The position numbers and the translations under genes are program-made. The notes under the pieces are model-generated. The model was not told the DNA's origin. It did no database searches and saw nothing but the letters and a program-made list of their open reading frames with translations. From a candidate division WOR-3 bacterium (lineage in GTDB: Bacteria; Hydrothermota; Tepidihabitantia; Tepidihabitantales; Tepidihabitantaceae), in NCBI GenBank assembly GCA_965648905.1, contig CBFGIT010000012.1, positions 1 to 64,000 of the forward strand: a DNA stretch of 64,000 bases, in the 5' to 3' direction. Shown here one piece after another: positions 1-64,000 of the stretch (positions are counted from its first letter, which is position 1; the number at the start of each line of letters is the position of its first letter).

Positions 1-347
1 CTCTGCCCATCCGCCCGCGCCTCCCCTTGCCCAACCCACCGCAACGCCCCTCAGCCCGACCGCAGAATTGCCTTCTGCGCGGTCCTGACTTCCGCAAGCT
101 CATTGGGTAGTTTACGACGCGGAACCCGGCGCCGAGTCCCACGGGAGCAGTGCGGCGGGCAGAGGACCGGAGCGTGGCGGCACCGGTGGCTGATGGCATG
201 AAGTCCAGGTGCTGCGGCGTGGTGACGGAGAAGATGCGCCAGTGCGCCGAGACCAGGGCCCAGGCGGTGACGGTCCAGCCGCCGCGCGGCCAGGTCAAAG
301 GGCAGAGGTCAAGTCATAGAGGTCAGAGTGGCGGAGGGCTGGCGGGC

Positions 348-645
348 TCAGGTTCGGCGACCTGGCTTGAGCAGCGGACGGGAACGGATACGGTCGGCAG
401 TGATGACTGTGAACCGGCCGTCGAGAGGGAAGTCGCCGCCCAGAACACCGAGTAGTCGAGTCGTGATGTTCTCCGGGATATGGGGGCAAGCGGAGCAGCA
501 GGATGCGGCCTTCATGTTCGGCCCGGTCGATGACGTTCAGGTCAGGTCTGCCCGGCGTATCGCTGGCCGAGGCAACGTCATAGCTCTAGCCACGCAGTTC
601 CCGGACCGATTCCGGCGGGACGTCTTCGTTGGCGAGCAGACGCAC
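348..645 (-). pseudogene. DUF5615 family PIN-like toxin, decayed
   Basis: Manual translation from GTG at 645 gives VRLLANEDVPPESVRELRG*SYDVASASDTPGRPDLNVIDRAEHEGRILLL, then after a frameshift PENITTRLLGVLGGDFPLDGRFTVITADRIRSRPL. It has an in-frame TAG at 586-588, lacks the central TxDxDF segment, and lies just downstream of DUF433. Confidence 0.75.
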
Positions 646-651
646 CGGCCG

Positions 652-878
652 TCAGGGCAGGCTGCAGACGGTTTCCTGCTTCAGCACTTCGGCCGAGTCA
701 GCTGAGCGCCGCAAGGATGTCTTCGTGCCGAAGCTGGGGTAGTTCTTGAGTATCTCGGGCTCGGGTCAGTCCCGGCCCAGGAGTTCGATAATGAACTCAG
801 CGGCAATGCGGGTCCCTTTGTGACCGGTTTGCCTGCGAGTACCGCGGGGTCTGTTTCAATCCGATCCTGAATGTCCAT
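652..878 (-). pseudogene. DUF433 antitoxin, decayed
   Basis: Translation gives MDIQDRIETDPAVLAGKPVTKG / TRIAAEFIIELLGRD*PEPEILKNYP / LRHEDILAALS..AEVLKQETV. This is the classic DUF433 signature (GKP..GTRI...ILxxYP.L..EDI.AAL) broken by frameshifts and a TGA. Confidence 0.85.
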
Positions 879-1009
879 TGAGGTACTTATAGGCACTGGT
901 GCCGGACAAGCAAGCGTTCCAGTTCGTGCCGTGTCCACTTCGGCCGGGGTTCTGCCCTGTCGATGAACAGAAGGCCGGGTAACTCGCCAGGCTTCGAAGA
1001 AGGCCGTGG

Positions 1010-1290
1010 GTTGTGACTTGAGTCATGCCGGTGGTTGGGCCTCTGGAAATGCCGTCCGTCGTGCCGACTGGCATTGCAGGTCTTGTGCCGGTGGCAGTGC
1101 GGAGTGACCTGCCGACCGGTTGCACTTCTGCAGGCCCGCGCAGCATGTCTCCAGGATTGCTGATGTAATGGAATCGAACAGGGACGCTGGTCATTCCGAC
1201 TGGAGTAACGATAGGAGTGCTTCGGGGAACGGCCTGCCGGCCGAGCGGGTGTGGAGCTCCGCGTTGAGCACGTAACACATTTAATCTCAA
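1010..1290. repeat. degenerate 12-nt-periodic tract ending in an imperfect CGTAAC-N-GTTAGC palindrome
   Basis: Units GTCATGCCGGTG, GTTGGGCCTCTG, GAAATGCCGTCC, GTCGTGCCGACT, GGCATTGCAGGT, CTTGTGCCGGTG, GCAGTGCGGAGT, GACCTGCCGACC. Confidence 0.5.
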
Positions 1291-1537
1291 TCCGTTAGCT
1301 GATGGCAGCCGGTGTCAGCAGGTTTTTCGTTTGATCAATCGAGACGTCCTTCGGCTCCTGCCGCTGTGACCGACAGTGGGGTCACCAGACGTGCGTACTC
1401 ACAAAGTGCACGACTCAGGGGTTGACCCGGCTGCCAGCGATGATCCTGCTTGTTGAAGGTAGGTCCGCTCCACTCGCCTTTGGCACTCTCATCGGACATT
1501 GCTTTGTCGTCTGTCCGTCAGTTCTTGTGCCCGGACG

Positions 1538-1565
1538 TTGACGCTCGTTCCCGCCCCGCTATCAT
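1538..1565 (+). promoter_or_regulatory. sigma70-type promoter for the baeRF-xerC genes
   Basis: TTGACG-N16-TATCAT; GGAGG Shine-Dalgarno just before ATG 1603. Confidence 0.55.
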
Positions 1566-1602
1566 AGTAATAAGCAATGAAGCTTACGGCTCGGAGGATC
1601 CG

Positions 1603-2739
1603 ATGATCACACCCCAGACCGTCAAGCGGCTCGCCGAGAACCGTAGCGAGCACTGCTTGACCCTGTATTTCAACACCGGACCCAGTCTGCCGCGCAGTGC
1701 CTATGTCGGACGATTTCGCGGTCTGCTCAGAAAGCTCGATTCCCGTATTCTGCCCCAGACCCACCGGCAGTATGAAGCCGCGGTCGACCGTGTAACGCGT
1801 CTGCTGGAGCAGTTGCAGCCTCGTGGTAACTCGTGCCTGGTGTATGCCGGCGAGCGGTCGCTTGAGGAGTTCAGCTCCCGCGTTCCGGTACGTGATGAAG
1901 TGCACTGGGGCCGGCCCGATGTCAGCCAGTTGCTCTGGCTGCTCGAGGAATACCGACCCTATGGCCTGCTGATTGCCGACAAGCAGCACGTTCGCTTTCT
2001 TGCGGTTCGACTCAATGAGTTTGAGTGCTGTGAGGAGTTCACAGCCGACATTGACACAACCGCCTGGCGTAAGCGGGTCCTTGGTTCAGCCGGTCGCGGT
2101 CCGGCAGTACAGAAAGGCGGGGTCGATTCCCGTGCCTTCGATAATCGGTACGCCGAGCAGATCCGTCACTTCTGGCGTTCCCTGCACAAGCCGCTGAACG
2201 AGCTGGTTGAGCGCTACCATGTCCGTCGCCTGGTGCTTGCGGCCAACAAGTCGCTCCTGCCCGAGTTCGCCGCAGCACTGCCGGCCGGCCTTGCCGCAGC
2301 CGTGGTCATCCGCACGACCCTTGACGGATTCAGCAATCCGAGCGAGGCGGTGCGACGCGTGTTCCCGGACATCGAGGCCTGGGAAGAAGAGCACGACCGC
2401 AAGCTCGTCCACGATCTGCTCAATGCCGCGTCGGTCGGCGAGCGGGCGGCAGTCGGTGTTACTCCGGTACTCAAGCACCTTCTGGACGGCCGCGTCGCCC
2501 GCCTGGTCGCAGCCAAAGGGCTCGACCGTCAGCTCTTCGAGTGCGGCGAGTGCGGGTATGTCGTGGTTGAACCGGTCAACTGCCCGGCCTGCGGCAAGAC
2601 CACGCTCTGGCAGACCAGTCTGGCCGCCGCTCTGGCCCGGCTCACTGCCCGGGTCAGGCTGCCGGTCGACATAGTGAAGCGTGCCCCGGCTCAGGAGCTG
2701 CTTCGGAACTCGGGCCTGGGTGCTTTCCTGAGGTACTAG
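1603..2739 (+). CDS. bacterial archaeo-eukaryotic release factor family protein (baeRF10-like) with eRF1 domain 3 and zinc ribbon
   Basis: N-terminal LTLYFNT, central P-x-x-x-Q-L-L-W-L-L-E-E-Y-R-P-Y-G-L-L-I-A-D, AAVG...V..L..GRV..L eRF1_3 pattern, CGECG..CPACG insertion, C-terminal GLGAFLRY; SD-supported ATG. Confidence 0.8.
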   Translation: MITPQTVKRLAENRSEHCLTLYFNTGPSLPRSAYVGRFRGLLRKLDSRILPQTHRQYEAAVDRVTRLLEQLQPRGNSCLVYAGERSLEEFSSRVPVRDEVHWGRPDVSQLLWLLEEYRPYGLLIADKQHVRFLAVRLNEFECCEEFTADIDTTAWRKRVLGSAGRGPAVQKGGVDSRAFDNRYAEQIRHFWRSLHKPLNELVERYHVRRLVLAANKSLLPEFAAALPAGLAAAVVIRTTLDGFSNPSEAVRRVFPDIEAWEEEHDRKLVHDLLNAASVGERAAVGVTPVLKHLLDGRVARLVAAKGLDRQLFECGECGYVVVEPVNCPACGKTTLWQTSLAAALARLTARVRLPVDIVKRAPAQELLRNSGLGAFLRY

Positions 2740-2768
2740 CAACGGAGCGCCGAACTCGGCAACCGCCG

Positions 2769-3668
2769 CTGTCAGTCGCCGAATACGCTGCTGCTCTTCA
2801 GGACTTTCTCGACTACCTGAAGAACGAGCGTCGTTCCTCTCCGCACACTATCCGCGCGTACGCAGCCGACCTCGGCCACTTCTTTGAGTTCTGCACCGAC
2901 CGGCTCAGGGCCAAGCCCCTGGCGCAGCTTGCTCACGAGGACGTGAGGGACTTTCTGGGCCTGCTTCTTCGCTACGGCTATGAGAAGCGTTCTGCCGCAC
3001 GCAAACTGACCGCGGTCAGGTCATTTCTTCGGTTTCTTGTGCGCCGAGGCAGGCTAGGGCAGAACCCGTCCGCAGCAGTCAAGGCTCCCAAGCCGGCAAG
3101 CCGTCTGCCGGGATTTCTTACCCAACATCAGGTTCGGCAGGTCCTGGATTGCGGCGGCGCGTCCGAATCTGAGCTGAGAGCCGCGGCCATCATCGAGACG
3201 CTGTACGGCTCGGGTCTGCGCGCGGCCGAGCTTGTCGGTCTGAACCGGGGGGACGTCGACTGCGCGGCCGAGACAATCCGCGTCCGCGGCAAAGGGGGAA
3301 AGGAGCGCGTCCTGCCGCTCGGGCAGGCCGAGCGGGCAGCGCTGGAACGGTATCTGGCCGTCCGCAGGCACCGGTCGGCCGAGCCGGTCTTCGTCAATCG
3401 GCTGGGGGGGCGTCTGACGACTCGTTCGGTGCAGAGCATTGTGCGCAAGGTGCTGTCCCGGGCGACCGATGCGGCGGCTACCAACCCTCATGCCCTGCGC
3501 CACGCGTTTGCCACCCATCTTCTCGAACGCGGCGCGGATTTGCGCGCGGTCCAGGAACTTCTCGGCCACGCGTCGCTTGCCACAACCCAGGTCTACACCC
3601 ATACCACAGTTGAGCGGCTCAGGAGAGTCTACAACAAGGCTCATCCTCGGTCCGGTTCAGACGACTGA
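2769..3668 (+). CDS. xerC: tyrosine recombinase XerC
   Basis: Catalytic R (GLRAAE), K (KGGKER), HALRH, LGH and TQVY. The N-terminal SAM domain (FLDYLKNERRSSPHTIRAYAADL) is in frame upstream of the called GTG 2943, so the start is probably a non-canonical CTG at 2769. Confidence 0.9.
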   Translation: MSVAEYAAALQDFLDYLKNERRSSPHTIRAYAADLGHFFEFCTDRLRAKPLAQLAHEDVRDFLGLLLRYGYEKRSAARKLTAVRSFLRFLVRRGRLGQNPSAAVKAPKPASRLPGFLTQHQVRQVLDCGGASESELRAAAIIETLYGSGLRAAELVGLNRGDVDCAAETIRVRGKGGKERVLPLGQAERAALERYLAVRRHRSAEPVFVNRLGGRLTTRSVQSIVRKVLSRATDAAATNPHALRHAFATHLLERGADLRAVQELLGHASLATTQVYTHTTVERLRRVYNKAHPRSGSDD

Positions 3669-3881
3669 GTACCGACGCGCTGCCCGTCGTTTCCTCGACC
3701 GCACACCGGAGTTCGGTCGATAACCGGACAGCTCCGCACCCGGTTCGCGGCCACCCGGCCGGCGAGCTGGAAACGGTGCAAGGCGAGGGCCCGGCTCGGC
3801 CCGCTTCGCTCCGACCCCGAACCGCCGTGCGCGGTCGCCCCTGACTTTGCCCGGTCCAAAACGACCGGTCCGAATCCGCTG

Positions 3882-3909
3882 TTGACTTGGCCTTTGGGGG
3901 TGCTATCAT
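3882..3909 (+). promoter_or_regulatory. sigma70-type promoter of pdp
   Basis: TTGACT-N16-TATCAT with TG extension. Confidence 0.55.
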
Positions 3910-3924
3910 GGGCCACTCTCCCGA

Positions 3925-5270
<1,346 letters not shown>

Positions 5271-5274
<4 letters not shown>

Positions 5275-5299
5275 CACGGGCGAGTCAGGCAACTATACT
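5271..5299 (+). promoter_or_regulatory. sigma70-type promoter of the bactofilin operon
   Basis: TTGACA-N17-TATACT. Confidence 0.65.
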
Positions 5300-5372
5300 G
5301 GCCGGTCAAGACCGATGGCCCGAGCATCGGCGCGACTGACGTTTCGCAAGTCACCCCACTGAAGGGAGCAGT

Positions 5373-5726
5373 ATGGCAAAGAACCGAAACGAAGGGAGAC
5401 TGGACACGGTCGTCGGGCCTGAGACCGTGGTCAGAGGGGATTTTCGCGTGGCCGGTAGCCTGCGTCTGGACGGTCAGGTTGAAGGCCGACTCGACGTGGC
5501 CGAGACTCTGCTGACCGGGCCGCGGGCGTTTCTCAAGGGCGAAGCACACTGCGGCGATGCGGTGATTGCCGGCCGGATTGAGGGTAACATCGTTGCCCGC
5601 GAGACGGTCGAGTTGCAGAGCGGAGCCCAGCTCTTCGGCGACGTGCAGTGTAAAGGACTGGTTATCCAGCGGGGTGGTGTATTCCAGGGTAACTGTTCGA
5701 TGGTTCGTGAGCAGGAGACGGGTTAG
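5373..5726 (+). CDS. bactofilin (polymer-forming cytoskeletal protein)
   Basis: TVVG..T.VRGD...GSLRLDGQVEG...IAGRIEGNI...LVIQRGGVFQGNCSM beta-helix pattern. Confidence 0.92.
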   Translation: MAKNRNEGRLDTVVGPETVVRGDFRVAGSLRLDGQVEGRLDVAETLLTGPRAFLKGEAHCGDAVIAGRIEGNIVARETVELQSGAQLFGDVQCKGLVIQRGGVFQGNCSMVREQETG

Positions 5727-5733
5727 TCGGGCA

Positions 5734-7398
5734 GTGAGCCGGGTCGGGTCTTTGGTTTTGCTTGTTGTTGGAGTTACTGTTGCCATGCCGCCGATGCCCG
5801 GCGCTTCGGTCGGAGCCGGGGGCCTGAGCTGGCCATCACTGGTCGAACGTCCGGAGCCGGCGCGGCCGCCATCGGACCAGCCGCGCCGGGTGCTGGTGCT
5901 GCTGGTTGATTTCGGTGATAATGCCCAGACCCACAGCCGGACCGAGTTCGAGAAACTGCTCTTCGGCCAGGAGACGCGGTCGATGCGCGACTACTACCTT
6001 GAGGTCAGTTACGGCCGCCTGACGGTCGAGGGTGAGATTGCCGGCTGGTATCGGCTGGACCAGCCTTACTCGTACTATCTGGGCGATTCGTTTGGTATCT
6101 TCGGGGAGTACCCGCACAACTCGCAGGGACTGGTGGCCGACCTGGTGGCCAAGGCCGACCCGGAAGTGGACTTCAGCCGCTTTGCCGGGCCGGACCGGAT
6201 GGTCGAAGGTCTCTTGATTGTCCACGCCGGGCCCGGGGCCGAAGAGACGCGCAGCCGGGGCGACATCTGGTCGCACAAGTGGCAGCTTTCCGACAACGCG
6301 TTCGGCTCTCCGGGTATCATTGCGACTCAGGATGGCGTCAACATCGACGCCTACACCGTGCAGCCGGAGCGGTTCTCAGATGCACAACTGATGACCGTCG
6401 GCGTGTTCTGCCACGAATACGGCCATCTTCTCGGCATGCCCGACCTGTACGACACTGACTACTCAAGCGCCGGACTGGGGATGTTCTGTTTGATGGCAGC
6501 CGGGTCATGGGCGCGGGCTGCTGAGGCGGACCTGCCGGGGAGCTCGCCGGTTCACCCGTGTGCATGGAACAAGTACCTGGTCGGCTGGACCAGACCGGAG
6601 TCGCTCGAACCGGAACTGCTCGACTCGGTCACCGGCGTCGAGATTCCGGCCGCAGCCCGGACAGGACTGAGCTATCGTATCCTGCGCAATCCCGATGGGG
6701 TTGACTGGCAGTTCGGCAGGCCGGGCCGGGGCGAATATTTCCTGATTGAGAACCGGCAGCAGGTCGGTTTTGATGCCGGGTTGCCGGGCAGCGGGCTGCT
6801 GATTCTGCACGTCGACGAGTCCAGACCCGGTAACGAGAACGAACGACGCCCCCTGGTCGGTATCCTGAGAGCTGACCACAGTCCGAGCTACGCGCTTTCC
6901 TCGGACGACCGGGGCAGCGATGCTCATCTGTGGAAGTCGAGCGACAGCGGCGTGCATCCCCGGTCGGTTCCCTCGACCGTATTCTATGATGGAGTGCCGA
7001 GCGGGGTTACGGTTGACCGCATCTCTGCGAGCGGAACAGTCATGACCGCAGACATGAGAATCGCGCCGCTCTTTCTCGGCCGGGTGTGCTCTTTTCCCAA
7101 CCCGGTGGTCGTGCGTGAGCCCGGGACCCGGGCAACCATTGTTTACGCTCCGACCGACTCGGTTCGGCTGGCGGGCAGATACCCCAGGTTCAAAGTGCAA
7201 CTGTTCAACATCGCGGGTGAGCCGGTGCGACTGCTCGACGGCGTTGATGAGATCGACGTCGAACATCGGGCCGCGTTCTGGGACCTGCGGAACGACCGTG
7301 GTCGACCGGTGACAAGCGGAATGTACTTCTACCTGGTGGAAATCACCGAACCGGGGTGCGAAGAGCAGAATCACGGTCAACTGACCATCGTCAGGTGA
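5734..7398 (+). CDS. M6 family (immune inhibitor A-like) metalloprotease with C-terminal FlgD-Ig/sorting domain
   Basis: Signal peptide, IVHAGPG, IWSHKW, HEYGHLLGMPDLYD zinc motif, EYFLIENRQ, C-terminal FPNP...WDLRNDRGRPVTSGMYFY. Confidence 0.9.
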   Translation: MSRVGSLVLLVVGVTVAMPPMPGASVGAGGLSWPSLVERPEPARPPSDQPRRVLVLLVDFGDNAQTHSRTEFEKLLFGQETRSMRDYYLEVSYGRLTVEGEIAGWYRLDQPYSYYLGDSFGIFGEYPHNSQGLVADLVAKADPEVDFSRFAGPDRMVEGLLIVHAGPGAEETRSRGDIWSHKWQLSDNAFGSPGIIATQDGVNIDAYTVQPERFSDAQLMTVGVFCHEYGHLLGMPDLYDTDYSSAGLGMFCLMAAGSWARAAEADLPGSSPVHPCAWNKYLVGWTRPESLEPELLDSVTGVEIPAAARTGLSYRILRNPDGVDWQFGRPGRGEYFLIENRQQVGFDAGLPGSGLLILHVDESRPGNENERRPLVGILRADHSPSYALSSDDRGSDAHLWKSSDSGVHPRSVPSTVFYDGVPSGVTVDRISASGTVMTADMRIAPLFLGRVCSFPNPVVVREPGTRATIVYAPTDSVRLAGRYPRFKVQLFNIAGEPVRLLDGVDEIDVEHRAAFWDLRNDRGRPVTSGMYFYLVEITEPGCEEQNHGQLTIVR

Positions 7399-7429
7399 CG
7401 AAACCGAGCTGACAGGCAAGGAGAATACC

Positions 7430-8176
7430 ATGGAACTGACACTGACCAATAGGAAGGCGGTCGTCACCGGCGGCGGAGCCGGCATCGGCCGCCAGATCGC
7501 ACTGACGCTCGCTCAGGCCGGAGCCGCGGTTGCAGTTTGTGACCTGGCGACGGAAACGGCCAATTCGGTTGCCGAGGAGGTCGCGGCGCAGGGCGGAAAG
7601 GCCCGGGCCTATGGGGTTGACGTTGCCGACTTCGCGTCGGTCGAAGCGGTCGTCAGCCGGGTCGTTGAGGACCTGGGCGGCATTGACATTCTTATCAACA
7701 ACGCGGGCATCACGCGCGACGGCCTGCTTCTGCGAATGACCGAGGCTGACTTCGACCGGGTCGTCGCCGTGAATCTGAAGGGCGCGTTCAACTTCACCAA
7801 GCTCGGTGCGCGGCCGATGATGAAGACCCGCTGGGGCAGAATCGTCAACATCAGCTCGGTCATCGGCCAGATGGGCAATGCCGGCCAGGCAAACTACGCC
7901 GCGGCCAAGGCCGGGCTGCTCGGGCTGACCAAGTCCGCAGCCCGGGAGCTTGCTGGCCGGAACATCACGGTCAATGCGATTGCCCCCGGGTTCATCGCCA
8001 CGGCCATGACCGAGAAGCTCGATGCGGCAACCCGCGAATCGTACATTCACAACATCCCGCTGCAGCGGGCGGGCACAGTCGAGGACGTCGCCGCCGCCTG
8101 CCTGTTCCTCTGCTCGGACCTTGCCGGCTACATCACCGGCCAGGTCATTCGGGTTGACGGCGGCATGTTGATGTGA
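7430..8176 (+). CDS. fabG: 3-oxoacyl-ACP reductase
   Basis: TGGGAGIG, NNAGITRD, YAAAK, GQVIRVDGG. Confidence 0.92.
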   Translation: MELTLTNRKAVVTGGGAGIGRQIALTLAQAGAAVAVCDLATETANSVAEEVAAQGGKARAYGVDVADFASVEAVVSRVVEDLGGIDILINNAGITRDGLLLRMTEADFDRVVAVNLKGAFNFTKLGARPMMKTRWGRIVNISSVIGQMGNAGQANYAAAKAGLLGLTKSAARELAGRNITVNAIAPGFIATAMTEKLDAATRESYIHNIPLQRAGTVEDVAAACLFLCSDLAGYITGQVIRVDGGMLM

Positions 8177-10389
8177 CCTCCCGGGTACGGCACGGCGTTC
8201 TGGTCCTGCTCGCGGTCGGCGTTGTCGGCCGGGCGCCGGCCCAGCCCTGGCAGCCGGTGCGGGTCGGCCTTGCCCTTTCCGGTGGGGCCGCACTGGGCCT
8301 CGCTCACATCGGCGTGCTCAAGGTTCTGGAGCGCGAGGGCATCGAGGTCGTCGCCATCTCGGGCAACAGTATGGGGGCGATGGTCGGGGGCATTTACTCG
8401 GCAGGTTACTCGGCGGCACAACTCGAAAGTCTGGCAGTCAATGCGGACTGGCGCTCGCTGTTCAGCTCAGGGGTACCGTTTGGTGCCCAGTATCTGCCTG
8501 AACGTCAGCAGGCACAGAAGTACCTGCTGCGGTTGAGACACCGCAACTTCATGCCGTCGCTGCCTCAGGGGCTGGTTCCGCTCCAGAATGTCGAGTTCCT
8601 GTTGATGGAACTGCTCTCAGATATCGAGTACCGGACCGGTTTCGACTTCGACAGTCTGGTGATTCCTTATCGGGCCGTGGCGGTTGACCTTGTTTCGGGG
8701 CGCCGGGTTGTGATGAGCCGCGGTCGCCTGTCCCAGGCGATTCGGGCCAGTATTGCCATCCCCGGCGTGTTCGCGCCGGAAGTCCTCGACAACATGCAGC
8801 TCGTAGACGGTGGTGTCCAGCAGTATCTGCCGGTCGAGCCGCTCCGGGAATTCGCGCCCGACATTATCATTGCCGTGCTGACGATGAAGCGCAATCCTGA
8901 GACCGGCATCAGTCTGATTGACGTTGCGTCGCGGAGCATGGACCTGGTCGGCGCCGAGGATCTGACCCAACAGCGTTCACTTGCCGACGTGGTGATTGAG
9001 CCGGACGTCGACCCTTTTCTGCACTCGGACTTTGCCCGGGCCTCAGGACTGATTGCTGCCGGCGAGTCCGCGGCCGATGCCGCCCTGCCGCTGATTCGGC
9101 AGAAGCTTGCCGGCCGGACTCCGGTCTCGGTTCGACGGCCGGTCGAGGTGCGACCGCTTGCGATTGTCCGGGACTTGCGGTTTGAGGGGCTGGCTGTCAC
9201 CCGGGCAAGCACAATCGCAGGCTATGTCAGAACCAGGCCGGGCGGGTACCTGCGGTTCGACGTCCTGATTGATGACCTGGTTCGGCTGTTTCACACCGGC
9301 CTGTTCGAGGTTGTCAACTATCGGCTCGAGTTCGGCCGGGCCGATTCGGTGGGCGTCGTCATCGAGCTTCAGGAACGGGCCTATGGCTTCTACTCGCTCG
9401 GTTTCAGGTACGACACCGACGACGACGTTAACCTGGGCCTGGAGGTGAGTCAGGGGAATCTGGGCGGCTCAGGAGCGAGTGCGCGGGCGGCCTTGACCCT
9501 CGGCAACCCAACTGAGCTGCGGCTTGGCCTGACCGGCACGCGGCTCTTCCAGTTTCCGTTCGGGTATCGGCTTGACGGGTTCTGGGGTTCAATCAACCGG
9601 CCGTTCTTCGACCGCGCCGGCCTTGCGGGCGCGTACCGGACGACATACCGTGGCGGGATTGCTGAAGCCGGCTACATTCTGGGCTGTCATTCGTTCTTTG
9701 TCCTTGGGTTCACCGCCTATGACGCCGCATACCCGCCACCTCGCCCTGCGGCTCCGGTCTTCGACTCCCTGCCCGCGCATCAGTGGGTCGTGGGCCCCAG
9801 GTTCAGGTTGGAGAGCAACAGCTACGAGGACATTGATTTCCCGACCCGAGGCGCTCACAGCCGGTTCGAGCTCGGCTACTCCAGCCGCACGATGAGAGCA
9901 ACGACAACGTCGCTGAAACTCGACTGGAGTTCAGAACGGGTGCTGCCGGTCGGGCCGAGGCTGCTGCTCTGTCCCGGAATTGCGCTGGGTTGGTCAGCCG
10001 GGACCCTGGCATGGGCTGAGCAGTTTCACACCGGCGGTAGCAACCTTGTCGGTTTCGCACACGGTGAGTTCGTCTCTACCCGGCGGATAGTCCTGAGGAT
10101 GGGGGGCGAGGTCATGCTGTTTCGTCTTTTCAGCAGCCCGGCCTACCCGGTCTACCTGCAACTGCTGACAAACGTTGCTGCGTTCCATCCGTGGTCAGAA
10201 CTGGTTCCGGACCAGAACCTGCCGGGCAAACTCCACTGGGGTGCCGGGCTGGGTCTGCGCACGAACACGCCGGCCGGGCCGGTTCAGTTTGTTGTCGGGG
10301 TCGGCGATTTCGGCAAGACCGGGCCCGGGTCGCGCATGAAGTTCAACGCGCGGCTGGCCTTTGGCCGGGAGTTCCGCTATGTGCGTTAG
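8173..10389 (+). CDS. patatin-like phospholipase with POTRA and Omp85 beta-barrel (PlpD-like, type Vd)
   Basis: SGGAALGLAHIG, GNSMG nucleophile elbow, DGG; POTRA-like segment and C-terminal barrel (GLRTNTPAGPVQF). Confidence 0.88.
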   Translation: MTSRVRHGVLVLLAVGVVGRAPAQPWQPVRVGLALSGGAALGLAHIGVLKVLEREGIEVVAISGNSMGAMVGGIYSAGYSAAQLESLAVNADWRSLFSSGVPFGAQYLPERQQAQKYLLRLRHRNFMPSLPQGLVPLQNVEFLLMELLSDIEYRTGFDFDSLVIPYRAVAVDLVSGRRVVMSRGRLSQAIRASIAIPGVFAPEVLDNMQLVDGGVQQYLPVEPLREFAPDIIIAVLTMKRNPETGISLIDVASRSMDLVGAEDLTQQRSLADVVIEPDVDPFLHSDFARASGLIAAGESAADAALPLIRQKLAGRTPVSVRRPVEVRPLAIVRDLRFEGLAVTRASTIAGYVRTRPGGYLRFDVLIDDLVRLFHTGLFEVVNYRLEFGRADSVGVVIELQERAYGFYSLGFRYDTDDDVNLGLEVSQGNLGGSGASARAALTLGNPTELRLGLTGTRLFQFPFGYRLDGFWGSINRPFFDRAGLAGAYRTTYRGGIAEAGYILGCHSFFVLGFTAYDAAYPPPRPAAPVFDSLPAHQWVVGPRFRLESNSYEDIDFPTRGAHSRFELGYSSRTMRATTTSLKLDWSSERVLPVGPRLLLCPGIALGWSAGTLAWAEQFHTGGSNLVGFAHGEFVSTRRIVLRMGGEVMLFRLFSSPAYPVYLQLLTNVAAFHPWSELVPDQNLPGKLHWGAGLGLRTNTPAGPVQFVVGVGDFGKTGPGSRMKFNARLAFGREFRYVR

Positions 10390-10415
10390 CCGGGCAGACT
10401 CGGCTCCATGCCGTA

Positions 10416-11537
10416 CTATCGACCGGTGATGTTCTGGACCAGACCACGGAGCAGGCCGGGCACAATCATGGCCTGCTCCGGGCAGAGTTCAATGCAGCAG
10501 TAGCACATGATACACTTCTGTCGGTCGATGACCGGGAACGGTGACATGGCGATGGCCCGGGCCGGGCAGTTGTCGGCGCACCGCTGACACTTGGTGCAGT
10601 TGCGCCGGTCGAGAAGCGGCCGGCGTTGCAGCAGCCGGTATGCGGTTGACCCGGCAAGACCGGTCGCCAAGGCCGCAACCCGACGCGACGGAAGCCTGAA
10701 CCCCTTGACCTGGGCAAAGTCGCCGACCAGCTCAATCAGCGCCTGCTCAGCCGGCCCGAGTCCGCGGCTGGCAGCAATCCGGGTTGTCGGAACCGAACCG
10801 GGGTCAGTGCCTGCCATCAGTGCCATCACGGCATCGACTGCGACCGGATTGGTGCCTGCGATAATCCGACCGATATCAAGCACACGACCGCCGCTCGGCC
10901 CGTTCTGGCCGTCCATGCCGCGCAGCGCATCAACAATCGTCAGAACCGGTATCGGCACAGTCTGGTAGATGTCGACGAGCAGCTCGGCGAACTCATCGGC
11001 GCTGCCGGTCACAGTGTGAAGAAAGGACTTGTGTCCACCCGGGATGATGCCGAACAGGTTCTTGACCGCGCCGGTGAGAATCGTCAGGGCATGGGTCTTG
11101 AACACCGGCAGGTTGAGGATGATGTCCGATTCGCCAATGAAGGTCGACACCGGAATTTCGGCCACAAATCGTGAGCGCAGCTTGAGCATGGTCGGTGTCT
11201 GCGGTGCGGTTCGGAAAGCGCCTTGGCTTGCTTCAATGACCCCGGTCGGCCGGATGAAACTGGCAATATCGGTGTTGAGTGCTCCACCTGGATTGTCGAA
11301 CACAACCACGTCTGCCGGTTTCCGTCGACGGAGTTCACGCACGACCCAGCGAACCAGTTCCGGGTCAGTGGTTACACCGGCCTCAGGCAGATGCGCGCCG
11401 AGCAGGTTGGGCTTGACCCAGACCCGCCTGCCCGAGAAATCGTAGTCCAGGAAATCGAGCGCCTCCCGAACTGCGGCAGCCAGGTCGGTGACCTTACGGA
11501 CCAGGACACGGGATAGCGGACCGCGGACGTCGGACAC
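10416..11537 (-). CDS. DUF362 domain protein with C-terminal 2x[4Fe-4S] ferredoxin
   Basis: VKPNLL, TTDP, LPVFKTH..T.LTGAVKNLFG, NPVAVD, two CxxCxxCxxxCP motifs; exact start uncertain. Confidence 0.88.
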   Translation of the reverse strand: MSDVRGPLSRVLVRKVTDLAAAVREALDFLDYDFSGRRVWVKPNLLGAHLPEAGVTTDPELVRWVVRELRRRKPADVVVFDNPGGALNTDIASFIRPTGVIEASQGAFRTAPQTPTMLKLRSRFVAEIPVSTFIGESDIILNLPVFKTHALTILTGAVKNLFGIIPGGHKSFLHTVTGSADEFAELLVDIYQTVPIPVLTIVDALRGMDGQNGPSGGRVLDIGRIIAGTNPVAVDAVMALMAGTDPGSVPTTRIAASRGLGPAEQALIELVGDFAQVKGFRLPSRRVAALATGLAGSTAYRLLQRRPLLDRRNCTKCQRCADNCPARAIAMSPFPVIDRQKCIMCYCCIELCPEQAMIVPGLLRGLVQNITGR

Positions 11538-11550
11538 CGGGCGCCGATGG

Positions 11551-11739
11551 CTACAGTTTGCCCGGAATGATGTAGAGGATGTTTGCTGGCGAGACGTCGG
11601 CGTTCGACATCGCCGACTTCTCTTCCGGTATGCCCGGTACATCCTTGAACTTCACGTCAACGGCACGGATCATGCCCTCTTTCAGAGTGTACATCGTGCA
11701 GGTAACGGTCCCACCGGACTTTAGGAAGATAACCGGCAT
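11551..11739 (-). CDS. small hypothetical protein (62 aa)
   Basis: AAAGGA SD 7 nt before the ATG; fills the gap in a co-directional operon; normal globular beta-rich composition. Confidence 0.7.
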   Translation of the reverse strand: MPVIFLKSGGTVTCTMYTLKEGMIRAVDVKFKDVPGIPEEKSAMSNADVSPANILYIIPGKL

Positions 11740-11751
11740 TCTGGGTCCTTT

Positions 11752-12945
11752 CTACTCGGGAACAGGCAGGCGACATCGGAGCGGCTTGTCCTGGCGCAGC
11801 CCGAGTGCGTAGTCGGCCTGCAGCAGCTTGTGAATCTCACGCGAGCCTTCGTAGATCTGAGCCCCTTTGGCATTCCGATAGAAGCGCTCAACGTTGTATT
11901 CGCTCGAAAACCCGTAGGCGCCGTGGATTTGGACCGCGTTGGACGCGGCCCGCTCGGCCGCGGCACAGGCGTAGAGCTTAGCAAGCGACGTCTCGCGGGT
12001 ATTGCGTTCTCCCTTGTTCTTGAGCCAGCCGGCCCTGAGCCAGAGCAAGCGGCAGGCATCGTAGTCCCCGGCCAGCTCGGCAATCATCTCCTTGATGAGC
12101 TGATGCTCGGCAATCGGCCGACCAAAGGTCGTGCGGGTTCGGGCGTAGTCGACCGAAGCATCAAGACAGGCGCGGATAAGACCGGTTGCGCCGGCAGCAA
12201 CAGTGTACCGGCCTTGGTCGATTGCGAACATGGCAATCCTGAATCCTTCACCTTCCCGGCCGAGCAGATTCTCGTCCGGCACGCGCACGTCATCGAACGA
12301 TATCGAGCCGGTGTTGCCGGCCCGAATGCCGAGTTTGCCGTGAATCGTCGCGGTCACGAGACCCTTCATGCCGCGTTCGAGCAGGAACGCCGACATGCCG
12401 GTATGGTCGCGGGCTCTCTTCTTGGCGAGGTCGGTCCAGGCAATCACCAGGAAGTGATCGGCAATGTCGGCCAGGGAAATCCACATCTTCTCGCCGGAAA
12501 GCACATACTCATTACCATCTCTTTGAGCCAGGGTCTGAATCCCGAGTGCGTCACTGCCGGCAGCGGGCTCGGTCAGACCGAAAGTGGCGACCTTTTCGCC
12601 CCGGGCCTGAGGCACGAGCCAGCGCTGTTTCTGATCTTCGGTTCCCCAGCTCAGCAGGGTCAGGCAGTTCAGACCGACGTGCACCGACATCACCACCCTG
12701 AGTGCGGTGTCAATGTACTCAAGTTCCTCACACGCCAGACCTAGACTGATGTAGTCGTTACCGGTTCCGCCGTAGCGGGCCGGAACCGACAGCCCGAGCA
12801 AACCGGACTCGGCCATACCGGTCAGGAAGTCGCGGCTGAAACAGGCGGTCTCGTCACATTGTTTGATGGTCGCAGCCTGGCGGGACGCAAACTCCCGGGC
12901 CAGTGACTGCACCATCAGATGTTCTTCGGTGAAAGACAGGTCCAA
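11752..12945 (-). CDS. acyl-CoA dehydrogenase
   Basis: FGLTEPAAGSD, GEKMWIS, QIHGAYG, IYEGSREI. Confidence 0.93.
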   Translation of the reverse strand: MDLSFTEEHLMVQSLAREFASRQAATIKQCDETACFSRDFLTGMAESGLLGLSVPARYGGTGNDYISLGLACEELEYIDTALRVVMSVHVGLNCLTLLSWGTEDQKQRWLVPQARGEKVATFGLTEPAAGSDALGIQTLAQRDGNEYVLSGEKMWISLADIADHFLVIAWTDLAKKRARDHTGMSAFLLERGMKGLVTATIHGKLGIRAGNTGSISFDDVRVPDENLLGREGEGFRIAMFAIDQGRYTVAAGATGLIRACLDASVDYARTRTTFGRPIAEHQLIKEMIAELAGDYDACRLLWLRAGWLKNKGERNTRETSLAKLYACAAAERAASNAVQIHGAYGFSSEYNVERFYRNAKGAQIYEGSREIHKLLQADYALGLRQDKPLRCRLPVPE

Positions 12946-12949
12946 TGGG

Positions 12950-14263
12950 TTAGACGCCGGACTTCCGGGCTGAGGTCAGTCCGACCCGGCGGTAGACCGC
13001 ATCGACGTTGCGCAGCAGCCGCTTCAGGTCAAGCGCGCGCGCCAACGCGCGGCGGTCCAGGGCCGCGGTAATGGCTGGATGCTCACGGCAGGCGGCGTTG
13101 AAATCCCGACCCTGGGTCTGGCAGTCAAAGGCAAGCTGCTGGACCAGCGAGTACGCGCGGTCACGGTCCATGCCGGCGCGGACCAGCTCGAGCAGAACCG
13201 CCTGGGACAGGAACGCGTGGGCTGAGCCTTCGAGGTTGGCAAGCATCCGGTCGGGCCGAACCACGAGTCCTGAGAGCACGCCGGTCATCTTGCGAATCAT
13301 GTAGTGCGTCAGCGTGAACGACTCAGGGATGATGACCCGTTCGTTCGCCGAATTGGACAGGTCGCGCTCATGCCAGAGCGCGATGTTCTCGAACGCCACT
13401 GCCGCGTAACTGCGCACGAGCCGGGCAAGGCTGGTAACCCGCTCGCAGATAATCGGGTTCTTCTTGTGGGGCATGGCCGACGAGCCGCGCTGGCCCCGGC
13501 CGAACGGCTCGGCCACTTCGCTGATTTCCGTGCGCTGGAGGTTGCGGATTTCGGTCGCCATGCGCTCCAGTCCTGAGGCGACCAGCGCCAGCACTGAGAG
13601 CACGAGCGCGTGCCGGTCGCGCGGGATGACCTGAGTTGAGACCGGTTCGACCTTGAGGCCCAGCCGGCGCATGACCTTGGCCTCGACCTCAGGACCAAGC
13701 TGAGTATAGGCCCCGACCACGCCCGAAAGCTTGCCATGGCCGATTTCGGCGGCCGCGGTTCGGACCCGCTCGATGTTGCGGCTCGTCTCCTGATACCAGG
13801 ACAGACACTTAAGCCCGAACGTAATCGGCTCGGCATGCATACCGTGAGTCCGGCCAATCATCGGGGTGTGCCGGTAAGCAAGCGCCAGACGCGCGGTTTC
13901 GACTTTGAGGTCGCCGAGCGCGGCATCGACCATCGCCAGGGCCGAAACGCAGCGCAGGGACAGCGCCGTGTCGACCACGTCATACGACGTCAGGCCATAG
14001 TGGACGTACTTGCCGGCCCGGCCGATGCTGGCGGCCACGCTCCTGGTGAACGCGATGACATCATGGTTCGTGACCTTCTCAAACTCGTCAATCTCTTCGA
14101 GTCTGAACGTTGCCCGCTGGATAGCGCGGGCCGCGCTCCCGGGGATGAGTCCAAGCTCGGCCTGAACCAGTGCGACGGTCTTTTCCACCAGCAGCCACGA
14201 CTGGAACTTCGCTTCCTCGTTCCACAGCGCGGCCATTTCCGGAGTGTCATAGCGCGTTGTCAC
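12950..14263 (-). CDS. purB: adenylosuccinate lyase
   Basis: HYGLTSYD, GRTHG, GSSAMPHKKNP signature. Confidence 0.96.
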   Translation of the reverse strand: MTTRYDTPEMAALWNEEAKFQSWLLVEKTVALVQAELGLIPGSAARAIQRATFRLEEIDEFEKVTNHDVIAFTRSVAASIGRAGKYVHYGLTSYDVVDTALSLRCVSALAMVDAALGDLKVETARLALAYRHTPMIGRTHGMHAEPITFGLKCLSWYQETSRNIERVRTAAAEIGHGKLSGVVGAYTQLGPEVEAKVMRRLGLKVEPVSTQVIPRDRHALVLSVLALVASGLERMATEIRNLQRTEISEVAEPFGRGQRGSSAMPHKKNPIICERVTSLARLVRSYAAVAFENIALWHERDLSNSANERVIIPESFTLTHYMIRKMTGVLSGLVVRPDRMLANLEGSAHAFLSQAVLLELVRAGMDRDRAYSLVQQLAFDCQTQGRDFNAACREHPAITAALDRRALARALDLKRLLRNVDAVYRRVGLTSARKSGV

Positions 14264-14291
14264 GAGTGGTTTCTCCTATCTCCGGCCCGGC

Positions 14292-15446
14292 TCAGCGCAG
14301 CCGGTAAAGCAGCCGAATCTGCTCGCCACCGCGGTCAATCACGATGTCGAGCGTACCTGAAAGCCGGGCGTACTGCCGGGCAAAACCCGCGGCCGAGTTG
14401 ACGCGCTTGCCCTGTGCCATCAGGATGACGTCGCCCGGTGCCATGCCGATGGTCTCGGCGATGCTGCCCGGCTTCACCCTGGTTACGACCACGCCCCGAC
14501 GGTAGGCCAGGTTGAAGTTCGTCCGCAAAGCGGCAGTGATATCCGAAACCGCGGCACCGAGTTCGGTTTCCTGAGTCTTTGCGCCGCCTTCGGCCGGGGC
14601 CTGACCTCTGACCTCGCGCACAAACTGCTTCACGTCGTTGATGGGCCGGGCAAACCCGATGCCCTCAGAGCCGCCCGAATGGCTGAAGATGAAGGTGTTG
14701 ATGCCGATGACCTCGCCCACGGCATTGACCAGCGCGCCGCCCGAATTGCCGGGATTGATGGCCGCGTCGGTCTGAATCATGTCGGTGAACACCCGACCAT
14801 CCCGGCCTGACTTCACGTCCCGGCGTACCGCGGAGACAACTCCGACCGTCACGGTCGGTTGCGCATCCTCAATCATGAACCCGAATGGATTGCCGATGGC
14901 AATTGCCCACTCGCCGATGATGACGTCGTCGGAGTTTCCGAGCTTGGCCGCGGGCAGGTCAGCGCCGCTGACTTTGAGCAAGGCCAGGTCACGCATCTCA
15001 TCTATCCCTTCTATCTCGGCCTCGAACTCGCGGTTGTCGGGCAGGGTCACCTTGATTCGTGTTGCATTCTGGACCACGTGCGCATTGGTGATGACGTCAC
15101 CGCCTGAGGCGATGATGACTCCGGAACCCATCGACTTGATTTCCTGGCGGAAACTCCGGCGGGGAAAGAAGTCGCGGAAGAAATCGTCAAACCCGCCAAA
15201 GCCAAATGGGTCATAGGTGACGACCCGGGTCTGAGTAACGGTAACCGAAACCACGGCCGGGCTGACGTTCCGGGCAGCAATGACGATGGCATTGGTGCGC
15301 GAGTTCGAGATGTCGCCGGACAGCGAAGCCGGGATAACGGTTCCGACCGGCAGTCCTTCAGACCGTCCTCGGTGGTTCGCAACAAGGATGCCCAGCACCG
15401 CCACGAGCGCCGCGACAAGAGAGAGGCCGAGCAAGGCTCGCTTCAT
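14292..15446 (-). CDS. HtrA/DegP-family serine protease with PDZ domain
   Basis: N-terminal TM, GSGVII, TNAHVV, DLALL, QTDAAINPGNSGG, PDZ; start at MKRALLG. Confidence 0.93.
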   Translation of the reverse strand: MKRALLGLSLVAALVAVLGILVANHRGRSEGLPVGTVIPASLSGDISNSRTNAIVIAARNVSPAVVSVTVTQTRVVTYDPFGFGGFDDFFRDFFPRRSFRQEIKSMGSGVIIASGGDVITNAHVVQNATRIKVTLPDNREFEAEIEGIDEMRDLALLKVSGADLPAAKLGNSDDVIIGEWAIAIGNPFGFMIEDAQPTVTVGVVSAVRRDVKSGRDGRVFTDMIQTDAAINPGNSGGALVNAVGEVIGINTFIFSHSGGSEGIGFARPINDVKQFVREVRGQAPAEGGAKTQETELGAAVSDITAALRTNFNLAYRRGVVVTRVKPGSIAETIGMAPGDVILMAQGKRVNSAAGFARQYARLSGTLDIVIDRGGEQIRLLYRLR

Positions 15447-15505
15447 ACGGCTCAGTGTAACACGCCCCATGCCCGGCGTCAAGGAAACGGACCGACCTGA
15501 GCTCA

Positions 15506-15554
15506 CAGAATGGAGAATGCAGAATGCAGAGTGCAGAATGCAAAGTGCAAGACG
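15506..15554. repeat. heptamer microsatellite (CAGAATG)n
   Basis: cagaatg gagaatg cagaatg cagagtg cagaatg caaagtg caagacg. Confidence 0.85.
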
Positions 15555-15698
15555 ACGGATGGAGCGCAAGACGGACGGCGAAGAGCGAGAGGCGCTACCA
15601 CGACCGGTGTCAATAATCCCGGGAGGTGCCGCCGAAACTATCCACGCTCACAGGGTCATCCTTTCACGGTAGGCAGCAGCCTACATGCAGACAAGCAA

Positions 15699-15726
15699 CA
15701 GGAGGCGACTTCACGGCCGCCTCCTG
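15699..15726 (-). terminator. hairpin downstream of the large secreted protein gene
   Basis: CAGGAGGCG-N10-CGCCTCCTG inverted repeat. Confidence 0.55.
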
Positions 15727-15743
15727 CATGATTGGCAGAGAGT

Positions 15744-18700
15744 CTACCGACCCAGCGCGTCCTGCCGCTGCACCACGAGCTTCCGCGAGCCCGTGAAGTC
15801 TCGGCTTGAGAGCTTCACCAAGTATACGCCATTGCTCAGGTGTCGCAGGTCGAGGTTCGCGCCGCTCCGCCCCGCGGCGAGCAACTGCACCATCACCCGC
15901 TGCCCGGTCACATCATACACCGAGAGCTCGGCCGTCCCGGCCTGAGGCAGACCGTAGTGCAGTACCGCAAAGCCTGAGGCGATGGGGTTCGGGCTGAGGC
16001 GCATGTCCTCTGGTGCAAGCTCAGTCCGCTTTGCCGCCACCCCGTCCTGCCGCGGGGCGTCGAACAGGAGTCCGTCCTTACTGTATGCCCAGAGCGAGTT
16101 CGACTTGTTGCCCTTGGTCGCATACAGCACGTCGCCGACCGCGGCGATGCCCGCGCCGGCCTTCACCTTCTTCCTTTCACCCGGCGCTACCGACGGTATC
16201 GTCTCCTTTTCGGTCCAGGTGTTGCCGGCTATCGAGTACTGCCAGAACTCGATAGTGTTCCCGCCCTTTAGCGCGTAGATGTTATCGTCCATGAACGCGC
16301 CGCAACTGCCGTCTTTGGCCTTGTGGGAACCAAGAGAACTCAGCAGCGGCATCGGGTCAAGTGCCGCACTCCACGAGTCTCCGTCCGGGCTGTATCGGTA
16401 GAACTCGTGGTACTTCGACTTGAAGGCGTATATCTTCTTGCTCACGTCGTCATACGCCAGCCACGAGCCTTTGTCCCACTTGATGTTCCTGCCGGTCGGC
16501 GCCGGGCTAAGAGCCTTCCACGAATCGCCCGCCACGTCGTAGCAGTAGAACTCGTTCTTGTAACCCTTCAGCAGGTACGGGCTACCGACCGAGCCGTTGT
16601 AGGCGAAGACTAGGTCGGTGCCGCCTTTGACACGTTTGTTGGTGGTTCCGAGCGGCACGTCCGCCTTCTGCTGCCAGGAGTCGCCGTCGGCATAGTACTT
16701 CCAGAACCCCAGCGTGTTGTTGCCCTTGGTGGCGTACACCGCGCCGTTGCCGTCCGCACACCCGGCCGCGCCTTTGCTCGGCGGCTTGTTCTCCCGGCCG
16801 CGCGGCCAGGACATGCGAGCACCCCACGAATCTCCGAGCGGAGCATAGGCGTAGAAGTCGGCCTGCTTGTTGCCCCGCGCTGCAAAGATGCGCCCCTTAT
16901 TCGCGTCGTACTCCAGCCAGCCGCCGTCGGCAATTGGCTTGATTCCGGTCGGCATCGGCGTCTTCGCACTCCAGCCGCCGCCGGGAGGCGGCGCCTTAGG
17001 CACGACCACCACCTGTCCGGTCTGTTGGTCGTTGGCCGCCACCTGGTCTCCGAATACCTGCACCGAACAGCGGACGTCGAACTTCCCACATGGGCTTGCG
17101 GTCCAGCCCGGGAACTCAACGTAGGCGGCGGTGCCGGGGTAGAGGTCATCAGGCCTGAAGACTTTGACCGTCGGCCAGTCGAGCGGGCCGGTTATGCTGC
17201 ACATGATGCTGCAGCCTGATACGGTCGTCGTCCCGAAGTTGAAGAGCGAACAGGCCGGAATCACGACCGTGCCTGAATCTACGCTGCCCGCCGGTGCAAC
17301 AAGCCGGGTAACGGCTACGTCCGTCACCTTGACATTGACCAGGCCGCTTGCCTTGTCGTTGCCCGGTTTCATGTCGGTCGCAAGCTCGGTCGAGCACCTC
17401 ACGGCATTGCTGCCCCGCGTCAGCGCCGTCCAGCTCGGGAACGTCACGTACGCGCGGGTGCCCGGCGGCTGCGCGGGGATGTAGGCTGCTTCGTTGTAGG
17501 TCGCGCCAATCTTCATCCGCACGCTGCAGCTTGCCGCCCCGGTGCCCCAGTTGCACACTGAGCAGGCCGGCGTTATGACCGTACCCGAGTCCACGTTACC
17601 GGCAGGCGCGGCAATGGCTGTTACTCCCACGTCGGCCACGCGCACCATGACCGAATCGACCTTCCGGTCGTTCGCGTTGTTCTGGTCGCCGGTAAGCTCG
17701 GTGGAACAGCGCACGCTGTAGGTCCCGCGCCCGCCCGCGGTCCAGTTGGCAAAGGTCACGTATCGCGCCGTGCCCGGCGCGTGGCTGGTCACGCGCGCCG
17801 TGTCGTTGTACCCGGTCCCGATGCGCATCCGCACCCGGTAGCTCTCGGTCGTGCTGCCGAAGTTGTAGAGCGTGCAGGCGGGCGTTACCGCTGAACCGGA
17901 ATCCACCGTGCCGGTCGGGCGGACCAGACTGAGGCAGCCGACGTCAGGCCACGGATTGCCAGTGGGGTTGCGGGAGAAGTATGTCTCCGTAGAAGTGCCT
18001 TCCCGCGAGTCGCTCCAAATGAGATACACAGTACCGCCGTCGGCCGCTGCGTTCGGATAGGTTGCATCGTAGCCGGAGTTTGAGACGTTCGTATCCGGCC
18101 CCCAAGTCGCTCCGCAGTCGGTTGAACGTCTATAGAACACCTGACTCGGGCCAGTCCTAGTGTCTGCCCAAGCGAGGTGGACAGCAGTGCCCGAAGCCAT
18201 GGCGTTGACCCAGTTGGCCCTGCCTGACGAGTTGACGACGCCGGTGTCGCCTCTCCAAGTCGAACCACCGTCCGTCGAACGTCTCATACGGATATCCGGA
18301 TCCGTGTTCCTGCCGTAGAACACGTAGACGTTGCTACCACTGGCCGCAATGCAGCCAGAGTTCTCGCCCCCCAGGGAAACCGACGTTCCCCATGTTGCAC
18401 CGGCGTTTGTAGAGCGCACGTAGTATTGACCGAACCCATCAAAGAACGTCAGGTGCACAGTATCTCCCGCAACCGCCAGCGACGGCAGGAAGCCGTAGCC
18501 GATGTACTGATTGGAGGACCATGTGCTGCCGCCGTTAGTAGAGCGGCAGCAGTACACGTTGTGGCCCGGCCCGGCCGCGAACGCGAGATAGACGGCATTG
18601 CCGGTTGCGACTATACAGGGAGGGAAGTAACCCTCGTTGTAGTACGTACCGATGGACGCTTCGCTCAGCCACGTCTGGCCGTAGTCAGTCGAACGCACGA

Positions 18701-19097
18701 CATAGACCATTTCACCGCTTCGGTTGTCGAACCATGCCACATACACGTTCGTGCCTGCCGCAGCCACGACGGGGTGAAACGCCCTCGCCGAACCCGTGAC
18801 AAGCGGGACATCCGACGACCACGACATTCCGCGATTGGTCGAACGCTTGTAGAAGACGTCGTCATTTCCATTCCGACGGTCAGACCAGACTGCGTGGACG
18901 TATTGCCCGCTGCCGGTGACCGCCCAGCTGTTGTTGAACGGTGACTCACTGCTGTTGAGTGAGTCGGACAACCTGACCGGCGTCTGCCATTGCCCAAGCG
19001 CAAGACCGCTGATGGCAAGCAGGACGCAGACAAACACCGCGGCACTCAGGCCGCAACGACTGCGAACCGAGTTCTGTTTCAGCACAACACTATCCAC
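15744..19097 (-). CDS. large secreted protein: BNR/sialidase-like propeller + 3 CARDB/Ig repeats + Kelch propeller + T9SS-like C-terminal domain
   Basis: AGGAGG SD before GTG 19097; signal peptide; repeated RSTxxGxTW Asp-boxes; three 104-aa DV...VDSG...PAC repeats; KGNNTLGFWKY/KGGNTIEFWQY Kelch repeats; SPNP...YDVTG...GVYLVK...KLVV. Confidence 0.88.
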   Translation of the reverse strand: MDSVVLKQNSVRSRCGLSAAVFVCVLLAISGLALGQWQTPVRLSDSLNSSESPFNNSWAVTGSGQYVHAVWSDRRNGNDDVFYKRSTNRGMSWSSDVPLVTGSARAFHPVVAAAGTNVYVAWFDNRSGEMVYVVRSTDYGQTWLSEASIGTYYNEGYFPPCIVATGNAVYLAFAAGPGHNVYCCRSTNGGSTWSSNQYIGYGFLPSLAVAGDTVHLTFFDGFGQYYVRSTNAGATWGTSVSLGGENSGCIAASGSNVYVFYGRNTDPDIRMRRSTDGGSTWRGDTGVVNSSGRANWVNAMASGTAVHLAWADTRTGPSQVFYRRSTDCGATWGPDTNVSNSGYDATYPNAAADGGTVYLIWSDSREGTSTETYFSRNPTGNPWPDVGCLSLVRPTGTVDSGSAVTPACTLYNFGSTTESYRVRMRIGTGYNDTARVTSHAPGTARYVTFANWTAGGRGTYSVRCSTELTGDQNNANDRKVDSVMVRVADVGVTAIAAPAGNVDSGTVITPACSVCNWGTGAASCSVRMKIGATYNEAAYIPAQPPGTRAYVTFPSWTALTRGSNAVRCSTELATDMKPGNDKASGLVNVKVTDVAVTRLVAPAGSVDSGTVVIPACSLFNFGTTTVSGCSIMCSITGPLDWPTVKVFRPDDLYPGTAAYVEFPGWTASPCGKFDVRCSVQVFGDQVAANDQQTGQVVVVPKAPPPGGGWSAKTPMPTGIKPIADGGWLEYDANKGRIFAARGNKQADFYAYAPLGDSWGARMSWPRGRENKPPSKGAAGCADGNGAVYATKGNNTLGFWKYYADGDSWQQKADVPLGTTNKRVKGGTDLVFAYNGSVGSPYLLKGYKNEFYCYDVAGDSWKALSPAPTGRNIKWDKGSWLAYDDVSKKIYAFKSKYHEFYRYSPDGDSWSAALDPMPLLSSLGSHKAKDGSCGAFMDDNIYALKGGNTIEFWQYSIAGNTWTEKETIPSVAPGERKKVKAGAGIAAVGDVLYATKGNKSNSLWAYSKDGLLFDAPRQDGVAAKRTELAPEDMRLSPNPIASGFAVLHYGLPQAGTAELSVYDVTGQRVMVQLLAAGRSGANLDLRHLSNGVYLVKLSSRDFTGSRKLVVQRQDALGR
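17010..17945 (-). repeat. three tandem 312-bp CARDB-like coding repeats
   Basis: Asp of the DV motif at 17945, 17633 and 17321 (312-nt period). Confidence 0.8.
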
Positions 19098-19149
19098 ATT
19101 GCCTCCTAGTGTGTGAGCGGCTTCAGCCTTGTCAGGCTCGTCCCCGCCG

Positions 19150-19276
19150 AAAAAGAAAAAGCCCGGCCAGTCAAGGCCGGGAACCTTTTGCCTGAACCCT
19201 AGACCGGTTCCGACCCGCCCATCACCGACAGGCCATTCTGGCGGCAGGAGTCTAGCGCCCCGTCGCCTCTTGTCAA
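19150..19276 (-). promoter_or_regulatory. promoter plus leader with intrinsic terminator/antiterminator (attenuator-like)
   Basis: TTGACA-N16-TAGACT (19276-19249); CCCGGCC-TTGACT-GGCCGGG-CTTTTTCTTTTT located before the SD/GTG. Confidence 0.65.
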
Positions 19277-19379
19277 CAAATGCCGGCAAGAGGCTGAAGG
19301 ACAGTCACAGAGTGATACCGTCGAGATAAAAAGAGCAGCGGTCTTGAAACCGCCGGCCGGTCTAGGAGGCCGACCGGTA

Positions 19380-19625
19380 GACCCACCGGTGGCAGGGCTG
19401 GTGAGCGGAGTGCGGGCCGGATTGGTGGCCGGGTTCCTGACCCCATTGTTGCCAGGACTGGGCGTAGAATTGGTGCGGGGTCTGGTCGCAGGATTGTTGC
19501 GGAGACTGGTCCCAGGATTGGTACGGGGGCTGGTGGCAGGATTGTTACGAAGACTGGTCGCAGGGTTGGTGCATGAACCGGTCCCAGGGTTGGCCCGCGG
19601 ACTGGTGGCAGGAGCGGTAGCAGGA
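19380..19625. repeat. 12/24/48-nt hierarchical tandem repeat
   Basis: 24-mers from 19467: gaattggtgcggggtctggtcgca, ggattgttgcggagactggtccca, ggattggtacgggggctggtggca, ggattgttacgaagactggtcgca, gggttggtgcatgaaccggtccca, gggttggcccgcggactggtggca. Confidence 0.85.
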
Positions 19626-19725
19626 CCGGAGGGCCCGGGGGGCCGGGATTTTGGCCGGGTGAAGAAAAACTGCAACGTTTTGGGCGGTTTTTGAAGACTA
19701 TGTATAGGAGCAGGAGGAAACAGGC

Positions 19726-19842
19726 ATGCACGACTCATCCGCAACCGCCTTTGCCGAGTTTCTGGCCAGCATAAGGCTGGCCCTGTGCTGGCTTCGGTGT
19801 GTCAGGCCTGGGCCGGCGCGTGAGTTGCCGTTGCTCGGTTAG
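19726..19842 (+). CDS. putative 38-aa small protein
   Basis: AGGAGG SD 8 nt upstream of the ATG and an ECF-like TGCAAC-N17-AAGACT element further upstream; MHDSSATAFAEFLASIRLALCWLRCVRPGPARELPLLG. Confidence 0.3.
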   Translation: MHDSSATAFAEFLASIRLALCWLRCVRPGPARELPLLG

Positions 19843-22397
19843 TCCTGGATGACCAGCTTCTGTGTGGCGGTGCGGCCGGACGAAGTCAGGCGGACGAGGT
19901 ATACGCCGGCGGGCATTGACCTGAGGTCGAGCACGACGCTTGACGCTTGACGCTCTACGCCATACGCACGGGAGAGGACCAGGCGGCCTGAGGCGTCGCA
20001 GAGGGAGATGGCAAGAGGCGAGGAGCGAGGGGCGCCAAGCGTCCTCACCAGCGCCTGGCCGCGGCAGGGGTTGGGGCTGATGGTGAAGCTCGGGCCCAGG
20101 CGCAGTGGGACTGGGGTCTGCCTGACCACACCTGAGGGGGAGAAGTCGATGAGCGTGACAAAGTCCGGGCCTGGGCCGGCAACTGCAGCCAGGTCAGTTG
20201 CCGCGCAGTAGTCGAACTGGGCCGGGACCGCAGGCAGTTCGACATGGTCTTGTCCTTTGTGGACGTGGCCGAGGAAGTTGCCGACCGAGGCGGTGAGCAC
20301 GACCGGGTTGCCGGCAAGGTCGAAGTCGATACCGTTGAGCGGGCCGTAGCTTGAGTAGGAGATGGTGTTGATGAGCGCACCGGTGCGCGGGTTGACGAGC
20401 GAGACGGTCTTGGCGCCGTAGTTGCCGATGCCCATCTGGTCGAGTGCGCGGTTGTAGGCAAGGCGCATGGGATATTGGCCGGATGAGCGGGTGGCGATGA
20501 CCGAGGAGTTGGCGCCGTCAATGCGCATTACGGTGTAGGTTCCGGCCATGTAGTTTGTCACCGTCGCATATTCGCCGGTCGAGTCGAACTCGATGCAGAG
20601 CGGAAAGTCACCTGTGGTAAGGGTGGCGACGATTGTGTTGGTGGCGGTCTCGATGACGTGGACCTGGTCGTCAAAGGATGCGGCCACCAGGCAGTACTGG
20701 CCGGTCGGGCTCATGGCCAGTCCGCTCCAGACTCCGTACGAACCCCAGACAATGCCGATTTCGCCGCAGGGGATATTGGCGACAACCTGGGCGCTGGACA
20801 GTCGGACGCAACTGACCGTGTTCGAGCCGATATTGCCGACATAGGCAAAGGAGTCGTTCGGGGTGATGACGACCGTGGCCGGGCCGGAGCCAACAGTGAC
20901 TGTGGTCATCGAGTTCCGGGCAAGGTCGACGATTGCGATGTTGTTGCCGTTGAGCCCGGTGACCACGGCCCGGCGTGAGTCAGAGGTGAAGGCGATGTCC
21001 TGGGGTCGGTCGCCCAGCGGGATAATGGTCTCGACCTCGGCTGTGGCAGTGTTGATGATGGAGAAGTTGTCGGAGAGCACGCTCGTGGCGATGCAGACTG
21101 AGCCGTCCGGGCTGAGCTTGACCCGGTGGGGCGCGTCGCCTTCTGGTTCGGCGCCGGAGTTGGTTGTGCCGCGGTAGACCGGGGTCGGGTTGGTGAAGTC
21201 GTAGAAGTAGATGCCTTCGTGACGGTGGGGGTCGAACCCGACAGCATGCGGGCCGACCGGCGAGACCGCACCATAGGATTGAGAGTTGCCTGCGTGCTGG
21301 CCGAGCAGAAGTTCGGTCTCGAAGTCGATGATTGAGAATCGGTACTGGCCTGAGACCGCTTTGGAGTGGTCGGCCGAAGTACCGAGCCAGAACGCCGAGT
21401 AGGTCTGGGTAAAGGTAACGAAGTCGTGGGTTTGGAACCTGACCAGGGTCGAGGTGTTGTTCGACGTGCCGAGAAAAGCTTTGCTTCCGTCCATGTTGAC
21501 CGCAGCGTCGATCGTGTAGATGCCATAGCCGGTGATTGTCACCGAATCCAGAACCGCGCGCGTGGCGACGTCGAGCTGGTAGATGACTGCGGGCGTCGCA
21601 TACTTTGCGGTGATGAGCTTTGAACTGTCGCCCGAGTAGCGGACGAACCAGCACCGGCCAAGGCCGGTGATGGTATCGACTTTGGTACCGGTTGCCACGT
21701 CAATCCAGTAGATGAAGTTGCCGGTGTCAGGCACGATAAGACAGGTTCCGTCAGGCGTGATTTCGAACTCAGAGAAGCTTGCCGCGAACCGGCCGTTCTC
21801 GCTGTTCCAGCTTACCGTGACAAGGTAGAACGGGAAGTCGGTCAGGGTGCGGATGCGGGCAAGGGAGACAAGGTCGTAGACTTCGCAGGTGTTGGAGATG
21901 TCGCAGCCGACATAAGCGCGCGTGCCGTCCGGACTCGTGCGTACAACCCAGGGCTGTTCGCCTGAAGCTAATCGGGCGAGCACAGTCCAGTCGCGGACGC
22001 GGACGATCGTGACCGAGTCGGCGAACGGCCGGCAGATGACAAGCAGACTGTCGGTTACAGCCATGCCGGCCGGGTAGGAGCCGACATCGAGTGTGGTCTC
22101 GGCCCGCATCGTTGCCCAGTCGAACACGGTGATGTTGCCGGTCATGCGGTTCGAGGCAATTACCTTGCTGCCGTCGCGGGTGAAGATGACGCGGTCCAGG
22201 TAGTCGCCCTCGGGCGCGATGCCAGGGTCAACGTTCGTCCGTTCGTAGAACGTTGCCGTGTTCACGAAGTCGGCGAGCGTCTGGCCGGGTTGGGTAACTA
22301 CCCGGCTGAACTCAGGCTCGCCGGTGCGGCTTGTAGCCGAGGCAAGGGAAAGGGAAACGATGGCAGCGAGCAGGCAACAGGCTCCTGTCCTTTTCAT
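19839..22397 (-). CDS. secreted YVTN/YncE-type beta-propeller protein with T9SS-like C-terminal domain
   Basis: Signal peptide, repeated VG..P..(I/V)..TPDG..AYV motifs, C-terminal SPNP...DASGRLV...AGVYLVRL...QKLVI. Confidence 0.85.
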   Translation of the reverse strand: MKRTGACCLLAAIVSLSLASATSRTGEPEFSRVVTQPGQTLADFVNTATFYERTNVDPGIAPEGDYLDRVIFTRDGSKVIASNRMTGNITVFDWATMRAETTLDVGSYPAGMAVTDSLLVICRPFADSVTIVRVRDWTVLARLASGEQPWVVRTSPDGTRAYVGCDISNTCEVYDLVSLARIRTLTDFPFYLVTVSWNSENGRFAASFSEFEITPDGTCLIVPDTGNFIYWIDVATGTKVDTITGLGRCWFVRYSGDSSKLITAKYATPAVIYQLDVATRAVLDSVTITGYGIYTIDAAVNMDGSKAFLGTSNNTSTLVRFQTHDFVTFTQTYSAFWLGTSADHSKAVSGQYRFSIIDFETELLLGQHAGNSQSYGAVSPVGPHAVGFDPHRHEGIYFYDFTNPTPVYRGTTNSGAEPEGDAPHRVKLSPDGSVCIATSVLSDNFSIINTATAEVETIIPLGDRPQDIAFTSDSRRAVVTGLNGNNIAIVDLARNSMTTVTVGSGPATVVITPNDSFAYVGNIGSNTVSCVRLSSAQVVANIPCGEIGIVWGSYGVWSGLAMSPTGQYCLVAASFDDQVHVIETATNTIVATLTTGDFPLCIEFDSTGEYATVTNYMAGTYTVMRIDGANSSVIATRSSGQYPMRLAYNRALDQMGIGNYGAKTVSLVNPRTGALINTISYSSYGPLNGIDFDLAGNPVVLTASVGNFLGHVHKGQDHVELPAVPAQFDYCAATDLAAVAGPGPDFVTLIDFSPSGVVRQTPVPLRLGPSFTISPNPCRGQALVRTLGAPRSSPLAISLCDASGRLVLSRAYGVERQASSVVLDLRSMPAGVYLVRLTSSGRTATQKLVIQD

Positions 22398-22409
22398 GGT
22401 TGCTCCAGT

Positions 22410-23867
22410 CTAGTCGGTAAGTACTATGGTCGTGCTCAACTCGCCCACGCGGAGGAAGTAGGTGCCAGCCGGCATCGACCGGAGGTCGAGCCGGAATGAC
22501 GAAGTTCGAATGTCGATTGACGAATGGACGACTCGGCCCGAGGCGTCGTACACGCAGAGGGCAAGAGGCGAGGAGTGGGAGGCGAATGGCGTCCGGACTA
22601 CCGTCTGGCCGCGGCAGGGGTTGGGGCTGACTTCCAGCTTAGTGGGTCGAGCTTGCGGCGTGGAGGTTTCTGCGACCGCCATCGGGTGTTCGTAGACTCG
22701 AATCAGGTTTCCGACCGGAGCCATAACCATGAACAAGCTGCTCACAAAGGCCGGGCCGCTGTAGTAGGCATAGGGGTAGTCCTCATGCCAGATGGTGTCG
22801 AGGTTGGGGGTGAGCGCCCAGAGCTTGCCTTCGCCGCTGCCGTTTGTCGCCATCACAAAGACGTAGCCGTACCGGTCGATGGAGATGCGGGGGACAAGCT
22901 CGCGCGAGGTCACGAGCTCGGGCGAGGAGTCGAGCGCCGCACCGGTGCTGAGGTCAAGACGGTAGAGCTTGCGGCCCATGGGCGCATACAGCCCGTGCGA
23001 ACTGACCCCGAAGTTCATCCAGACACCGCCGCCTGAGGTTCGGCTCCATCGTTCATGGAAACCTGCGCTGTCGTAGACCAGGGCATAGAGCAGGCCGCCG
23101 TCGCGCTGGCAGTAGATGACGCCATCCGGGCCGACAGCAAACGGCCATTCCTGGTCCCCGTCACCAGGGAGCTCGGGCGAGGAGTCGAGTATCACGCCGG
23201 TGTTGGTGCTGATGGCAAGCAGCTTCTTGGGCGTATTGATGAACCCTTTCCAGGTGTAAAGGATGGTGTCATACACGCACATCCATTCAGCACCGGTGTT
23301 GGGGAGAGGCCGGTACCGGGTCCAGACCGTGTCGCCGGTCTCTTTGTTCAGACAGAGAATTACCGAGCCTGAGCCGGCAAGGATGATATTGCCCTCTGGC
23401 GTGTAGTTGGCGGCCCAGACGATGCCGCGCTCCACGGTCCAACGCGACTGCCAGAGAATCGAGCCGTCTTCGGGGTTGATGCAGTAGACCGTGTCATTGC
23501 CGGTTTCTCTGAAGTTGCGGCAGTAGATGCGGTTATCGCGGAAACCGATAGGCAGTATCTTGGACTGGGCCGGGCCGTAGACTCTGGTCCAGCACGTTTC
23601 GCCGAACGGTAACTGGTGGCAGGCGAGCGTGCCGGTCATGGTGCCGAAGTCGTAGCGCATCGTGACCGCTTTGAGCCCGGCGGCATAGACCTGCATGCCC
23701 AGGGTCGAGTAGGGCGACCAGCCCTGGTGGACTATTGCGCCCTGGACCGGGCCTTCGCAGTCGGAAAGTCCGTTGTGCTGGGAGTTGCCGCCGACCGTGG
23801 TCCAGTCAGAGCCAGGGCAGAACGAGAAGGCAGCGGTCAGCAGAAGGACGATAGTTGACCTGACCAT
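22410..23867 (-). CDS. secreted PQQ-like beta-propeller protein with T9SS-like C-terminal domain
   Basis: Signal peptide, DW...GGN.QHNG, repeated LYAL...G...W Trp-docking motifs, SPNP...YDASGR...AGTYFLR. Confidence 0.82.
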   Translation of the reverse strand: MVRSTIVLLLTAAFSFCPGSDWTTVGGNSQHNGLSDCEGPVQGAIVHQGWSPYSTLGMQVYAAGLKAVTMRYDFGTMTGTLACHQLPFGETCWTRVYGPAQSKILPIGFRDNRIYCRNFRETGNDTVYCINPEDGSILWQSRWTVERGIVWAANYTPEGNIILAGSGSVILCLNKETGDTVWTRYRPLPNTGAEWMCVYDTILYTWKGFINTPKKLLAISTNTGVILDSSPELPGDGDQEWPFAVGPDGVIYCQRDGGLLYALVYDSAGFHERWSRTSGGGVWMNFGVSSHGLYAPMGRKLYRLDLSTGAALDSSPELVTSRELVPRISIDRYGYVFVMATNGSGEGKLWALTPNLDTIWHEDYPYAYYSGPAFVSSLFMVMAPVGNLIRVYEHPMAVAETSTPQARPTKLEVSPNPCRGQTVVRTPFASHSSPLALCVYDASGRVVHSSIDIRTSSFRLDLRSMPAGTYFLRVGELSTTIVLTD

Positions 23868-23995
23868 AGTGCATTATAGAACCGTACCGGCTGCGGGTCA
23901 AACCGGCCCGACGGCAGTCGGACTTCGTAGTCCCCGCTCGACTTCGGTTGCCGGCGCGCTTGACTTGGACAGGGCACTTGGGGTAATCTCTTCCC

Positions 23996-24319
23996 ATGAG
24001 CAGTACACTCAGACGGGTCCAGACGCTCATCGCCAAGGGCGAGGTCCGAGTATCCGACCACGGCTACGACGAGCTTGCGGCAGAAGGCATTCTGGTCCGT
24101 GACTTGACCGCTGGTGTTCAGTCTGCTCAAGTGGTCGAGGACTATCCTGACTACCCGAAAGGGCCGTGCGTGCTCGCGCTGCAGCGGGACCGGCAGGACA
24201 AACCGGTTCACGTCATTTGGGGCATTCCCAAAGGAACGACCGGTCCCGCGGTACTCGTGACAGCATACCGGCCCGACCCCGAGAGATGGAGCGACAACTT
24301 CAAGAGGAGAATCAAGTGA
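23996..24319 (+). CDS. DUF4258 family toxin
   Basis: SDHGYDE, VVEDYPDYPKGPCVLAL, PVHVIW, VLVTAYRPDPERW. Confidence 0.88.
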   Translation: MSSTLRRVQTLIAKGEVRVSDHGYDELAAEGILVRDLTAGVQSAQVVEDYPDYPKGPCVLALQRDRQDKPVHVIWGIPKGTTGPAVLVTAYRPDPERWSDNFKRRIK

Positions 24320-24531
24320 AAACCCGACGCCAGACAAAGCTCGTGCACGAAGGCGGCTACGTCGCCGAGGTGGAAGTCGAGCTGGTCGAGACCGAATCCG
24401 GCTGGTCGCCGTACCTCTCGCTGGACGACGCGTACAAGCTGGACGACGTACGCGAGGCCCTGCGTCGCGGCGACATCAGTGCGGCCATGCGACTGTCTCG
24501 GGTCTACATGCTTACACCGGTCACGGCCTAG
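24316..24531 (+). CDS. putative antitoxin partner of DUF4258
   Basis: GTGA overlap with the toxin stop; KLVHEGGYVAEVEVEL...WSPYLSLDDAYKLDDVREALRRGD. Confidence 0.8.
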   Translation: MKTRRQTKLVHEGGYVAEVEVELVETESGWSPYLSLDDAYKLDDVREALRRGDISAAMRLSRVYMLTPVTA

Positions 24532-24686
24532 CTCGCAGGCCCTCGGCTGTGGCAGGCGGGCTAACCCTCTGTCTCCACAACATCCTTGACTTCGGCGCCG
24601 GGGCAGGCAGAATCAGTACCTTAGAGTTGCCCGGCTGAGGCGTGAGGCATGTCGGGCACAGCAGCTCGAAACCCAGGAGGATTCTC

Positions 24687-27600
24687 GTGAGAGTGTTCGT
24701 ACTGGCAGCGCTGGCCATCGTGGCCGCGTCTGCCTCGGCCGGTCTAATTGAGCCGGCCTTGCAGGAACAGATGGCCCAGGTCGATGGGCGAGAGCGACTG
24801 GGCGTGATGATTGCCCTGACTCGTCAGCTCGATGCCGAGCAGATCATCAATACAGTCAAGGACAAGCAGCAGCGCTGGGAGACCACGGTCAATGCGCTGA
24901 AGGAGATGGCTTCGTACGACCAGGCCGGGCTTTTGTCCGAGCTGCGTTCGTTCGAAAGCTCGGGCAAGGTTGCCGATATCCAGCCGCTCTGGATCGTCAA
25001 TGCGGTCTATTGCGAGGCGACGCCTGAGGTTATCAACAGGGTGGCGGACCGGAGCGAGGTCTGGTTCGTCCAGTGGAACTCGATCCCGACCGAGAACGCT
25101 CTGGCGATTGCCGGTGACCCGGCAGGTCGCGACGTGCTCGACGGGTCTTTCTCGATTGAGTGGAACGTACGCAAGGTGAAGGCGGATTCGGTCTGGTTCG
25201 TGCACGGCTACACCGGCGACGGCGTGGTCATCGGCAATATCGACACCGGTTGCGACTACACCCATCCTGATTTGGCCGACCACATGTGGACCGATGCGAA
25301 CTACCCGTACCACGGCTGGAACTTCGAGCTGAACAACAACAACCCGATGGACGCCCACGGCCACGGAACCCACACCTGTGGTACCAATGCCGGCGACGGC
25401 ACAGGCGGGGACACGACCGGCATGGCGCCCAACGCACAAATCATGACGTGCCGCACCAAGACCAGCCTGAGCCCGCCGATGCCCGACACAATCGCCGAGA
25501 ACACGGTGATGAACGCGATGCAGTTCTGCGTTGCTCCGCCGCTTTCTCCGGCTAATCATGCGCACCTTCTGTCCATGTCTTTAGGCTGGCTCCATTCTTG
25601 GACGCCGCGGCGGGCGCTCTGGCGTCAGAGCGTGACCAACGTGGCCGCGGCCGGGCTGCCGTTCTTCATCGCCAACGGCAACGAAGGCGCTGGCTCGCCG
25701 CCGGACAACGTGCGCACGCCGGGCGACTGCCCGAATCCGTGGCGGCATCCGGCTGAGCCGGACGGCGGCCGCTCGGGCGCAATATCAATCGGCGCGACCG
25801 ACAACGCCGACAATCTCGCCGGGTTCTCGTCGCGCGGGCCGGTGTCGTGGAGCGGCATTTCACCTTACAATGACTATCCGTACCCGCCCGGGCTCTACAA
25901 GCCTGACTTCTCGGCCCCGGGCGTGGACGTGACTTCGACGCGCCTGGGCGGCGGCTATACCCAGATGTCGGGTACGTCGATGGCCACGCCGTGCGCGGCT
26001 GGTATCTGCGCCCTGATGCTGGAAAAGAACCCGAACCTGCTGCCTGAGGAAGTCTCGGAAATCATGCAGAACTCGGTCCTGCCGCGCGGGACCCAGCCCA
26101 AGAACAATGAGTACGGCACAGGCCGGATTGACGCGCTGCGCTGTATCGAGAACACGCCGCTGCCCGGGCCGCGGCACGACGTAGCCCTGGACAAGGTGCT
26201 CGCGCCTCAGGCGAAGATTGACCCGCTCGTGCCGCTGGCACCGGTCTGCATCGTCAAGAACCGGGGCACATTTCCGGAGCCCAACGTCCAAGTCTACTGC
26301 AAGGTCGAGTCTTTGGGTACGACCATCTACAGCCAGAGCCAAACAATCACCCTGCTCGACTCGGCCGGTGTGGATACTGTAACCTTCCCGAACTGGAACG
26401 TCGGGCCGGGCAGCCAGACCTATGACCTGACCTTCTGGCACTTCTATTCGCCCGACACCAACCGCCGCAACGACACCCTGCGCCAGAGCACGACCACGCG
26501 CGGGCACGACCTGTCGATGCAGAGCATGAACGTGGGTTCACGAGTGCGAGCCTTGACGCCGTTCACGCCAACCGGGTTCATCTACAACCTCGGCGATTAC
26601 ACCGAAGCCGGATTCAGCGCCTTCTGCAAGATAGAGTCGGCCGGAGTGCAGGTCTATTCCCAGACCGTGGTGGTCGACTCAGTACCAATCGGTGCGACCA
26701 GGCCGGTCGCTTTTCCGGCGTGGAACGTCGGGCCGGAGAGTACACACTATACGCTGACGATGTGGCATAACTGCGGGCCGGACCAGAACCGGCTGAACGA
26801 TACCCTGGTCCGCACGACAATGTCCTCGGCCAGCGTGCTGCGCGTGGCGATTGAAATCGCGGCCGGCTCGAACGGCCGGTATCCGCCCAATGCCTGCTAT
26901 CGGATCGACTCGCTGTGCCGGGCGCAGGGCTGGACCGATTCGATTGTCGTCGGCACCGACATCGACCAGGTCTCGGAACTGGCTAACTATGACGTGGTTG
27001 TGACCGGCGACGTCGGTTACAATGACAACGACTTTCTCACCTATCAGAGTGCGCTGCTGCAGTGGGTGCGTCAGGGCGGCGGGTTTGTCGGGCTGGGCTG
27101 GATTGTCTACGGAATTGCGAACCAGAACGCCTGGCAGATGGATTCGTGCCTGGCAGTGCAGTGCGGCGGTCACTATCGGTTCCTTACGTCCGGCACGGTG
27201 AATGTGCTTAACAACACCCATCCGGTCACTGCCGGGGTTGGTACCTTCAATGTCTACGGCCATGGCGAGTACGCTGCTTTGGGGATATGGCCGGATGCAA
27301 CGATGCTCGGCGACTACAGCGCGGCTTCAGGTCAGGCGTCGATTGCGGTACGGAACGTGGGCGCGGGCCGGTCGGTCTACCTTGGGCCGATCTACTTCGC
27401 CACCTTCAGCGGGTATCAGAACGAGCCGTACTACGATGACCCGGATGCGATGCGGCTGCTCAAACAGGCGCTCGAATGGGCAGCCTGGGGCGCAACCGGG
27501 GTCGAGTCGGAAAAACAAACCGTGCTCCTGCCGCGGTTGACCGAGGCCCGGCCCAACCCGTTCTCGATTGCCGCGACCATCTGCTACGACCTGCCCCGGG

Positions 27601-27800
27601 CCGGACACGTGAACCTCGCGGTCTACGACCTTGCCGGCAAGCTGGTGCGGACGCTTGTGTCGGCGCATGAGACTCCGGGCGCAAAGAGCCTGCTCTGGAA
27701 CCGGACCGACAACTCCGGTCACGAAGTTGCGAACGGCGTGTACTTTGTGAAGCTTGCTGCTGACAACAACGTCGCCACTCGTAAGCTCGTGGTCAAGTAA
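24687..27800 (+). CDS. secreted S8 subtilase with propeptide, CARDB repeats, GATase/ThuA-like domain and FlgD-Ig C-terminus
   Basis: AGGAGG SD; DTG, HGTH and GTSMATP catalytic triad; C-terminal PNPF...YDLAG...WNRTD..G..VANGVYF. Confidence 0.92.
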   Translation: MRVFVLAALAIVAASASAGLIEPALQEQMAQVDGRERLGVMIALTRQLDAEQIINTVKDKQQRWETTVNALKEMASYDQAGLLSELRSFESSGKVADIQPLWIVNAVYCEATPEVINRVADRSEVWFVQWNSIPTENALAIAGDPAGRDVLDGSFSIEWNVRKVKADSVWFVHGYTGDGVVIGNIDTGCDYTHPDLADHMWTDANYPYHGWNFELNNNNPMDAHGHGTHTCGTNAGDGTGGDTTGMAPNAQIMTCRTKTSLSPPMPDTIAENTVMNAMQFCVAPPLSPANHAHLLSMSLGWLHSWTPRRALWRQSVTNVAAAGLPFFIANGNEGAGSPPDNVRTPGDCPNPWRHPAEPDGGRSGAISIGATDNADNLAGFSSRGPVSWSGISPYNDYPYPPGLYKPDFSAPGVDVTSTRLGGGYTQMSGTSMATPCAAGICALMLEKNPNLLPEEVSEIMQNSVLPRGTQPKNNEYGTGRIDALRCIENTPLPGPRHDVALDKVLAPQAKIDPLVPLAPVCIVKNRGTFPEPNVQVYCKVESLGTTIYSQSQTITLLDSAGVDTVTFPNWNVGPGSQTYDLTFWHFYSPDTNRRNDTLRQSTTTRGHDLSMQSMNVGSRVRALTPFTPTGFIYNLGDYTEAGFSAFCKIESAGVQVYSQTVVVDSVPIGATRPVAFPAWNVGPESTHYTLTMWHNCGPDQNRLNDTLVRTTMSSASVLRVAIEIAAGSNGRYPPNACYRIDSLCRAQGWTDSIVVGTDIDQVSELANYDVVVTGDVGYNDNDFLTYQSALLQWVRQGGGFVGLGWIVYGIANQNAWQMDSCLAVQCGGHYRFLTSGTVNVLNNTHPVTAGVGTFNVYGHGEYAALGIWPDATMLGDYSAASGQASIAVRNVGAGRSVYLGPIYFATFSGYQNEPYYDDPDAMRLLKQALEWAAWGATGVESEKQTVLLPRLTEARPNPFSIAATICYDLPRAGHVNLAVYDLAGKLVRTLVSAHETPGAKSLLWNRTDNSGHEVANGVYFVKLAADNNVATRKLVVK

Positions 27801-27819
27801 CCTGACTCCGTCACCAGGT

Positions 27820-27847
27820 GCGCGGGTGGTCTTCGGGCCACCCGCGC
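27820..27847 (+). terminator. UUCG-capped hairpin after the S8 gene
   Basis: GCGCGGGTGGTC-TTCG-GGCCACCCGCGC. Confidence 0.65.
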
Positions 27848-27890
27848 TGCTTATGGCGCTTTCGGTGATTCAGGAGTCAAGGCCGGCGTT

Positions 27891-27919
27891 TTGACGAAAG
27901 AGCGCTGCTGTGGTATAAT
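27891..27919 (+). promoter_or_regulatory. consensus sigma70 promoter facing an intergenic repeat region
   Basis: TTGACG-N17-TATAAT with TG extension. Confidence 0.65.
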
Positions 27920-28325
27920 TACTACGCATATGGCCAGGAGAATCACACATGGGGCCTTGCCGCACCCACCGCCGCTATCCACTTAGCACAATAGTATTTG
28001 CCCGCCTCGGCCCGGCCCGGTCGGTTCTGCTTTGCCGGCCCAGGGGCCGGGACAAGGCCGGCCCCAAGGGCACACCGTTACACCATCCTCAGGCGTCAGT
28101 CCGGCCTGGTCTCCTGCTGTTGCCCGAGCCCGGTCTCTTTTTTCCTCTCAGGGCCGGTGCGCACCATAGTCTGGTGGGTCGGCCCGGGCAGGCTCCTTAT
28201 CAGGCAGTAAAGGGCGTCCTCCTGGGTCGGGCCAAGCCCGGCCTTAAGGCCAGACCGACCAGCCCAGGGGACGGTTCGGGGGATGACCCGGGGGTCACCC
28301 CCCCTTGACAGGGTCGGCTGGGCTT

Positions 28326-28527
28326 GCGGCGAACGGCGAATGGCGAGCAGCGGGCTGCGCCCGCCAAGTCAAAGGTCAAAATGCAAAAGGCAAAGTGCAA
28401 GATGGTGAGCGGCGAATAGCGAGCGGCAAATGGCGAATGGCGAAAGGCGAAAGGCGAGCGGCGAAGGCAAAAGGCGAATGGCGGAATGCAGAGTGCAAGA
28501 GGCACGTGTCGAGATGGAAGATGGGGG
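28326..28527. repeat. long degenerate heptamer microsatellite
   Basis: gcggcga acggcga atggcga ... atgcaaa aggcaaa gtgcaag ... atggcga atggcga aaggcga aaggcga gcggcga. Confidence 0.85.
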
Positions 28528-28582
28528 ATGACAAGGAAGGGGCGGCACAGTGGCCGCCCCGGAGTTGTCCTGGTCTGCCGGG

Positions 28583-29140
28583 CTACTCGAGCGGCTCCCA
28601 GTACAGGTCGAGGATGGTGTTGGTCGCGCCTCTGGTGCGGAAGCAGGCCTTGACCTTCATCCCGATTCTGGCCTCGCCCCGGACAAGGTAGCCTTTCATC
28701 ACCGTGCAGGCTCCTGGTATCTTCACGTCAATCTGGTAGTAGGGGTAGCTGATTTCGATGCCGTGGCCCGGGTACTCGACGTGGGTGAAGGTGAAGACTT
28801 CGCCGATGACCGGGTTCTTCATCTCAACCCATTTCATGCGGGCGTGGCAGTCCGGGCAGTCGGCGCGCGGAGGCAGCCAGAGTCCGGTCTCGCAGCCCGG
28901 CGTCGTGCACCTGGTCGCCCGGAGTACGCCTTCTTTGAGTCCCTCGAAGAACGGGGAGAGGAGGCCATAGGTGTGGTGGTGGAGGAGGGTACGTGGCCAC
29001 TGGATGACCGTGGCCGGGTCGGTTCGCTCGACCTTCATTGGCACGCCGGTCAGTTTGATGGCACCCGGCCGGGCCGTGGGCCGGCGTGTCTTCGCTGTCT
29101 TCTTTGGCGTTTTCTTGAGAGTCTTCTTGCTCTTCTTCAT
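28583..29140 (-). CDS. DUF35 Zn-ribbon/OB-fold protein with Lys-rich N-terminal tail
   Basis: FFEGLKEG...C..C...PPRADCPDC; OB-fold IGMKVKACF; adjacent to a thiolase. Confidence 0.9.
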   Translation of the reverse strand: MKKSKKTLKKTPKKTAKTRRPTARPGAIKLTGVPMKVERTDPATVIQWPRTLLHHHTYGLLSPFFEGLKEGVLRATRCTTPGCETGLWLPPRADCPDCHARMKWVEMKNPVIGEVFTFTHVEYPGHGIEISYPYYQIDVKIPGACTVMKGYLVRGEARIGMKVKACFRTRGATNTILDLYWEPLE

Positions 29141-29149
29141 CTGTCCGGC

Positions 29150-30535
29150 CTAGCCTTTCACTTCTTCAGGGTTCTCGAGGATGCCGCAGGTTACGTGCGA
29201 GCCGACCCCGGCATGGGAAATCCAGAGGGCCCGGCGCCGGCGTTTGATTTGCAGTGATTTCCAGTCTGAGGGTCGGTTCTTGCCGTACCGTTTCCACATC
29301 TTCTCTTCGCCGTGGAACTTGTCGTACTTGCCCTGGAGCTGCCACAGGCATTCCGCGCCCTGGAAGATGCCGGTCGCGCCGACCGCATGCATGGTTCCCA
29401 GGAGTCCGCCCGACAGGTTTGAGGGACAGCGGCCGCCGTAGTAGGCGTCGCCTGAGGTGATGTACTCTTCTTCTTTGCCGTAGGGCCGGAGACCGATGTC
29501 GCCGTAGGTCTGCAGGTCGGAGATGGTGAAGGCGTCGTGCAGCTCGACGAGGTCGAGTTCGTCGCACGGGTCGCCCGTGATTCCGGCCATCCGGTAGGCC
29601 ATGTACGCAGCGAAGCGCGAGGCAAGAAAGCTCTGGAATCCGGGATAGGGTTCCTGGTACTCTTTCTCCATCCAGTCGTACATGCCCGGAGTCTCGTTGG
29701 GCAGAAGCGGGACTTCCATGTTGCGCCGGTCGGCCACACGCAGGGTGTGCGTGCCACCGCAAATGTGCAGCCGCATCGGATGGTCGCTGAGTTTGTATGC
29801 GGTTTCTTCGTCACAGAGTAGGAGTGCGGCTGAGCCGACGCTCATCACGCAGCACTCGAGCATTCGCAGCGGGTCGCAAACGATCCTGCCGTTGAGCACC
29901 TCCTCGACGGTGTGCCGGCCTGGGTTCTGAGCGAACGGGGACGAGCAGGCGTAGAGGCGGTTTTTTACCGCGATGCGGGCGCGGATTTCTTCTCTTACGT
30001 TGAAGACGTGGGCGAAGCGGCGGGCCATCGGCGCGTAGTAGGCCGCGTACATCCGGGCCAGCCGGGTCTCGAAGTCCTTGCAGGCCGCGGTGGAGATGTA
30101 GAAGTTGCCGGTGCGGGTGTCGACTTCGTCCATTCGCTCCCAGCCGAGCACCAGGGTGCAGTTGGAGTAGCCGGAAGCGACGGTATTGGCACCAATCAGC
30201 ATGGCATAGCCGCCGGTAGCGCCGCCGGTCTTGATGCCGACGTTCGGCAGCGGGTCCAGGCCCAGGTAGTCGTGGACCTTGGCCTCGCACAAGAGCTGGT
30301 CCTGGAAGTGGTCGGCGAACTCGCCGTAACAGGCCATGTTTATCAGGCCTTTCACTTCCAGGGGAGAGAGCTTCAAGTCGTTCTCTTCCAGGAGCATCTT
30401 GAAGGCCATCATTGTCAGTTCTTCCAGCTTGTATTCCGGGTAATGCTTGCGGTAGTCGGTGGTTCCGGCGGCTACCACGTAGACCGGGCGCTGGAACTTG
30501 GGAACCCTGAGGTTCCCGGGTTTGAACTTTATCAT
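29150..30535 (-). CDS. SCP2/archaeal-type thiolase-fold protein lacking the N-terminal catalytic Cys
   Basis: ELHDAF, NLSGGL, HAVGATG; the CxS motif position reads KTGGATGG. Confidence 0.88.
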   Translation of the reverse strand: MIKFKPGNLRVPKFQRPVYVVAAGTTDYRKHYPEYKLEELTMMAFKMLLEENDLKLSPLEVKGLINMACYGEFADHFQDQLLCEAKVHDYLGLDPLPNVGIKTGGATGGYAMLIGANTVASGYSNCTLVLGWERMDEVDTRTGNFYISTAACKDFETRLARMYAAYYAPMARRFAHVFNVREEIRARIAVKNRLYACSSPFAQNPGRHTVEEVLNGRIVCDPLRMLECCVMSVGSAALLLCDEETAYKLSDHPMRLHICGGTHTLRVADRRNMEVPLLPNETPGMYDWMEKEYQEPYPGFQSFLASRFAAYMAYRMAGITGDPCDELDLVELHDAFTISDLQTYGDIGLRPYGKEEEYITSGDAYYGGRCPSNLSGGLLGTMHAVGATGIFQGAECLWQLQGKYDKFHGEEKMWKRYGKNRPSDWKSLQIKRRRRALWISHAGVGSHVTCGILENPEEVKG

Positions 30536-30669
30536 TCAGTTCCTCCTGCCTGCCGAGACCGCGGCAAACGGACGGCAGGCGAATTTCTTGTCTGTAGATT
30601 CGGTGGGAGCAGGCTGAGCCTGCTCTATTGCATATTAGGTGAAAAGCCGCCGGAGTCAAGCGGACGGCG

Positions 30670-30698
30670 TTGACTTGGCCCGGGGTGTGACCTAGAAT
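30670..30698 (+). promoter_or_regulatory. sigma70 promoter of the carboxypeptidase, back-to-back with the thiolase promoter
   Basis: TTGACT-N17-TAGAAT; the opposite strand has TTGACT-N16-TAATAT at about 30632-30659. Confidence 0.6.
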
Positions 30699-30810
30699 TA
30701 GATGTGGCTCGGGGCGTCGGGAGCGGTTCGAGGTGCTACGCAACTCCGTCCGGACCCGCCTGTGACAGTCCTACAGTTGATTCTACAAACTCATGACCCG
30801 AGGAGGTCTA

Positions 30811-33063
30811 GTGTCTCGTCAGTCCGACAGAAGAGCATGGGCTCTTGCTTTCGTCATTCTCTGGGCCGGGCTTGCTTCGGCGGACCCGATGCTCGTTCGC
30901 GTGGGTGCGCGCAGCTATGATGAGCTCGCCCGCGCCATCCAGTTCAAGGGCAGTTCCATCGAAATCGCGGGCAAGGTCGCGGGCGAGTCCTACGACCTGC
31001 TGCTCGACCGGGCCGACCTAGGCGTGGTCCAGGCCTCGGGGCTCGGTTACGAGGTCGTGTTCGACGACTGGGATACCTACAAACTGGCACACCAGCTTGA
31101 CGCGTTCTACTGCTCATACGACTCGCTCAAGAACATCATGCGAAGCTGGGCGGCAACCTACCCGTCGCTCTGCAAGCTCGATTCCATCGGCCCGACCTAT
31201 GAGGGCCGGATGCTGTACATGGTGAAAATATCGGATAACGTCGAGGTGGACGAGGACGAGCCTGAAGTACTGCTCGATGCTCTGCATCACTCCCGCGAGT
31301 GGGTTGCACCCCAGGCGGCCCGGCACTTCTGCGATACGCTGCTTTCCAACTACGCAAGCGACCCGACGTTCCGGAACTTTGTTGACAACACCGAAATCTG
31401 GGTCATCCCGGTTGTCAACCCTGACGGCTATGCCTACGACTACCCGGGCCAGCGCTCATGGCGGCTCAATCGCCAGCCGTTCAGCACTTCCATCGGGTGC
31501 GACGTGAATCGTGATTACAACGGCTACTGCGCCGGTACTCCGGGCAGCGGCTGGGGCTCACTCTCGTCCGGCTCGCGGTCGACCCATCGGCCTGGAGACG
31601 AGACGTTCATGGGCGGACGAGGGGAATGGGCCTACGAGATCGACGCGATGGCCAGGTTCTTCAGAACCCGCAACTTCGTGGCTGACATCAGCCTGCATTC
31701 CTACTCGGAGCTGGTGCTCTGGCCGATGGGTGACGGCACCCTGGCTCCGGACAACACGACGTTCATCTCACTCGGCCAGCGCACCGCGGCCCAGATGTCC
31801 AGGCTTTCAGGCGGCACCTACACGCCGGAGCAGACCACGGGTCTTTACCCGGTGGCAGGCGGTTCGATTGACTGGATGTACGGCTGGGCGCACTGGGTCG
31901 GCGGATTCCCGTGCCTGAGTTACGTGTTCGAGCTTGGTACCAGCTTCTATCAGAACCTCTCGCAGGTCGACGCCATCGAGCGCGAGTGTTTTGACGGCGC
32001 GTTCTATCTGTTCAGCCGCGCCGAGTCGATTCGCACGACGCTCAAGGGCGAGGTGCCGCCGCCGGTGCTTGCCCCGATGGACTCATCGCCGACCGGTGAT
32101 TACACCGTGCGCTGGACTCCGGTACGGCCAAGCTACAATCAACCCGACCGCTGGGAACTCGAAGAGCTGACCGGGCTTTCGGTCGTTGAGGATGGGATTG
32201 AGTCGGGCACGGCGCGCTGGGTTCTGACCGGCGCGAGTCAGTCCACGACCCAGAAGCACGACGGGAACTACTCGATGTATCTCGGGACCGGCAACAATGC
32301 CTCAAACTCGATGACCACGGCCGACCCCTATCCGGTGCAGCCGGGCGATTCGCTGCGCTACTGGATATGGTACAACATCGAGAACAACTACGACGTGACC
32401 GTGGCCGAGGTGTCAACCAATGGTCTGGAATGGACCCAGCTCCACGACCGATTGACCGGCAATTCGTCCGGCTGGGTGCGCAAGGCGTTCTCTCTGGAGC
32501 GATGGGTCGGGACATCGGTCTTCATCCGGTTCCGGTACCTGACCGACGACGGCACACTCGGCTCGGGCGTGTACGTCGACGACGTCTGGCCCGTGCCTTC
32601 GTTCGCCAACCGCACTGTCATTTCCAGCAACATTACTGATACGCTCTGCAGCTTCACGGGCAAAGCGCCGGACCGGTACTGGTACCGTGTGCGCGGCCAC
32701 AATGCCACGTGGGACTGGAACGCCCAGGGGCCGCTCGAGGACGTCGTGGTCGGCTCAACCGCGGTGGCCGGGCCGCCCGCCGAGGTATTTCACACCGGGC
32801 TTGCCGCGGTCAGCCCCAATCCGGCGCGCACGAGTGCGGCGGTACGCTACACACTCGGTCGAGCCGGACCGGTCCGAGTCGCGGTATTCGACGCGGCCGG
32901 CCGCGAAGTGCGCTGTCTGGTGTCGGGCTCGATGCCGGCAGGACGGTACTCAGTGAGCTGGGACGGCGAGGACAATTCCGGACGGTCGGTCTCGGCCGGA
33001 GTGTACTACCTGCGTCTGGTTGCCGACCAGAACCTGACCACGCGGTTCGCAGTCCTGCGTTAG
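30811..33063 (+). CDS. secreted M14 zinc carboxypeptidase with jelly-roll/FN3 and FlgD-Ig C-terminal domains
   Basis: GAGGAGG SD + GTG; HHSREW (HxxE), NPDG, DVNRDY, SLHSYSEL, FELG; SPNP...WDGED.SG..VSAGVYY. Confidence 0.92.
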   Translation: MSRQSDRRAWALAFVILWAGLASADPMLVRVGARSYDELARAIQFKGSSIEIAGKVAGESYDLLLDRADLGVVQASGLGYEVVFDDWDTYKLAHQLDAFYCSYDSLKNIMRSWAATYPSLCKLDSIGPTYEGRMLYMVKISDNVEVDEDEPEVLLDALHHSREWVAPQAARHFCDTLLSNYASDPTFRNFVDNTEIWVIPVVNPDGYAYDYPGQRSWRLNRQPFSTSIGCDVNRDYNGYCAGTPGSGWGSLSSGSRSTHRPGDETFMGGRGEWAYEIDAMARFFRTRNFVADISLHSYSELVLWPMGDGTLAPDNTTFISLGQRTAAQMSRLSGGTYTPEQTTGLYPVAGGSIDWMYGWAHWVGGFPCLSYVFELGTSFYQNLSQVDAIERECFDGAFYLFSRAESIRTTLKGEVPPPVLAPMDSSPTGDYTVRWTPVRPSYNQPDRWELEELTGLSVVEDGIESGTARWVLTGASQSTTQKHDGNYSMYLGTGNNASNSMTTADPYPVQPGDSLRYWIWYNIENNYDVTVAEVSTNGLEWTQLHDRLTGNSSGWVRKAFSLERWVGTSVFIRFRYLTDDGTLGSGVYVDDVWPVPSFANRTVISSNITDTLCSFTGKAPDRYWYRVRGHNATWDWNAQGPLEDVVVGSTAVAGPPAEVFHTGLAAVSPNPARTSAAVRYTLGRAGPVRVAVFDAAGREVRCLVSGSMPAGRYSVSWDGEDNSGRSVSAGVYYLRLVADQNLTTRFAVLR

Positions 33064-33081
33064 CCGACAGCAGGCAACTTT

Positions 33082-33112
33082 GCACAGGGCGCGGTTCTTC
33101 CGCGCCCTGTGC
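33082..33112. terminator. hairpin between convergent genes
   Basis: GCACAGGGCGCGG-TTCTT-CCGCGCCCTGTGC. Confidence 0.65.
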
Positions 33113-33138
33113 TTTGCCGCCCCAGGAAAAGAAGGGCG

Positions 33139-35976
33139 CTAGGATAGCTGGCGCAGCAGTTGGGCTGAGGTCGAGTCCTGGGGCGCGCGCTCCAGCCATT
33201 GCTTGAGCAGACTGCGGGCCCGAACCGTGTCGTGGAGTTTGTCCAGATAGATGCGGGTCAGCGCCTGGACCGGGACTGGTCGCTGCGAGCCGGCAGCCAG
33301 AGCCGCAAGATAGGCCTGCTCGGCCTTCTGCCAGTCGCCCTTGGCTTCGAAGATGGCGCCGCGCTGGATATCAAACTCGGGGTTAGTCAGGCCGAGGAGC
33401 TTGACCGTGTCAAGCGCAGCGAGCGCCCGATCCAGGTTGCCGTTTTCGAGTGCAAACACGGAAAGGTGGTAGAAGAGCGTCGCCCGCTTGTCCGGGTCGA
33501 GGTCGAAGCGGGTGGCGCGCCAGGTGACTTCCTCAGCGTCTTTCGAGCGGCCGACCCGCCGCAGCTCGGTCGCCAGTCCGAGATAGCTGGCCGCGTAGGT
33601 GATAAACAGCCCGCGCGTGTTGTCATCCTTGGATACTCTGGGGTCAAGCATCGAGCTCATCTGGTACTGGTTCATCAGCAGGTCGTAGCTGCGTTCGATG
33701 TCGACCTGGTTGTCAGCCGGCTCAGGCACGACCCGGTAGACCAGACCCTCGAGTCGAACATAGGGCTGGACGTCGGCCAGTTTCTCACGGGCGACCGTGG
33801 TGGCGAAGTAGACCGGAGTCCTGGGGTGGTAACCTGAGCCGAACACCTTGGCCTTGAATTCCTCGGATGTCGAGCCGTAGTCGTCAGGCCACTTCAGTTT
33901 GATGCCGGCGCTGGTGGCGACCATGTCCCGAATCATCACGTCCTCGAGCAGGAAGGTCCGGCCGTTTTTGCCGGCAAAGGCCCGGGGCAGCCGGTCGATC
34001 TCGGATTCGGAGAATGAGATGGGTGCGCCCCAGCGCTTGAGCTGCTTGCAGTACCACGAGGTATTGAGCAGGGAGAGAATCCCGACCGCCACGTTCTTCC
34101 CGAACATGGTGTCGTAGCCGGCAACCCGCGACGGCACGGTCTGCATGAACCAGAGCGGGAAAGTGTCGTTGTCGCCATTGGTGAAGACGACCGCTTTGTC
34201 ACCGGGACAGGAGACGAGCATGTTGTAGCCGTACTCGGCCGGTATCCAGTTGTAGCGCCGGGTGACGGTGGCGTAGTTCAGGAGCATCGGCACGAATGAG
34301 AAGAGCGCCAGCACGGTCCCGGCCGCATGGACAACCAGTCGGCGCGAACGGAACGATTCGGCCACGAGGCGCAGGAACGCGTGGGCTCCGATGCCGACGA
34401 AGACCGTGAAGAAGACGAACGAGAAGGCATAGAAGTAGTCACGTTCGCGTACCTCCAGATAGCCGAGTCCTCCCCGGGCCGGGTCGCCGCGCCGCGGGTC
34501 CGACGGCGAGTATTTCAGGTTCAGGTACGTGACGAGCCCGAGCGAAGCCACGAGGAAGGCGATGAAGATGAGCACGAAAGAGCGCTTGTCGTTCTTGAAC
34601 TGGTGCCAGATGCCCCAGAGTCCGAGCAGGGGTGGAACCAGGCCAAGGAGTGCCTGCCATTTGATACCGAGGAAGATGTCGAAGAACCGCTCGTTGCCCC
34701 ACTGCCAGAAGAAGTAGCGGAGATAGAACTTGATCTGTTCGAAGTACGCTACGAGAACGCTGAAACGCGGGTTCTGGTTCATCCGCCAGTCTTCTTCGGT
34801 CAGGAACTGGGTCTTGCGCGGCAGCAGCCGCATCGGGTCATACTGCTCGCGTCGGAGCACCGACACGAAGTCGCGCCAGTTCGACGGGTTGACCTCGTTG
34901 ATGCTCGGCTGCATCCGGGCCCGGATGAGCATGAAGAACTGGACCGTGCCGGCGAGGAAGACGAGGCCGAGCATCAGCCCGACGTAGGTGAGGCTGAGCC
35001 GGCCCTGACGCCGCAGCCAGTAGAGGTACGCACCGAAGCCGAGGAGAAAGAGCACCACGAGTAGCCGGCTCTGCACCCACATTTCGATCAGTGCCACGGT
35101 CGGCGAGGCAAGGAAGAGCACGCTGTTGTCCATGATGCGGCCGGATGAGGCGACGTAGCCGATCAGGTACATGAGCACCAGCAGGCCGAGCCCCCAGAGT
35201 ACCGAGGTGGTCCGTTCGGACTTCTCCATTACCCTGACCGCAAGCCAGGTCGTGGCCAGCATCAGGGCCGCAGCAAGGACCTTCATTACCGGACCGGGCA
35301 CGTCAGTCACGGTCAACACAACAAGATAGCCGGTCAGGAACTCAAACAGCCTCAATTGCAGGATGGTCTGACGGTCGACAACGAGCACGTAGATGAGTAC
35401 GGCGAAGACAACCATCATCGGGGTGAAGTGGATACCGGTTGAGAGAAAGAGCAGAAACACGGCCAGCAGCACCAGGCGGTTGTCGCTGCCGGACCGGACC
35501 CGGTCACGCCAGACCAGCGCCATGTAGAGCACCGACAGCGCGACCACGACGCAGGGGCCGTAGACTTCGGCTTCGACGCAGTTGTCCCAGTAGGAGTAGG
35601 CGAAGGCGCACATCAGTCCGGCGAAGACTCCGGCCAGGTGCGGCATCCAGCGGAACCGCGAGTCGGACGAATACTGCGATATCAGCTTGACGACAAGCAG
35701 GTAGATCAGACCGCACGAGAGCGAGCCGAATAGAACCGGAATCAGCGTGATGCGGAAGGCGATTTCCGGGTTGACCGGCAGCAGGGAGAAGAGCCGGCCG
35801 AGCATGACGAAGAGCGGCGTACCGGGGGGGTGGGGGATGCCGGCAATGTACGACGCGGCAATCAGTTCGGCGCAGTCCCAGAACGCCGCAGTCGGCGCCA
35901 TTGAGTAGCGGTACACAGCGAACACGATTGCGACGACGATGCCGAAGCCGATGAAACGCAGGTTTCGTTCGCTCAC
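33139..35976 (-). CDS. DUF2723 (TMEM260-like, GT-C) membrane glycosyltransferase with C-terminal TPRs
   Basis: FWDCAEL...HPPGTPLF, EAEVY, RERDYFY, FTNGDNDTFPLW; many TM helices. Confidence 0.9.
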   Translation of the reverse strand: MSERNLRFIGFGIVVAIVFAVYRYSMAPTAAFWDCAELIAASYIAGIPHPPGTPLFVMLGRLFSLLPVNPEIAFRITLIPVLFGSLSCGLIYLLVVKLISQYSSDSRFRWMPHLAGVFAGLMCAFAYSYWDNCVEAEVYGPCVVVALSVLYMALVWRDRVRSGSDNRLVLLAVFLLFLSTGIHFTPMMVVFAVLIYVLVVDRQTILQLRLFEFLTGYLVVLTVTDVPGPVMKVLAAALMLATTWLAVRVMEKSERTTSVLWGLGLLVLMYLIGYVASSGRIMDNSVLFLASPTVALIEMWVQSRLLVVLFLLGFGAYLYWLRRQGRLSLTYVGLMLGLVFLAGTVQFFMLIRARMQPSINEVNPSNWRDFVSVLRREQYDPMRLLPRKTQFLTEEDWRMNQNPRFSVLVAYFEQIKFYLRYFFWQWGNERFFDIFLGIKWQALLGLVPPLLGLWGIWHQFKNDKRSFVLIFIAFLVASLGLVTYLNLKYSPSDPRRGDPARGGLGYLEVRERDYFYAFSFVFFTVFVGIGAHAFLRLVAESFRSRRLVVHAAGTVLALFSFVPMLLNYATVTRRYNWIPAEYGYNMLVSCPGDKAVVFTNGDNDTFPLWFMQTVPSRVAGYDTMFGKNVAVGILSLLNTSWYCKQLKRWGAPISFSESEIDRLPRAFAGKNGRTFLLEDVMIRDMVATSAGIKLKWPDDYGSTSEEFKAKVFGSGYHPRTPVYFATTVAREKLADVQPYVRLEGLVYRVVPEPADNQVDIERSYDLLMNQYQMSSMLDPRVSKDDNTRGLFITYAASYLGLATELRRVGRSKDAEEVTWRATRFDLDPDKRATLFYHLSVFALENGNLDRALAALDTVKLLGLTNPEFDIQRGAIFEAKGDWQKAEQAYLAALAAGSQRPVPVQALTRIYLDKLHDTVRARSLLKQWLERAPQDSTSAQLLRQLS

Positions 35977-35979
35977 AGG

Positions 35980-36738
35980 CTAGACCTCCTTTTGCAGGGC
36001 TTGCTGAATGTTGTACTTGAGCTGGGACGGGGTCAAATTGAGCAGCAGTCGGCCCCGGCAGGCGAAGCTGATTCGGCCCGAAGTCTCGGAGACGATTACC
36101 ACGAGCGCATCGGTCACCGAGGAAAGTCCCAGGCCGGCCCGGTGCCTCATGCCGAGCGGGCCATCGAGGAATTTGACGTCGCTCAGCGGCAGAGTGCAGC
36201 CGGCCGCCGCGAGCTGGCCGGCGGAGATGATAACCGCACCATCATGGAGCGGCGAAGGCGGGGTGAAAATCGAGACCAGCAGTTCGGCAGTCACCCGCGC
36301 TTCGACCCGTGAGCCGGTCTCGGTGTACTCGCGCAGACCGATGTCGCGCTCGATGGCGATGAGCGCACCCTGACTTCGTTCTCTGAGCTGGGCCGCGGCA
36401 TCGACGATTTCGTCGATTACCGCGGCGTCGGCCGCGCTCTTCAGCAGGAACCGCAGCGGTCGGTAGCGCCCGAAGCGGGACAGGATATTCCGAATTTCGG
36501 GCTGGAAGATGATGACGAAGGCGACGATCCAGACGGTGGTCAGCGAGCTGACAATCAGGCCCAGAGCCTTAAAGTCGAGCCAGCGGGCGATCAGTGATAC
36601 CAGACCCAGGAACGCAAGGGCGTAGAGCATCCGGATGGCGCGAGTGCCGCGCAGGAACCGGAGGAAGTAGTACGCCAGCAGAGCAACAACCAGAATGTCG
36701 ATTGCATCGAGCACCCGGAAGCGGATGAAGGACAGCAT
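35980..36738 (-). CDS. cdaA: diadenylate cyclase CdaA/DacA
   Basis: 3 N-terminal TMs, FQPEIR, PLHDGAV, GMRHRAG, VSETSG. Confidence 0.95.
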   Translation of the reverse strand: MLSFIRFRVLDAIDILVVALLAYYFLRFLRGTRAIRMLYALAFLGLVSLIARWLDFKALGLIVSSLTTVWIVAFVIIFQPEIRNILSRFGRYRPLRFLLKSAADAAVIDEIVDAAAQLRERSQGALIAIERDIGLREYTETGSRVEARVTAELLVSIFTPPSPLHDGAVIISAGQLAAAGCTLPLSDVKFLDGPLGMRHRAGLGLSSVTDALVVIVSETSGRISFACRGRLLLNLTPSQLKYNIQQALQKEV

Positions 36739-37932
36739 CTAGACCCTGCCCTCGACGGCGTCGGTCAACCGCACCGCTCTTGTTGCAGCCTTGACGTCGT
36801 GAACCCGGATGATGTTTGCCCCGGCGCGAACCGCCAGGACGCAGGCGGCGAGCGTTCCCTCAAGCCGCTCGGTCACACCCAGTTCCAGCGTCTCGCCAAT
36901 GAACCGCTTGCGCGACGGCCCGCAGAGCACCGCGGTGCCGATGGACCGAAGTTCGCTCAGACGGCGCAGGACCTCGAGGTTGTGTTCCGTGGTCTTGCCG
37001 AATCCGAGTCCGGGGTCGACAATCACCTGCGAGCGGCTGACACCGGATTTTTCAGCGCGGGCCACGGCATCGACCAGAAACTGGACGATTTCAGCCATCA
37101 GGTCCCGGTAGCGCGGGTTGCGCTGCATCGTCTTGGGTCGGCCCTGCATGTGCATCAGCACGCACGGCACGCCGCGTCGCGCCACCAGCCGCGCCATCTT
37201 CGGGTCGAACCGGAGTGCCGAAACATCGTTGACCATGTCGGCGCCTGAATCGAGCGCCGCCTCGGCGACACGTGCGCTCATGGTGTCGACCGACACCGGC
37301 ACCTTTGAGCGCTGGCGCAGTTGTCTGAGCACCGGCAGGATGCGCTCAAGCTGTTCACGGGCCGGAACCGGCTCGGAGCCGGGGCGGGTTGACTCGGCAC
37401 CGATGTCAATGAAGTCGGCTCCTTCCGACTCCATCCTGAGGGCGTGCTCGACTGCCGCCGTTGGTGCCAGATACCGCCCGCCGTCCGAGAACGAATCCGG
37501 AGTCACGTTCAGAATGCCCATGACGCGGGTTCGCCGGGCCAGGTCAAGCGTGCGTCGGCCGAGCTTCAGGACGAGCTGCGGAGCGCTGAGCCTGGCGATG
37601 GTCTGTTCAATCTCCGGTGCGAGTCGTGACGCGCATGGCGGCTGAGTCCGGAGACGGCAGGCAATGGCTTCAAGCTGCCGTGGCGTGCCGAAGAGCAGTG
37701 CGTTTGACCGTCGAACCCGGCCTGAGGCCACGCTTCGATGGACCGCGCAGTCGCCGCCGGCGGCCAGGGCAACCTGTTTCAGGATGTTGGCTCCAGCCGT
37801 TGAGATGTCGTCGGCCTTGAGAACCAGCAGTCGAACCTTGGCCGCGAAGATGGGCCAGCTTGCCGGGTCGGTGCCGACCCGGGCCAGCTCCTGCCAGAGG
37901 TCGGACGGATGAAAAACTGCCAGCGCGCGCAC
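36739..37932 (-). CDS. folP: dihydropteroate synthase with ~130-aa N-terminal extension
   Basis: MGILNVTPDSFSDGG, ESTRPG, DPGLGFGK, SRKRF, RVHDV. Confidence 0.95.
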   Translation of the reverse strand: MRALAVFHPSDLWQELARVGTDPASWPIFAAKVRLLVLKADDISTAGANILKQVALAAGGDCAVHRSVASGRVRRSNALLFGTPRQLEAIACRLRTQPPCASRLAPEIEQTIARLSAPQLVLKLGRRTLDLARRTRVMGILNVTPDSFSDGGRYLAPTAAVEHALRMESEGADFIDIGAESTRPGSEPVPAREQLERILPVLRQLRQRSKVPVSVDTMSARVAEAALDSGADMVNDVSALRFDPKMARLVARRGVPCVLMHMQGRPKTMQRNPRYRDLMAEIVQFLVDAVARAEKSGVSRSQVIVDPGLGFGKTTEHNLEVLRRLSELRSIGTAVLCGPSRKRFIGETLELGVTERLEGTLAACVLAVRAGANIIRVHDVKAATRAVRLTDAVEGRV

Positions 37933-38074
37933 GCTCAGTTATACCTTCTCGCGGCCCAAAGTCAAGGCAGACTGACCCCGGCCGGCGCAGCACCGTCGAG
38001 CGCCGTCTGCTTGACTTGGGCCGGCGTTCGACTATCATTGCCGCGACAAACCAATCAATTCCCCGGAGGAATCT

Positions 38075-40153
38075 TTGAAAGAATACGGCGCTGAACGCAT
38101 CCGCAATCTTGGCTTCTTTGGCCACGGTAGCTCGGGCAAGACCTCGGTCTGTGAGTCGCTGCTTTTCACCATGAAACAGAACACACGGCTCGGCTCGGTG
38201 ACAGACGGAACCTCGCTGCTGGACTATGACGAGGATGAGGTCAGCCGCAAGATTACCGTCAACCTCGGGCTGGGCTACGGCGAGTACCGCGGGACCCTTG
38301 TCAACCTGGTGGACTCTCCTGGCTATGCCGATTTCTTCGGCGACGTCGTGTCCGCGGTCCGGGCGGTGGACGTCGCGGTGCTGGTCGTCGATGCGTCGTC
38401 CGGGGTCGAGGTCGGCGCGGAGATGGCCTGGCGCAAGGTGGATGAGCTGAGGCTGCCGAGAGTCGTGTTTGTCAACAAGCTCCGGAAAGAGCACACCGAT
38501 TTCGGGCGCACGGTCGAGGAGGTGCGGAAGGTGTTCGGCACACGCGTCACACCGCTCTACCTGCCGATTGGCCGCGAGGCGGGTTTCTCGGGTGTTGTCG
38601 ACCTGCTGAACGACAAGGCGTACCAGTATGAGGACGGCGTTCGCCGGGAGGTGCCAGTGCCGGCTGACATGAAGGACGCCGTGGCACAAGGCAAGGAACG
38701 ACTCGTTGAGGCAGCAGCCGAGGTCGAGGAGACGCTGATGGAGAAATTCCTTGAGGGAGCCGAGGTTTCGACCGAGGAGATGAGAGCGGCGGTACGACGG
38801 GGCATCAAAGCCGGGACGGTGTATCCGGTGGTCGGTGGTGATGCCTTGTCTCAGGTCGGAGTGGACCTGTTGCTCGACCTGGCAGTGGATGTGCTGCCCA
38901 GCCCTGCTGAGATGCCTTCCCGGTCTGGGACGAAGCCGGGCACGACCGAGATGCTTGAAGTCAAACCGGAACCGGATGGTCCGGTTGCGGCGCTGGTGTT
39001 CAAGACGGTATCGGAAGCGCACGTCGGAGACATGAGCTATGTCCGAGTCTTCCGGGGCAAACTGGAGCCGGGCACGGTCCTCCTCAATGCCCGAACCGAG
39101 CGCGACGAGAAGCTGAACCAGATATATGTGGTCAAGGGCCGAGAGCGGACTGAGGTCAACCGGCTGACGACCGGCATGATTGGCGCCCTGGTGAAGCTGA
39201 AGGAGACCCACACCGGTGATACGCTCTGCGACAAGCGTCAGCCGGTGGCCCTTACCCCGATCCAGTTTCCTAGGCCTTCAATATCAGTTGCCATTGTCCC
39301 CAAGAGCAAAGGCGATGAGGAGCGCGTCTCGAACGGGCTCTCCCGACTGCATCAGGAAGACCCGACTTTTTCCTATGACTACAATGCCGAGATCGGTCAG
39401 CAGCTTATCAACGGAATGGGCGAGCTGCATCTCGACGTCATCGTGGCGCGGCTCAAGCGGAGGTTTGACGTACACGTTGACCTCGTGAAACCGCGCATCC
39501 CGTACCGGGAGACCGTTACGCGCAAGGCCGAGGCCCAGGGCCGGCACAAGAAGCAGACCGGCGGTCGGGGTCAGTTCGGTGATGTCTGGCTCAGAGTCGA
39601 GCCGTTGCCGCGCGGGTCAGGTTTTGTGTTTGAGGACGAGATATTTGGCGGTGCGATTCCGTCTAAGTTCGTCCCGTCGGTCGAGAAGGGCATTGCTGAG
39701 AGCATGCAGAAAGGCGTGCTGGCCGGCTATCATATGATGGACATCAAGGCCACGGTCTTTGACGGCTCGTATCACGAGGTCGACTCGTCGGACATCGCCT
39801 TCAAGCTGGCCGGGGCGCTGGCTTTCAAGAACTGCTGTGACAAGGCGGGCCTGATTCTCTTGGAGCCGATAATGAATGTCGAGGTGACTGTGCCCGACCG
39901 CTATACCGGTGACGTGATGGGCGACCTGAACGCCCGCCGGGGCAGAATCATGGGCATGGAAGTACAGGGAACCCTGCAGGTGATCAAGGCCCAGGTACCG
40001 CAGTCCGAGATGTACAAGTACTCGAACAGCCTGCGCTCGATGACTCAGGGCCGAGGTTTCTTCCAGATGGAGTTCTCGCACTACGAAGAGGTTCCGCGGG
40101 AACTGGCGAACAAGGTCGTCGAAGAAGCCAAGCGCGCCAGAGAAGAGAAGTAG
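38075..40153 (+). CDS. fusA: elongation factor G-like protein (EF-G2 type)
   Basis: Full EF-G domain set (GMGELHL, KKQTGGRGQFG, GSYHEVDSS, LRSMTQGRG) with divergent G motifs GHGSSGKT, DSPGY, NKLR; GGAGGA SD + TTG. Confidence 0.92.
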   Translation: MKEYGAERIRNLGFFGHGSSGKTSVCESLLFTMKQNTRLGSVTDGTSLLDYDEDEVSRKITVNLGLGYGEYRGTLVNLVDSPGYADFFGDVVSAVRAVDVAVLVVDASSGVEVGAEMAWRKVDELRLPRVVFVNKLRKEHTDFGRTVEEVRKVFGTRVTPLYLPIGREAGFSGVVDLLNDKAYQYEDGVRREVPVPADMKDAVAQGKERLVEAAAEVEETLMEKFLEGAEVSTEEMRAAVRRGIKAGTVYPVVGGDALSQVGVDLLLDLAVDVLPSPAEMPSRSGTKPGTTEMLEVKPEPDGPVAALVFKTVSEAHVGDMSYVRVFRGKLEPGTVLLNARTERDEKLNQIYVVKGRERTEVNRLTTGMIGALVKLKETHTGDTLCDKRQPVALTPIQFPRPSISVAIVPKSKGDEERVSNGLSRLHQEDPTFSYDYNAEIGQQLINGMGELHLDVIVARLKRRFDVHVDLVKPRIPYRETVTRKAEAQGRHKKQTGGRGQFGDVWLRVEPLPRGSGFVFEDEIFGGAIPSKFVPSVEKGIAESMQKGVLAGYHMMDIKATVFDGSYHEVDSSDIAFKLAGALAFKNCCDKAGLILLEPIMNVEVTVPDRYTGDVMGDLNARRGRIMGMEVQGTLQVIKAQVPQSEMYKYSNSLRSMTQGRGFFQMEFSHYEEVPRELANKVVEEAKRAREEK

Positions 40154-40250
40154 CGGTTCAGGCCGGGCCGGGCCCGGTCAATGCGCTCGGGCACAGGGTT
40201 CGGGAATGGCCCGGCCGGAGTCCAGGTATATGTGGGTATAGGAGCACACA

Positions 40251-40865
40251 ATGAACGCAAGAACCGTTGCCGCCGATCGCGACCGCGAATACGGCCGCGA
40301 CCTGAGAATTGCCGTATGCCTGACTCTGGTTGGTATGACCGCCTCGTTCCTGTTCCTGAAGCAGCCTCAGGTTAGACCCTACGAACTGAAGCGACCGATA
40401 GAGCTTGTTCCCGTCGTGCTGCCCAAGGGGCTTATTCAGTTGCCCAGGCCGGTCGAGCGGCCTGCCCGGGTCGCAGTTCCTGTTCCGGCCTCGCCGGGCG
40501 AGCCAGCCGTCAATACCATTGACCGGACCACAGGCGACAACATCTTCGTGCCGCCGGCCGATTTCGTGCCTGACTCAGTCCCGTTCTACCGTGTTGAGCA
40601 CAAGCCGGTCTTGCTTCAGGCAGCACAGCCTGAGTATCCGGACGTGGCACGGCAGGCCGGTATCGAAGGACGCGCAGCAATATCGATGCTGGTCGATACC
40701 ACGGGCCTGGTTGCCCAGGTCCAGGTCTATGCCGGCTCAGGCAGTACCCTGCTCGACGAGGCAGCCCTGGCCGCTGCCCGGGAATGCCGGTTCAAGCCGG
40801 CCTACCAACGCGACCGACCGGTACCGGTCTGGGTCACGATGACCTTCAACTTCCGGCTACAGTAA
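40251..40865 (+). CDS. TonB family energy transducer
   Basis: N-terminal TM, Pro-rich linker, PEYPDVARQAGIEG...LDEAAL.A...FKPA...PVPVW. Confidence 0.9.
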   Translation: MNARTVAADRDREYGRDLRIAVCLTLVGMTASFLFLKQPQVRPYELKRPIELVPVVLPKGLIQLPRPVERPARVAVPVPASPGEPAVNTIDRTTGDNIFVPPADFVPDSVPFYRVEHKPVLLQAAQPEYPDVARQAGIEGRAAISMLVDTTGLVAQVQVYAGSGSTLLDEAALAAARECRFKPAYQRDRPVPVWVTMTFNFRLQ

Positions 40866-40899
40866 CGCCGCATTCCGCCTGTGCTTCGGCTTCGGCGCT

Positions 40900-41205
40900 G
40901 CTCTGAGGTCAGCCTTCTGTGTTGGTTCCAGGCCCGGCTTCGAGTGCGAACTCGGGCACGGCGGCCGTATCGCGACTTCATCTGTTTGAGCGCACGCGTG
41001 CGAGCCTGTTGTCTTGCCTGGCCCGCGTCCTGCTTTCAGGTGTATCAGCCGGCCTGCTGATTGATACCTCCGGGCGCCTGGTCGATGGCTTGCTCTTGGG
41101 TCTGGCGGGGGGAGTGGCTCCAGGAGTCGCTGGCAGAACCGAAACCAAGCTGAGGGTCCGACGCGCAGGCTCAGCCTAAGTTCTTGTGTTACGCGACGTT
41201 GGTCA
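40900..41205. repeat. degenerate 12-nt-periodic tract (GLxx tetrads)
   Basis: Reads SLLS CLAR VLLS GVSA GLLI DTSG RLVD GLLL GLAG GVAP GVAG in the + frame, followed by CTAAGTTCTTGTGTTACG. Confidence 0.45.
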
Positions 41206-41413
41206 AGAGGGATACCGCGTCGAACCCGCCGCGCGATGATGAAGGCAGAGTCAATGAGCTGTGTTGGTCACGGTATCTTGGCTGGTGCGAGCTAGCGGAG
41301 GCTGGTCAAGGTAACGGCAGGCTTGAACCGGCTCGGGCGGATGGTAATATGAGCGACGTGAAAGTCAGTCATCCGGACGCGTCGAGAGGCTTCAGGTTCG
41401 GCGCACCGCCTCA

Positions 41414-43141
41414 ATGAACCTCGCTCTGCTGCTGGTTATCGTGCAGGCAGCCCCAGACACGCTGGGAGCAGTCCGGTTTGACGGGAATCATGCGTTCTCC
41501 GGGCGTCTGCTCCTTACAGTCGTGTCGACCCGCAGGAACAAGCCCTTCACCGAGTCGGCGCTGGCACTTGACGTTGCGGCGTTGGAGCGGTTCTATCAAG
41601 ACCAAGGTTTCTTCGAAGTGCACGTGGAGCGGTCGGTCGGCACGGGCCGGCGCCCGACCGTGACGTTCTCTGTTATTGAGGGACCGCGTACCAGGACCGG
41701 CGTCATTGCCATCACTGGTAACCGGAGCTTCGGTGCCGAGCACTTGCTGAGATTGGTGCCGGTGCGGCCCGGTCAGTTCTCAACCCGGGCGTCGGTTGAA
41801 CAGGGAACGCAAGTCCTGCGCAGCTTCTACCTGAACTCAGGTTTCCCTCAGGTGGCGGTATCGGGTTCGATGGAACACAGCGACTCGGTGGCGACCGTAT
41901 CATTTGACGTGAAGGAAGGGCCACTCTGTCATGTTGCCGAAGTCCGGGTGCGCGGCAACCGTACGGTCAGTACCGCGACAATCGTGCGGGCGACCGAGGT
42001 GCGTGTCGGCGAGCGATTCAGCCAGGGGCGCCTGCACCGGGCTCAGACTCGGCTCTATGCCACCAAGCTGTTCAGCCGAGTGGCGTTCGTGGTCGAGCTG
42101 CCGGATACGAATCAGGGTGGGGCAATCACGGAGCCGGGTGCTGGGGCGTCACGGGGCGTGGTCATTAGGTTTGACGTTTCCGAGCAGCCGTACCGGTCAG
42201 TCTCTTTTGGCGGCGGTGTGGAGACCCCGCCCAACCGGTTGCTTGGTTCGGTTGAATGGGAGCACAATAACCTGTTCAACCGGGGGCACACCGCGCTGGC
42301 GAATGCCGAGGCGAGTCCGGCCTTCAACCGTGACTTCCGTGCGCGCAGCGCGGCCGCCTATCGAATGCCGTACCTGCTGCTTACCCGAATCGACCTGCAG
42401 TTCCGACCTTACTTCTCGTACGAGCGGATTGGAGGTGCGTCAACCCGCGAGTTCGGGGAGGAGACCGGAATGAGCCGTAGCCTCGCACCCAATCTGGTCA
42501 TCGGACTGACCAACCGGCTTCGCTTCGTCTCGGATACCACGACCGGAGTGACCAACTCGCTCGGGCTGTCCGGGCAGTACGATACGCGTGACGACGTTTT
42601 CGACCCGAGACGCGGTGTCTGGCTGCAGTCGGTGGCCGAGGTTGCCGGTGGCCTGCTCCAGGGGCGAAATGACTTCTACCGTCTTACCGGAGAGGCAAGG
42701 GTGTGCTATGGCCTTGGATTCGGGTTCGTACTGGCGCTACGTGGTATGGCGGGCCGGGTTGTGCCCTATGGAACTCGGACCAAGGCGATTCCGTACTACG
42801 AAGCATTTACGCTCGGCGGTCGGAGCAGCCTGCGCGGCTATCCGGAGCGTTCGCTCGGGCCCGATACCTCGATTCAAGGGCGGTTTGGCCCGACGGTCGT
42901 GAACGGGAATGTCGAACTACGCACGCCGTACCTGGTCGGCTGGGTCGGGCTGGTCGGCTTCATCGACCTCGGAACCGTGAGCCGCGATTTCCGGTTGTTC
43001 GCTTACGAGTACAGCGGGGGCACAGGCGTGAGGGTGCGTACGCCGATTGGGCCAGTGCGGCTCGACTGGGGTCGGCGACTGGCGAATCCGGTGCCTGGTG
43101 ATAAGGGCAGGTTCTATCTGGGGTTGCTGCATGCGTTCTAG
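41414..43141 (+). CDS. Omp85 family TamA-like protein (3 POTRA + beta-barrel)
   Basis: POTRA repeats, GGRSSLRGY lid loop, TPIGPVRLDWG, C-terminal F; coupled to tamB. Confidence 0.9.
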   Translation: MNLALLLVIVQAAPDTLGAVRFDGNHAFSGRLLLTVVSTRRNKPFTESALALDVAALERFYQDQGFFEVHVERSVGTGRRPTVTFSVIEGPRTRTGVIAITGNRSFGAEHLLRLVPVRPGQFSTRASVEQGTQVLRSFYLNSGFPQVAVSGSMEHSDSVATVSFDVKEGPLCHVAEVRVRGNRTVSTATIVRATEVRVGERFSQGRLHRAQTRLYATKLFSRVAFVVELPDTNQGGAITEPGAGASRGVVIRFDVSEQPYRSVSFGGGVETPPNRLLGSVEWEHNNLFNRGHTALANAEASPAFNRDFRARSAAAYRMPYLLLTRIDLQFRPYFSYERIGGASTREFGEETGMSRSLAPNLVIGLTNRLRFVSDTTTGVTNSLGLSGQYDTRDDVFDPRRGVWLQSVAEVAGGLLQGRNDFYRLTGEARVCYGLGFGFVLALRGMAGRVVPYGTRTKAIPYYEAFTLGGRSSLRGYPERSLGPDTSIQGRFGPTVVNGNVELRTPYLVGWVGLVGFIDLGTVSRDFRLFAYEYSGGTGVRVRTPIGPVRLDWGRRLANPVPGDKGRFYLGLLHAF

Positions 43142-46100
43142 AAGCCGGCTCATTGGCTGGGTTGTCGTGGTCGTCGTTCTCCTGTTGGTCGTGCTGCTGG
43201 CTCAGCACATTGGTCGATTCCTGCTCGGTCGAGGGCTGGTGGTCGTCGGTCGAATACTGCATGCCCGCGTCAGGTACGAGCAGGTTGAGGGCGACCCATT
43301 CTCTCGGCCGGTGGTCCGCGGGCTGTTGGTTGCGCTTGACCGTGACTCGCTCCGGGTGGAGCGCCTGACATTCGGTTTTGACCTTGTCGGACTGTTAAGG
43401 CGCAGGTTCACGCTTTCGAATGTGGAGATTGACAAGCCGACCGTCTATCTCGGAGCGAGGCAGGAAGAACCGGTCTCGGCGTCGAAGCCGGTGCAGTCCG
43501 GCACCGGTGCGTTTCCCCGGGTGTCAGTTGGGCGGCTGGTAGTTGCGAACGGCGCAGTCGTGCTTGATACCGCGGTCATGGCTGATTCAATCAACTTGAA
43601 CCTGTGGCTGGTTGCAGGCGGGACGCTCATCCAGGCCGGGCTCGGGGACGCAACCGCGTGCCTGCGTCGCCCGGGAGGAATCCGGATACGCAGCCTTGAC
43701 GCACGCATCAGGTTGACGCACGATTCGCTTTGCGTGGACAGCGTCAACGTGATGACCGGCGAGTCCCGTGCTCAGGGAAACGCGCGATTCATGTTCGAGA
43801 CGGGCGGGCTGGCAGTGACTCTTGACAACGTTGTCCTGACGCTGCCTGAGTTCTCCGACCTACCGGGTCGGATTCTAGCCAAGGGCTCGGGCGGGCTGGA
43901 ACGAGGAGACCTGCATGCCAATCTTGTCTATGCGGCCCAAGGCCTGGCGGTGGACACACTGGTCTTGCCGTCCATCTCCGGGCGTGTGGCGCTCGTGGAC
44001 TCTGTGGTCACGCTCTCGGCCGCGGGCGCGAGCCCGGGGCTGGGGAGTTTCGCACTCGATGCGACTCTGAGTCTGCGCGATAGTTCATTTGCAGGGCGGG
44101 TCGCTGCAGAGGACGTGGTTGTACGAAGGTTTGAGCCAGCCCTGCCCGACTACCGAATTGGGGTCAGGGTCGAGTGTCGCGGTCGTGGTGTTGATTCAGT
44201 TGCCGGACGGGTCAGCGTGCGCGTCGTGGAGTTGGGCATTGACAGTCTGTGCTGCCAGGTACAGTTCCGCCACGGCTGCCTGACCGTTGACCAGGCCGAC
44301 GTGTCCGGTCCGTTGGGCCGCATGCGCTTGAAAGGCAGCTATTTCGGTCAGGAGCTCTCAGCAGACGTGGAGTTGGAGTCGCTTGACCTGGTCTATCTGT
44401 CTAGGCTCGTCAGGATGCCGCTTGCAGGTCAGTTGTCGGGTGCGGCCAGGGTACGGCGCACCTCGAATCTGCTGACGCTGACCGGGGGCCTGCGTGCCAC
44501 CAACTTGCTGGTTGCGACCGTCCACGCTAGACAGGTAGCGGCTGAATTTGACGTCGGGCTTGATCAGGGTTTGAGCGGTCGAGTCGCGGTCGCGGTCGAA
44601 TCGCTGGCCGTCCAGCAATACGTCTGTGAAGCGGCGCAACTGCTGTGGGCCGGCCCGGAGTTCGAACTGAGAGTCGACTTGCCGACCAACCGCCTGCGCG
44701 CACTGGGCGCATTGGAATTGAGTCAGGATCGGGTCCGAGCCGAGGTTGAGATGCTTGAGTTTGCCACCGAACAGGAGACACTGGTTACGACGCGGCCGTT
44801 TCACGTCAGTTATGCGCGGGAATCACTGTCCGTGACCGATGTCTCTACCCGGCTGGCCGGAGCAACGGTTGACTTCGGCCTCGCTCTGACTCCAGACCGG
44901 TCGCCTGAGGTGGACCTGCGTGTGCGGCAGCTTGACCTGGCCAAGCTCCGCACTCTGCTCAACCTGGACGTGGAGCTTGCTGGAACAGTGGACATCGATG
45001 TCCGAGGCAGCGATACGCTCGCACTGGTGCTTGCCGGACAGAAGGTCGAGTTTCCCAAGATGGAGATGGCACTGTCGCTTCTGGAGCTTCAGCTTCATGC
45101 CAACCGCACCAGTACGACGATCGACCATCTGAGATTCTGCCGGGCGGTCGGACCTCCAGCCGTGGCTGAAACCAGTGTCGTTTCCGGCCGGATTGGCTAC
45201 CGGCTTGACCATGGCTCGTTGCTGTCGACGCTGGATTTGGACCTCAAGGCTGACCTGCGTGACCCCGGCGTCTGGGTGTTCTCGTTCCTGAGGCCGAGCA
45301 TCGAGCTGCCGGCTGGGACAATCTATGGCCTGGTCGCCTTGCGCGGCTCTTTCGCCGAGCCGACGCTCAACGGTCGGGTGAGGATAGCACGCGCGGCACT
45401 GCACGTGCCGGCGATCAACACCACGGTCGAACGGCTGAACGCCGAGCTGACCTTTGACCGGAACCGAATCAGGTTTGAGAAGTTCTCGGGCCGTTCAAGC
45501 CGGGGCGCGGTAGTCGGTGGCGGTTTTATCGACCTGGGCGCCAACTGGCAGGTCGACACGATGCACTATGACATCCAGTTCACCGGCGCGACGTTCAACC
45601 CGCAGCCGGAAATCTATGCGGTTGCCGGTGGCCAGGTGATGCTCGACTGGGCAAATGCCCGACCACTGGTGCTGACCGGGACGGTGGATGTGGCCGAAGC
45701 ACTGATTGCCATCGGGTTCGGCGCCGCGCCCGCGGCCAACGGCGGCGAGCCGGACACGCTGTTTGAGTACGACATCAGGGTGCGTGCCGAGCGCGGCGTC
45801 TGGCTGCGTAACTCGATGGTTGACATCGAGCTGGGCATGGACCTGACCCTGCGCAAGACCAGGGCGGACGAGGTTTATGCCGGAGTGCTCGAATCACGCC
45901 AGGGGAACGTCTACTACCTTGACAACACGCTGCGTGTTACCCGCGGCCAGATAAGATTTCCGAACATCACCCGGCTCAATCCCGAGCTCGACATCGCGGC
46001 CGAACTGCCGGTGCGGCCGGCGCGCGATTCCTCGTCATCGATGCCTGAGAAAGTCATCCTGACCGTGACCGGGACTCTTGAACAGCCGCTCATCGAGTTC

Positions 46101-46508
46101 GCGTCTGAGCCGCCCGGCTGGGACGAAGCCGACATCGCCTCGTACCTCAACCTGAGCATGACCCCGGACCAGCTCTCGGCCTTGGAGGAACGTGACGCGG
46201 TTACTCAACTGCTTTCTCAACGTCTCCTGAGTTACTTTCAGACTCAGGCGGCCAAGCGGGCGAGGGGTTTTGTCAATCTTGACTATCTCGAGTTCGAGAG
46301 CGGGCTGTTCAGCGGCCGCGAAGCCCGGGTCACGGTCGGCAAGTACGTCGGCCGTCGGGTCTATGTTTCCTACACCCAGAACTTCACCGGCGACATGCAG
46401 CCCTTGTTCCGAGTTGAGTACTACATCAATCGCAAGAACGAGCTGGTGGCCGAGCGCAATGACCTCGGCCGGTTTGCCCTGCGCTACCGGCTCAAGATCC
46501 GCTACTGA
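43131..46508 (+). CDS. tamB: translocation and assembly module TamB (DUF490)
   Basis: N-terminal anchor, long beta-taco region, C-terminal PELDI.A...GTLEQP...VGKY....YVSY. Confidence 0.85.
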   Translation: MRSRSRLIGWVVVVVVLLLVVLLAQHIGRFLLGRGLVVVGRILHARVRYEQVEGDPFSRPVVRGLLVALDRDSLRVERLTFGFDLVGLLRRRFTLSNVEIDKPTVYLGARQEEPVSASKPVQSGTGAFPRVSVGRLVVANGAVVLDTAVMADSINLNLWLVAGGTLIQAGLGDATACLRRPGGIRIRSLDARIRLTHDSLCVDSVNVMTGESRAQGNARFMFETGGLAVTLDNVVLTLPEFSDLPGRILAKGSGGLERGDLHANLVYAAQGLAVDTLVLPSISGRVALVDSVVTLSAAGASPGLGSFALDATLSLRDSSFAGRVAAEDVVVRRFEPALPDYRIGVRVECRGRGVDSVAGRVSVRVVELGIDSLCCQVQFRHGCLTVDQADVSGPLGRMRLKGSYFGQELSADVELESLDLVYLSRLVRMPLAGQLSGAARVRRTSNLLTLTGGLRATNLLVATVHARQVAAEFDVGLDQGLSGRVAVAVESLAVQQYVCEAAQLLWAGPEFELRVDLPTNRLRALGALELSQDRVRAEVEMLEFATEQETLVTTRPFHVSYARESLSVTDVSTRLAGATVDFGLALTPDRSPEVDLRVRQLDLAKLRTLLNLDVELAGTVDIDVRGSDTLALVLAGQKVEFPKMEMALSLLELQLHANRTSTTIDHLRFCRAVGPPAVAETSVVSGRIGYRLDHGSLLSTLDLDLKADLRDPGVWVFSFLRPSIELPAGTIYGLVALRGSFAEPTLNGRVRIARAALHVPAINTTVERLNAELTFDRNRIRFEKFSGRSSRGAVVGGGFIDLGANWQVDTMHYDIQFTGATFNPQPEIYAVAGGQVMLDWANARPLVLTGTVDVAEALIAIGFGAAPAANGGEPDTLFEYDIRVRAERGVWLRNSMVDIELGMDLTLRKTRADEVYAGVLESRQGNVYYLDNTLRVTRGQIRFPNITRLNPELDIAAELPVRPARDSSSSMPEKVILTVTGTLEQPLIEFASEPPGWDEADIASYLNLSMTPDQLSALEERDAVTQLLSQRLLSYFQTQAAKRARGFVNLDYLEFESGLFSGREARVTVGKYVGRRVYVSYTQNFTGDMQPLFRVEYYINRKNELVAERNDLGRFALRYRLKIRY

Positions 46509-48371
46509 TTGCTCTACTGCAACGTCGCAGTTCCGCACACTCATCTTGACGTTTTGACCTACGCCTATGACCCGGTTCGGTTGCCCGGGCTGGCGCCGGG
46601 TGACTGCGTGCGCGTACGACTGCGGGGACGGCGGGTACGGGGACTGGTGATTGAACTGCTGAAGCGGAGTCCGGTCCAGCGCACAATTGCGATTGAGGAA
46701 GTTGTCGAGCCCAAGCTGCTGGATTCGCAACTGCTACACCTATTGGGATGGGTCAACTCGTATTACTTTGGCCGGATGGGGGAGACCCTGAGTTTCGCTC
46801 TGCCGCGGGGTGTGTGTGGCTACGGACTTCGCCGACCCGGTTTGGGCACGCCGGAGGTGCGCGAGACCGCCGAGGCCGCATTGACCGGACCGCCATTGGC
46901 CGCGTCCGGTCTTGGAGTCTGGACGTACCGGCAGGTTGGCGGTCGGGAGCAGGTCATGGTTCGTTTTGTTGGCCAGGTTCTCAAGAACGGTTCGGTGGTG
47001 GTGCTCGCCCCTGAGCAGGGCCTCGACCGCTGGGCCGGACTGTTGGCTGCGCAGCTCGGTGTCGAGCCGATCCTTCTTCACGGCAGACTGAAGCAGAGTG
47101 AGCGAAGGCGATTCTGGCTCGAACTGCGTACCGGCACGCGGCATCTGGTCGTTGGCGTGAGGTCTGCGGTCTTTGCCCCGGTCGGTGACCTTGCCGGCAT
47201 TGTAGTGCTGGACGAGCATGACCCGGTGTTCAAAGAAGAACGGCAACCCGCTTTCCACGCCCGAGACGTGGCTGTGTACCGTGGCCGACTGGCTTGCTGC
47301 CCGGTGCTGCTCATTGACCCGACACCCTCAGCCGAGACCTGGCGTAACCTGCAGACCGGGCTCTACCAGGAGCTGAAACTCGATTCCGATACCGTGGGCC
47401 GGCAGGAATCAGGCGACCGGTGGCAGACAGTGATTGACATGCGTCGGCACCGGAATGATGTCATCGCGCCCCTGCTCAGGCGGGAGGTAGAGCGGGGCCT
47501 GGCGCACGGCGCGGTCATGCTCTACGTGAATCGGCGGGGGCTGGCTCGACACGTCGCCTGCAATGACTGTGGTAGTGCGCTTGTCTGTCCGGGCTGTTCG
47601 GTTCCGATGGCTCTTGACAAGTCTGGACTGAGATGTCCGTACTGCGGTCGGTCGGGTCCAGCTCCCGAGTCGTGTTCGCGCTGTGGTGGCAGCGACTTCC
47701 GGTTTCGAGCGCCCGGTGTCGAACTGGTCAGCCGTGAGGTCGCACGGCTTCTGCCCGGGGCTGTGGTCGAGAGCGTGGTAAGCGAATCCCAGCGCCGGCT
47801 CGAATCAGGTTCGGGACATGTCTATGTTGGAACCCGGTCCATCCTGAGCGCGAACTGGCCGGACCGGGTATCGCTGGTCGCGGTCGTGTCGGTTGATGGC
47901 GACTTGTGCCGGTGTGACTTTCGCGCCCACGAGCGCGTGTTCCAGACCCTGTCCGGTCTGGTGCGCCGGGCGGCAGAGTACGGTGCTCGTCTCGTGATTC
48001 AGACTAGGAGGCTGGACGAGCCGGCAATTCAGGCAGCACTGTCCGGTAACACCGGTTTGTTCCTTGATGACGAGCTGAAGGGCCGGGCTGCGGCTGTCTT
48101 TCCACCGTTCTGTCGGCTTGCACTGCTTACGTTCAGGAGTCCGGCCTCTGATAAGGCCCGGGTGCGGGCGTTGAGCGTCGCCCGTTCTCTCGAAGTTCAC
48201 CGGGATGTTACCGTGCTCGGTCCGGTGCCAATCGCCCAAGCCGGGTTCAGACTGCTGGTCAAACTCCCAAAGGAGATGCGGCTTGACCGGCTGCTAACGC
48301 GCGACCAAATCGAAACTTCGCGCGTCAGCGTGAGGATTGATGTTGACCCATTCGACCTGCTTCAGGCCTGA
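46509..48371 (+). CDS. priA: primosomal protein N'-like, degenerate helicase
   Basis: N-terminal 3'-binding domain, GVRSAVFAP, DEHD..FKEE..P.FHARDVA, NRRG, four CxxC pairs, FPPF; Walker A absent. Confidence 0.85.
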   Translation: MLYCNVAVPHTHLDVLTYAYDPVRLPGLAPGDCVRVRLRGRRVRGLVIELLKRSPVQRTIAIEEVVEPKLLDSQLLHLLGWVNSYYFGRMGETLSFALPRGVCGYGLRRPGLGTPEVRETAEAALTGPPLAASGLGVWTYRQVGGREQVMVRFVGQVLKNGSVVVLAPEQGLDRWAGLLAAQLGVEPILLHGRLKQSERRRFWLELRTGTRHLVVGVRSAVFAPVGDLAGIVVLDEHDPVFKEERQPAFHARDVAVYRGRLACCPVLLIDPTPSAETWRNLQTGLYQELKLDSDTVGRQESGDRWQTVIDMRRHRNDVIAPLLRREVERGLAHGAVMLYVNRRGLARHVACNDCGSALVCPGCSVPMALDKSGLRCPYCGRSGPAPESCSRCGGSDFRFRAPGVELVSREVARLLPGAVVESVVSESQRRLESGSGHVYVGTRSILSANWPDRVSLVAVVSVDGDLCRCDFRAHERVFQTLSGLVRRAAEYGARLVIQTRRLDEPAIQAALSGNTGLFLDDELKGRAAAVFPPFCRLALLTFRSPASDKARVRALSVARSLEVHRDVTVLGPVPIAQAGFRLLVKLPKEMRLDRLLTRDQIETSRVSVRIDVDPFDLLQA

Positions 48372-49164
48372 CGCCAGGCTGCTCTCTGGCCCTGCCTTCG
48401 AGCCGGGCCAGGTTGTCCTTGACCACCCGTGCCGATCTCGGGTCAGCCACCGTGTCGACAAGTGACAAGGCCAGCCGGAATGACTCCAAGGCATGCGTCG
48501 AGTCCTTCAGCACCTGATAGGCAACGCCCAGGTTGTTAGCGAGCAGTGATGACCAGTTTGGCCCGGTGGCCGCCGTACCCGGTTGCGGGAGGGAGTTCAG
48601 TGCCTTCTGGTAGTAAGGGACGCAACTATCGGCGAATCCATGGCTCTGAAACAAGAAGCCGATGCTGAACGCCAGCCATGGGCTCAGCTCGCTGGCACCT
48701 GTCACGGCCGCATCAAAGCCCAGACGGAACTCGCGCAGAGCCCAGTCCGGACTCGCAGCCTGGTTGTAGCAGTATCCGGCGAAACCGTGCAGGGCCGCTG
48801 CCTCAGCGGGCTGGGCGTTCTTGATTAGTCGCCTGGTCTGGGTAACAGCGTCGTGCCAGCGACCTTGAGCGGCGAGCGTCTCAGCGGTTGTGAGCCTGAG
48901 TTTGATCTCGGCCGGGAAGAGTGCAAGCGTGGCTGAGTCGAGCGAGACGTCGCCGAGTAGCCGCGTAACTGCCGCCAGGTCGGTCTCGGTGCGGGACAGC
49001 ACCGGGACCGGACCGGGCTCCGCAGGAGGGCGGCAGAGAGAGCGTGACAGTACGAGCAGTACGCCTACGGCCACCAGTCCGAGCACGCCCCACTGAACGT
49101 ACGAACTGGGAATGCGGAACTTCTTCTTTGGTCGTTCCTTGCGAATGCTTCGGTAGCTTGGCAC
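48325..49164 (-). CDS. membrane-anchored TPR-like protein
   Basis: Basic N-terminus, one TM helix, TPR-like helices (LANNLGVAYQ). Confidence 0.7.
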   Translation of the reverse strand: MPSYRSIRKERPKKKFRIPSSYVQWGVLGLVAVGVLLVLSRSLCRPPAEPGPVPVLSRTETDLAAVTRLLGDVSLDSATLALFPAEIKLRLTTAETLAAQGRWHDAVTQTRRLIKNAQPAEAAALHGFAGYCYNQAASPDWALREFRLGFDAAVTGASELSPWLAFSIGFLFQSHGFADSCVPYYQKALNSLPQPGTAATGPNWSSLLANNLGVAYQVLKDSTHALESFRLALSLVDTVADPRSARVVKDNLARLEGRAREQPGVRPEAGRMGQHQSSR

Positions 49165-49318
49165 AGTGCATCATATCAGTCTGTCCACGACTGTCAACGC
49201 ACGCGGCGCAGCATCTGGGGATATTCTGCCGAGTTGTGCGGCCAGGAATTCGGGTTGGTTTCATGCCGCATCCTCATGCCGGAACAATGTGCACAGTCAT
49301 GCCGTTCGTCGTTTTTTC

Positions 49319-49346
49319 TTGACATCTGGAGAGTGGTCGCTATTCT
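49319..49346 (+). promoter_or_regulatory. sigma70 promoter of the hydrogenase operon (leaderless)
   Basis: TTGACA-N16-TATTCT, 8 nt before GTG 49355. Confidence 0.6.
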
Positions 49347-49354
49347 TCCTGCGC

Positions 49355-50386
49355 GTGAGCAGATTCACTCTGCCCATAAAGGCGAGAGACCAGTGGCTCG
49401 GCAAGCTGCTGGAGCGGTTCGCGGTCTTCGTCCCTGTGGTCAGTAAGGACCGCGTGCATTGGCATCGCCTGGTGCCAACTGACCTCGGCAAGGCCGAGGA
49501 TTGTCTGACACCGGCTCTTGTCCGCATCCGAGCGGCAGAGCCGGTGAAGTCTTTTCTGTTCCAGCCGCGTCAGTACGTTGCGTCGATGCCAGCCAGTGAG
49601 ATGCCGGTTGGTGACAAGCCGCGTCTGCTTATCGGGGCGAAGAGTTGTGACCTGGTACCGCTCAAGGTGCACGACCGGATACTGGGTGAAGGTCAGTTCG
49701 CCGACCCGTTCTACAGCGCCGAGCGTCGCCGGACTATGATTATCGCGGCAGACTGCCCAACACCTGAGGATTCCTGTTTCTGCAATCTGCTCGGTGGGCA
49801 ACCGTATGCCCAGGATGGCGTGGATGTGACCCTTGCCGTCGTCGATGGCTGTTATCTGCTGGAGAGCCAGACGCCCGAGGGCGAAGAATTGTTGAATGTC
49901 GACTCGTCCCTGATGCAACCTGCAACTGAAGCACAAATGACAACCAGGACCGATTCCCGCAAGGCCGCAGTTGAGACGCTGGGCCGGCTGAATCCCAAGC
50001 CACTGAATCCCGACCTGCCCAGAGCTGTGGCTGACCGGCTTGGTGATGAGCAGTTCTGGACCAGGCATGCTGCAGGCTGCGTAGAGTGCTATGGTTGTCT
50101 GATGGGGTGCCCTACCTGTTATTGCTTTCTCCTGTATGACAAGGCAAAGGAAGTCGGGTTGGAGCGGACCCGGGTCTGGGACGCGTGTTACGAGGCTGCC
50201 TATGCCCGAGTCGGCGGCGGTGCGAACCCGCGCGCCGAATTCCTCAAGCGGTTCGCCAACCGGTTCGATTGCAAGTTTAGCCAGTTCAAGAACGACCACG
50301 GGTTCTACGCCTGTTCTGGTTGCGGCCGTTGTTTCCGGGCCTGCATGGGCAAGATTGACATCAGAAAGGTGCTGGCCGAGTTGTGA
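49355..50386 (+). CDS. AsrA/sulfhydrogenase-beta-like 4Fe-4S protein
   Basis: GAKSCD, CFC, CVECYGCLMGCPTCYCF, RVWDAC, CSGCGRCFRAC. Confidence 0.88.
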   Translation: MSRFTLPIKARDQWLGKLLERFAVFVPVVSKDRVHWHRLVPTDLGKAEDCLTPALVRIRAAEPVKSFLFQPRQYVASMPASEMPVGDKPRLLIGAKSCDLVPLKVHDRILGEGQFADPFYSAERRRTMIIAADCPTPEDSCFCNLLGGQPYAQDGVDVTLAVVDGCYLLESQTPEGEELLNVDSSLMQPATEAQMTTRTDSRKAAVETLGRLNPKPLNPDLPRAVADRLGDEQFWTRHAAGCVECYGCLMGCPTCYCFLLYDKAKEVGLERTRVWDACYEAAYARVGGGANPRAEFLKRFANRFDCKFSQFKNDHGFYACSGCGRCFRACMGKIDIRKVLAEL

Positions 50387-51198
50387 GCAACCCGTACCAG
50401 CCGATTCCGGCCCGGATTCTCGAGACCCATGACGAGACTTCGAACATCAGAACGTTCAAGCTCAAGCCCGAGCAGGAGATACCGTTTCTCGCCGGCCAGT
50501 TCGTCGAGCTGACCGTGCCCGGATTCGGCGAGGCCCCGTTTACGCCCTCTTCCTCGCATTTCGAGCGCGAGACGTTTGACATGACGATCATGAAGGTCGG
50601 TCGCGCTACCAGTGCATTGTTTGGTCTGAAACCCGGAGACACGGTCGGTGTGCGTGGGCCATATGGGCAGCGCTACCCGTTGGAGAAGTTCGAAGGCAAG
50701 GACATCTACATTGTCGGCGGCGGCGTAGGGCTTGCTCCGCTGCGGGCGCTGTTTCTCGCGCTGGTCCATGAGATTGGCAAGTACCAGCGCATCTTCCTGC
50801 GCTATGGCGCACGTACTCCTCAGGACATTGTCTACAAGCACCTGCTGCCCGAGTGGCAGAAGATTCCCAAAGTCGACATTGACCTGTCGGTCGACGTCAG
50901 TGACGAGAAGTGGATGAAGAAGGTCGGTGTCGTTACCTGCTTGATGGACGAGATACCATGTGACGAGAAGACGAGCATCGCGGTCGTTTGCGGTCCGCCC
51001 ATCATGATGAAGTTTGTGAACCAGAAGCTGCTCGATGCCGGGTTCCAGCCTGAGAACATCTACTTGTCGATGGAGACCAACATGTCCTGTGGCGTGGGTC
51101 AGTGTCGGCATTGCCGGCTTGGGCCGTACTTGACCTGCAAAGACGGGCCGGTCTTGACCTGGGCACAGATAAAGGACATCGAGGAGCCATTCATCTGA
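50383..51198 (+). CDS. AsrB/sulfhydrogenase-gamma-like FAD/NAD(P)-binding 2Fe-2S subunit
   Basis: AGQF, GEAPF, RGPYG, GGGVGLAPLR, CGPP, MSCGVGQCRHC..C.DGPV. Confidence 0.92.
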   Translation: MSNPYQPIPARILETHDETSNIRTFKLKPEQEIPFLAGQFVELTVPGFGEAPFTPSSSHFERETFDMTIMKVGRATSALFGLKPGDTVGVRGPYGQRYPLEKFEGKDIYIVGGGVGLAPLRALFLALVHEIGKYQRIFLRYGARTPQDIVYKHLLPEWQKIPKVDIDLSVDVSDEKWMKKVGVVTCLMDEIPCDEKTSIAVVCGPPIMMKFVNQKLLDAGFQPENIYLSMETNMSCGVGQCRHCRLGPYLTCKDGPVLTWAQIKDIEEPFI

Positions 51199-52835
51199 TG
51201 CAGGCCACGCGTACTACCTGCCCGTTCTGCCTTAACGGCTGTACCGCGGGCGTGGACTGGAACGGCGTCGAACACAAGATGCACTATTTCCCCGACGCCG
51301 AGGTCAATCGGGGCAGGCTTTGTCCTCGCGGCAACAGTGCCAACATCGTTATTGACCACCGCGAGCGATTGTGTCGGCCACAGTTTGACGGGCGGGATAT
51401 CACCTGGCCTGAAGCTGAGGCACTGGTACGTAGCTGGCTTTCGCAGACCAAGCCTGAGGACCTGGCAATCGTCTACAGCCGGGCACGTTCAGTGGGCGAG
51501 GTCCGCCGCATGCACGGCTTGGCGCGGGAGCTGGGTACGCCCAACCTTGTCTGCGGTCACATTGAGCCGGAGAACAGCTTCAACCACCGGCTCGAAGGTG
51601 TCGCCGATGCCACCCTGGCCCAGGTCGAGGCCAGTCGCGCCATGCTGCTCGTTGGAGACGTGTTCAGCACCTCGCCGGTTGCGAGCTGGCGCATTCTCGA
51701 CGCGCGCTATGCTGACCGCAAGAACCGCCTGGTGGTTATCGACTCTATCCGGACGCGGCAGGCTGGGTTTGCTCACATGTTCGTCCAGGTCAAGCCGGGC
51801 ACCGAGCCTCTTGCGCTCGTGGCACTGGCGGCTTTGATTGACCCGAAGGGATTGCCGGGTGTTGACGCGGACCGGTTGGCGAGTGTGGCGGGCACAAGCC
51901 GCGATGCACTCGGCGCGGCCGCGGCGATGCTCAAACCCGAAGTCCCCGGATTCGTCGGTAGCGCGATGCACCCGGGCAGGGCTTTTCATCCGACGCTGCA
52001 CAGTCTTGCAAGTCAGTTGGTTGCCAGAGCCGCGAACAAGCCTTTTATCGGTTTCCGCGAAACCGGTCTGCCGCCTGGGCCGATGCGGTTTGCTGAACTG
52101 CGCAAGGCAATGAGCGAAGGCAGGATCAGGATGCTCTTCTGGACCGGCGGTCTGTTCCCCTATAGCTACTCTGAGTTGCTTCCGGAATTGAGCAAGGTCG
52201 AGCATCTTGTTGCGACGTCGATATTCAGGCCGGACCCGCCGGTGCCGGGTCTAGTCCTGCCCTTGACCGCAGAGCTTGAGCGGGCGTCGGTCGGCAGTTC
52301 CTACTGGGGGCCGGTCGAGCGCTCAGCCCTGGCCTCGCCGCTGAGCGGAACCCGGGAGTTCGGCCAGGTGCTTGACTGGTTCGGCAGAGCGGCGGAGGCG
52401 GACGAGATTCCAGCTAAGCCGGCATCGGTGAGCGAAGTCGTTGTGCTGGCGCAGAAGGCAGCGGGCTTCTTTCGTGATAATGCTGAATGGTTGCTCGTCG
52501 GTGAGAAGAAAGCCATTGGCCTGCGCGGGTTTCATGACCCGGAAGACACCGTGCTCGTCAACCGGTCCGACGCGGCCAGACTGCATGCCAATGACGCCAG
52601 TTTTGTGAAGGTCAAGAGCCTGAGTGCAGAAGTCGAGTTTCGGGTCCACGTGACCGACGCGGTGCCAGCCGGTGTGCTGGCGGTCGGCGTAAATGTGCAC
52701 CGTAACCGCGCCTTGTTCCCACTGGCAGTTGATGAGCTCACCGGCGATGTTACGGTTACGCCGGTTTCGGTGTCGGTTGAGAAGACAGCCCGGGTTCCCA
52801 CGGCTGGGAGCGAGAATCTCTCGGTGTGGTCGTGA
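51198..52835 (+). CDS. molybdopterin-oxidoreductase-fold (NuoG/FDH-like) subunit
   Basis: CPFCLNGC...NRGRLCPRG 4Fe-4S motif and C-terminal molybdopterin-dinucleotide barrel; short (545 aa) with no recognisable Mo-ligand region. Confidence 0.8.
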   Translation: MQATRTTCPFCLNGCTAGVDWNGVEHKMHYFPDAEVNRGRLCPRGNSANIVIDHRERLCRPQFDGRDITWPEAEALVRSWLSQTKPEDLAIVYSRARSVGEVRRMHGLARELGTPNLVCGHIEPENSFNHRLEGVADATLAQVEASRAMLLVGDVFSTSPVASWRILDARYADRKNRLVVIDSIRTRQAGFAHMFVQVKPGTEPLALVALAALIDPKGLPGVDADRLASVAGTSRDALGAAAAMLKPEVPGFVGSAMHPGRAFHPTLHSLASQLVARAANKPFIGFRETGLPPGPMRFAELRKAMSEGRIRMLFWTGGLFPYSYSELLPELSKVEHLVATSIFRPDPPVPGLVLPLTAELERASVGSSYWGPVERSALASPLSGTREFGQVLDWFGRAAEADEIPAKPASVSEVVVLAQKAAGFFRDNAEWLLVGEKKAIGLRGFHDPEDTVLVNRSDAARLHANDASFVKVKSLSAEVEFRVHVTDAVPAGVLAVGVNVHRNRALFPLAVDELTGDVTVTPVSVSVEKTARVPTAGSENLSVWS

Positions 52836-53296
52836 AGCGCATTGTTCTTCGGCTGGACTACTGTATCGGCTGCCGGTCGTGCGAGGCGGCCTGCCGAAGC
52901 CGGTTCAAGGGCGAGGCGAGGATCGGCGTTGCCGAATTGAATTCCACAACCCTGCTCGCCCAGGGCTGCCGCCATTGCGACGAACCGCTGTGTGCGGCGG
53001 CGTGTCCGTTCCAGGTGATTGTCCGTAACCCGGAGACCGGGATTGTACGCAAATCCGACTTCCATTGCGTCGGCTGCCGGTCGTGCACGCTCGCCTGTCC
53101 GTTCGGAGTTATTGAGCCCGGACTTGTGCGTCACATGTCCCAGAAGTGCACCTTGTGCAGCGACCGCCCTGAAGGGCCGCGCTGCGTCACCTCGTGTCCG
53201 ACCGGTGCCCTGCAGTTCGTCGAGGAGCCTGAAAAGCCGGAGAAACGAACCGGAGCCCGCTACTTGTCACGCCATGCCCACTGGAGGAGAACATGA
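52832..53296 (+). CDS. 4x[4Fe-4S] ferredoxin-like subunit (HycB/DmsB type)
   Basis: CIGCRSCEAAC, CRHCDEPLCAAACP, CVGCRSCTLACP, KCTLC...PRCVTSCP. Confidence 0.9.
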   Translation: MKRIVLRLDYCIGCRSCEAACRSRFKGEARIGVAELNSTTLLAQGCRHCDEPLCAAACPFQVIVRNPETGIVRKSDFHCVGCRSCTLACPFGVIEPGLVRHMSQKCTLCSDRPEGPRCVTSCPTGALQFVEEPEKPEKRTGARYLSRHAHWRRT

Positions 53297-54222
53297 TTGG
53301 CTGGACCGGGTGGAAGCTCGCATTCGCTTTCCTTGTGTTCCCGGGCTTTCTGTTCAGCGCCGTGGTCGGCATGGTGCTGACCTGGGTTGACCGGTTTGTG
53401 TCGGCTCGGGTCCAGTGGCGCAAAGGGCCGCCGTTCTATCAGCCGTTCGCGGACTTTCTGAAGCTGATGCTCAAGCAGACTGTCGTGCCTGACGGGGCAG
53501 CCCGGACCACTTTCCTGCTCGCACCGCTGCTCGGCCTGGTGGCGATGTGCCTGACCGCAGTGATGCTGTTCTACGCCAACTTCTTCCCGTACATATCTTT
53601 TGCCGGCGACCTGATTGTGCTGGTGTACCTGTTCGCGCTGCCGCCGCTGGCGCTGATACTCGGGGCGTCGGCATCGCGGAACCCTCTGTCTGCGGTCGGG
53701 GCTTCGCGTGAGATGACGCTCTACCTCGGATACGAACTACCGTTTCTCTTGGCGCTTGCCGTGCCGGTCATCAGGAGCCATGGAGCGTTTCGCATCGGTG
53801 ACCTCGTGCTCGCTCAGCAGGCTTCGGGGCCTTTCCTTAATTCGATATCCGGCGTTATCGCCGCCGTCATCGTCCTGATTTGCATTCAGGCCAAACTTGG
53901 GTATCCTCCGTTCGACATTGCTGAAGCTGAACAGGAAATCATGTCCGGAGTACTGATTGAATACTCGGGCGCGCCGCTGGCCGCGTTCCGGCTGGCGCGG
54001 GCGATGATGCTTCTACTGCTGCCCTTGTTTCTTGTTACTCTCTTCTGGGGCGGGTTGGTGAGCTGGTGGGCGGTTCTTAAGTTTCTACTCGTTGTCGTCT
54101 TGGTTGTGCTCATCAAGAACACCAATCCGAGGCTCAAGATTGACCACGCGCTGCGGTTCTTCTGGTTGATACTCGCGCCGCTGGGCGTGGCGGCGGTGGT
54201 TCTGGCGTTCGCAGGACTATGA
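53293..54222 (+). CDS. hydrogenase membrane anchor (NuoH/MbhM/HycD family)
   Basis: RKGPPFYQPFADFLKL, PFDIAEAEQE, EYSG, NPRLK. Confidence 0.92.
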   Translation: MIGWTGWKLAFAFLVFPGFLFSAVVGMVLTWVDRFVSARVQWRKGPPFYQPFADFLKLMLKQTVVPDGAARTTFLLAPLLGLVAMCLTAVMLFYANFFPYISFAGDLIVLVYLFALPPLALILGASASRNPLSAVGASREMTLYLGYELPFLLALAVPVIRSHGAFRIGDLVLAQQASGPFLNSISGVIAAVIVLICIQAKLGYPPFDIAEAEQEIMSGVLIEYSGAPLAAFRLARAMMLLLLPLFLVTLFWGGLVSWWAVLKFLLVVVLVVLIKNTNPRLKIDHALRFFWLILAPLGVAAVVLAFAGL

Positions 54223-54635
54223 AAGACGCGCGCATCTGGGGTCTGAAGAAGTCGCCGTGGGTGTATCACCTGGCCGCAGCACCGTGTAACAACTGCGACA
54301 TCGAGATACTGGAGCTTCTGACCCCGCGCTACGACGTCGAGCGGTTTGGAGTTGTACTCGTGGGCTCGCCGCGTCATGCCGATGCGCTGCTCGTGACCGG
54401 TGTGCTGAATCGCAAGTCCCTGCCTCGGGTGCTCGAAGTCTACGAGCAGACACCGAAGCCCTGTCTCGTGATCGGCATCGGTACGTGCGCCTGCGGCAAG
54501 CAGATTTTCCGCAATTCCTACAATGTCGTTGGTCCATATGACAAGTACATGCCGGTGCACGCGTACATCCCGGGCTGTCCGCCCAAGCCTGAAGCAATGC
54601 TGCTCGGGGTTGTGAAGGCGTTGAGTAAGCTATGA
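54219..54635 (+). CDS. group 4 [NiFe]-hydrogenase small subunit (NuoB/MbhJ family)
   Basis: CNNCDIE, SPRHAD, GTCA, PGCPPKP. Confidence 0.92.
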   Translation: MKDARIWGLKKSPWVYHLAAAPCNNCDIEILELLTPRYDVERFGVVLVGSPRHADALLVTGVLNRKSLPRVLEVYEQTPKPCLVIGIGTCACGKQIFRNSYNVVGPYDKYMPVHAYIPGCPPKPEAMLLGVVKALSKL

Positions 54636-55084
54636 GAGAAGCCGAAGCCAAGCTGAAGCAGCTCGTACCAGTGGCCGACGTGTACGAGCACAATCCGCGG
54701 CGGCTGTACATTAGGATACCGCGCGAGCGGCTGACCGAAGCAGCCAAGTTGCTGCACCGGGAGTTTGGCATGCGGCTCTCGATCTGCACCGGCATCGACA
54801 CCCGCGACGGGTTCGAGGTGCTGTATCACTTTTCGGACGACAAGGCCGGGACGATGTACACGCTTAAGGTTCTGGCGCCGAAAGATGACCCGCGGATTGA
54901 ATCGCAGGCGACCTGGTTTCCGGCCGCAGATTGGATTGAGCGTGAGATGCACGAGCTCCTCGGCATCGAATTCCCGGGACACCCCAATCTGATACCTCTG
55001 CTAACATCCGACGCCGACTGGGAAGGCGGCAAGTACCCGCTGCGACGGGATTACGAGCGCAGGAACGAGGCTCATGAGCGATAG
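54632..55084 (+). CDS. NuoC/MbhK family subunit
   Basis: EVLYHF, ADWIEREMHELLGIEFPGHP, YPLRRD. Confidence 0.9.
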   Translation: MREAEAKLKQLVPVADVYEHNPRRLYIRIPRERLTEAAKLLHREFGMRLSICTGIDTRDGFEVLYHFSDDKAGTMYTLKVLAPKDDPRIESQATWFPAADWIEREMHELLGIEFPGHPNLIPLLTSDADWEGGKYPLRRDYERRNEAHER

Positions 55085-56252
55085 GCGCATCGTCCCGATC
55101 GGTCCGTATCACCCGCTACAGGAGGAACCGGAGTTTTTCAAGCTGATTGTCGAGGGCGAGAAGGTCGTGGACCTGGAGATAAACCTTGGCTACAATCATC
55201 GGGGGCATGAGTTCATCTCGCCTGAGCTGACCTACGACCAGATCCCGTTCCTGGTCGAGCGGATCTGCGGCATTTGCTCAAACTCCCATCCGCTTGCCTG
55301 CGTGCTGGCGGTCGAGGATTGTGCCGGCATCAAACCGCCACCCCGGGCCGACTACATTCGTTCGATTGTGCATGAGCTGGAGCGGATTCACTCGCACCTG
55401 CTCTGGGTCGGGCTGGCCGGCCACTTCATCGGCTACAACACGGTCTGGATGTGGGCATGGCGGTACCGCGAACACATTCTTGAGGTGTTCGAGATGATTA
55501 CCGGCAACAGGAACCACTACGCGGCGAACAAGCCGGGCGGCGTCAGGCGCGATATCAAGCCCGAGCAGGTTCCGCAGATACTTGCGGCATTGGACTTGGC
55601 CGAAAAGAAGACGATGATGCTGACCAAAGCGGTACTCGACGACCCGGTCATCCGCTCGCGCCTTGAGGGTGTGGGGGTGTTGACCCGTGAGCAGGCGATT
55701 GCCTATTCGGTTACCGGGCCGACGGCTCGTCCGTCGGGCGTCGACATCGACGTGCGGCGCGACGACCCGCACGCCGCCTATGACAAGGTGCCATGGAACG
55801 TCATCGTGCTGACCGAGGGTGACGTGTTCGCCAAGGCCAAGGCGCGGCTTCTGGAGATATTCGAGTCGGTCAAGATCATCAGGGCCTGTCTTAAGGACAT
55901 GCCGGACGGGCCAATTGAGACGAGGATTGACGAAGTGCCGCCGGGCGAGGGCATCGGTCGCACTGAAGCGCCAAGGGGTGAGGTGTTCCACTACATTCGA
56001 TCTGACGGGACGAACCGGCCCCTGCGACACAAGGTGCGGGCACCAAGCTACATGAACATCGCCTCGAATGTGGTTGCTGTGCGAGGCGGCTCGATTGCCG
56101 ACGCGGCCCTGACTCTGGCCGCAGTCGATCCGTGCTACTGCTGCACCGAGCGCATGGCCGCCTTTGAGAATGGACGGCTGAAGTACTCGGGCAAGGACCT
56201 ACTTCGGCTGTCGTGGCAGAGAACCGAGTCCCTGAAAGGCAGGTTCAAGTGA
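55074..56252 (+). CDS. group 4 [NiFe]-hydrogenase large subunit
   Basis: Both Ni-binding motifs intact (ERICGICS and DPCYCCTER); EAPRGE; C-terminal extension. Confidence 0.93.
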   Translation: MSDRRIVPIGPYHPLQEEPEFFKLIVEGEKVVDLEINLGYNHRGHEFISPELTYDQIPFLVERICGICSNSHPLACVLAVEDCAGIKPPPRADYIRSIVHELERIHSHLLWVGLAGHFIGYNTVWMWAWRYREHILEVFEMITGNRNHYAANKPGGVRRDIKPEQVPQILAALDLAEKKTMMLTKAVLDDPVIRSRLEGVGVLTREQAIAYSVTGPTARPSGVDIDVRRDDPHAAYDKVPWNVIVLTEGDVFAKAKARLLEIFESVKIIRACLKDMPDGPIETRIDEVPPGEGIGRTEAPRGEVFHYIRSDGTNRPLRHKVRAPSYMNIASNVVAVRGGSIADAALTLAAVDPCYCCTERMAAFENGRLKYSGKDLLRLSWQRTESLKGRFK

Positions 56253-57484
56253 GTTTCGGGGGCTGGTTCGAGTTCACCGGTGGGGCAATCCATGGCTATG
56301 TCGCAGCCGTGTTCTGCCTGGTTGGCGCGGCTGCGCTGCTGTATTCCCTGGTACGGCTGCGTGGTCGAGGTGCCGGGCTGGTTGAGTACACCGTCTTCTT
56401 GCTCCTGCTTGTTGTGAGTGCGCTCGGCGTGGTCTACGCGCAGAACCTGGTTGTGGTCTTTGCCCTGTGGGAGATTGCTACCTTCGCGCTTTGGCGTCTG
56501 GTCGCCTTTTTCCGGTCCGACGACGACGTGAACGCCGGTGCCTGGGCCTGGTACGTTAACTTCGGCGCCGCGGCAATGATGCTCGTGGGGCTGGCGCTGA
56601 TTCTCGTCGAGAACGGCAGCCTGAACTTCGGCGCGCTGCGTGGTCAGGAAATCACCTGGGCACCGGCCGTGCTCATCTTCATCGGCATTCTCGCTAAGTC
56701 CGCCACTCTGCCGTTGCATGTCTGGCTGCCCAGAGCGTACCGGGCTGCGCCGGCGCCGGTGTGTGCTTTGCTCTCCGGCGTTGCCGAGAACCTTGGTGTC
56801 GTGCTGTTTCTGAAGCTGTTTGTTGCCGCCATGATTCCACCCGTTGGGTTCATGGAAATGGTCGCGGTGCTGGCACTGGTCTCGAGCCTTATGGCCGGCG
56901 GCTTGGCGCTTCAGTCCGGTTCGCTGCGATCAGTGCTTGCTTACTCAACAATCGGGCAGCTTGGATTCATATTCCTGGGGCTGGCGCTGACCGGCTACTA
57001 CGGCCTGCTTGGTGCACTCACCTACCTTGCAGCCCATGCGGTCGCCAAGTCGGGACTCTTCTTCGCCGTGGGCGCGGTTGAAGACGCGACCGGGAAAGTG
57101 GAGCTTCAGGATCTTGGCGGGATGTACCGTAGGGCCCCGGTCCTGGCCGGAGCCACGGGGATGCTGGTGCTTTCGATTGTCGGGCTGCCACCCTTCCTGG
57201 GTTTCTTTGCCAAGCTCGGGGTACTGATTGCCGCGGTCCGGCACAGCCTGGTGCTCGGCCTTGTGGCGGTAGCCGCGGCGCTGTTCACCGTGCTCTACCT
57301 GGCGCGGTTCTATTCTCGCGTCTTCCTCGGCTCGGCGCCCGAACACGAGCTGCAGCCGGTCGGTCTGACTCCCACCGCCATCGCGGTTGTAATGGCGGCG
57401 GTCTCGCTGGCAGCGGGCATTTTCTACTACTTGTCGGTTGGCGTTCTTGAGAAGGGTGTGACTTCTCTCGCCGGGGTAATCTGA
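56249..57484 (+). CDS. antiporter-like membrane subunit (NuoL/M/N, MrpD family)
   Basis: FALWEIAT, KSATLPLHVWLP, LAYSTIGQ, GLPPFLGFFAK. Confidence 0.88.
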   Translation: MSFGGWFEFTGGAIHGYVAAVFCLVGAAALLYSLVRLRGRGAGLVEYTVFLLLLVVSALGVVYAQNLVVVFALWEIATFALWRLVAFFRSDDDVNAGAWAWYVNFGAAAMMLVGLALILVENGSLNFGALRGQEITWAPAVLIFIGILAKSATLPLHVWLPRAYRAAPAPVCALLSGVAENLGVVLFLKLFVAAMIPPVGFMEMVAVLALVSSLMAGGLALQSGSLRSVLAYSTIGQLGFIFLGLALTGYYGLLGALTYLAAHAVAKSGLFFAVGAVEDATGKVELQDLGGMYRRAPVLAGATGMLVLSIVGLPPFLGFFAKLGVLIAAVRHSLVLGLVAVAAALFTVLYLARFYSRVFLGSAPEHELQPVGLTPTAIAVVMAAVSLAAGIFYYLSVGVLEKGVTSLAGVI

Positions 57485-59385
57485 TGCATCCCTTTCTGCT
57501 GATCATACTCATTCCGGTTGCCGCGGGGCTGCTCGGATATCTCGCCGGCCGTTTGCGCAATGAGTTCAGCTTCATCGGTGCGGTCATCACGCTCTACTAC
57601 GCGGTGCGGCTGTTCTTCCAGTCACGCCACAGCGTGCTGATGCTTGAACCCGCGGCCACGGCCGGGATACCGATTGCCTTCCGGCTCGACGCGCTCTCGG
57701 GGTTCCTGTTGCTGTTCATTGCGGTTTTTGCCGTCCTGGTGATGGTGTTCTCCTTCCGCTACATGAAGGGCCGTGACGGTCTGCGCGGCTACTATCTGTA
57801 CATGCTCTTGGCCCTGGCATGCGCGAACGGCGTGGTCCTGGCTGCGAACCTGGTCGTGTTGTTGTTCTTCTGGGGTGCGATGCTCGCGGTTGTCTACGGG
57901 CTGCTCCTTGTCGGCCGGCAGGGTTCGGAGGCGGTCGCCACCAAGGCTCTGGTGTTGGTCGGCCTGTCGGATTTCCTAATGCTTGCCGGCATTGCCTTGC
58001 TGGTGCGAAGCAACTGGATCGATCTTGTGCCGGCCGTGCCCATGGCTTTGCACCAGCCGATGAATGTTGCCGCGTTCCTGCTCATTGTGGCTGGCGCTCT
58101 TGCCAAGGCCGGCTCGATGCCGTTCCACTCCTGGATTCCGGCAGCAGCAGAAACTGCTCCGGCCACGGTAATGGCCTATGTCCCGGCCTCGCTCGACAAG
58201 CTGCTTGGTATCTACCTGCTGACGCGACTGGCGACCTACATGTTCGACATCGGAGGCAACATCGCGGTCAAGAACAGTTTGATGGCGATCGGGTCGGTCA
58301 CGATTCTCGGCGCGGTGATGATGGCCTTGGTGCAGAAGCGGGTGATGAAGCTGCTTTCGTTTCACGCCGTCTCGCAGGTCGGCTACATGGTTCTGGGAAT
58401 TGGGACCGGCATTCCGGTCGGGATTGCCGGGGGGCTGTTTCACATGCTGAACCACGCCATTTACAAGGCCGGCCTCTTCTTGTCTGCGGGTTCGGTGGAG
58501 CACTGGGCCAGGACCGATGAGATTGACAGGCTCGGTGGCGTGGCTGGCCAGATGCCCGTCACTTTCCTATCCTTCCTGGTGTGCGCCATGGCCATCTCAG
58601 GGGTACCGCCGCTCAATGGATTTGCCTCAAAATGGATGGTGTATCAGGGAGTGATTGGAGCCGGACGCGACGGCAATGGGCTGGCCGTAGTTTTTCTGGT
58701 CTGCGCCATGCTTGGCAGCGTGCTGACCCTGGCTTCCTTCCTAAAATTGCTGCACTCGATGTTTTTCGGCCAGCGGCCCGACGGGCTGGCCAAGGTTCGC
58801 GAGGTCGGGTTCGCCATGTGGCTGCCGCCGGCGGTGCTGGCGGCATTGTGCGTTGTGTTCGGAATTGGTGCCTGGCAGTTGCCCCTGCGTGGGTTCATCT
58901 ATCCGAGCCTGCCGATGTTGATTGAAGTGCCGGGAGTCTGGCAGCCGCTGCTCGTCACTCTGCTGATGCTCGTGGCGCTGGCGCTGGGCGTGATTGTGTA
59001 CCTGCTGGGCACGGGCACGAAGCCGGTGGCAGCTCGGACGTTCGTTGGCGGAGAGAGGATTGCCGACAACGAAGAGAGTCGCGTGACCGGCACGGCATTC
59101 TATTCACCGGTCAAGCACCTGCCGATTCTGGACGACCTGCTCAGGTTCGGTGGCTCCGGTTCTTTCGACCTGTACAACTGGCTGGTCGGTGCCGCACACG
59201 GTCTGGCCGCGGTGTTCCAGGGCCTGGTTGAAGACGTGCTGCAGTTGCTTTACCGCGCACTTGGTCTGCTTACTGCGGCAGCCGGGCGGTTGCTCTCCAG
59301 TCTGTCAACCGGCAGCCTGCCCCTCTACGTCGCCTGGGTTTTCATTGGCGGAATGGTGTTCTTTCTGGTGTTGATGCTGAGGTAG
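57484..59385 (+). CDS. antiporter-like membrane subunit with long C-terminal extension (NuoL/MrpA-like)
   Basis: KAGSMPFHSWIP, FHAVSQVGY, HAIYK, GVPPLNGFASKW; C-terminal amphipathic helix + TM. Confidence 0.88.
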   Translation: MHPFLLIILIPVAAGLLGYLAGRLRNEFSFIGAVITLYYAVRLFFQSRHSVLMLEPAATAGIPIAFRLDALSGFLLLFIAVFAVLVMVFSFRYMKGRDGLRGYYLYMLLALACANGVVLAANLVVLLFFWGAMLAVVYGLLLVGRQGSEAVATKALVLVGLSDFLMLAGIALLVRSNWIDLVPAVPMALHQPMNVAAFLLIVAGALAKAGSMPFHSWIPAAAETAPATVMAYVPASLDKLLGIYLLTRLATYMFDIGGNIAVKNSLMAIGSVTILGAVMMALVQKRVMKLLSFHAVSQVGYMVLGIGTGIPVGIAGGLFHMLNHAIYKAGLFLSAGSVEHWARTDEIDRLGGVAGQMPVTFLSFLVCAMAISGVPPLNGFASKWMVYQGVIGAGRDGNGLAVVFLVCAMLGSVLTLASFLKLLHSMFFGQRPDGLAKVREVGFAMWLPPAVLAALCVVFGIGAWQLPLRGFIYPSLPMLIEVPGVWQPLLVTLLMLVALALGVIVYLLGTGTKPVAARTFVGGERIADNEESRVTGTAFYSPVKHLPILDDLLRFGGSGSFDLYNWLVGAAHGLAAVFQGLVEDVLQLLYRALGLLTAAAGRLLSSLSTGSLPLYVAWVFIGGMVFFLVLMLR

Positions 59386-59388
59386 TGA

Positions 59389-59937
59389 ATGACTGAGTCT
59401 TACGTCCTGCTGGCCGCGATGCTTGCCGCCGCCATTGTGGCAATCGAGATCAATGACCTGCTGGCTGCGGCCGTGGCACTGGGCATCGTCGGGTTCAGCG
59501 TGGCGATCATGTTCATCCTGCTGCAGGCTCCGGACCTGGCAATCGTCCAGATTGCGGTTGAGGTGCTTACCGTGGTTTTCTTTGCCGCGGTCATTCTGCG
59601 GACGACCAACATTGATACGACAATTGCTGAGCCTTTCAAGCGCGAGCTTGTGCTACCGACCGTCGTTTTCGCCGCGTTTGGGACATTTCTGCTCGTGCTG
59701 GCCGGTATGGTGCTGCGTGAGTTGCCGCCACTTGGCAGTCCGACCATGATGGTGGCAAGTCAGTACATTCTACACGGTCTGGAGCGCACCGGAGCGGCAA
59801 ATGTCGTTGCTGCGATTATCCTGGACTTCCGTGGTTACGATACCCTCGGTGAGGCGACCGTGCTCTTCACTGCCGTTGTCGGCGTGCTGACCGTCATGAG
59901 GCGTTCGGGTCGGAAGTCGGCAGGAGAGGGAGCATAG
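59389..59937 (+). CDS. MbhD/MbhE-like fusion (DUF4040 + MnhB N-part)
   Basis: APDLAIVQIAVE; NVVAAIILDFRGYDTLGEATVL. Confidence 0.88.
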   Translation: MTESYVLLAAMLAAAIVAIEINDLLAAAVALGIVGFSVAIMFILLQAPDLAIVQIAVEVLTVVFFAAVILRTTNIDTTIAEPFKRELVLPTVVFAAFGTFLLVLAGMVLRELPPLGSPTMMVASQYILHGLERTGAANVVAAIILDFRGYDTLGEATVLFTAVVGVLTVMRRSGRKSAGEGA

Positions 59938-59939
59938 CG

Positions 59940-60380
59940 ATGCGTGGCATGTCGACGATTGTCCAGGTAGTTGCCCACCTGCTTGCCGGCCTGCTGTTTC
60001 TGTATGGTGTCTACATCGTTCTCCACGGCCACCTCACGCCGGGCGGCGGTTTTGCCGGTGGTGTGCTGATTGCCGCGGCTTTCATACTTATGTCGCTGGC
60101 CTTTGGTTCGGTCGAGCAAGCCGAGAAGAGCTCCTACACATTCTCCTCGATCTTCGAGAGCCTGGGCGGGGTAGCATTTGTCGTTCTGGCCCTGACCGGG
60201 CTGATTGCCTGCGGCTATTTCTTCAAGAATGAGCTCGTATACTACACCGGGGTACCATTGCATCTGGTTTCCGGTGGTATCATCCTGCCAGCCAATGTCG
60301 CTATCGGCATCAAGGTCGGGGCCGGACTGGTGGCGATATTCCTGGCCCTCGGCGCATCCCGGTTCGTGATGAAGGACTAG
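59940..60380 (+). CDS. MnhB/MbhF family subunit
   Basis: HGHLTPGGGFAGG, IGIKVG. Confidence 0.9.
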   Translation: MRGMSTIVQVVAHLLAGLLFLYGVYIVLHGHLTPGGGFAGGVLIAAAFILMSLAFGSVEQAEKSSYTFSSIFESLGGVAFVVLALTGLIACGYFFKNELVYYTGVPLHLVSGGIILPANVAIGIKVGAGLVAIFLALGASRFVMKD

Positions 60381-60382
60381 GC

Positions 60383-60721
60383 ATGATAGCACTGATGGCC
60401 TGCGTTCTGCTTCTGCTCATCGGTCTGTACGCGGTCGTGGCCAAGCGTAACCTCATTAGGATCATCATCGGCTTCAGCCTGATTGAGTATGCCGTCAACC
60501 TGCTGTTTGCGTTGATTGGGTTCAAGAAGGGAGCACTGCCGCCGATTATCACGGACCTGACCCAGACGCGAAACTTCGTCGACCCGGTACCTCAGGCGCT
60601 GGTGCTGACTGCCATTGTCATCGGCCTGTCGACGACCGCATTGATGCTCGCCTTGGCGATGCGTGTCTATGAGAAGTACAGGACATTCGACATCACCGAA
60701 ATCCGGAGGCTCAAAGGCTGA
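60383..60721 (+). CDS. MnhC/MbhG family subunit
   Basis: DPVPQALVLTAIVIG. Confidence 0.92.
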   Translation: MIALMACVLLLLIGLYAVVAKRNLIRIIIGFSLIEYAVNLLFALIGFKKGALPPIITDLTQTRNFVDPVPQALVLTAIVIGLSTTALMLALAMRVYEKYRTFDITEIRRLKG

Positions 60722-62226
60722 TGAACTCACGCCTGTTACCGCTGTTCGTCGTTACGCCGATGCTGGCCGCGTTCCTCACGCCACTGCTTTCGAAGGTCTG
60801 GTCGAGATTCGGGGACCTGCTGGCCAATCTTGCCGGGGCGGTACTGCTCGGCCTCTCAACCATGGGCGTAGCCACGCTGCTTGGCAGCTCACAGCCACTG
60901 ATTCATCGCGTGGGAGGCTGGTTGCCGGCAGTCGGCATAACGCTGGTCTACGACCCACTGACCGCGCTTGTGGCACTTGCCCTGAATGCAGTCGGGTTTG
61001 CTGCCCTGCTCTACTCGGTTCGTTACCTCGACCACTATACCGGCCGCTGGAAGTTCTACACGCTGTTCATGCTGATCCTTGCTGGTCTGAACGGCGTGGT
61101 TATGACCGGCGACATGTTCAACCTGTTTGTGTTCATGGAAGTCGCGGCGGTGGCGTCGTATGCTCTGGTTGCGTTCGGGACTGACTTTGACGAACTCGAG
61201 GCCGGGTTCAAGTACATGGTCATCGGCGAGGTCGGCGGCTTCTCGATACTGCTGGCCATCGCGCTGCTCTATGCCAAGGTTTCGAGCCTGAACATGGCGG
61301 TCGTGTCCCAGGTGCTGGTAGCGCAGGGACAATCGCCTTTGTTCTGGTTCATTGTCGTCCTGTTCCTTATCGGGTTCGCGGTGAAGATGGCGATGGTGCC
61401 GTTCCATGCTTGGCTGCCCGATGCCCACCCTTCTGCTCCGGCGCCGGTGTCAGCCGTACTCTCGGGCGTGTTCATCAAGGTACTGGGGGTGTATGCGATG
61501 TCGCGCCTGATGTTCAACGTTTTCGGGCTCTCTCGTGCCAGCTCGCCCGAGTTTTTCAACCTGCTGCTCGGGTTCGGCCTGCTCTCGATTACTGTTGGCG
61601 GGCTGTTGGCCTACAACCAGAGAGACTACAAGCGGCTGCTTGCCTATTCGTCCATCAGTCAGATCGGCTACGTCCTCATTGGCTTCGGTATCGGCAACTA
61701 TTGGGGAATTGTCGGGGCGCTATTTCATATTGTTGCTCATGCGCTGGGCAAAGGGGTGCTGTTCCTGGCTGCGGGCGCGGTTGAGCGTCAGACCGGCACG
61801 CGCGACCTGAGCAAGCTCGCCGGCCTGGAAAAGTCGATGCCGGCCACAACCTGGTCTCACATTCTCGGCTCGCTTTCGCTTTCCGGCGTGCCGCCGTTTG
61901 CCGGGTTTTTCTCCAAGCTGTTCATTGTCATTGGCGCAGTCTCGGCCCAAATGCACTGGCTGGCGGTCGTTGCTGCGCTGTTCTCAGTCGTGACGCTCGG
62001 GTACCTGACCAAAGTCGTGAACCGTTCGTTCTTTGCCCGACCGGGTGCGACTTTGACCCCGGCGCGCGAGGCGCCGGCAACGATGGTGGCGGCGATGCTG
62101 CTGCTCGTCGTCCTGTCCCTGCTATTCGGTCTGGGTTTCAAGCCGACGCTCGACTGGTTCGTCGGTCCGGCAGCACAGGTTCTGACCAACGGGCTTGAGT
62201 ATGCCCGGTTTGTACTGGGAGGGTAG
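60721..62226 (+). CDS. MnhD/MbhH antiporter subunit
   Basis: DMFNLFVFMEV, PFHAWLPDAHPSAP, KRLLAYSSISQIGY, GVPPFAGFFSK. Confidence 0.92.
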   Translation: MNSRLLPLFVVTPMLAAFLTPLLSKVWSRFGDLLANLAGAVLLGLSTMGVATLLGSSQPLIHRVGGWLPAVGITLVYDPLTALVALALNAVGFAALLYSVRYLDHYTGRWKFYTLFMLILAGLNGVVMTGDMFNLFVFMEVAAVASYALVAFGTDFDELEAGFKYMVIGEVGGFSILLAIALLYAKVSSLNMAVVSQVLVAQGQSPLFWFIVVLFLIGFAVKMAMVPFHAWLPDAHPSAPAPVSAVLSGVFIKVLGVYAMSRLMFNVFGLSRASSPEFFNLLLGFGLLSITVGGLLAYNQRDYKRLLAYSSISQIGYVLIGFGIGNYWGIVGALFHIVAHALGKGVLFLAAGAVERQTGTRDLSKLAGLEKSMPATTWSHILGSLSLSGVPPFAGFFSKLFIVIGAVSAQMHWLAVVAALFSVVTLGYLTKVVNRSFFARPGATLTPAREAPATMVAAMLLLVVLSLLFGLGFKPTLDWFVGPAAQVLTNGLEYARFVLGG

Positions 62227-62715
62227 GTGGCGCGGCGTCTGGCGTACTTCCTGCTTGGTCTGGTGTTCTACATAGTGCTGGTATGGTCATTCCAGGTTGA
62301 GGAATTGATTGCTGCCGGCGCGGCAGCACTGCTCACTGCGTTGGTGTTTGGCAAACACCTGCCGATTGAGCCGGCCCGACTGCTTTCTCCCCGGCGTTGG
62401 CTCTGGCTGCTGATGTACGTCCCGGTCTTCGCGTATCAGTGCCTGAAGTCGAACATCGACGTCGCGCTGCGCGTGCTTTCGCCCGGTCTGCAAATCAAGC
62501 CCGGAATCGTTCGAATACGCACAACACTCAAGAGCGACGTGGCGCGGGTGTTTCTGGCGAACTCGATTACGTTGACGCCCGGAACGATGACAGTGGAGAT
62601 ACGGGACGACCTGCTCTACATCCACTGGATCGAGGTCGGCTCGGACGACCCGGTTGCTGCGGCAAAGAGGATCATCGGGCCGTTTGAGTTCTTCCTGTCG
62701 AGGATATTCGACTGA
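62227..62715 (+). CDS. MnhE/MbhA family subunit
   Basis: PGIV, LANSITLTPGT, LYIHWI. Confidence 0.92.
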   Translation: MARRLAYFLLGLVFYIVLVWSFQVEELIAAGAAALLTALVFGKHLPIEPARLLSPRRWLWLLMYVPVFAYQCLKSNIDVALRVLSPGLQIKPGIVRIRTTLKSDVARVFLANSITLTPGTMTVEIRDDLLYIHWIEVGSDDPVAAAKRIIGPFEFFLSRIFD

Positions 62716-62969
62716 TGACGATACTGATTGTCTTTCTTTCCTTCGGAGCGTTTTTCTGTCTGTACCGGGCACTCAAGGGGCCTTCGATACCGGACCGTGC
62801 GATTGCTGTCGACATCATGTCGGTCATTTTCACCAGCATCACAGCGCTGATGGCGCTGCAGTACAAGCTCGCGTTTCTCATCGACCTGTCGATCGCGCTG
62901 GCAATAATCTCTTTCATCGGCAGTCTGGCGCTGGCCAAGTATCTTGAAGGAAGGAGCCTAGATGATTAG
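62715..62969 (+). CDS. MnhF/MbhB family subunit
   Basis: GPSIPDRAIAVD, AKYLE. Confidence 0.9.
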   Translation: MTILIVFLSFGAFFCLYRALKGPSIPDRAIAVDIMSVIFTSITALMALQYKLAFLIDLSIALAIISFIGSLALAKYLEGRSLDD

Positions 62970-63315
62970 CGTTGTCGGCTGGCTGTTCCTTGGTACTGGT
63001 GTCGGATTTACCCTGCTCGGCTGCCTGGGACTGGTTCGGTTCCCGGACCTTTACAACCGCATGCAGGCCGCGACGAAGTGCGTCACTCTCGGCACATGTG
63101 GCATCCTTTTCGGCGTCTTTCTGATGTCCGGATTCACCGCGCTCGGCGTCAAGGCGCTGGTCTGCGCGCTGTTCGTGCTCATTACCGTGCCGGTGGCAGC
63201 CCATGCCTTGGCGCGCGGCTCACTCATTTTCGGCGTCAGGCTCTGGAAAGACACGGTCAAGGACGAGTTCACCGACGACCGGGGTGGTGAGTCGATCATT
63301 GAGGGGAGAAAATGA
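62962..63315 (+). CDS. MnhG/MbhC family subunit
   Basis: RFPDLYNRMQAATK, PVAAHALAR. Confidence 0.92.
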   Translation: MISVVGWLFLGTGVGFTLLGCLGLVRFPDLYNRMQAATKCVTLGTCGILFGVFLMSGFTALGVKALVCALFVLITVPVAAHALARGSLIFGVRLWKDTVKDEFTDDRGGESIIEGRK

Positions 63316-63929
63316 GAATACCCCTGCCTAAGCTGCGTGAGCTGGTTGAAGCGGTCCGGGCAGTGGTCAAGGGGCCGTACACGACCAGGTTCCCGGCCAG
63401 GGTTGACTCGGTTCACCCCAACTTCCGTGGTCTGCTCAAGTTCGATTCCGACAAATGTATCTGCTGCGGTGCCTGCACCCGGGTCTGTCCGCCCCGTGCC
63501 CGCGAAATCGTATTCGACCGGGACAAAGGCGTCATTCGCAACGTTCACCACGCGGAGCGGTGCATCTACTGCGGTCAGTGCGTGCTCTACTGCACAACTC
63601 GTGAGGGCATCTACCACTCGACCGAGTTCGACGCGGCCCGGACCGAACGCAGTCCGGACTGGGAGACATCGGTCGAGAAGGAAGCCGCAATCTGCGAAAT
63701 CTGTGGTGAGGCATTTGCTTCCAAGGCGCACCTGCTTTGGATTGCGCACAGGGTCGGCGACCTTGCCAATTCAAACCCGACGTTGTTTCTCTCGTTGTAC
63801 CAGGAACTCGGCACTGCTGAGCCGCGTCCGCCGCGCGGCGACCCGGTTCCTTATCGGTCAGATACCGTGCGTATCCTGTGTCCTGAATGTCGACGCAAGA
63901 CGTACCTGACCGAGCAGTGGGGCTACTGA
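63312..63929 (+). CDS. NuoI/MbhN-like 2x[4Fe-4S] subunit with extra CxxC...CxxC tail
   Basis: FRG, CICCGACTRVCP, CIYCGQCVLYC, CEICG...CPECRR. Confidence 0.9.
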   Translation: MRIPLPKLRELVEAVRAVVKGPYTTRFPARVDSVHPNFRGLLKFDSDKCICCGACTRVCPPRAREIVFDRDKGVIRNVHHAERCIYCGQCVLYCTTREGIYHSTEFDAARTERSPDWETSVEKEAAICEICGEAFASKAHLLWIAHRVGDLANSNPTLFLSLYQELGTAEPRPPRGDPVPYRSDTVRILCPECRRKTYLTEQWGY

Positions 63930-64000
63930 GCCCCGAGCAAGAGCCCGATCATAATCAGCCAGCACTCGTCCGCTGACCGGACACCCGCAGTCCGTCGTTG

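Follow-up and report, generated by a model that had tools for sequence, protein, structure and literature searches.

An operon for a group 4 [NiFe]-hydrogenase with Mrp-type subunits, an FdhF-fold protein and a putative NAD(P)(H)-handling module in a candidate division WOR-3 bacterium

Introduction

The arrangement of genes considered here is already in print, having been published from Saganbacteria RX5A, where Matheus Carnevali et al. (2019, PMC6349859) called the group 4 [NiFe]-hydrogenase "enigmatic", and from Elusimicrobia under the name "Mbh-Mrp-oxidoreductase type" (2020, bioRxiv 10.1101/765248). As described there, it comprises asrA-like, asrB-like and cooF-like genes, a MopB protein unclassifiable as formate dehydrogenase, group 4 small and large subunits, homologues of NuoC, NuoH and NuoI, and Mrp antiporter-like subunits; the function is given as unknown in the accounts of both sets of authors.

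Characterised relatives of its parts differ in the size of their membrane arms. A JBC review (PMC8165549) describes two H+ units for MBH, three for MBS and Mrp, and four for complex I, each count including one composite path, which leaves one antiporter-like subunit in MBH, two in MBS and three in complex I; of the numbers in an earlier note on this DNA, those for MBH and complex I agree with the review as described, and the three assigned to MBS should be two. Several such subunits in a Ni-containing hydrogenase have precedent in an Asgard group 4 enzyme described with additional antiporters (PMC11291895) and in E. coli hydrogenase 4 (Hyf). The latter resembles the present enzyme in containing Ni and in having three antiporter-like subunits by NCBIfam names (B, D and F), and differs in lacking Mrp small subunits and an NAD(P)H module; to our knowledge it has had no structural characterisation. 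The window analysed here is a stretch of 64,000 nt from a candidate division WOR-3 bacterium (contig CBFGIT010000012.1, positions 1 to 64,000). In domain content, its operon agrees with the published descriptions from Saganbacteria and Elusimicrobia. It differs from the RX5A cluster, which is described with two Mrp antiporters, two more membrane subunits and a recognisable molybdopterin domain, in that its antiporter-like subunits number three and are accompanied by MrpB, C, E, F and G, and in that its MopB protein does not match PF00384.

Results

The operon occupies positions 49355–63929 of the window and consists of 18 intact genes, all on the forward (+) strand, each of whose products matches the family named for it in the earlier note (Pfam, NCBIfam). 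Successive genes are spaced by −11 to +3 nt, in agreement with the co-directional, mostly overlapping layout noticed at first reading, and this packing makes a single transcription unit across the 18 genes likely; with E-values as low as 1e-89 for the products and synteny recurring in 19 of 19 related loci, chance is of no concern. The first reading frame is open from 49166, and alignment of orthologues places its conserved N-terminus at the GTG at 49355. A divergent gene upstream has its end at 49164, and the upstream genes vary among related loci. A promoter-like site (TTGACA-16-TATTCT, 49319–49346, +; 10/12 in a consensus scan) lies 9 nt ahead of the first start codon and, if used, would give a near-leaderless transcript; it is weak evidence, the scan having returned 5 sites in total against 2.9 expected. 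The window also encodes many secreted peptidases.

The core of the enzyme is made up of a NuoH/HycD/MbhM-like membrane anchor (53293–54222; 309 aa, 8 hydrophobic segments; PF00146, 5e-63), a NuoB/HycG/MbhJ-like small subunit (54219–54635; 138 aa; PF01058, 1e-25) whose translation contains the Cys of CNNC, GTC and GCPP, a NuoC/MbhK-like subunit (54632–55084; 150 aa; PF00329, 5e-27) and a [NiFe]-hydrogenase large subunit (55074–56252; 392 aa; PF00346, 1e-67; PF00374, 2e-15). Both CxxC pairs of the latter are present in the Ni ligand motifs RICGICSNSH and DPCYCCTER, which are kept in 13/13 aligned large subunits, as is a 32-aa C-terminal extension like that of HycE; moreover, a HycI protease gene lies immediately 3' of the operon in one relative (L019). 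Judged by these features, the enzyme truly belongs to group 4 of the [NiFe]-hydrogenases, as had been claimed from its NuoH/B/C/D/I homologues with intact Ni ligands, and PF00346, PF01058, PF00329 and PF00146 are found with a NuoI-type ferredoxin in one operon. Among solved chains, whose bit scores serve as a proxy for subgroup (4b, 4d or 4g), the large subunit is nearest to MbhL (6cfw_L, 2.5e-80, 274 bits), then to HycE (7z0s_E, 1.9e-72, 248 bits), Nqo4 (200 bits) and MbsL (169 bits). The proposal that the complex is an evolutionary intermediate is unsupported.

Three Proton_antipo_M proteins begin at 56249, 57484 and 60721 (Pfam E-values 1e-51, 5e-45 and 5e-67). The first (56249–57484; 411 aa; PF00361, 1e-51) is without approximately the first three helices, its alignments to MrpA, MrpD and MbhH beginning at residues 80–112 of those proteins; 10/10 sequences retain its TM5 Glu together with the Lys of TM7 and TM12, and 8/10 have Asn in place of the TM8 Lys. 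The second (57484–59385; 633 aa; PF00361, PF00662) is of the MrpA-N/MbsH'/HycC type with a C-terminal extension, and matches NCBIfam PRK08668 (5e-80) over residues 4–545 and, in the PDB, MbhH (1e-46), MrpA (1.5e-43), MbsH' (1e-35) and HycC (1e-30). It keeps the TM7 and TM8 Lys in 12/12 and the TM12 Lys in 11/12 aligned sequences; the TM5 Glu is missing from 12/12, so that this subunit may be non-transporting. The TM5 Glu and all three Lys (TM7, TM8, TM12) are retained in 11/11 sequences of the third, an MrpD/MbhH-type protein (60721–62226; 501 aa; PF00361, 5e-67; NCBIfam PRK08376, 1e-111), and across the three subunits the key charged residues are mostly kept.

The remainder of the membrane arm consists of a fused MbhD+MbhE protein (59389–59937; 182 aa; PF13244, 5e-15; PF20501, 5e-10), which covers residues ~600–790 of MrpA (NCBIfam) as its C-terminal part, and of MnhB/MrpB/MbhF-like (59940–60380; 146 aa; PF04039, 4e-24), MnhC/MrpC/NuoK/MbhG-like (60383–60721; 112 aa; PF00420, 1e-26), MnhE/MrpE/MbhA-like (62227–62715; 162 aa; PF01899, 1e-37), MnhF/MrpF/MbhB-like (62715–62969; 84 aa; PF04066, 2.5e-13) and MnhG/MrpG/MbhC-like (62962–63315; 117 aa; PF03334, 2e-23; TIGR01300, 92 bits, over the cut-off of 63) subunits. 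The three antiporter-like and five Mnh subunits first counted are thus joined by the MbhD+MbhE fusion, with which the Mrp set is, by homology, complete: MrpA-N-like, MbhD+E, MnhB, MnhC, MrpD, MnhE, MnhF and MnhG are all found (A in two pieces, B–G), with one extra, N-truncated antiporter-like subunit.

Homologues of MbhA–H and MbhJ–N and an Mrp-type Na+ module are shared with Pyrococcus furiosus MBH (PDB 6CFW, HydDB group 4d), whose MbhL is the nearest solved relative of the large subunit. However, MBH has one antiporter-like subunit and free ferredoxin as donor, whereas the operon has two more antiporter-like subunits, adds four soluble ones and follows a different gene order; with these six extra genes, and with no separate MbhI homologue detected in the operon by Pfam or NCBIfam, it is not identical gene for gene to the 14-subunit P. 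furiosus complex. P. furiosus MBS (PDB 6U8Y) is resembled by way of the 633-aa subunit, which is MbsH'-like and matches PRK08668, and differs, as described, in having two antiporter-like subunits and no Ni ligands. No gene-for-gene counterpart was found among biochemically characterised complexes.

The peripheral arm, on the other hand, corresponds chain for chain to that of E. coli FHL (FdhF-HycBCDEFG; PDB 7Z0S/7Z0T, group 4a). What had been noted as a polyferredoxin is a HycB/HydN/CooF-like ferredoxin (52826–53296; 156 aa; Fer4_11, 2e-18) with four CxxC...CP motifs in its translation, whose top PDB match is FHL subunit 2, HycB (7z0s_B, 5e-19). The NuoI/HycF/MbhN-like 2x[4Fe-4S] subunit (63312–63929; 205 aa), encoded by the final gene of the operon, away from the NuoD homologue, matches the FHL iron-sulfur subunit family (NCBIfam PRK12387, 2e-20) and, among NuoI-type PDB chains, HycF (7z0s_F, 2e-11) ahead of MbhN (1e-8) and MbsN (3e-8). 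With HycE second for the large subunit and alike in its C-terminal extension, and FdhF second in a Foldseek search with the MopB model, the sequences outline an FHL-type arm leading from an FdhF-fold MopB protein through HycB-like, HycF-like and small subunits to Ni-Fe. FHL differs in its Sec-His and formate chemistry, both absent from the operon, and in having one antiporter-like subunit and neither Mrp small subunits nor an NAD(P)H module.

Ferredoxin could be the main electron donor as in MBH, and the four extra soluble subunits could provide a branch to NAD(P)+. This would make the complex a hub of ferredoxin, NAD(P)H and H2 that pumps ions while electrons pass from ferredoxin to H+ or to NAD(P)+, and that stands in for Rnf and a hydrogenase together. 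We regard this as rather unlikely, even though the core is nearest to the ferredoxin-dependent MbhL, the ferredoxin-to-NAD(P)+/H+ span would suit a large pumping arm better than NAD(P)H-to-H+, and an Mbh-like function is the guess offered in the RX5A description (PMC6349859). In its favour, too, relatives L014 and L019 retain a soluble module of identical type with fewer antiporter-like subunits, so that the module does not set the size of the arm; against it, neither a ferredoxin gene nor a ferredoxin-producing oxidoreductase was found within the operon. Furthermore, ferredoxin docks in MBH on MbhN, but the NuoI homologue here is HycF-like, and by the description of FHL the HycB-like subunit would be expected to cap it.

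The first two genes encode a HydB/ShyB/AsrA-like iron-sulfur subunit (49355–50386; 343 aa; Fer4_22, 3e-22), in which 16 Cys columns are invariant among 12 aligned orthologues, and a HydG/AsrB-like flavoprotein (50383–51198; 271 aa) with FAD-binding, NAD-binding and 2Fe-2S domains (PF00970, PF00175, PF10418). Their identification as AsrA-like and AsrB-like holds, the nearest solved structures being the beta and gamma subunits of P. furiosus sulfhydrogenase I (PDB 9NEZ, group 3b): 9nez_B is the sole PDB match of the former (2e-31) and 9nez_C the top match of the latter (3e-51), followed by PyrK and NfnA-type proteins. Cys motifs and FAD/NAD/2Fe-2S domains are common to both systems, and by sequence the pair accounts for FAD, NAD(P) binding, a 2Fe-2S and several 4Fe-4S clusters; in P. 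furiosus, however, beta and gamma serve a soluble group 3b hydrogenase, whereas here they are encoded together with a group 4 enzyme of the membrane, in one operon. Homology to the gamma subunit makes it likely that the operon includes an NAD(P)(H)-handling module. The NCBIfam matches of the beta-like subunit (ShyB, 3e-38; HydB, 6e-33; AsrA, 3e-27) all fall under the curated cut-offs, and the equivalog cut-offs for HydB/HydG and ShyB/ShyC are not reached (132 bits vs 690, 181 vs 600); by these scores the two products are relatives of HydB/HydG or ShyB/ShyC and not equivalogs, and their redox partner might not be NAD(P)H.

The third gene (51198–52835; 545 aa), whose ATG at 51198 overlaps the HydG stop codon by 1 nt, encodes a MopB protein with an FS0 [4Fe-4S] motif. 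Its predicted structure (pLDDT 83.8, pTM 0.88) has the FdhF-type fold: Foldseek places FDH1 (7vw6_A) first and FdhF in FHL (7z0t_A, TMq 0.76) next, the values for FDH1, FdhF and Nap lying at TMq 0.74–0.76, and NuoG (8e9g_G) at rank 19 with TMq 0.68. In a Pfam search only PF04879 and PF01568 are found; PF00384 is unmatched in this protein and weakly detectable (E<=1) in 9/14 family members. All four FS0 Cys are kept in 18/18 orthologues, consistent with an electron relay. At the Mo/W site, by contrast, CGHIEP aligns opposite CARL(Sec)H of FDH 9t1s_L, so that Glu-Pro stands where Sec/Cys-His is expected; Glu-Pro is kept in 16/18 orthologues and a Cys/Sec-His pair in 0/18, which rules out a formate dehydrogenase. 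MopB is also the least conserved subunit between lineages (24–32% identity in L014–L018, compared to 68–75% for the large subunit and 60–64% for HydG), and a scaffold fits this better than a catalytic role.

Of the description "cofactor-less FDH/NuoG-fold", the MopB fold, the missing Sec/Cys-His pair and the unmatched PF00384 stand, and "cofactor-less" is unproven. A Mo/W cofactor may be bound, given the many invariant residues in DxxRT...PGTE-type motifs typical of pterin-binding MopB enzymes, the PF00384 traces in the nine family members and the size, FwdB and FwdD combined being about as small as the present protein. It is unlikely, on balance, that MopB goes further and works as a Mo/W enzyme on an unidentified substrate, which would make the complex a "substrate hydrogenlyase" comparable to Thermococcus Fdh-Mfh-Mnh and the beta/gamma-like pair an additional exit for electrons to NAD(P)+; the invariant Glu would then possibly be a metal ligand, and it counts against this that we know of no MopB enzyme with such a ligand. 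The pterin-type motifs and PF00384 traces would fit a working enzyme, as would the full MopB fold (TMq ~0.75 to FdhF and Nap), the molybdopterin domains reported for the Saganbacteria homologue (PMC6349859, as described) and the strict retention of Glu-Pro, which suggests a role at that position. They are offset by the absence of Cys/Sec-His from all 18 orthologues, by MopB evolving fastest of the operon's subunits and by what looks like a large degenerate MopB family, with 20 members carrying Glu-Pro and 91 neither motif among the 126 longest of the best 150 library representatives; the known relics NuoG and QrcB match only weakly.

A probable NAD(P)H flavoprotein and a MopB-derived subunit without catalytic residues that feed an Fe-S wire recall the N-module (NuoE/F/G) of complex I, and the core of NuoB/D/I/H type into which this wire leads, with its three antiporter-like subunits, recalls complex I as well. 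This is a parallel, and the operon is no member of complex I: its MopB is nearer to FdhF than to NuoG and is without the NuoG N-terminal cluster domains, its Ni site is intact and a quinone site absent, and no NuoE or NuoF homologues were found by Pfam in the operon or the window.

In 19 related loci from genomes of other species, mostly of candidate division WOR-3, HydG and MopB are adjacent without exception (19/19), and the gene order, for which the earlier note had proposed a synteny search, recurs. HydB lies upstream of the pair in 17/19, the remaining 2 being cut by a contig end; HydN follows MopB in 16/16 loci that extend that far, and the hydrogenase core comes after HydN in all 15 that extend beyond it, its large subunit visible in the 14 that reach it. 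Given the stop/start overlaps and an order conserved over 19 loci, the operon's first four genes probably share a transcript with the remainder, and from synteny we infer that their products bind the core. That these genes make an independent soluble oxidoreductase linked to NAD(P)H, which shares no more than a transcript with an otherwise conventional, ferredoxin-dependent hydrogenase of the Mbh-Mrp kind, seems very improbable: the codon overlaps join these four genes to the core, they precede it in 15/15 loci extending beyond HydN despite a MopB identity of 24–32%, and a HycB-like subunit without its HycF-like partner makes little sense. A loose association of the soluble arm is nevertheless plausible, FdhF being described as only loosely attached to the rest of E. 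coli FHL and as lost during purification (PMC9474812).

Discussion

In summary, the sequences suggest a mosaic that combines modules of three kinds, MBH/Mrp, FHL and sulfhydrogenase. The reading that we prefer, while giving it somewhat less than an even chance, is that an FHL-like peripheral arm, its scaffold a degenerate FdhF, connects the NAD(P)H/NAD(P)+ couple with the Ni-Fe site in a manner coupled to Na+/H+ movement. The gamma-like flavoprotein would exchange hydride with NAD(P)H/NAD(P)+, and electrons would reach Ni-Fe by way of the clusters in the beta-like subunit, FS0 in MopB and the clusters in the HycB-like and HycF-like subunits; turnover at Ni-Fe would be coupled to Na+/H+ movement via the Mrp arm. 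MopB, its formate chemistry lost, would act mainly as scaffold or relay, like the NuoG MopB relic in complex I.

At standard potentials of −320 and −414 mV, electron transfer from NAD(P)H to H2 runs ~94 mV uphill. Such a span cannot power four ion paths, and the size of the membrane arm needs a reverse-flow or antiporter reading. Of the initial proposal of NAD(P)H/H2 interconversion coupled to Na+/H+ translocation, the large arm and, likely, its own pyridine-nucleotide module are borne out at the level of sequence, and forward pumping does not explain the arm's size.

WOR-3 genomes have been described as those of peptide/polymer fermenters with Ni,Fe-hydrogenases (PMC4411801). If a WOR-3 cell lives by fermentation and protein degradation, the complex would most plausibly draw on ion-motive force to release electrons from NAD(P)H as H2; where H2 is plentiful, it would run in reverse and conserve a little energy.

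Gene content of the hydrogenase operon

The hydrogenase genes form a set of 18 intact open reading frames on the + strand at 49355-63929, in which neighbouring genes are spaced by −11 to +3 nt. Their products were identified from Pfam, NCBIfam and solved-structure (PDB) matches. The first, an iron-sulfur protein of 343 aa (HydB), has as its sole solved relative the beta subunit of P. furiosus sulfhydrogenase I (9nez_B, 2e-31), and the second, a 271-aa FAD/NAD/2Fe-2S flavoprotein (HydG), is nearest to that enzyme's gamma subunit (9nez_C, 3e-51). They are followed by a 545-aa MopB protein (P0001), whose ATG at 51198 shares one base with the stop of gene 2, and by a 156-aa ferredoxin with four Cys motifs (HydN), for which the best solved match is HycB of the E. 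coli formate hydrogenlyase (FHL; 7z0s_B, 5e-19). Genes 5-8 encode NuoH, NuoB, NuoC and the hydrogenase large subunit. Gene 9 specifies an N-truncated antiporter-like subunit (411 aa, PF00361), gene 10 (57484-59385) a 633-aa antiporter-like subunit of MrpA-N/MbsH'/HycC type, gene 11 a fusion of MbhD and MbhE equivalent to the C-terminal part of MrpA, and gene 14 an MrpD/MbhH-type antiporter-like subunit (501 aa, PF00361); by Pfam, genes 12 and 13 encode MnhB and MnhC, and genes 15-17 MnhE, MnhF and MnhG. The last product, a NuoI-type ferredoxin of 205 aa, finds its best NuoI-type solved match in HycF (2e-11), ahead of MbhN and MbsN. These family and structure matches bear out the gene list of an earlier note, whose observation of 18 reading frames is real and well described, and add two points to it: the Mrp set is complete, and the peripheral arm, as judged from these matches, corresponds to that of FHL chain for chain.

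The frame of gene 1 is open from 49166, and an alignment of 12 orthologues places its conserved N-terminus at the GTG at 49355. A divergent gene without a Pfam match, starting at 49164, occupies 48325-49164 on the − strand. A consensus scan found five promoter-like sites against 2.9 expected; among them, TTGACA-16-TATTCT at 49319-49346 (+; 10 of 12 matches) is weak evidence for a promoter, and a sigma-70-like site lies at 49170-49197 (−; 11 of 12 matches). The two sites, strong as sigma-70 matches, point apart within the 190-nt gap, and each stops 6-9 nt 5' of its start codon, so that both transcripts would be near-leaderless.

Conservation in other genomes

A search with the MopB alignment, covering one genome per species, turned up 37 loci, whose gene content was established by tblastn with all 18 window proteins. 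The arrangement singled out by the earlier note recurs in 19 of them (L001-L019), with gene order unchanged as far as each contig extends: HydG lies 5' of MopB in all 19, HydB 5' of HydG in 17 (in the other two the contig breaks off first) and HydN 3' of MopB in all 16 loci that reach that far, with the large subunit seen in 14. L014 is without the truncated and MrpD-type antiporter-like subunits, and L019, from a Dehalococcoidia MAG, is without the truncated subunit and most of the small Mrp subunits. The other loci (L020-L037) hold ordinary MopB genes, with a beta-subunit-like gene nearby in 14 of 18 and a hydrogenase in none. Set beside these arrangements, it seems highly improbable that the first four genes encode an independent soluble enzyme sharing only a transcript with the hydrogenase. 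A conserved upstream partner was ruled out because the upstream genes vary among the 10 loci examined; in three of these (L006, L011 and L012), a divergent DUF1893 (TM1506) gene lies directly upstream of the operon.

Among the 120 MopB matches listed, 23 are organism-named, 17 as 'candidate division WOR-3' and six as plain 'bacterium'; all 120 large-subunit matches listed are at least 75% identical and come from WOR-3 and one Latescibacteria record. The names attached to a second MopB lineage, represented by L017, are those of WOR-3 (the original estuary bins among them) and, in a single record, TA06; both divergent lineages are found in genomes named WOR-3.

Elsewhere in the window, a run of large secreted proteins with Por_Secre_tail or FlgD_ig domains (15744-33063), which includes a BNR-repeat protein, beta-propellers, an S8 subtilase and an M14 carboxypeptidase, would fit, together with an M6 peptidase at 5566-7398, type IX secretion and a protein-degrading lifestyle; the predicted secreted peptidases also agree with a WOR-3-type organism. 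At 1450-3668, a baeRF (release-factor-like) family 10 protein adjoins a phage-type integrase, possibly at the border of a mobile or defence element.

Hydrogenase core and maturation

The large subunit carries both CxxC pairs (RICGICSNSH and DPCYCCTER), kept in all 13 aligned large subunits, and among solved chains it matches MbhL (2.5e-80), HycE (1.9e-72), Nqo4 (8e-58) and MbsL (1e-48) in that order. A Ni-less enzyme of the Ehr/Mbx type was rejected since all four Ni-ligand Cys are kept; by its motifs, the hydrogenase is genuine. C-terminal of the second CxxC motif, all 13 sequences share a conserved extension of ~32 residues, and alignment with the window large subunit shows an extension of like kind in HycE, where it is removed by the HycI protease.

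A HycI-family gene (PF01750, 4e-14) is present at L019:11569-12030, directly 3' of the NuoI-like gene. A tblastn search with this protein as query returned no further copy in the window or in any of the 37 loci, within sequence that extends 71 nt past the last operon stop in the window and, with flanks of 10 kb, does not reach the operon end in the WOR-3 loci; a scan of 49 ORFs of the window, the 18 operon genes and 31 lying upstream, revealed neither hyp nor hycI.

The MopB subunit

The FS0 four-cysteine motif of MopB is kept in all 18 orthologues. Within a gapless alignment stretch, its CGHIEP lies opposite CARL(Sec)H of solved formate dehydrogenase; Glu-Pro occupies this place in 16 of the 18 orthologues and Cys/Sec-His in none. 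An AlphaFold model from 14 input sequences has a compact MopB fold (pLDDT 83.8, pTM 0.88), for which Foldseek gives as best matches FDH1 (7vw6_A), FdhF in FHL (7z0t_A, TMq 0.76) and Nap, with mycobacterial complex I NuoG at rank 19 (TMq 0.68). Identity with NuoG proper was ruled out, as formate dehydrogenase chains score far better (1e-29 versus 2.6e-5 for Nqo3) and the NuoG N-terminal domains are absent. In the window protein, Pfam recognizes the Fe4S4 and C-terminal domains only; PF00384 is detected at E ≤ 1 in nine of 14 relatives. An FDH/NuoG fold lacking the formate dehydrogenase active site is thereby shown, but 'cofactor-less', as the earlier note has it, goes further than these data.

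MopB is also the least conserved operon product between lineages. It is 24-32% identical to its counterparts at L014-L018, where the large subunit reaches 68-75%, and the values for L016-L018, 24-28% against 74-75%, imply very uneven rates inside one operon. A profile search of 1.84 billion representatives yielded 4102 matches at E ≤ 0.001, of which 101 reach E ≤ 1e-30. Among the best 150 matches, the 126 of at least 400 aa comprise 20 with Glu-Pro, 14 with canonical Cys-His, 91 with neither and one fragment, and a large family of short MopB proteins (about 500-620 aa; P0241-P0387) keeps the FS0 cysteines and is devoid of Cys/Sec-His; no account of this family was found in the literature examined. 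Low conservation and membership in this large family make us lean towards a non-catalytic role for MopB, which these comparisons suggest; that it is still catalytic, on a substrate that is unknown, appears improbable against the same data. Among the Atlas clusters close to P0001 by language-model features, one (score 0.97, 527 aa, Aquificota) bears the automatic name 'NADH-dependent fumarate reductase subunit C'; if the name is correct, this lead would point to an NADH-linked enzyme that already contains a small MopB-like subunit.

Membrane arm

The MrpD-type subunit keeps the TM5 Glu and the TM7, TM8 and TM12 Lys in 11 of 11 sequences. In the N-truncated subunit, the TM5 Glu, TM7 Lys and TM12 Lys are likewise invariant (10 of 10), with Asn in place of the TM8 Lys in eight. 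The 633-aa MrpA-type subunit has its TM7 and TM8 Lys in all 12 sequences and its TM12 Lys in 11, whereas the TM5 Glu occurs in none (Gly in nine, Asn in two, Ser in one); this is opposite to the pattern reported for HycC of FHL in the accessible text of PMC9474812, in which the Glu is kept and the Lys lost. According to the accessible text of PMC8165549, H+ paths number two in MBH, three in MBS and Mrp and four in complex I, one path being composite in each, and these counts correspond to one, two and three antiporter-like subunits, respectively. The window complex, with three, therefore equals complex I and exceeds MBS, which has two and not the three presumed by the earlier note.

Relation to described hydrogenases

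An 'enigmatic' group 4 hydrogenase with Mrp antiporter-like subunits has been described from Saganbacteria RX5A, in a cluster that, by the accessible text of that paper, also contains genes for a molybdopterin protein not identifiable as formate dehydrogenase and cooF-like, asrA-like and asrB-like genes, the extra genes being suggested to make an oxidoreductase module (Matheus Carnevali et al. 2019, PMC6349859). Meheust et al. call hydrogenases of this kind the 'Mbh-Mrp-oxidoreductase type' and, in the accessible part of their preprint, give no function for the oxidoreductase, calling it unknown (bioRxiv 10.1101/765248); a literature search found this term in one paper. HydDB lists the Mrp-linked subgroups 4b and 4d, and 4g of unknown function, and additional antiporters together with a lateral helix feature in a modelled Asgard group 4 enzyme (PMC11291895, accessible text). 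In the literature outside subscription journals, we found neither biochemistry of this hydrogenase type nor a paper on a WOR-3 hydrogenase with Mrp, and the accessible portions of the WOR-3 isolate paper, the methanogenic-bioreactor paper and Baker 2015 (PMC4411801) contain no mention of an operon of the window type.

The operon is a WOR-3 example of a hydrogenase kind that is genomically known and biochemically untouched. The interpretation first put forward for it, reasonable in outline, was mistaken on the MBS count and overstated the novelty of a type already in print. The sharpest points added here are that the arm matches FHL chain for chain, that Glu-Pro is strictly kept where Sec-His once stood, that MopB evolves fast and that the MrpA-type subunit has systematically lost its TM5 Glu.

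Proposed mechanism and implications

In the proposed mechanism, the gamma-like flavoprotein would handle NAD(P)H, and electrons would pass through the beta-like clusters, FS0 of MopB, the HycB-like and HycF-like ferredoxins and the small-subunit clusters to the Ni-Fe site, in parallel to the FHL relay FdhF-HycB-HycF-HycG-HycE (PMC9474812, accessible text). That NAD(P)H is wired through such an arm to the Ni-Fe site and coupled to ions has, judging from the gene products, a little less than an even chance. Ferredoxin could instead be the main donor, making the complex a three-way hub, which we consider rather improbable.

By standard potentials, transfer from NAD(P)H to H2 is uphill by ~94 mV, and the H2-to-NAD(P)+ direction is worth roughly 18 kJ per electron pair. 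This span cannot suffice for pumping through four paths, and the large arm is thus better explained by NAD(P)H-dependent H2 evolution that the ion gradient would drive. Alternatively, part of the membrane arm may act as a Na+/H+ exchanger, a role proposed for MBH.

A broader reading of gradient-driven H2 evolution, tentative and on balance doubtful, is that an analogue of the complex I NADH-input module arose independently in WOR-3 and neighbouring candidate phyla, on a still Ni-containing MBH/Mrp chassis, with a degenerate FdhF-type MopB scaffold standing for NuoG and a sulfhydrogenase-type flavoprotein for NuoEF, the enzyme being a reversible, ion-gradient-driven NAD(P)H:H+ oxidoreductase. 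If so, fermenters could dispose of NAD(P)H electrons as H2 and would need neither ferredoxin nor electron confurcation, and the three antiporter-like subunits would give a high ion-per-electron gear.

Anaerobes are known to shed NAD(P)H electrons as H2 either with confurcating hydrogenases or at very low H2 pressure; were NAD(P)H/H2 interconversion truly ion-coupled across the membrane, it would offer them a third way, and would be a living parallel to the gain of the NADH module by complex I. What the operon does would bear on models of H2 flux in anoxic sediments, since it is conserved across many uncultured bacteria from sediments and hot springs (WOR-3, TA06, a Latescibacteria record and a Dehalococcoidia MAG).
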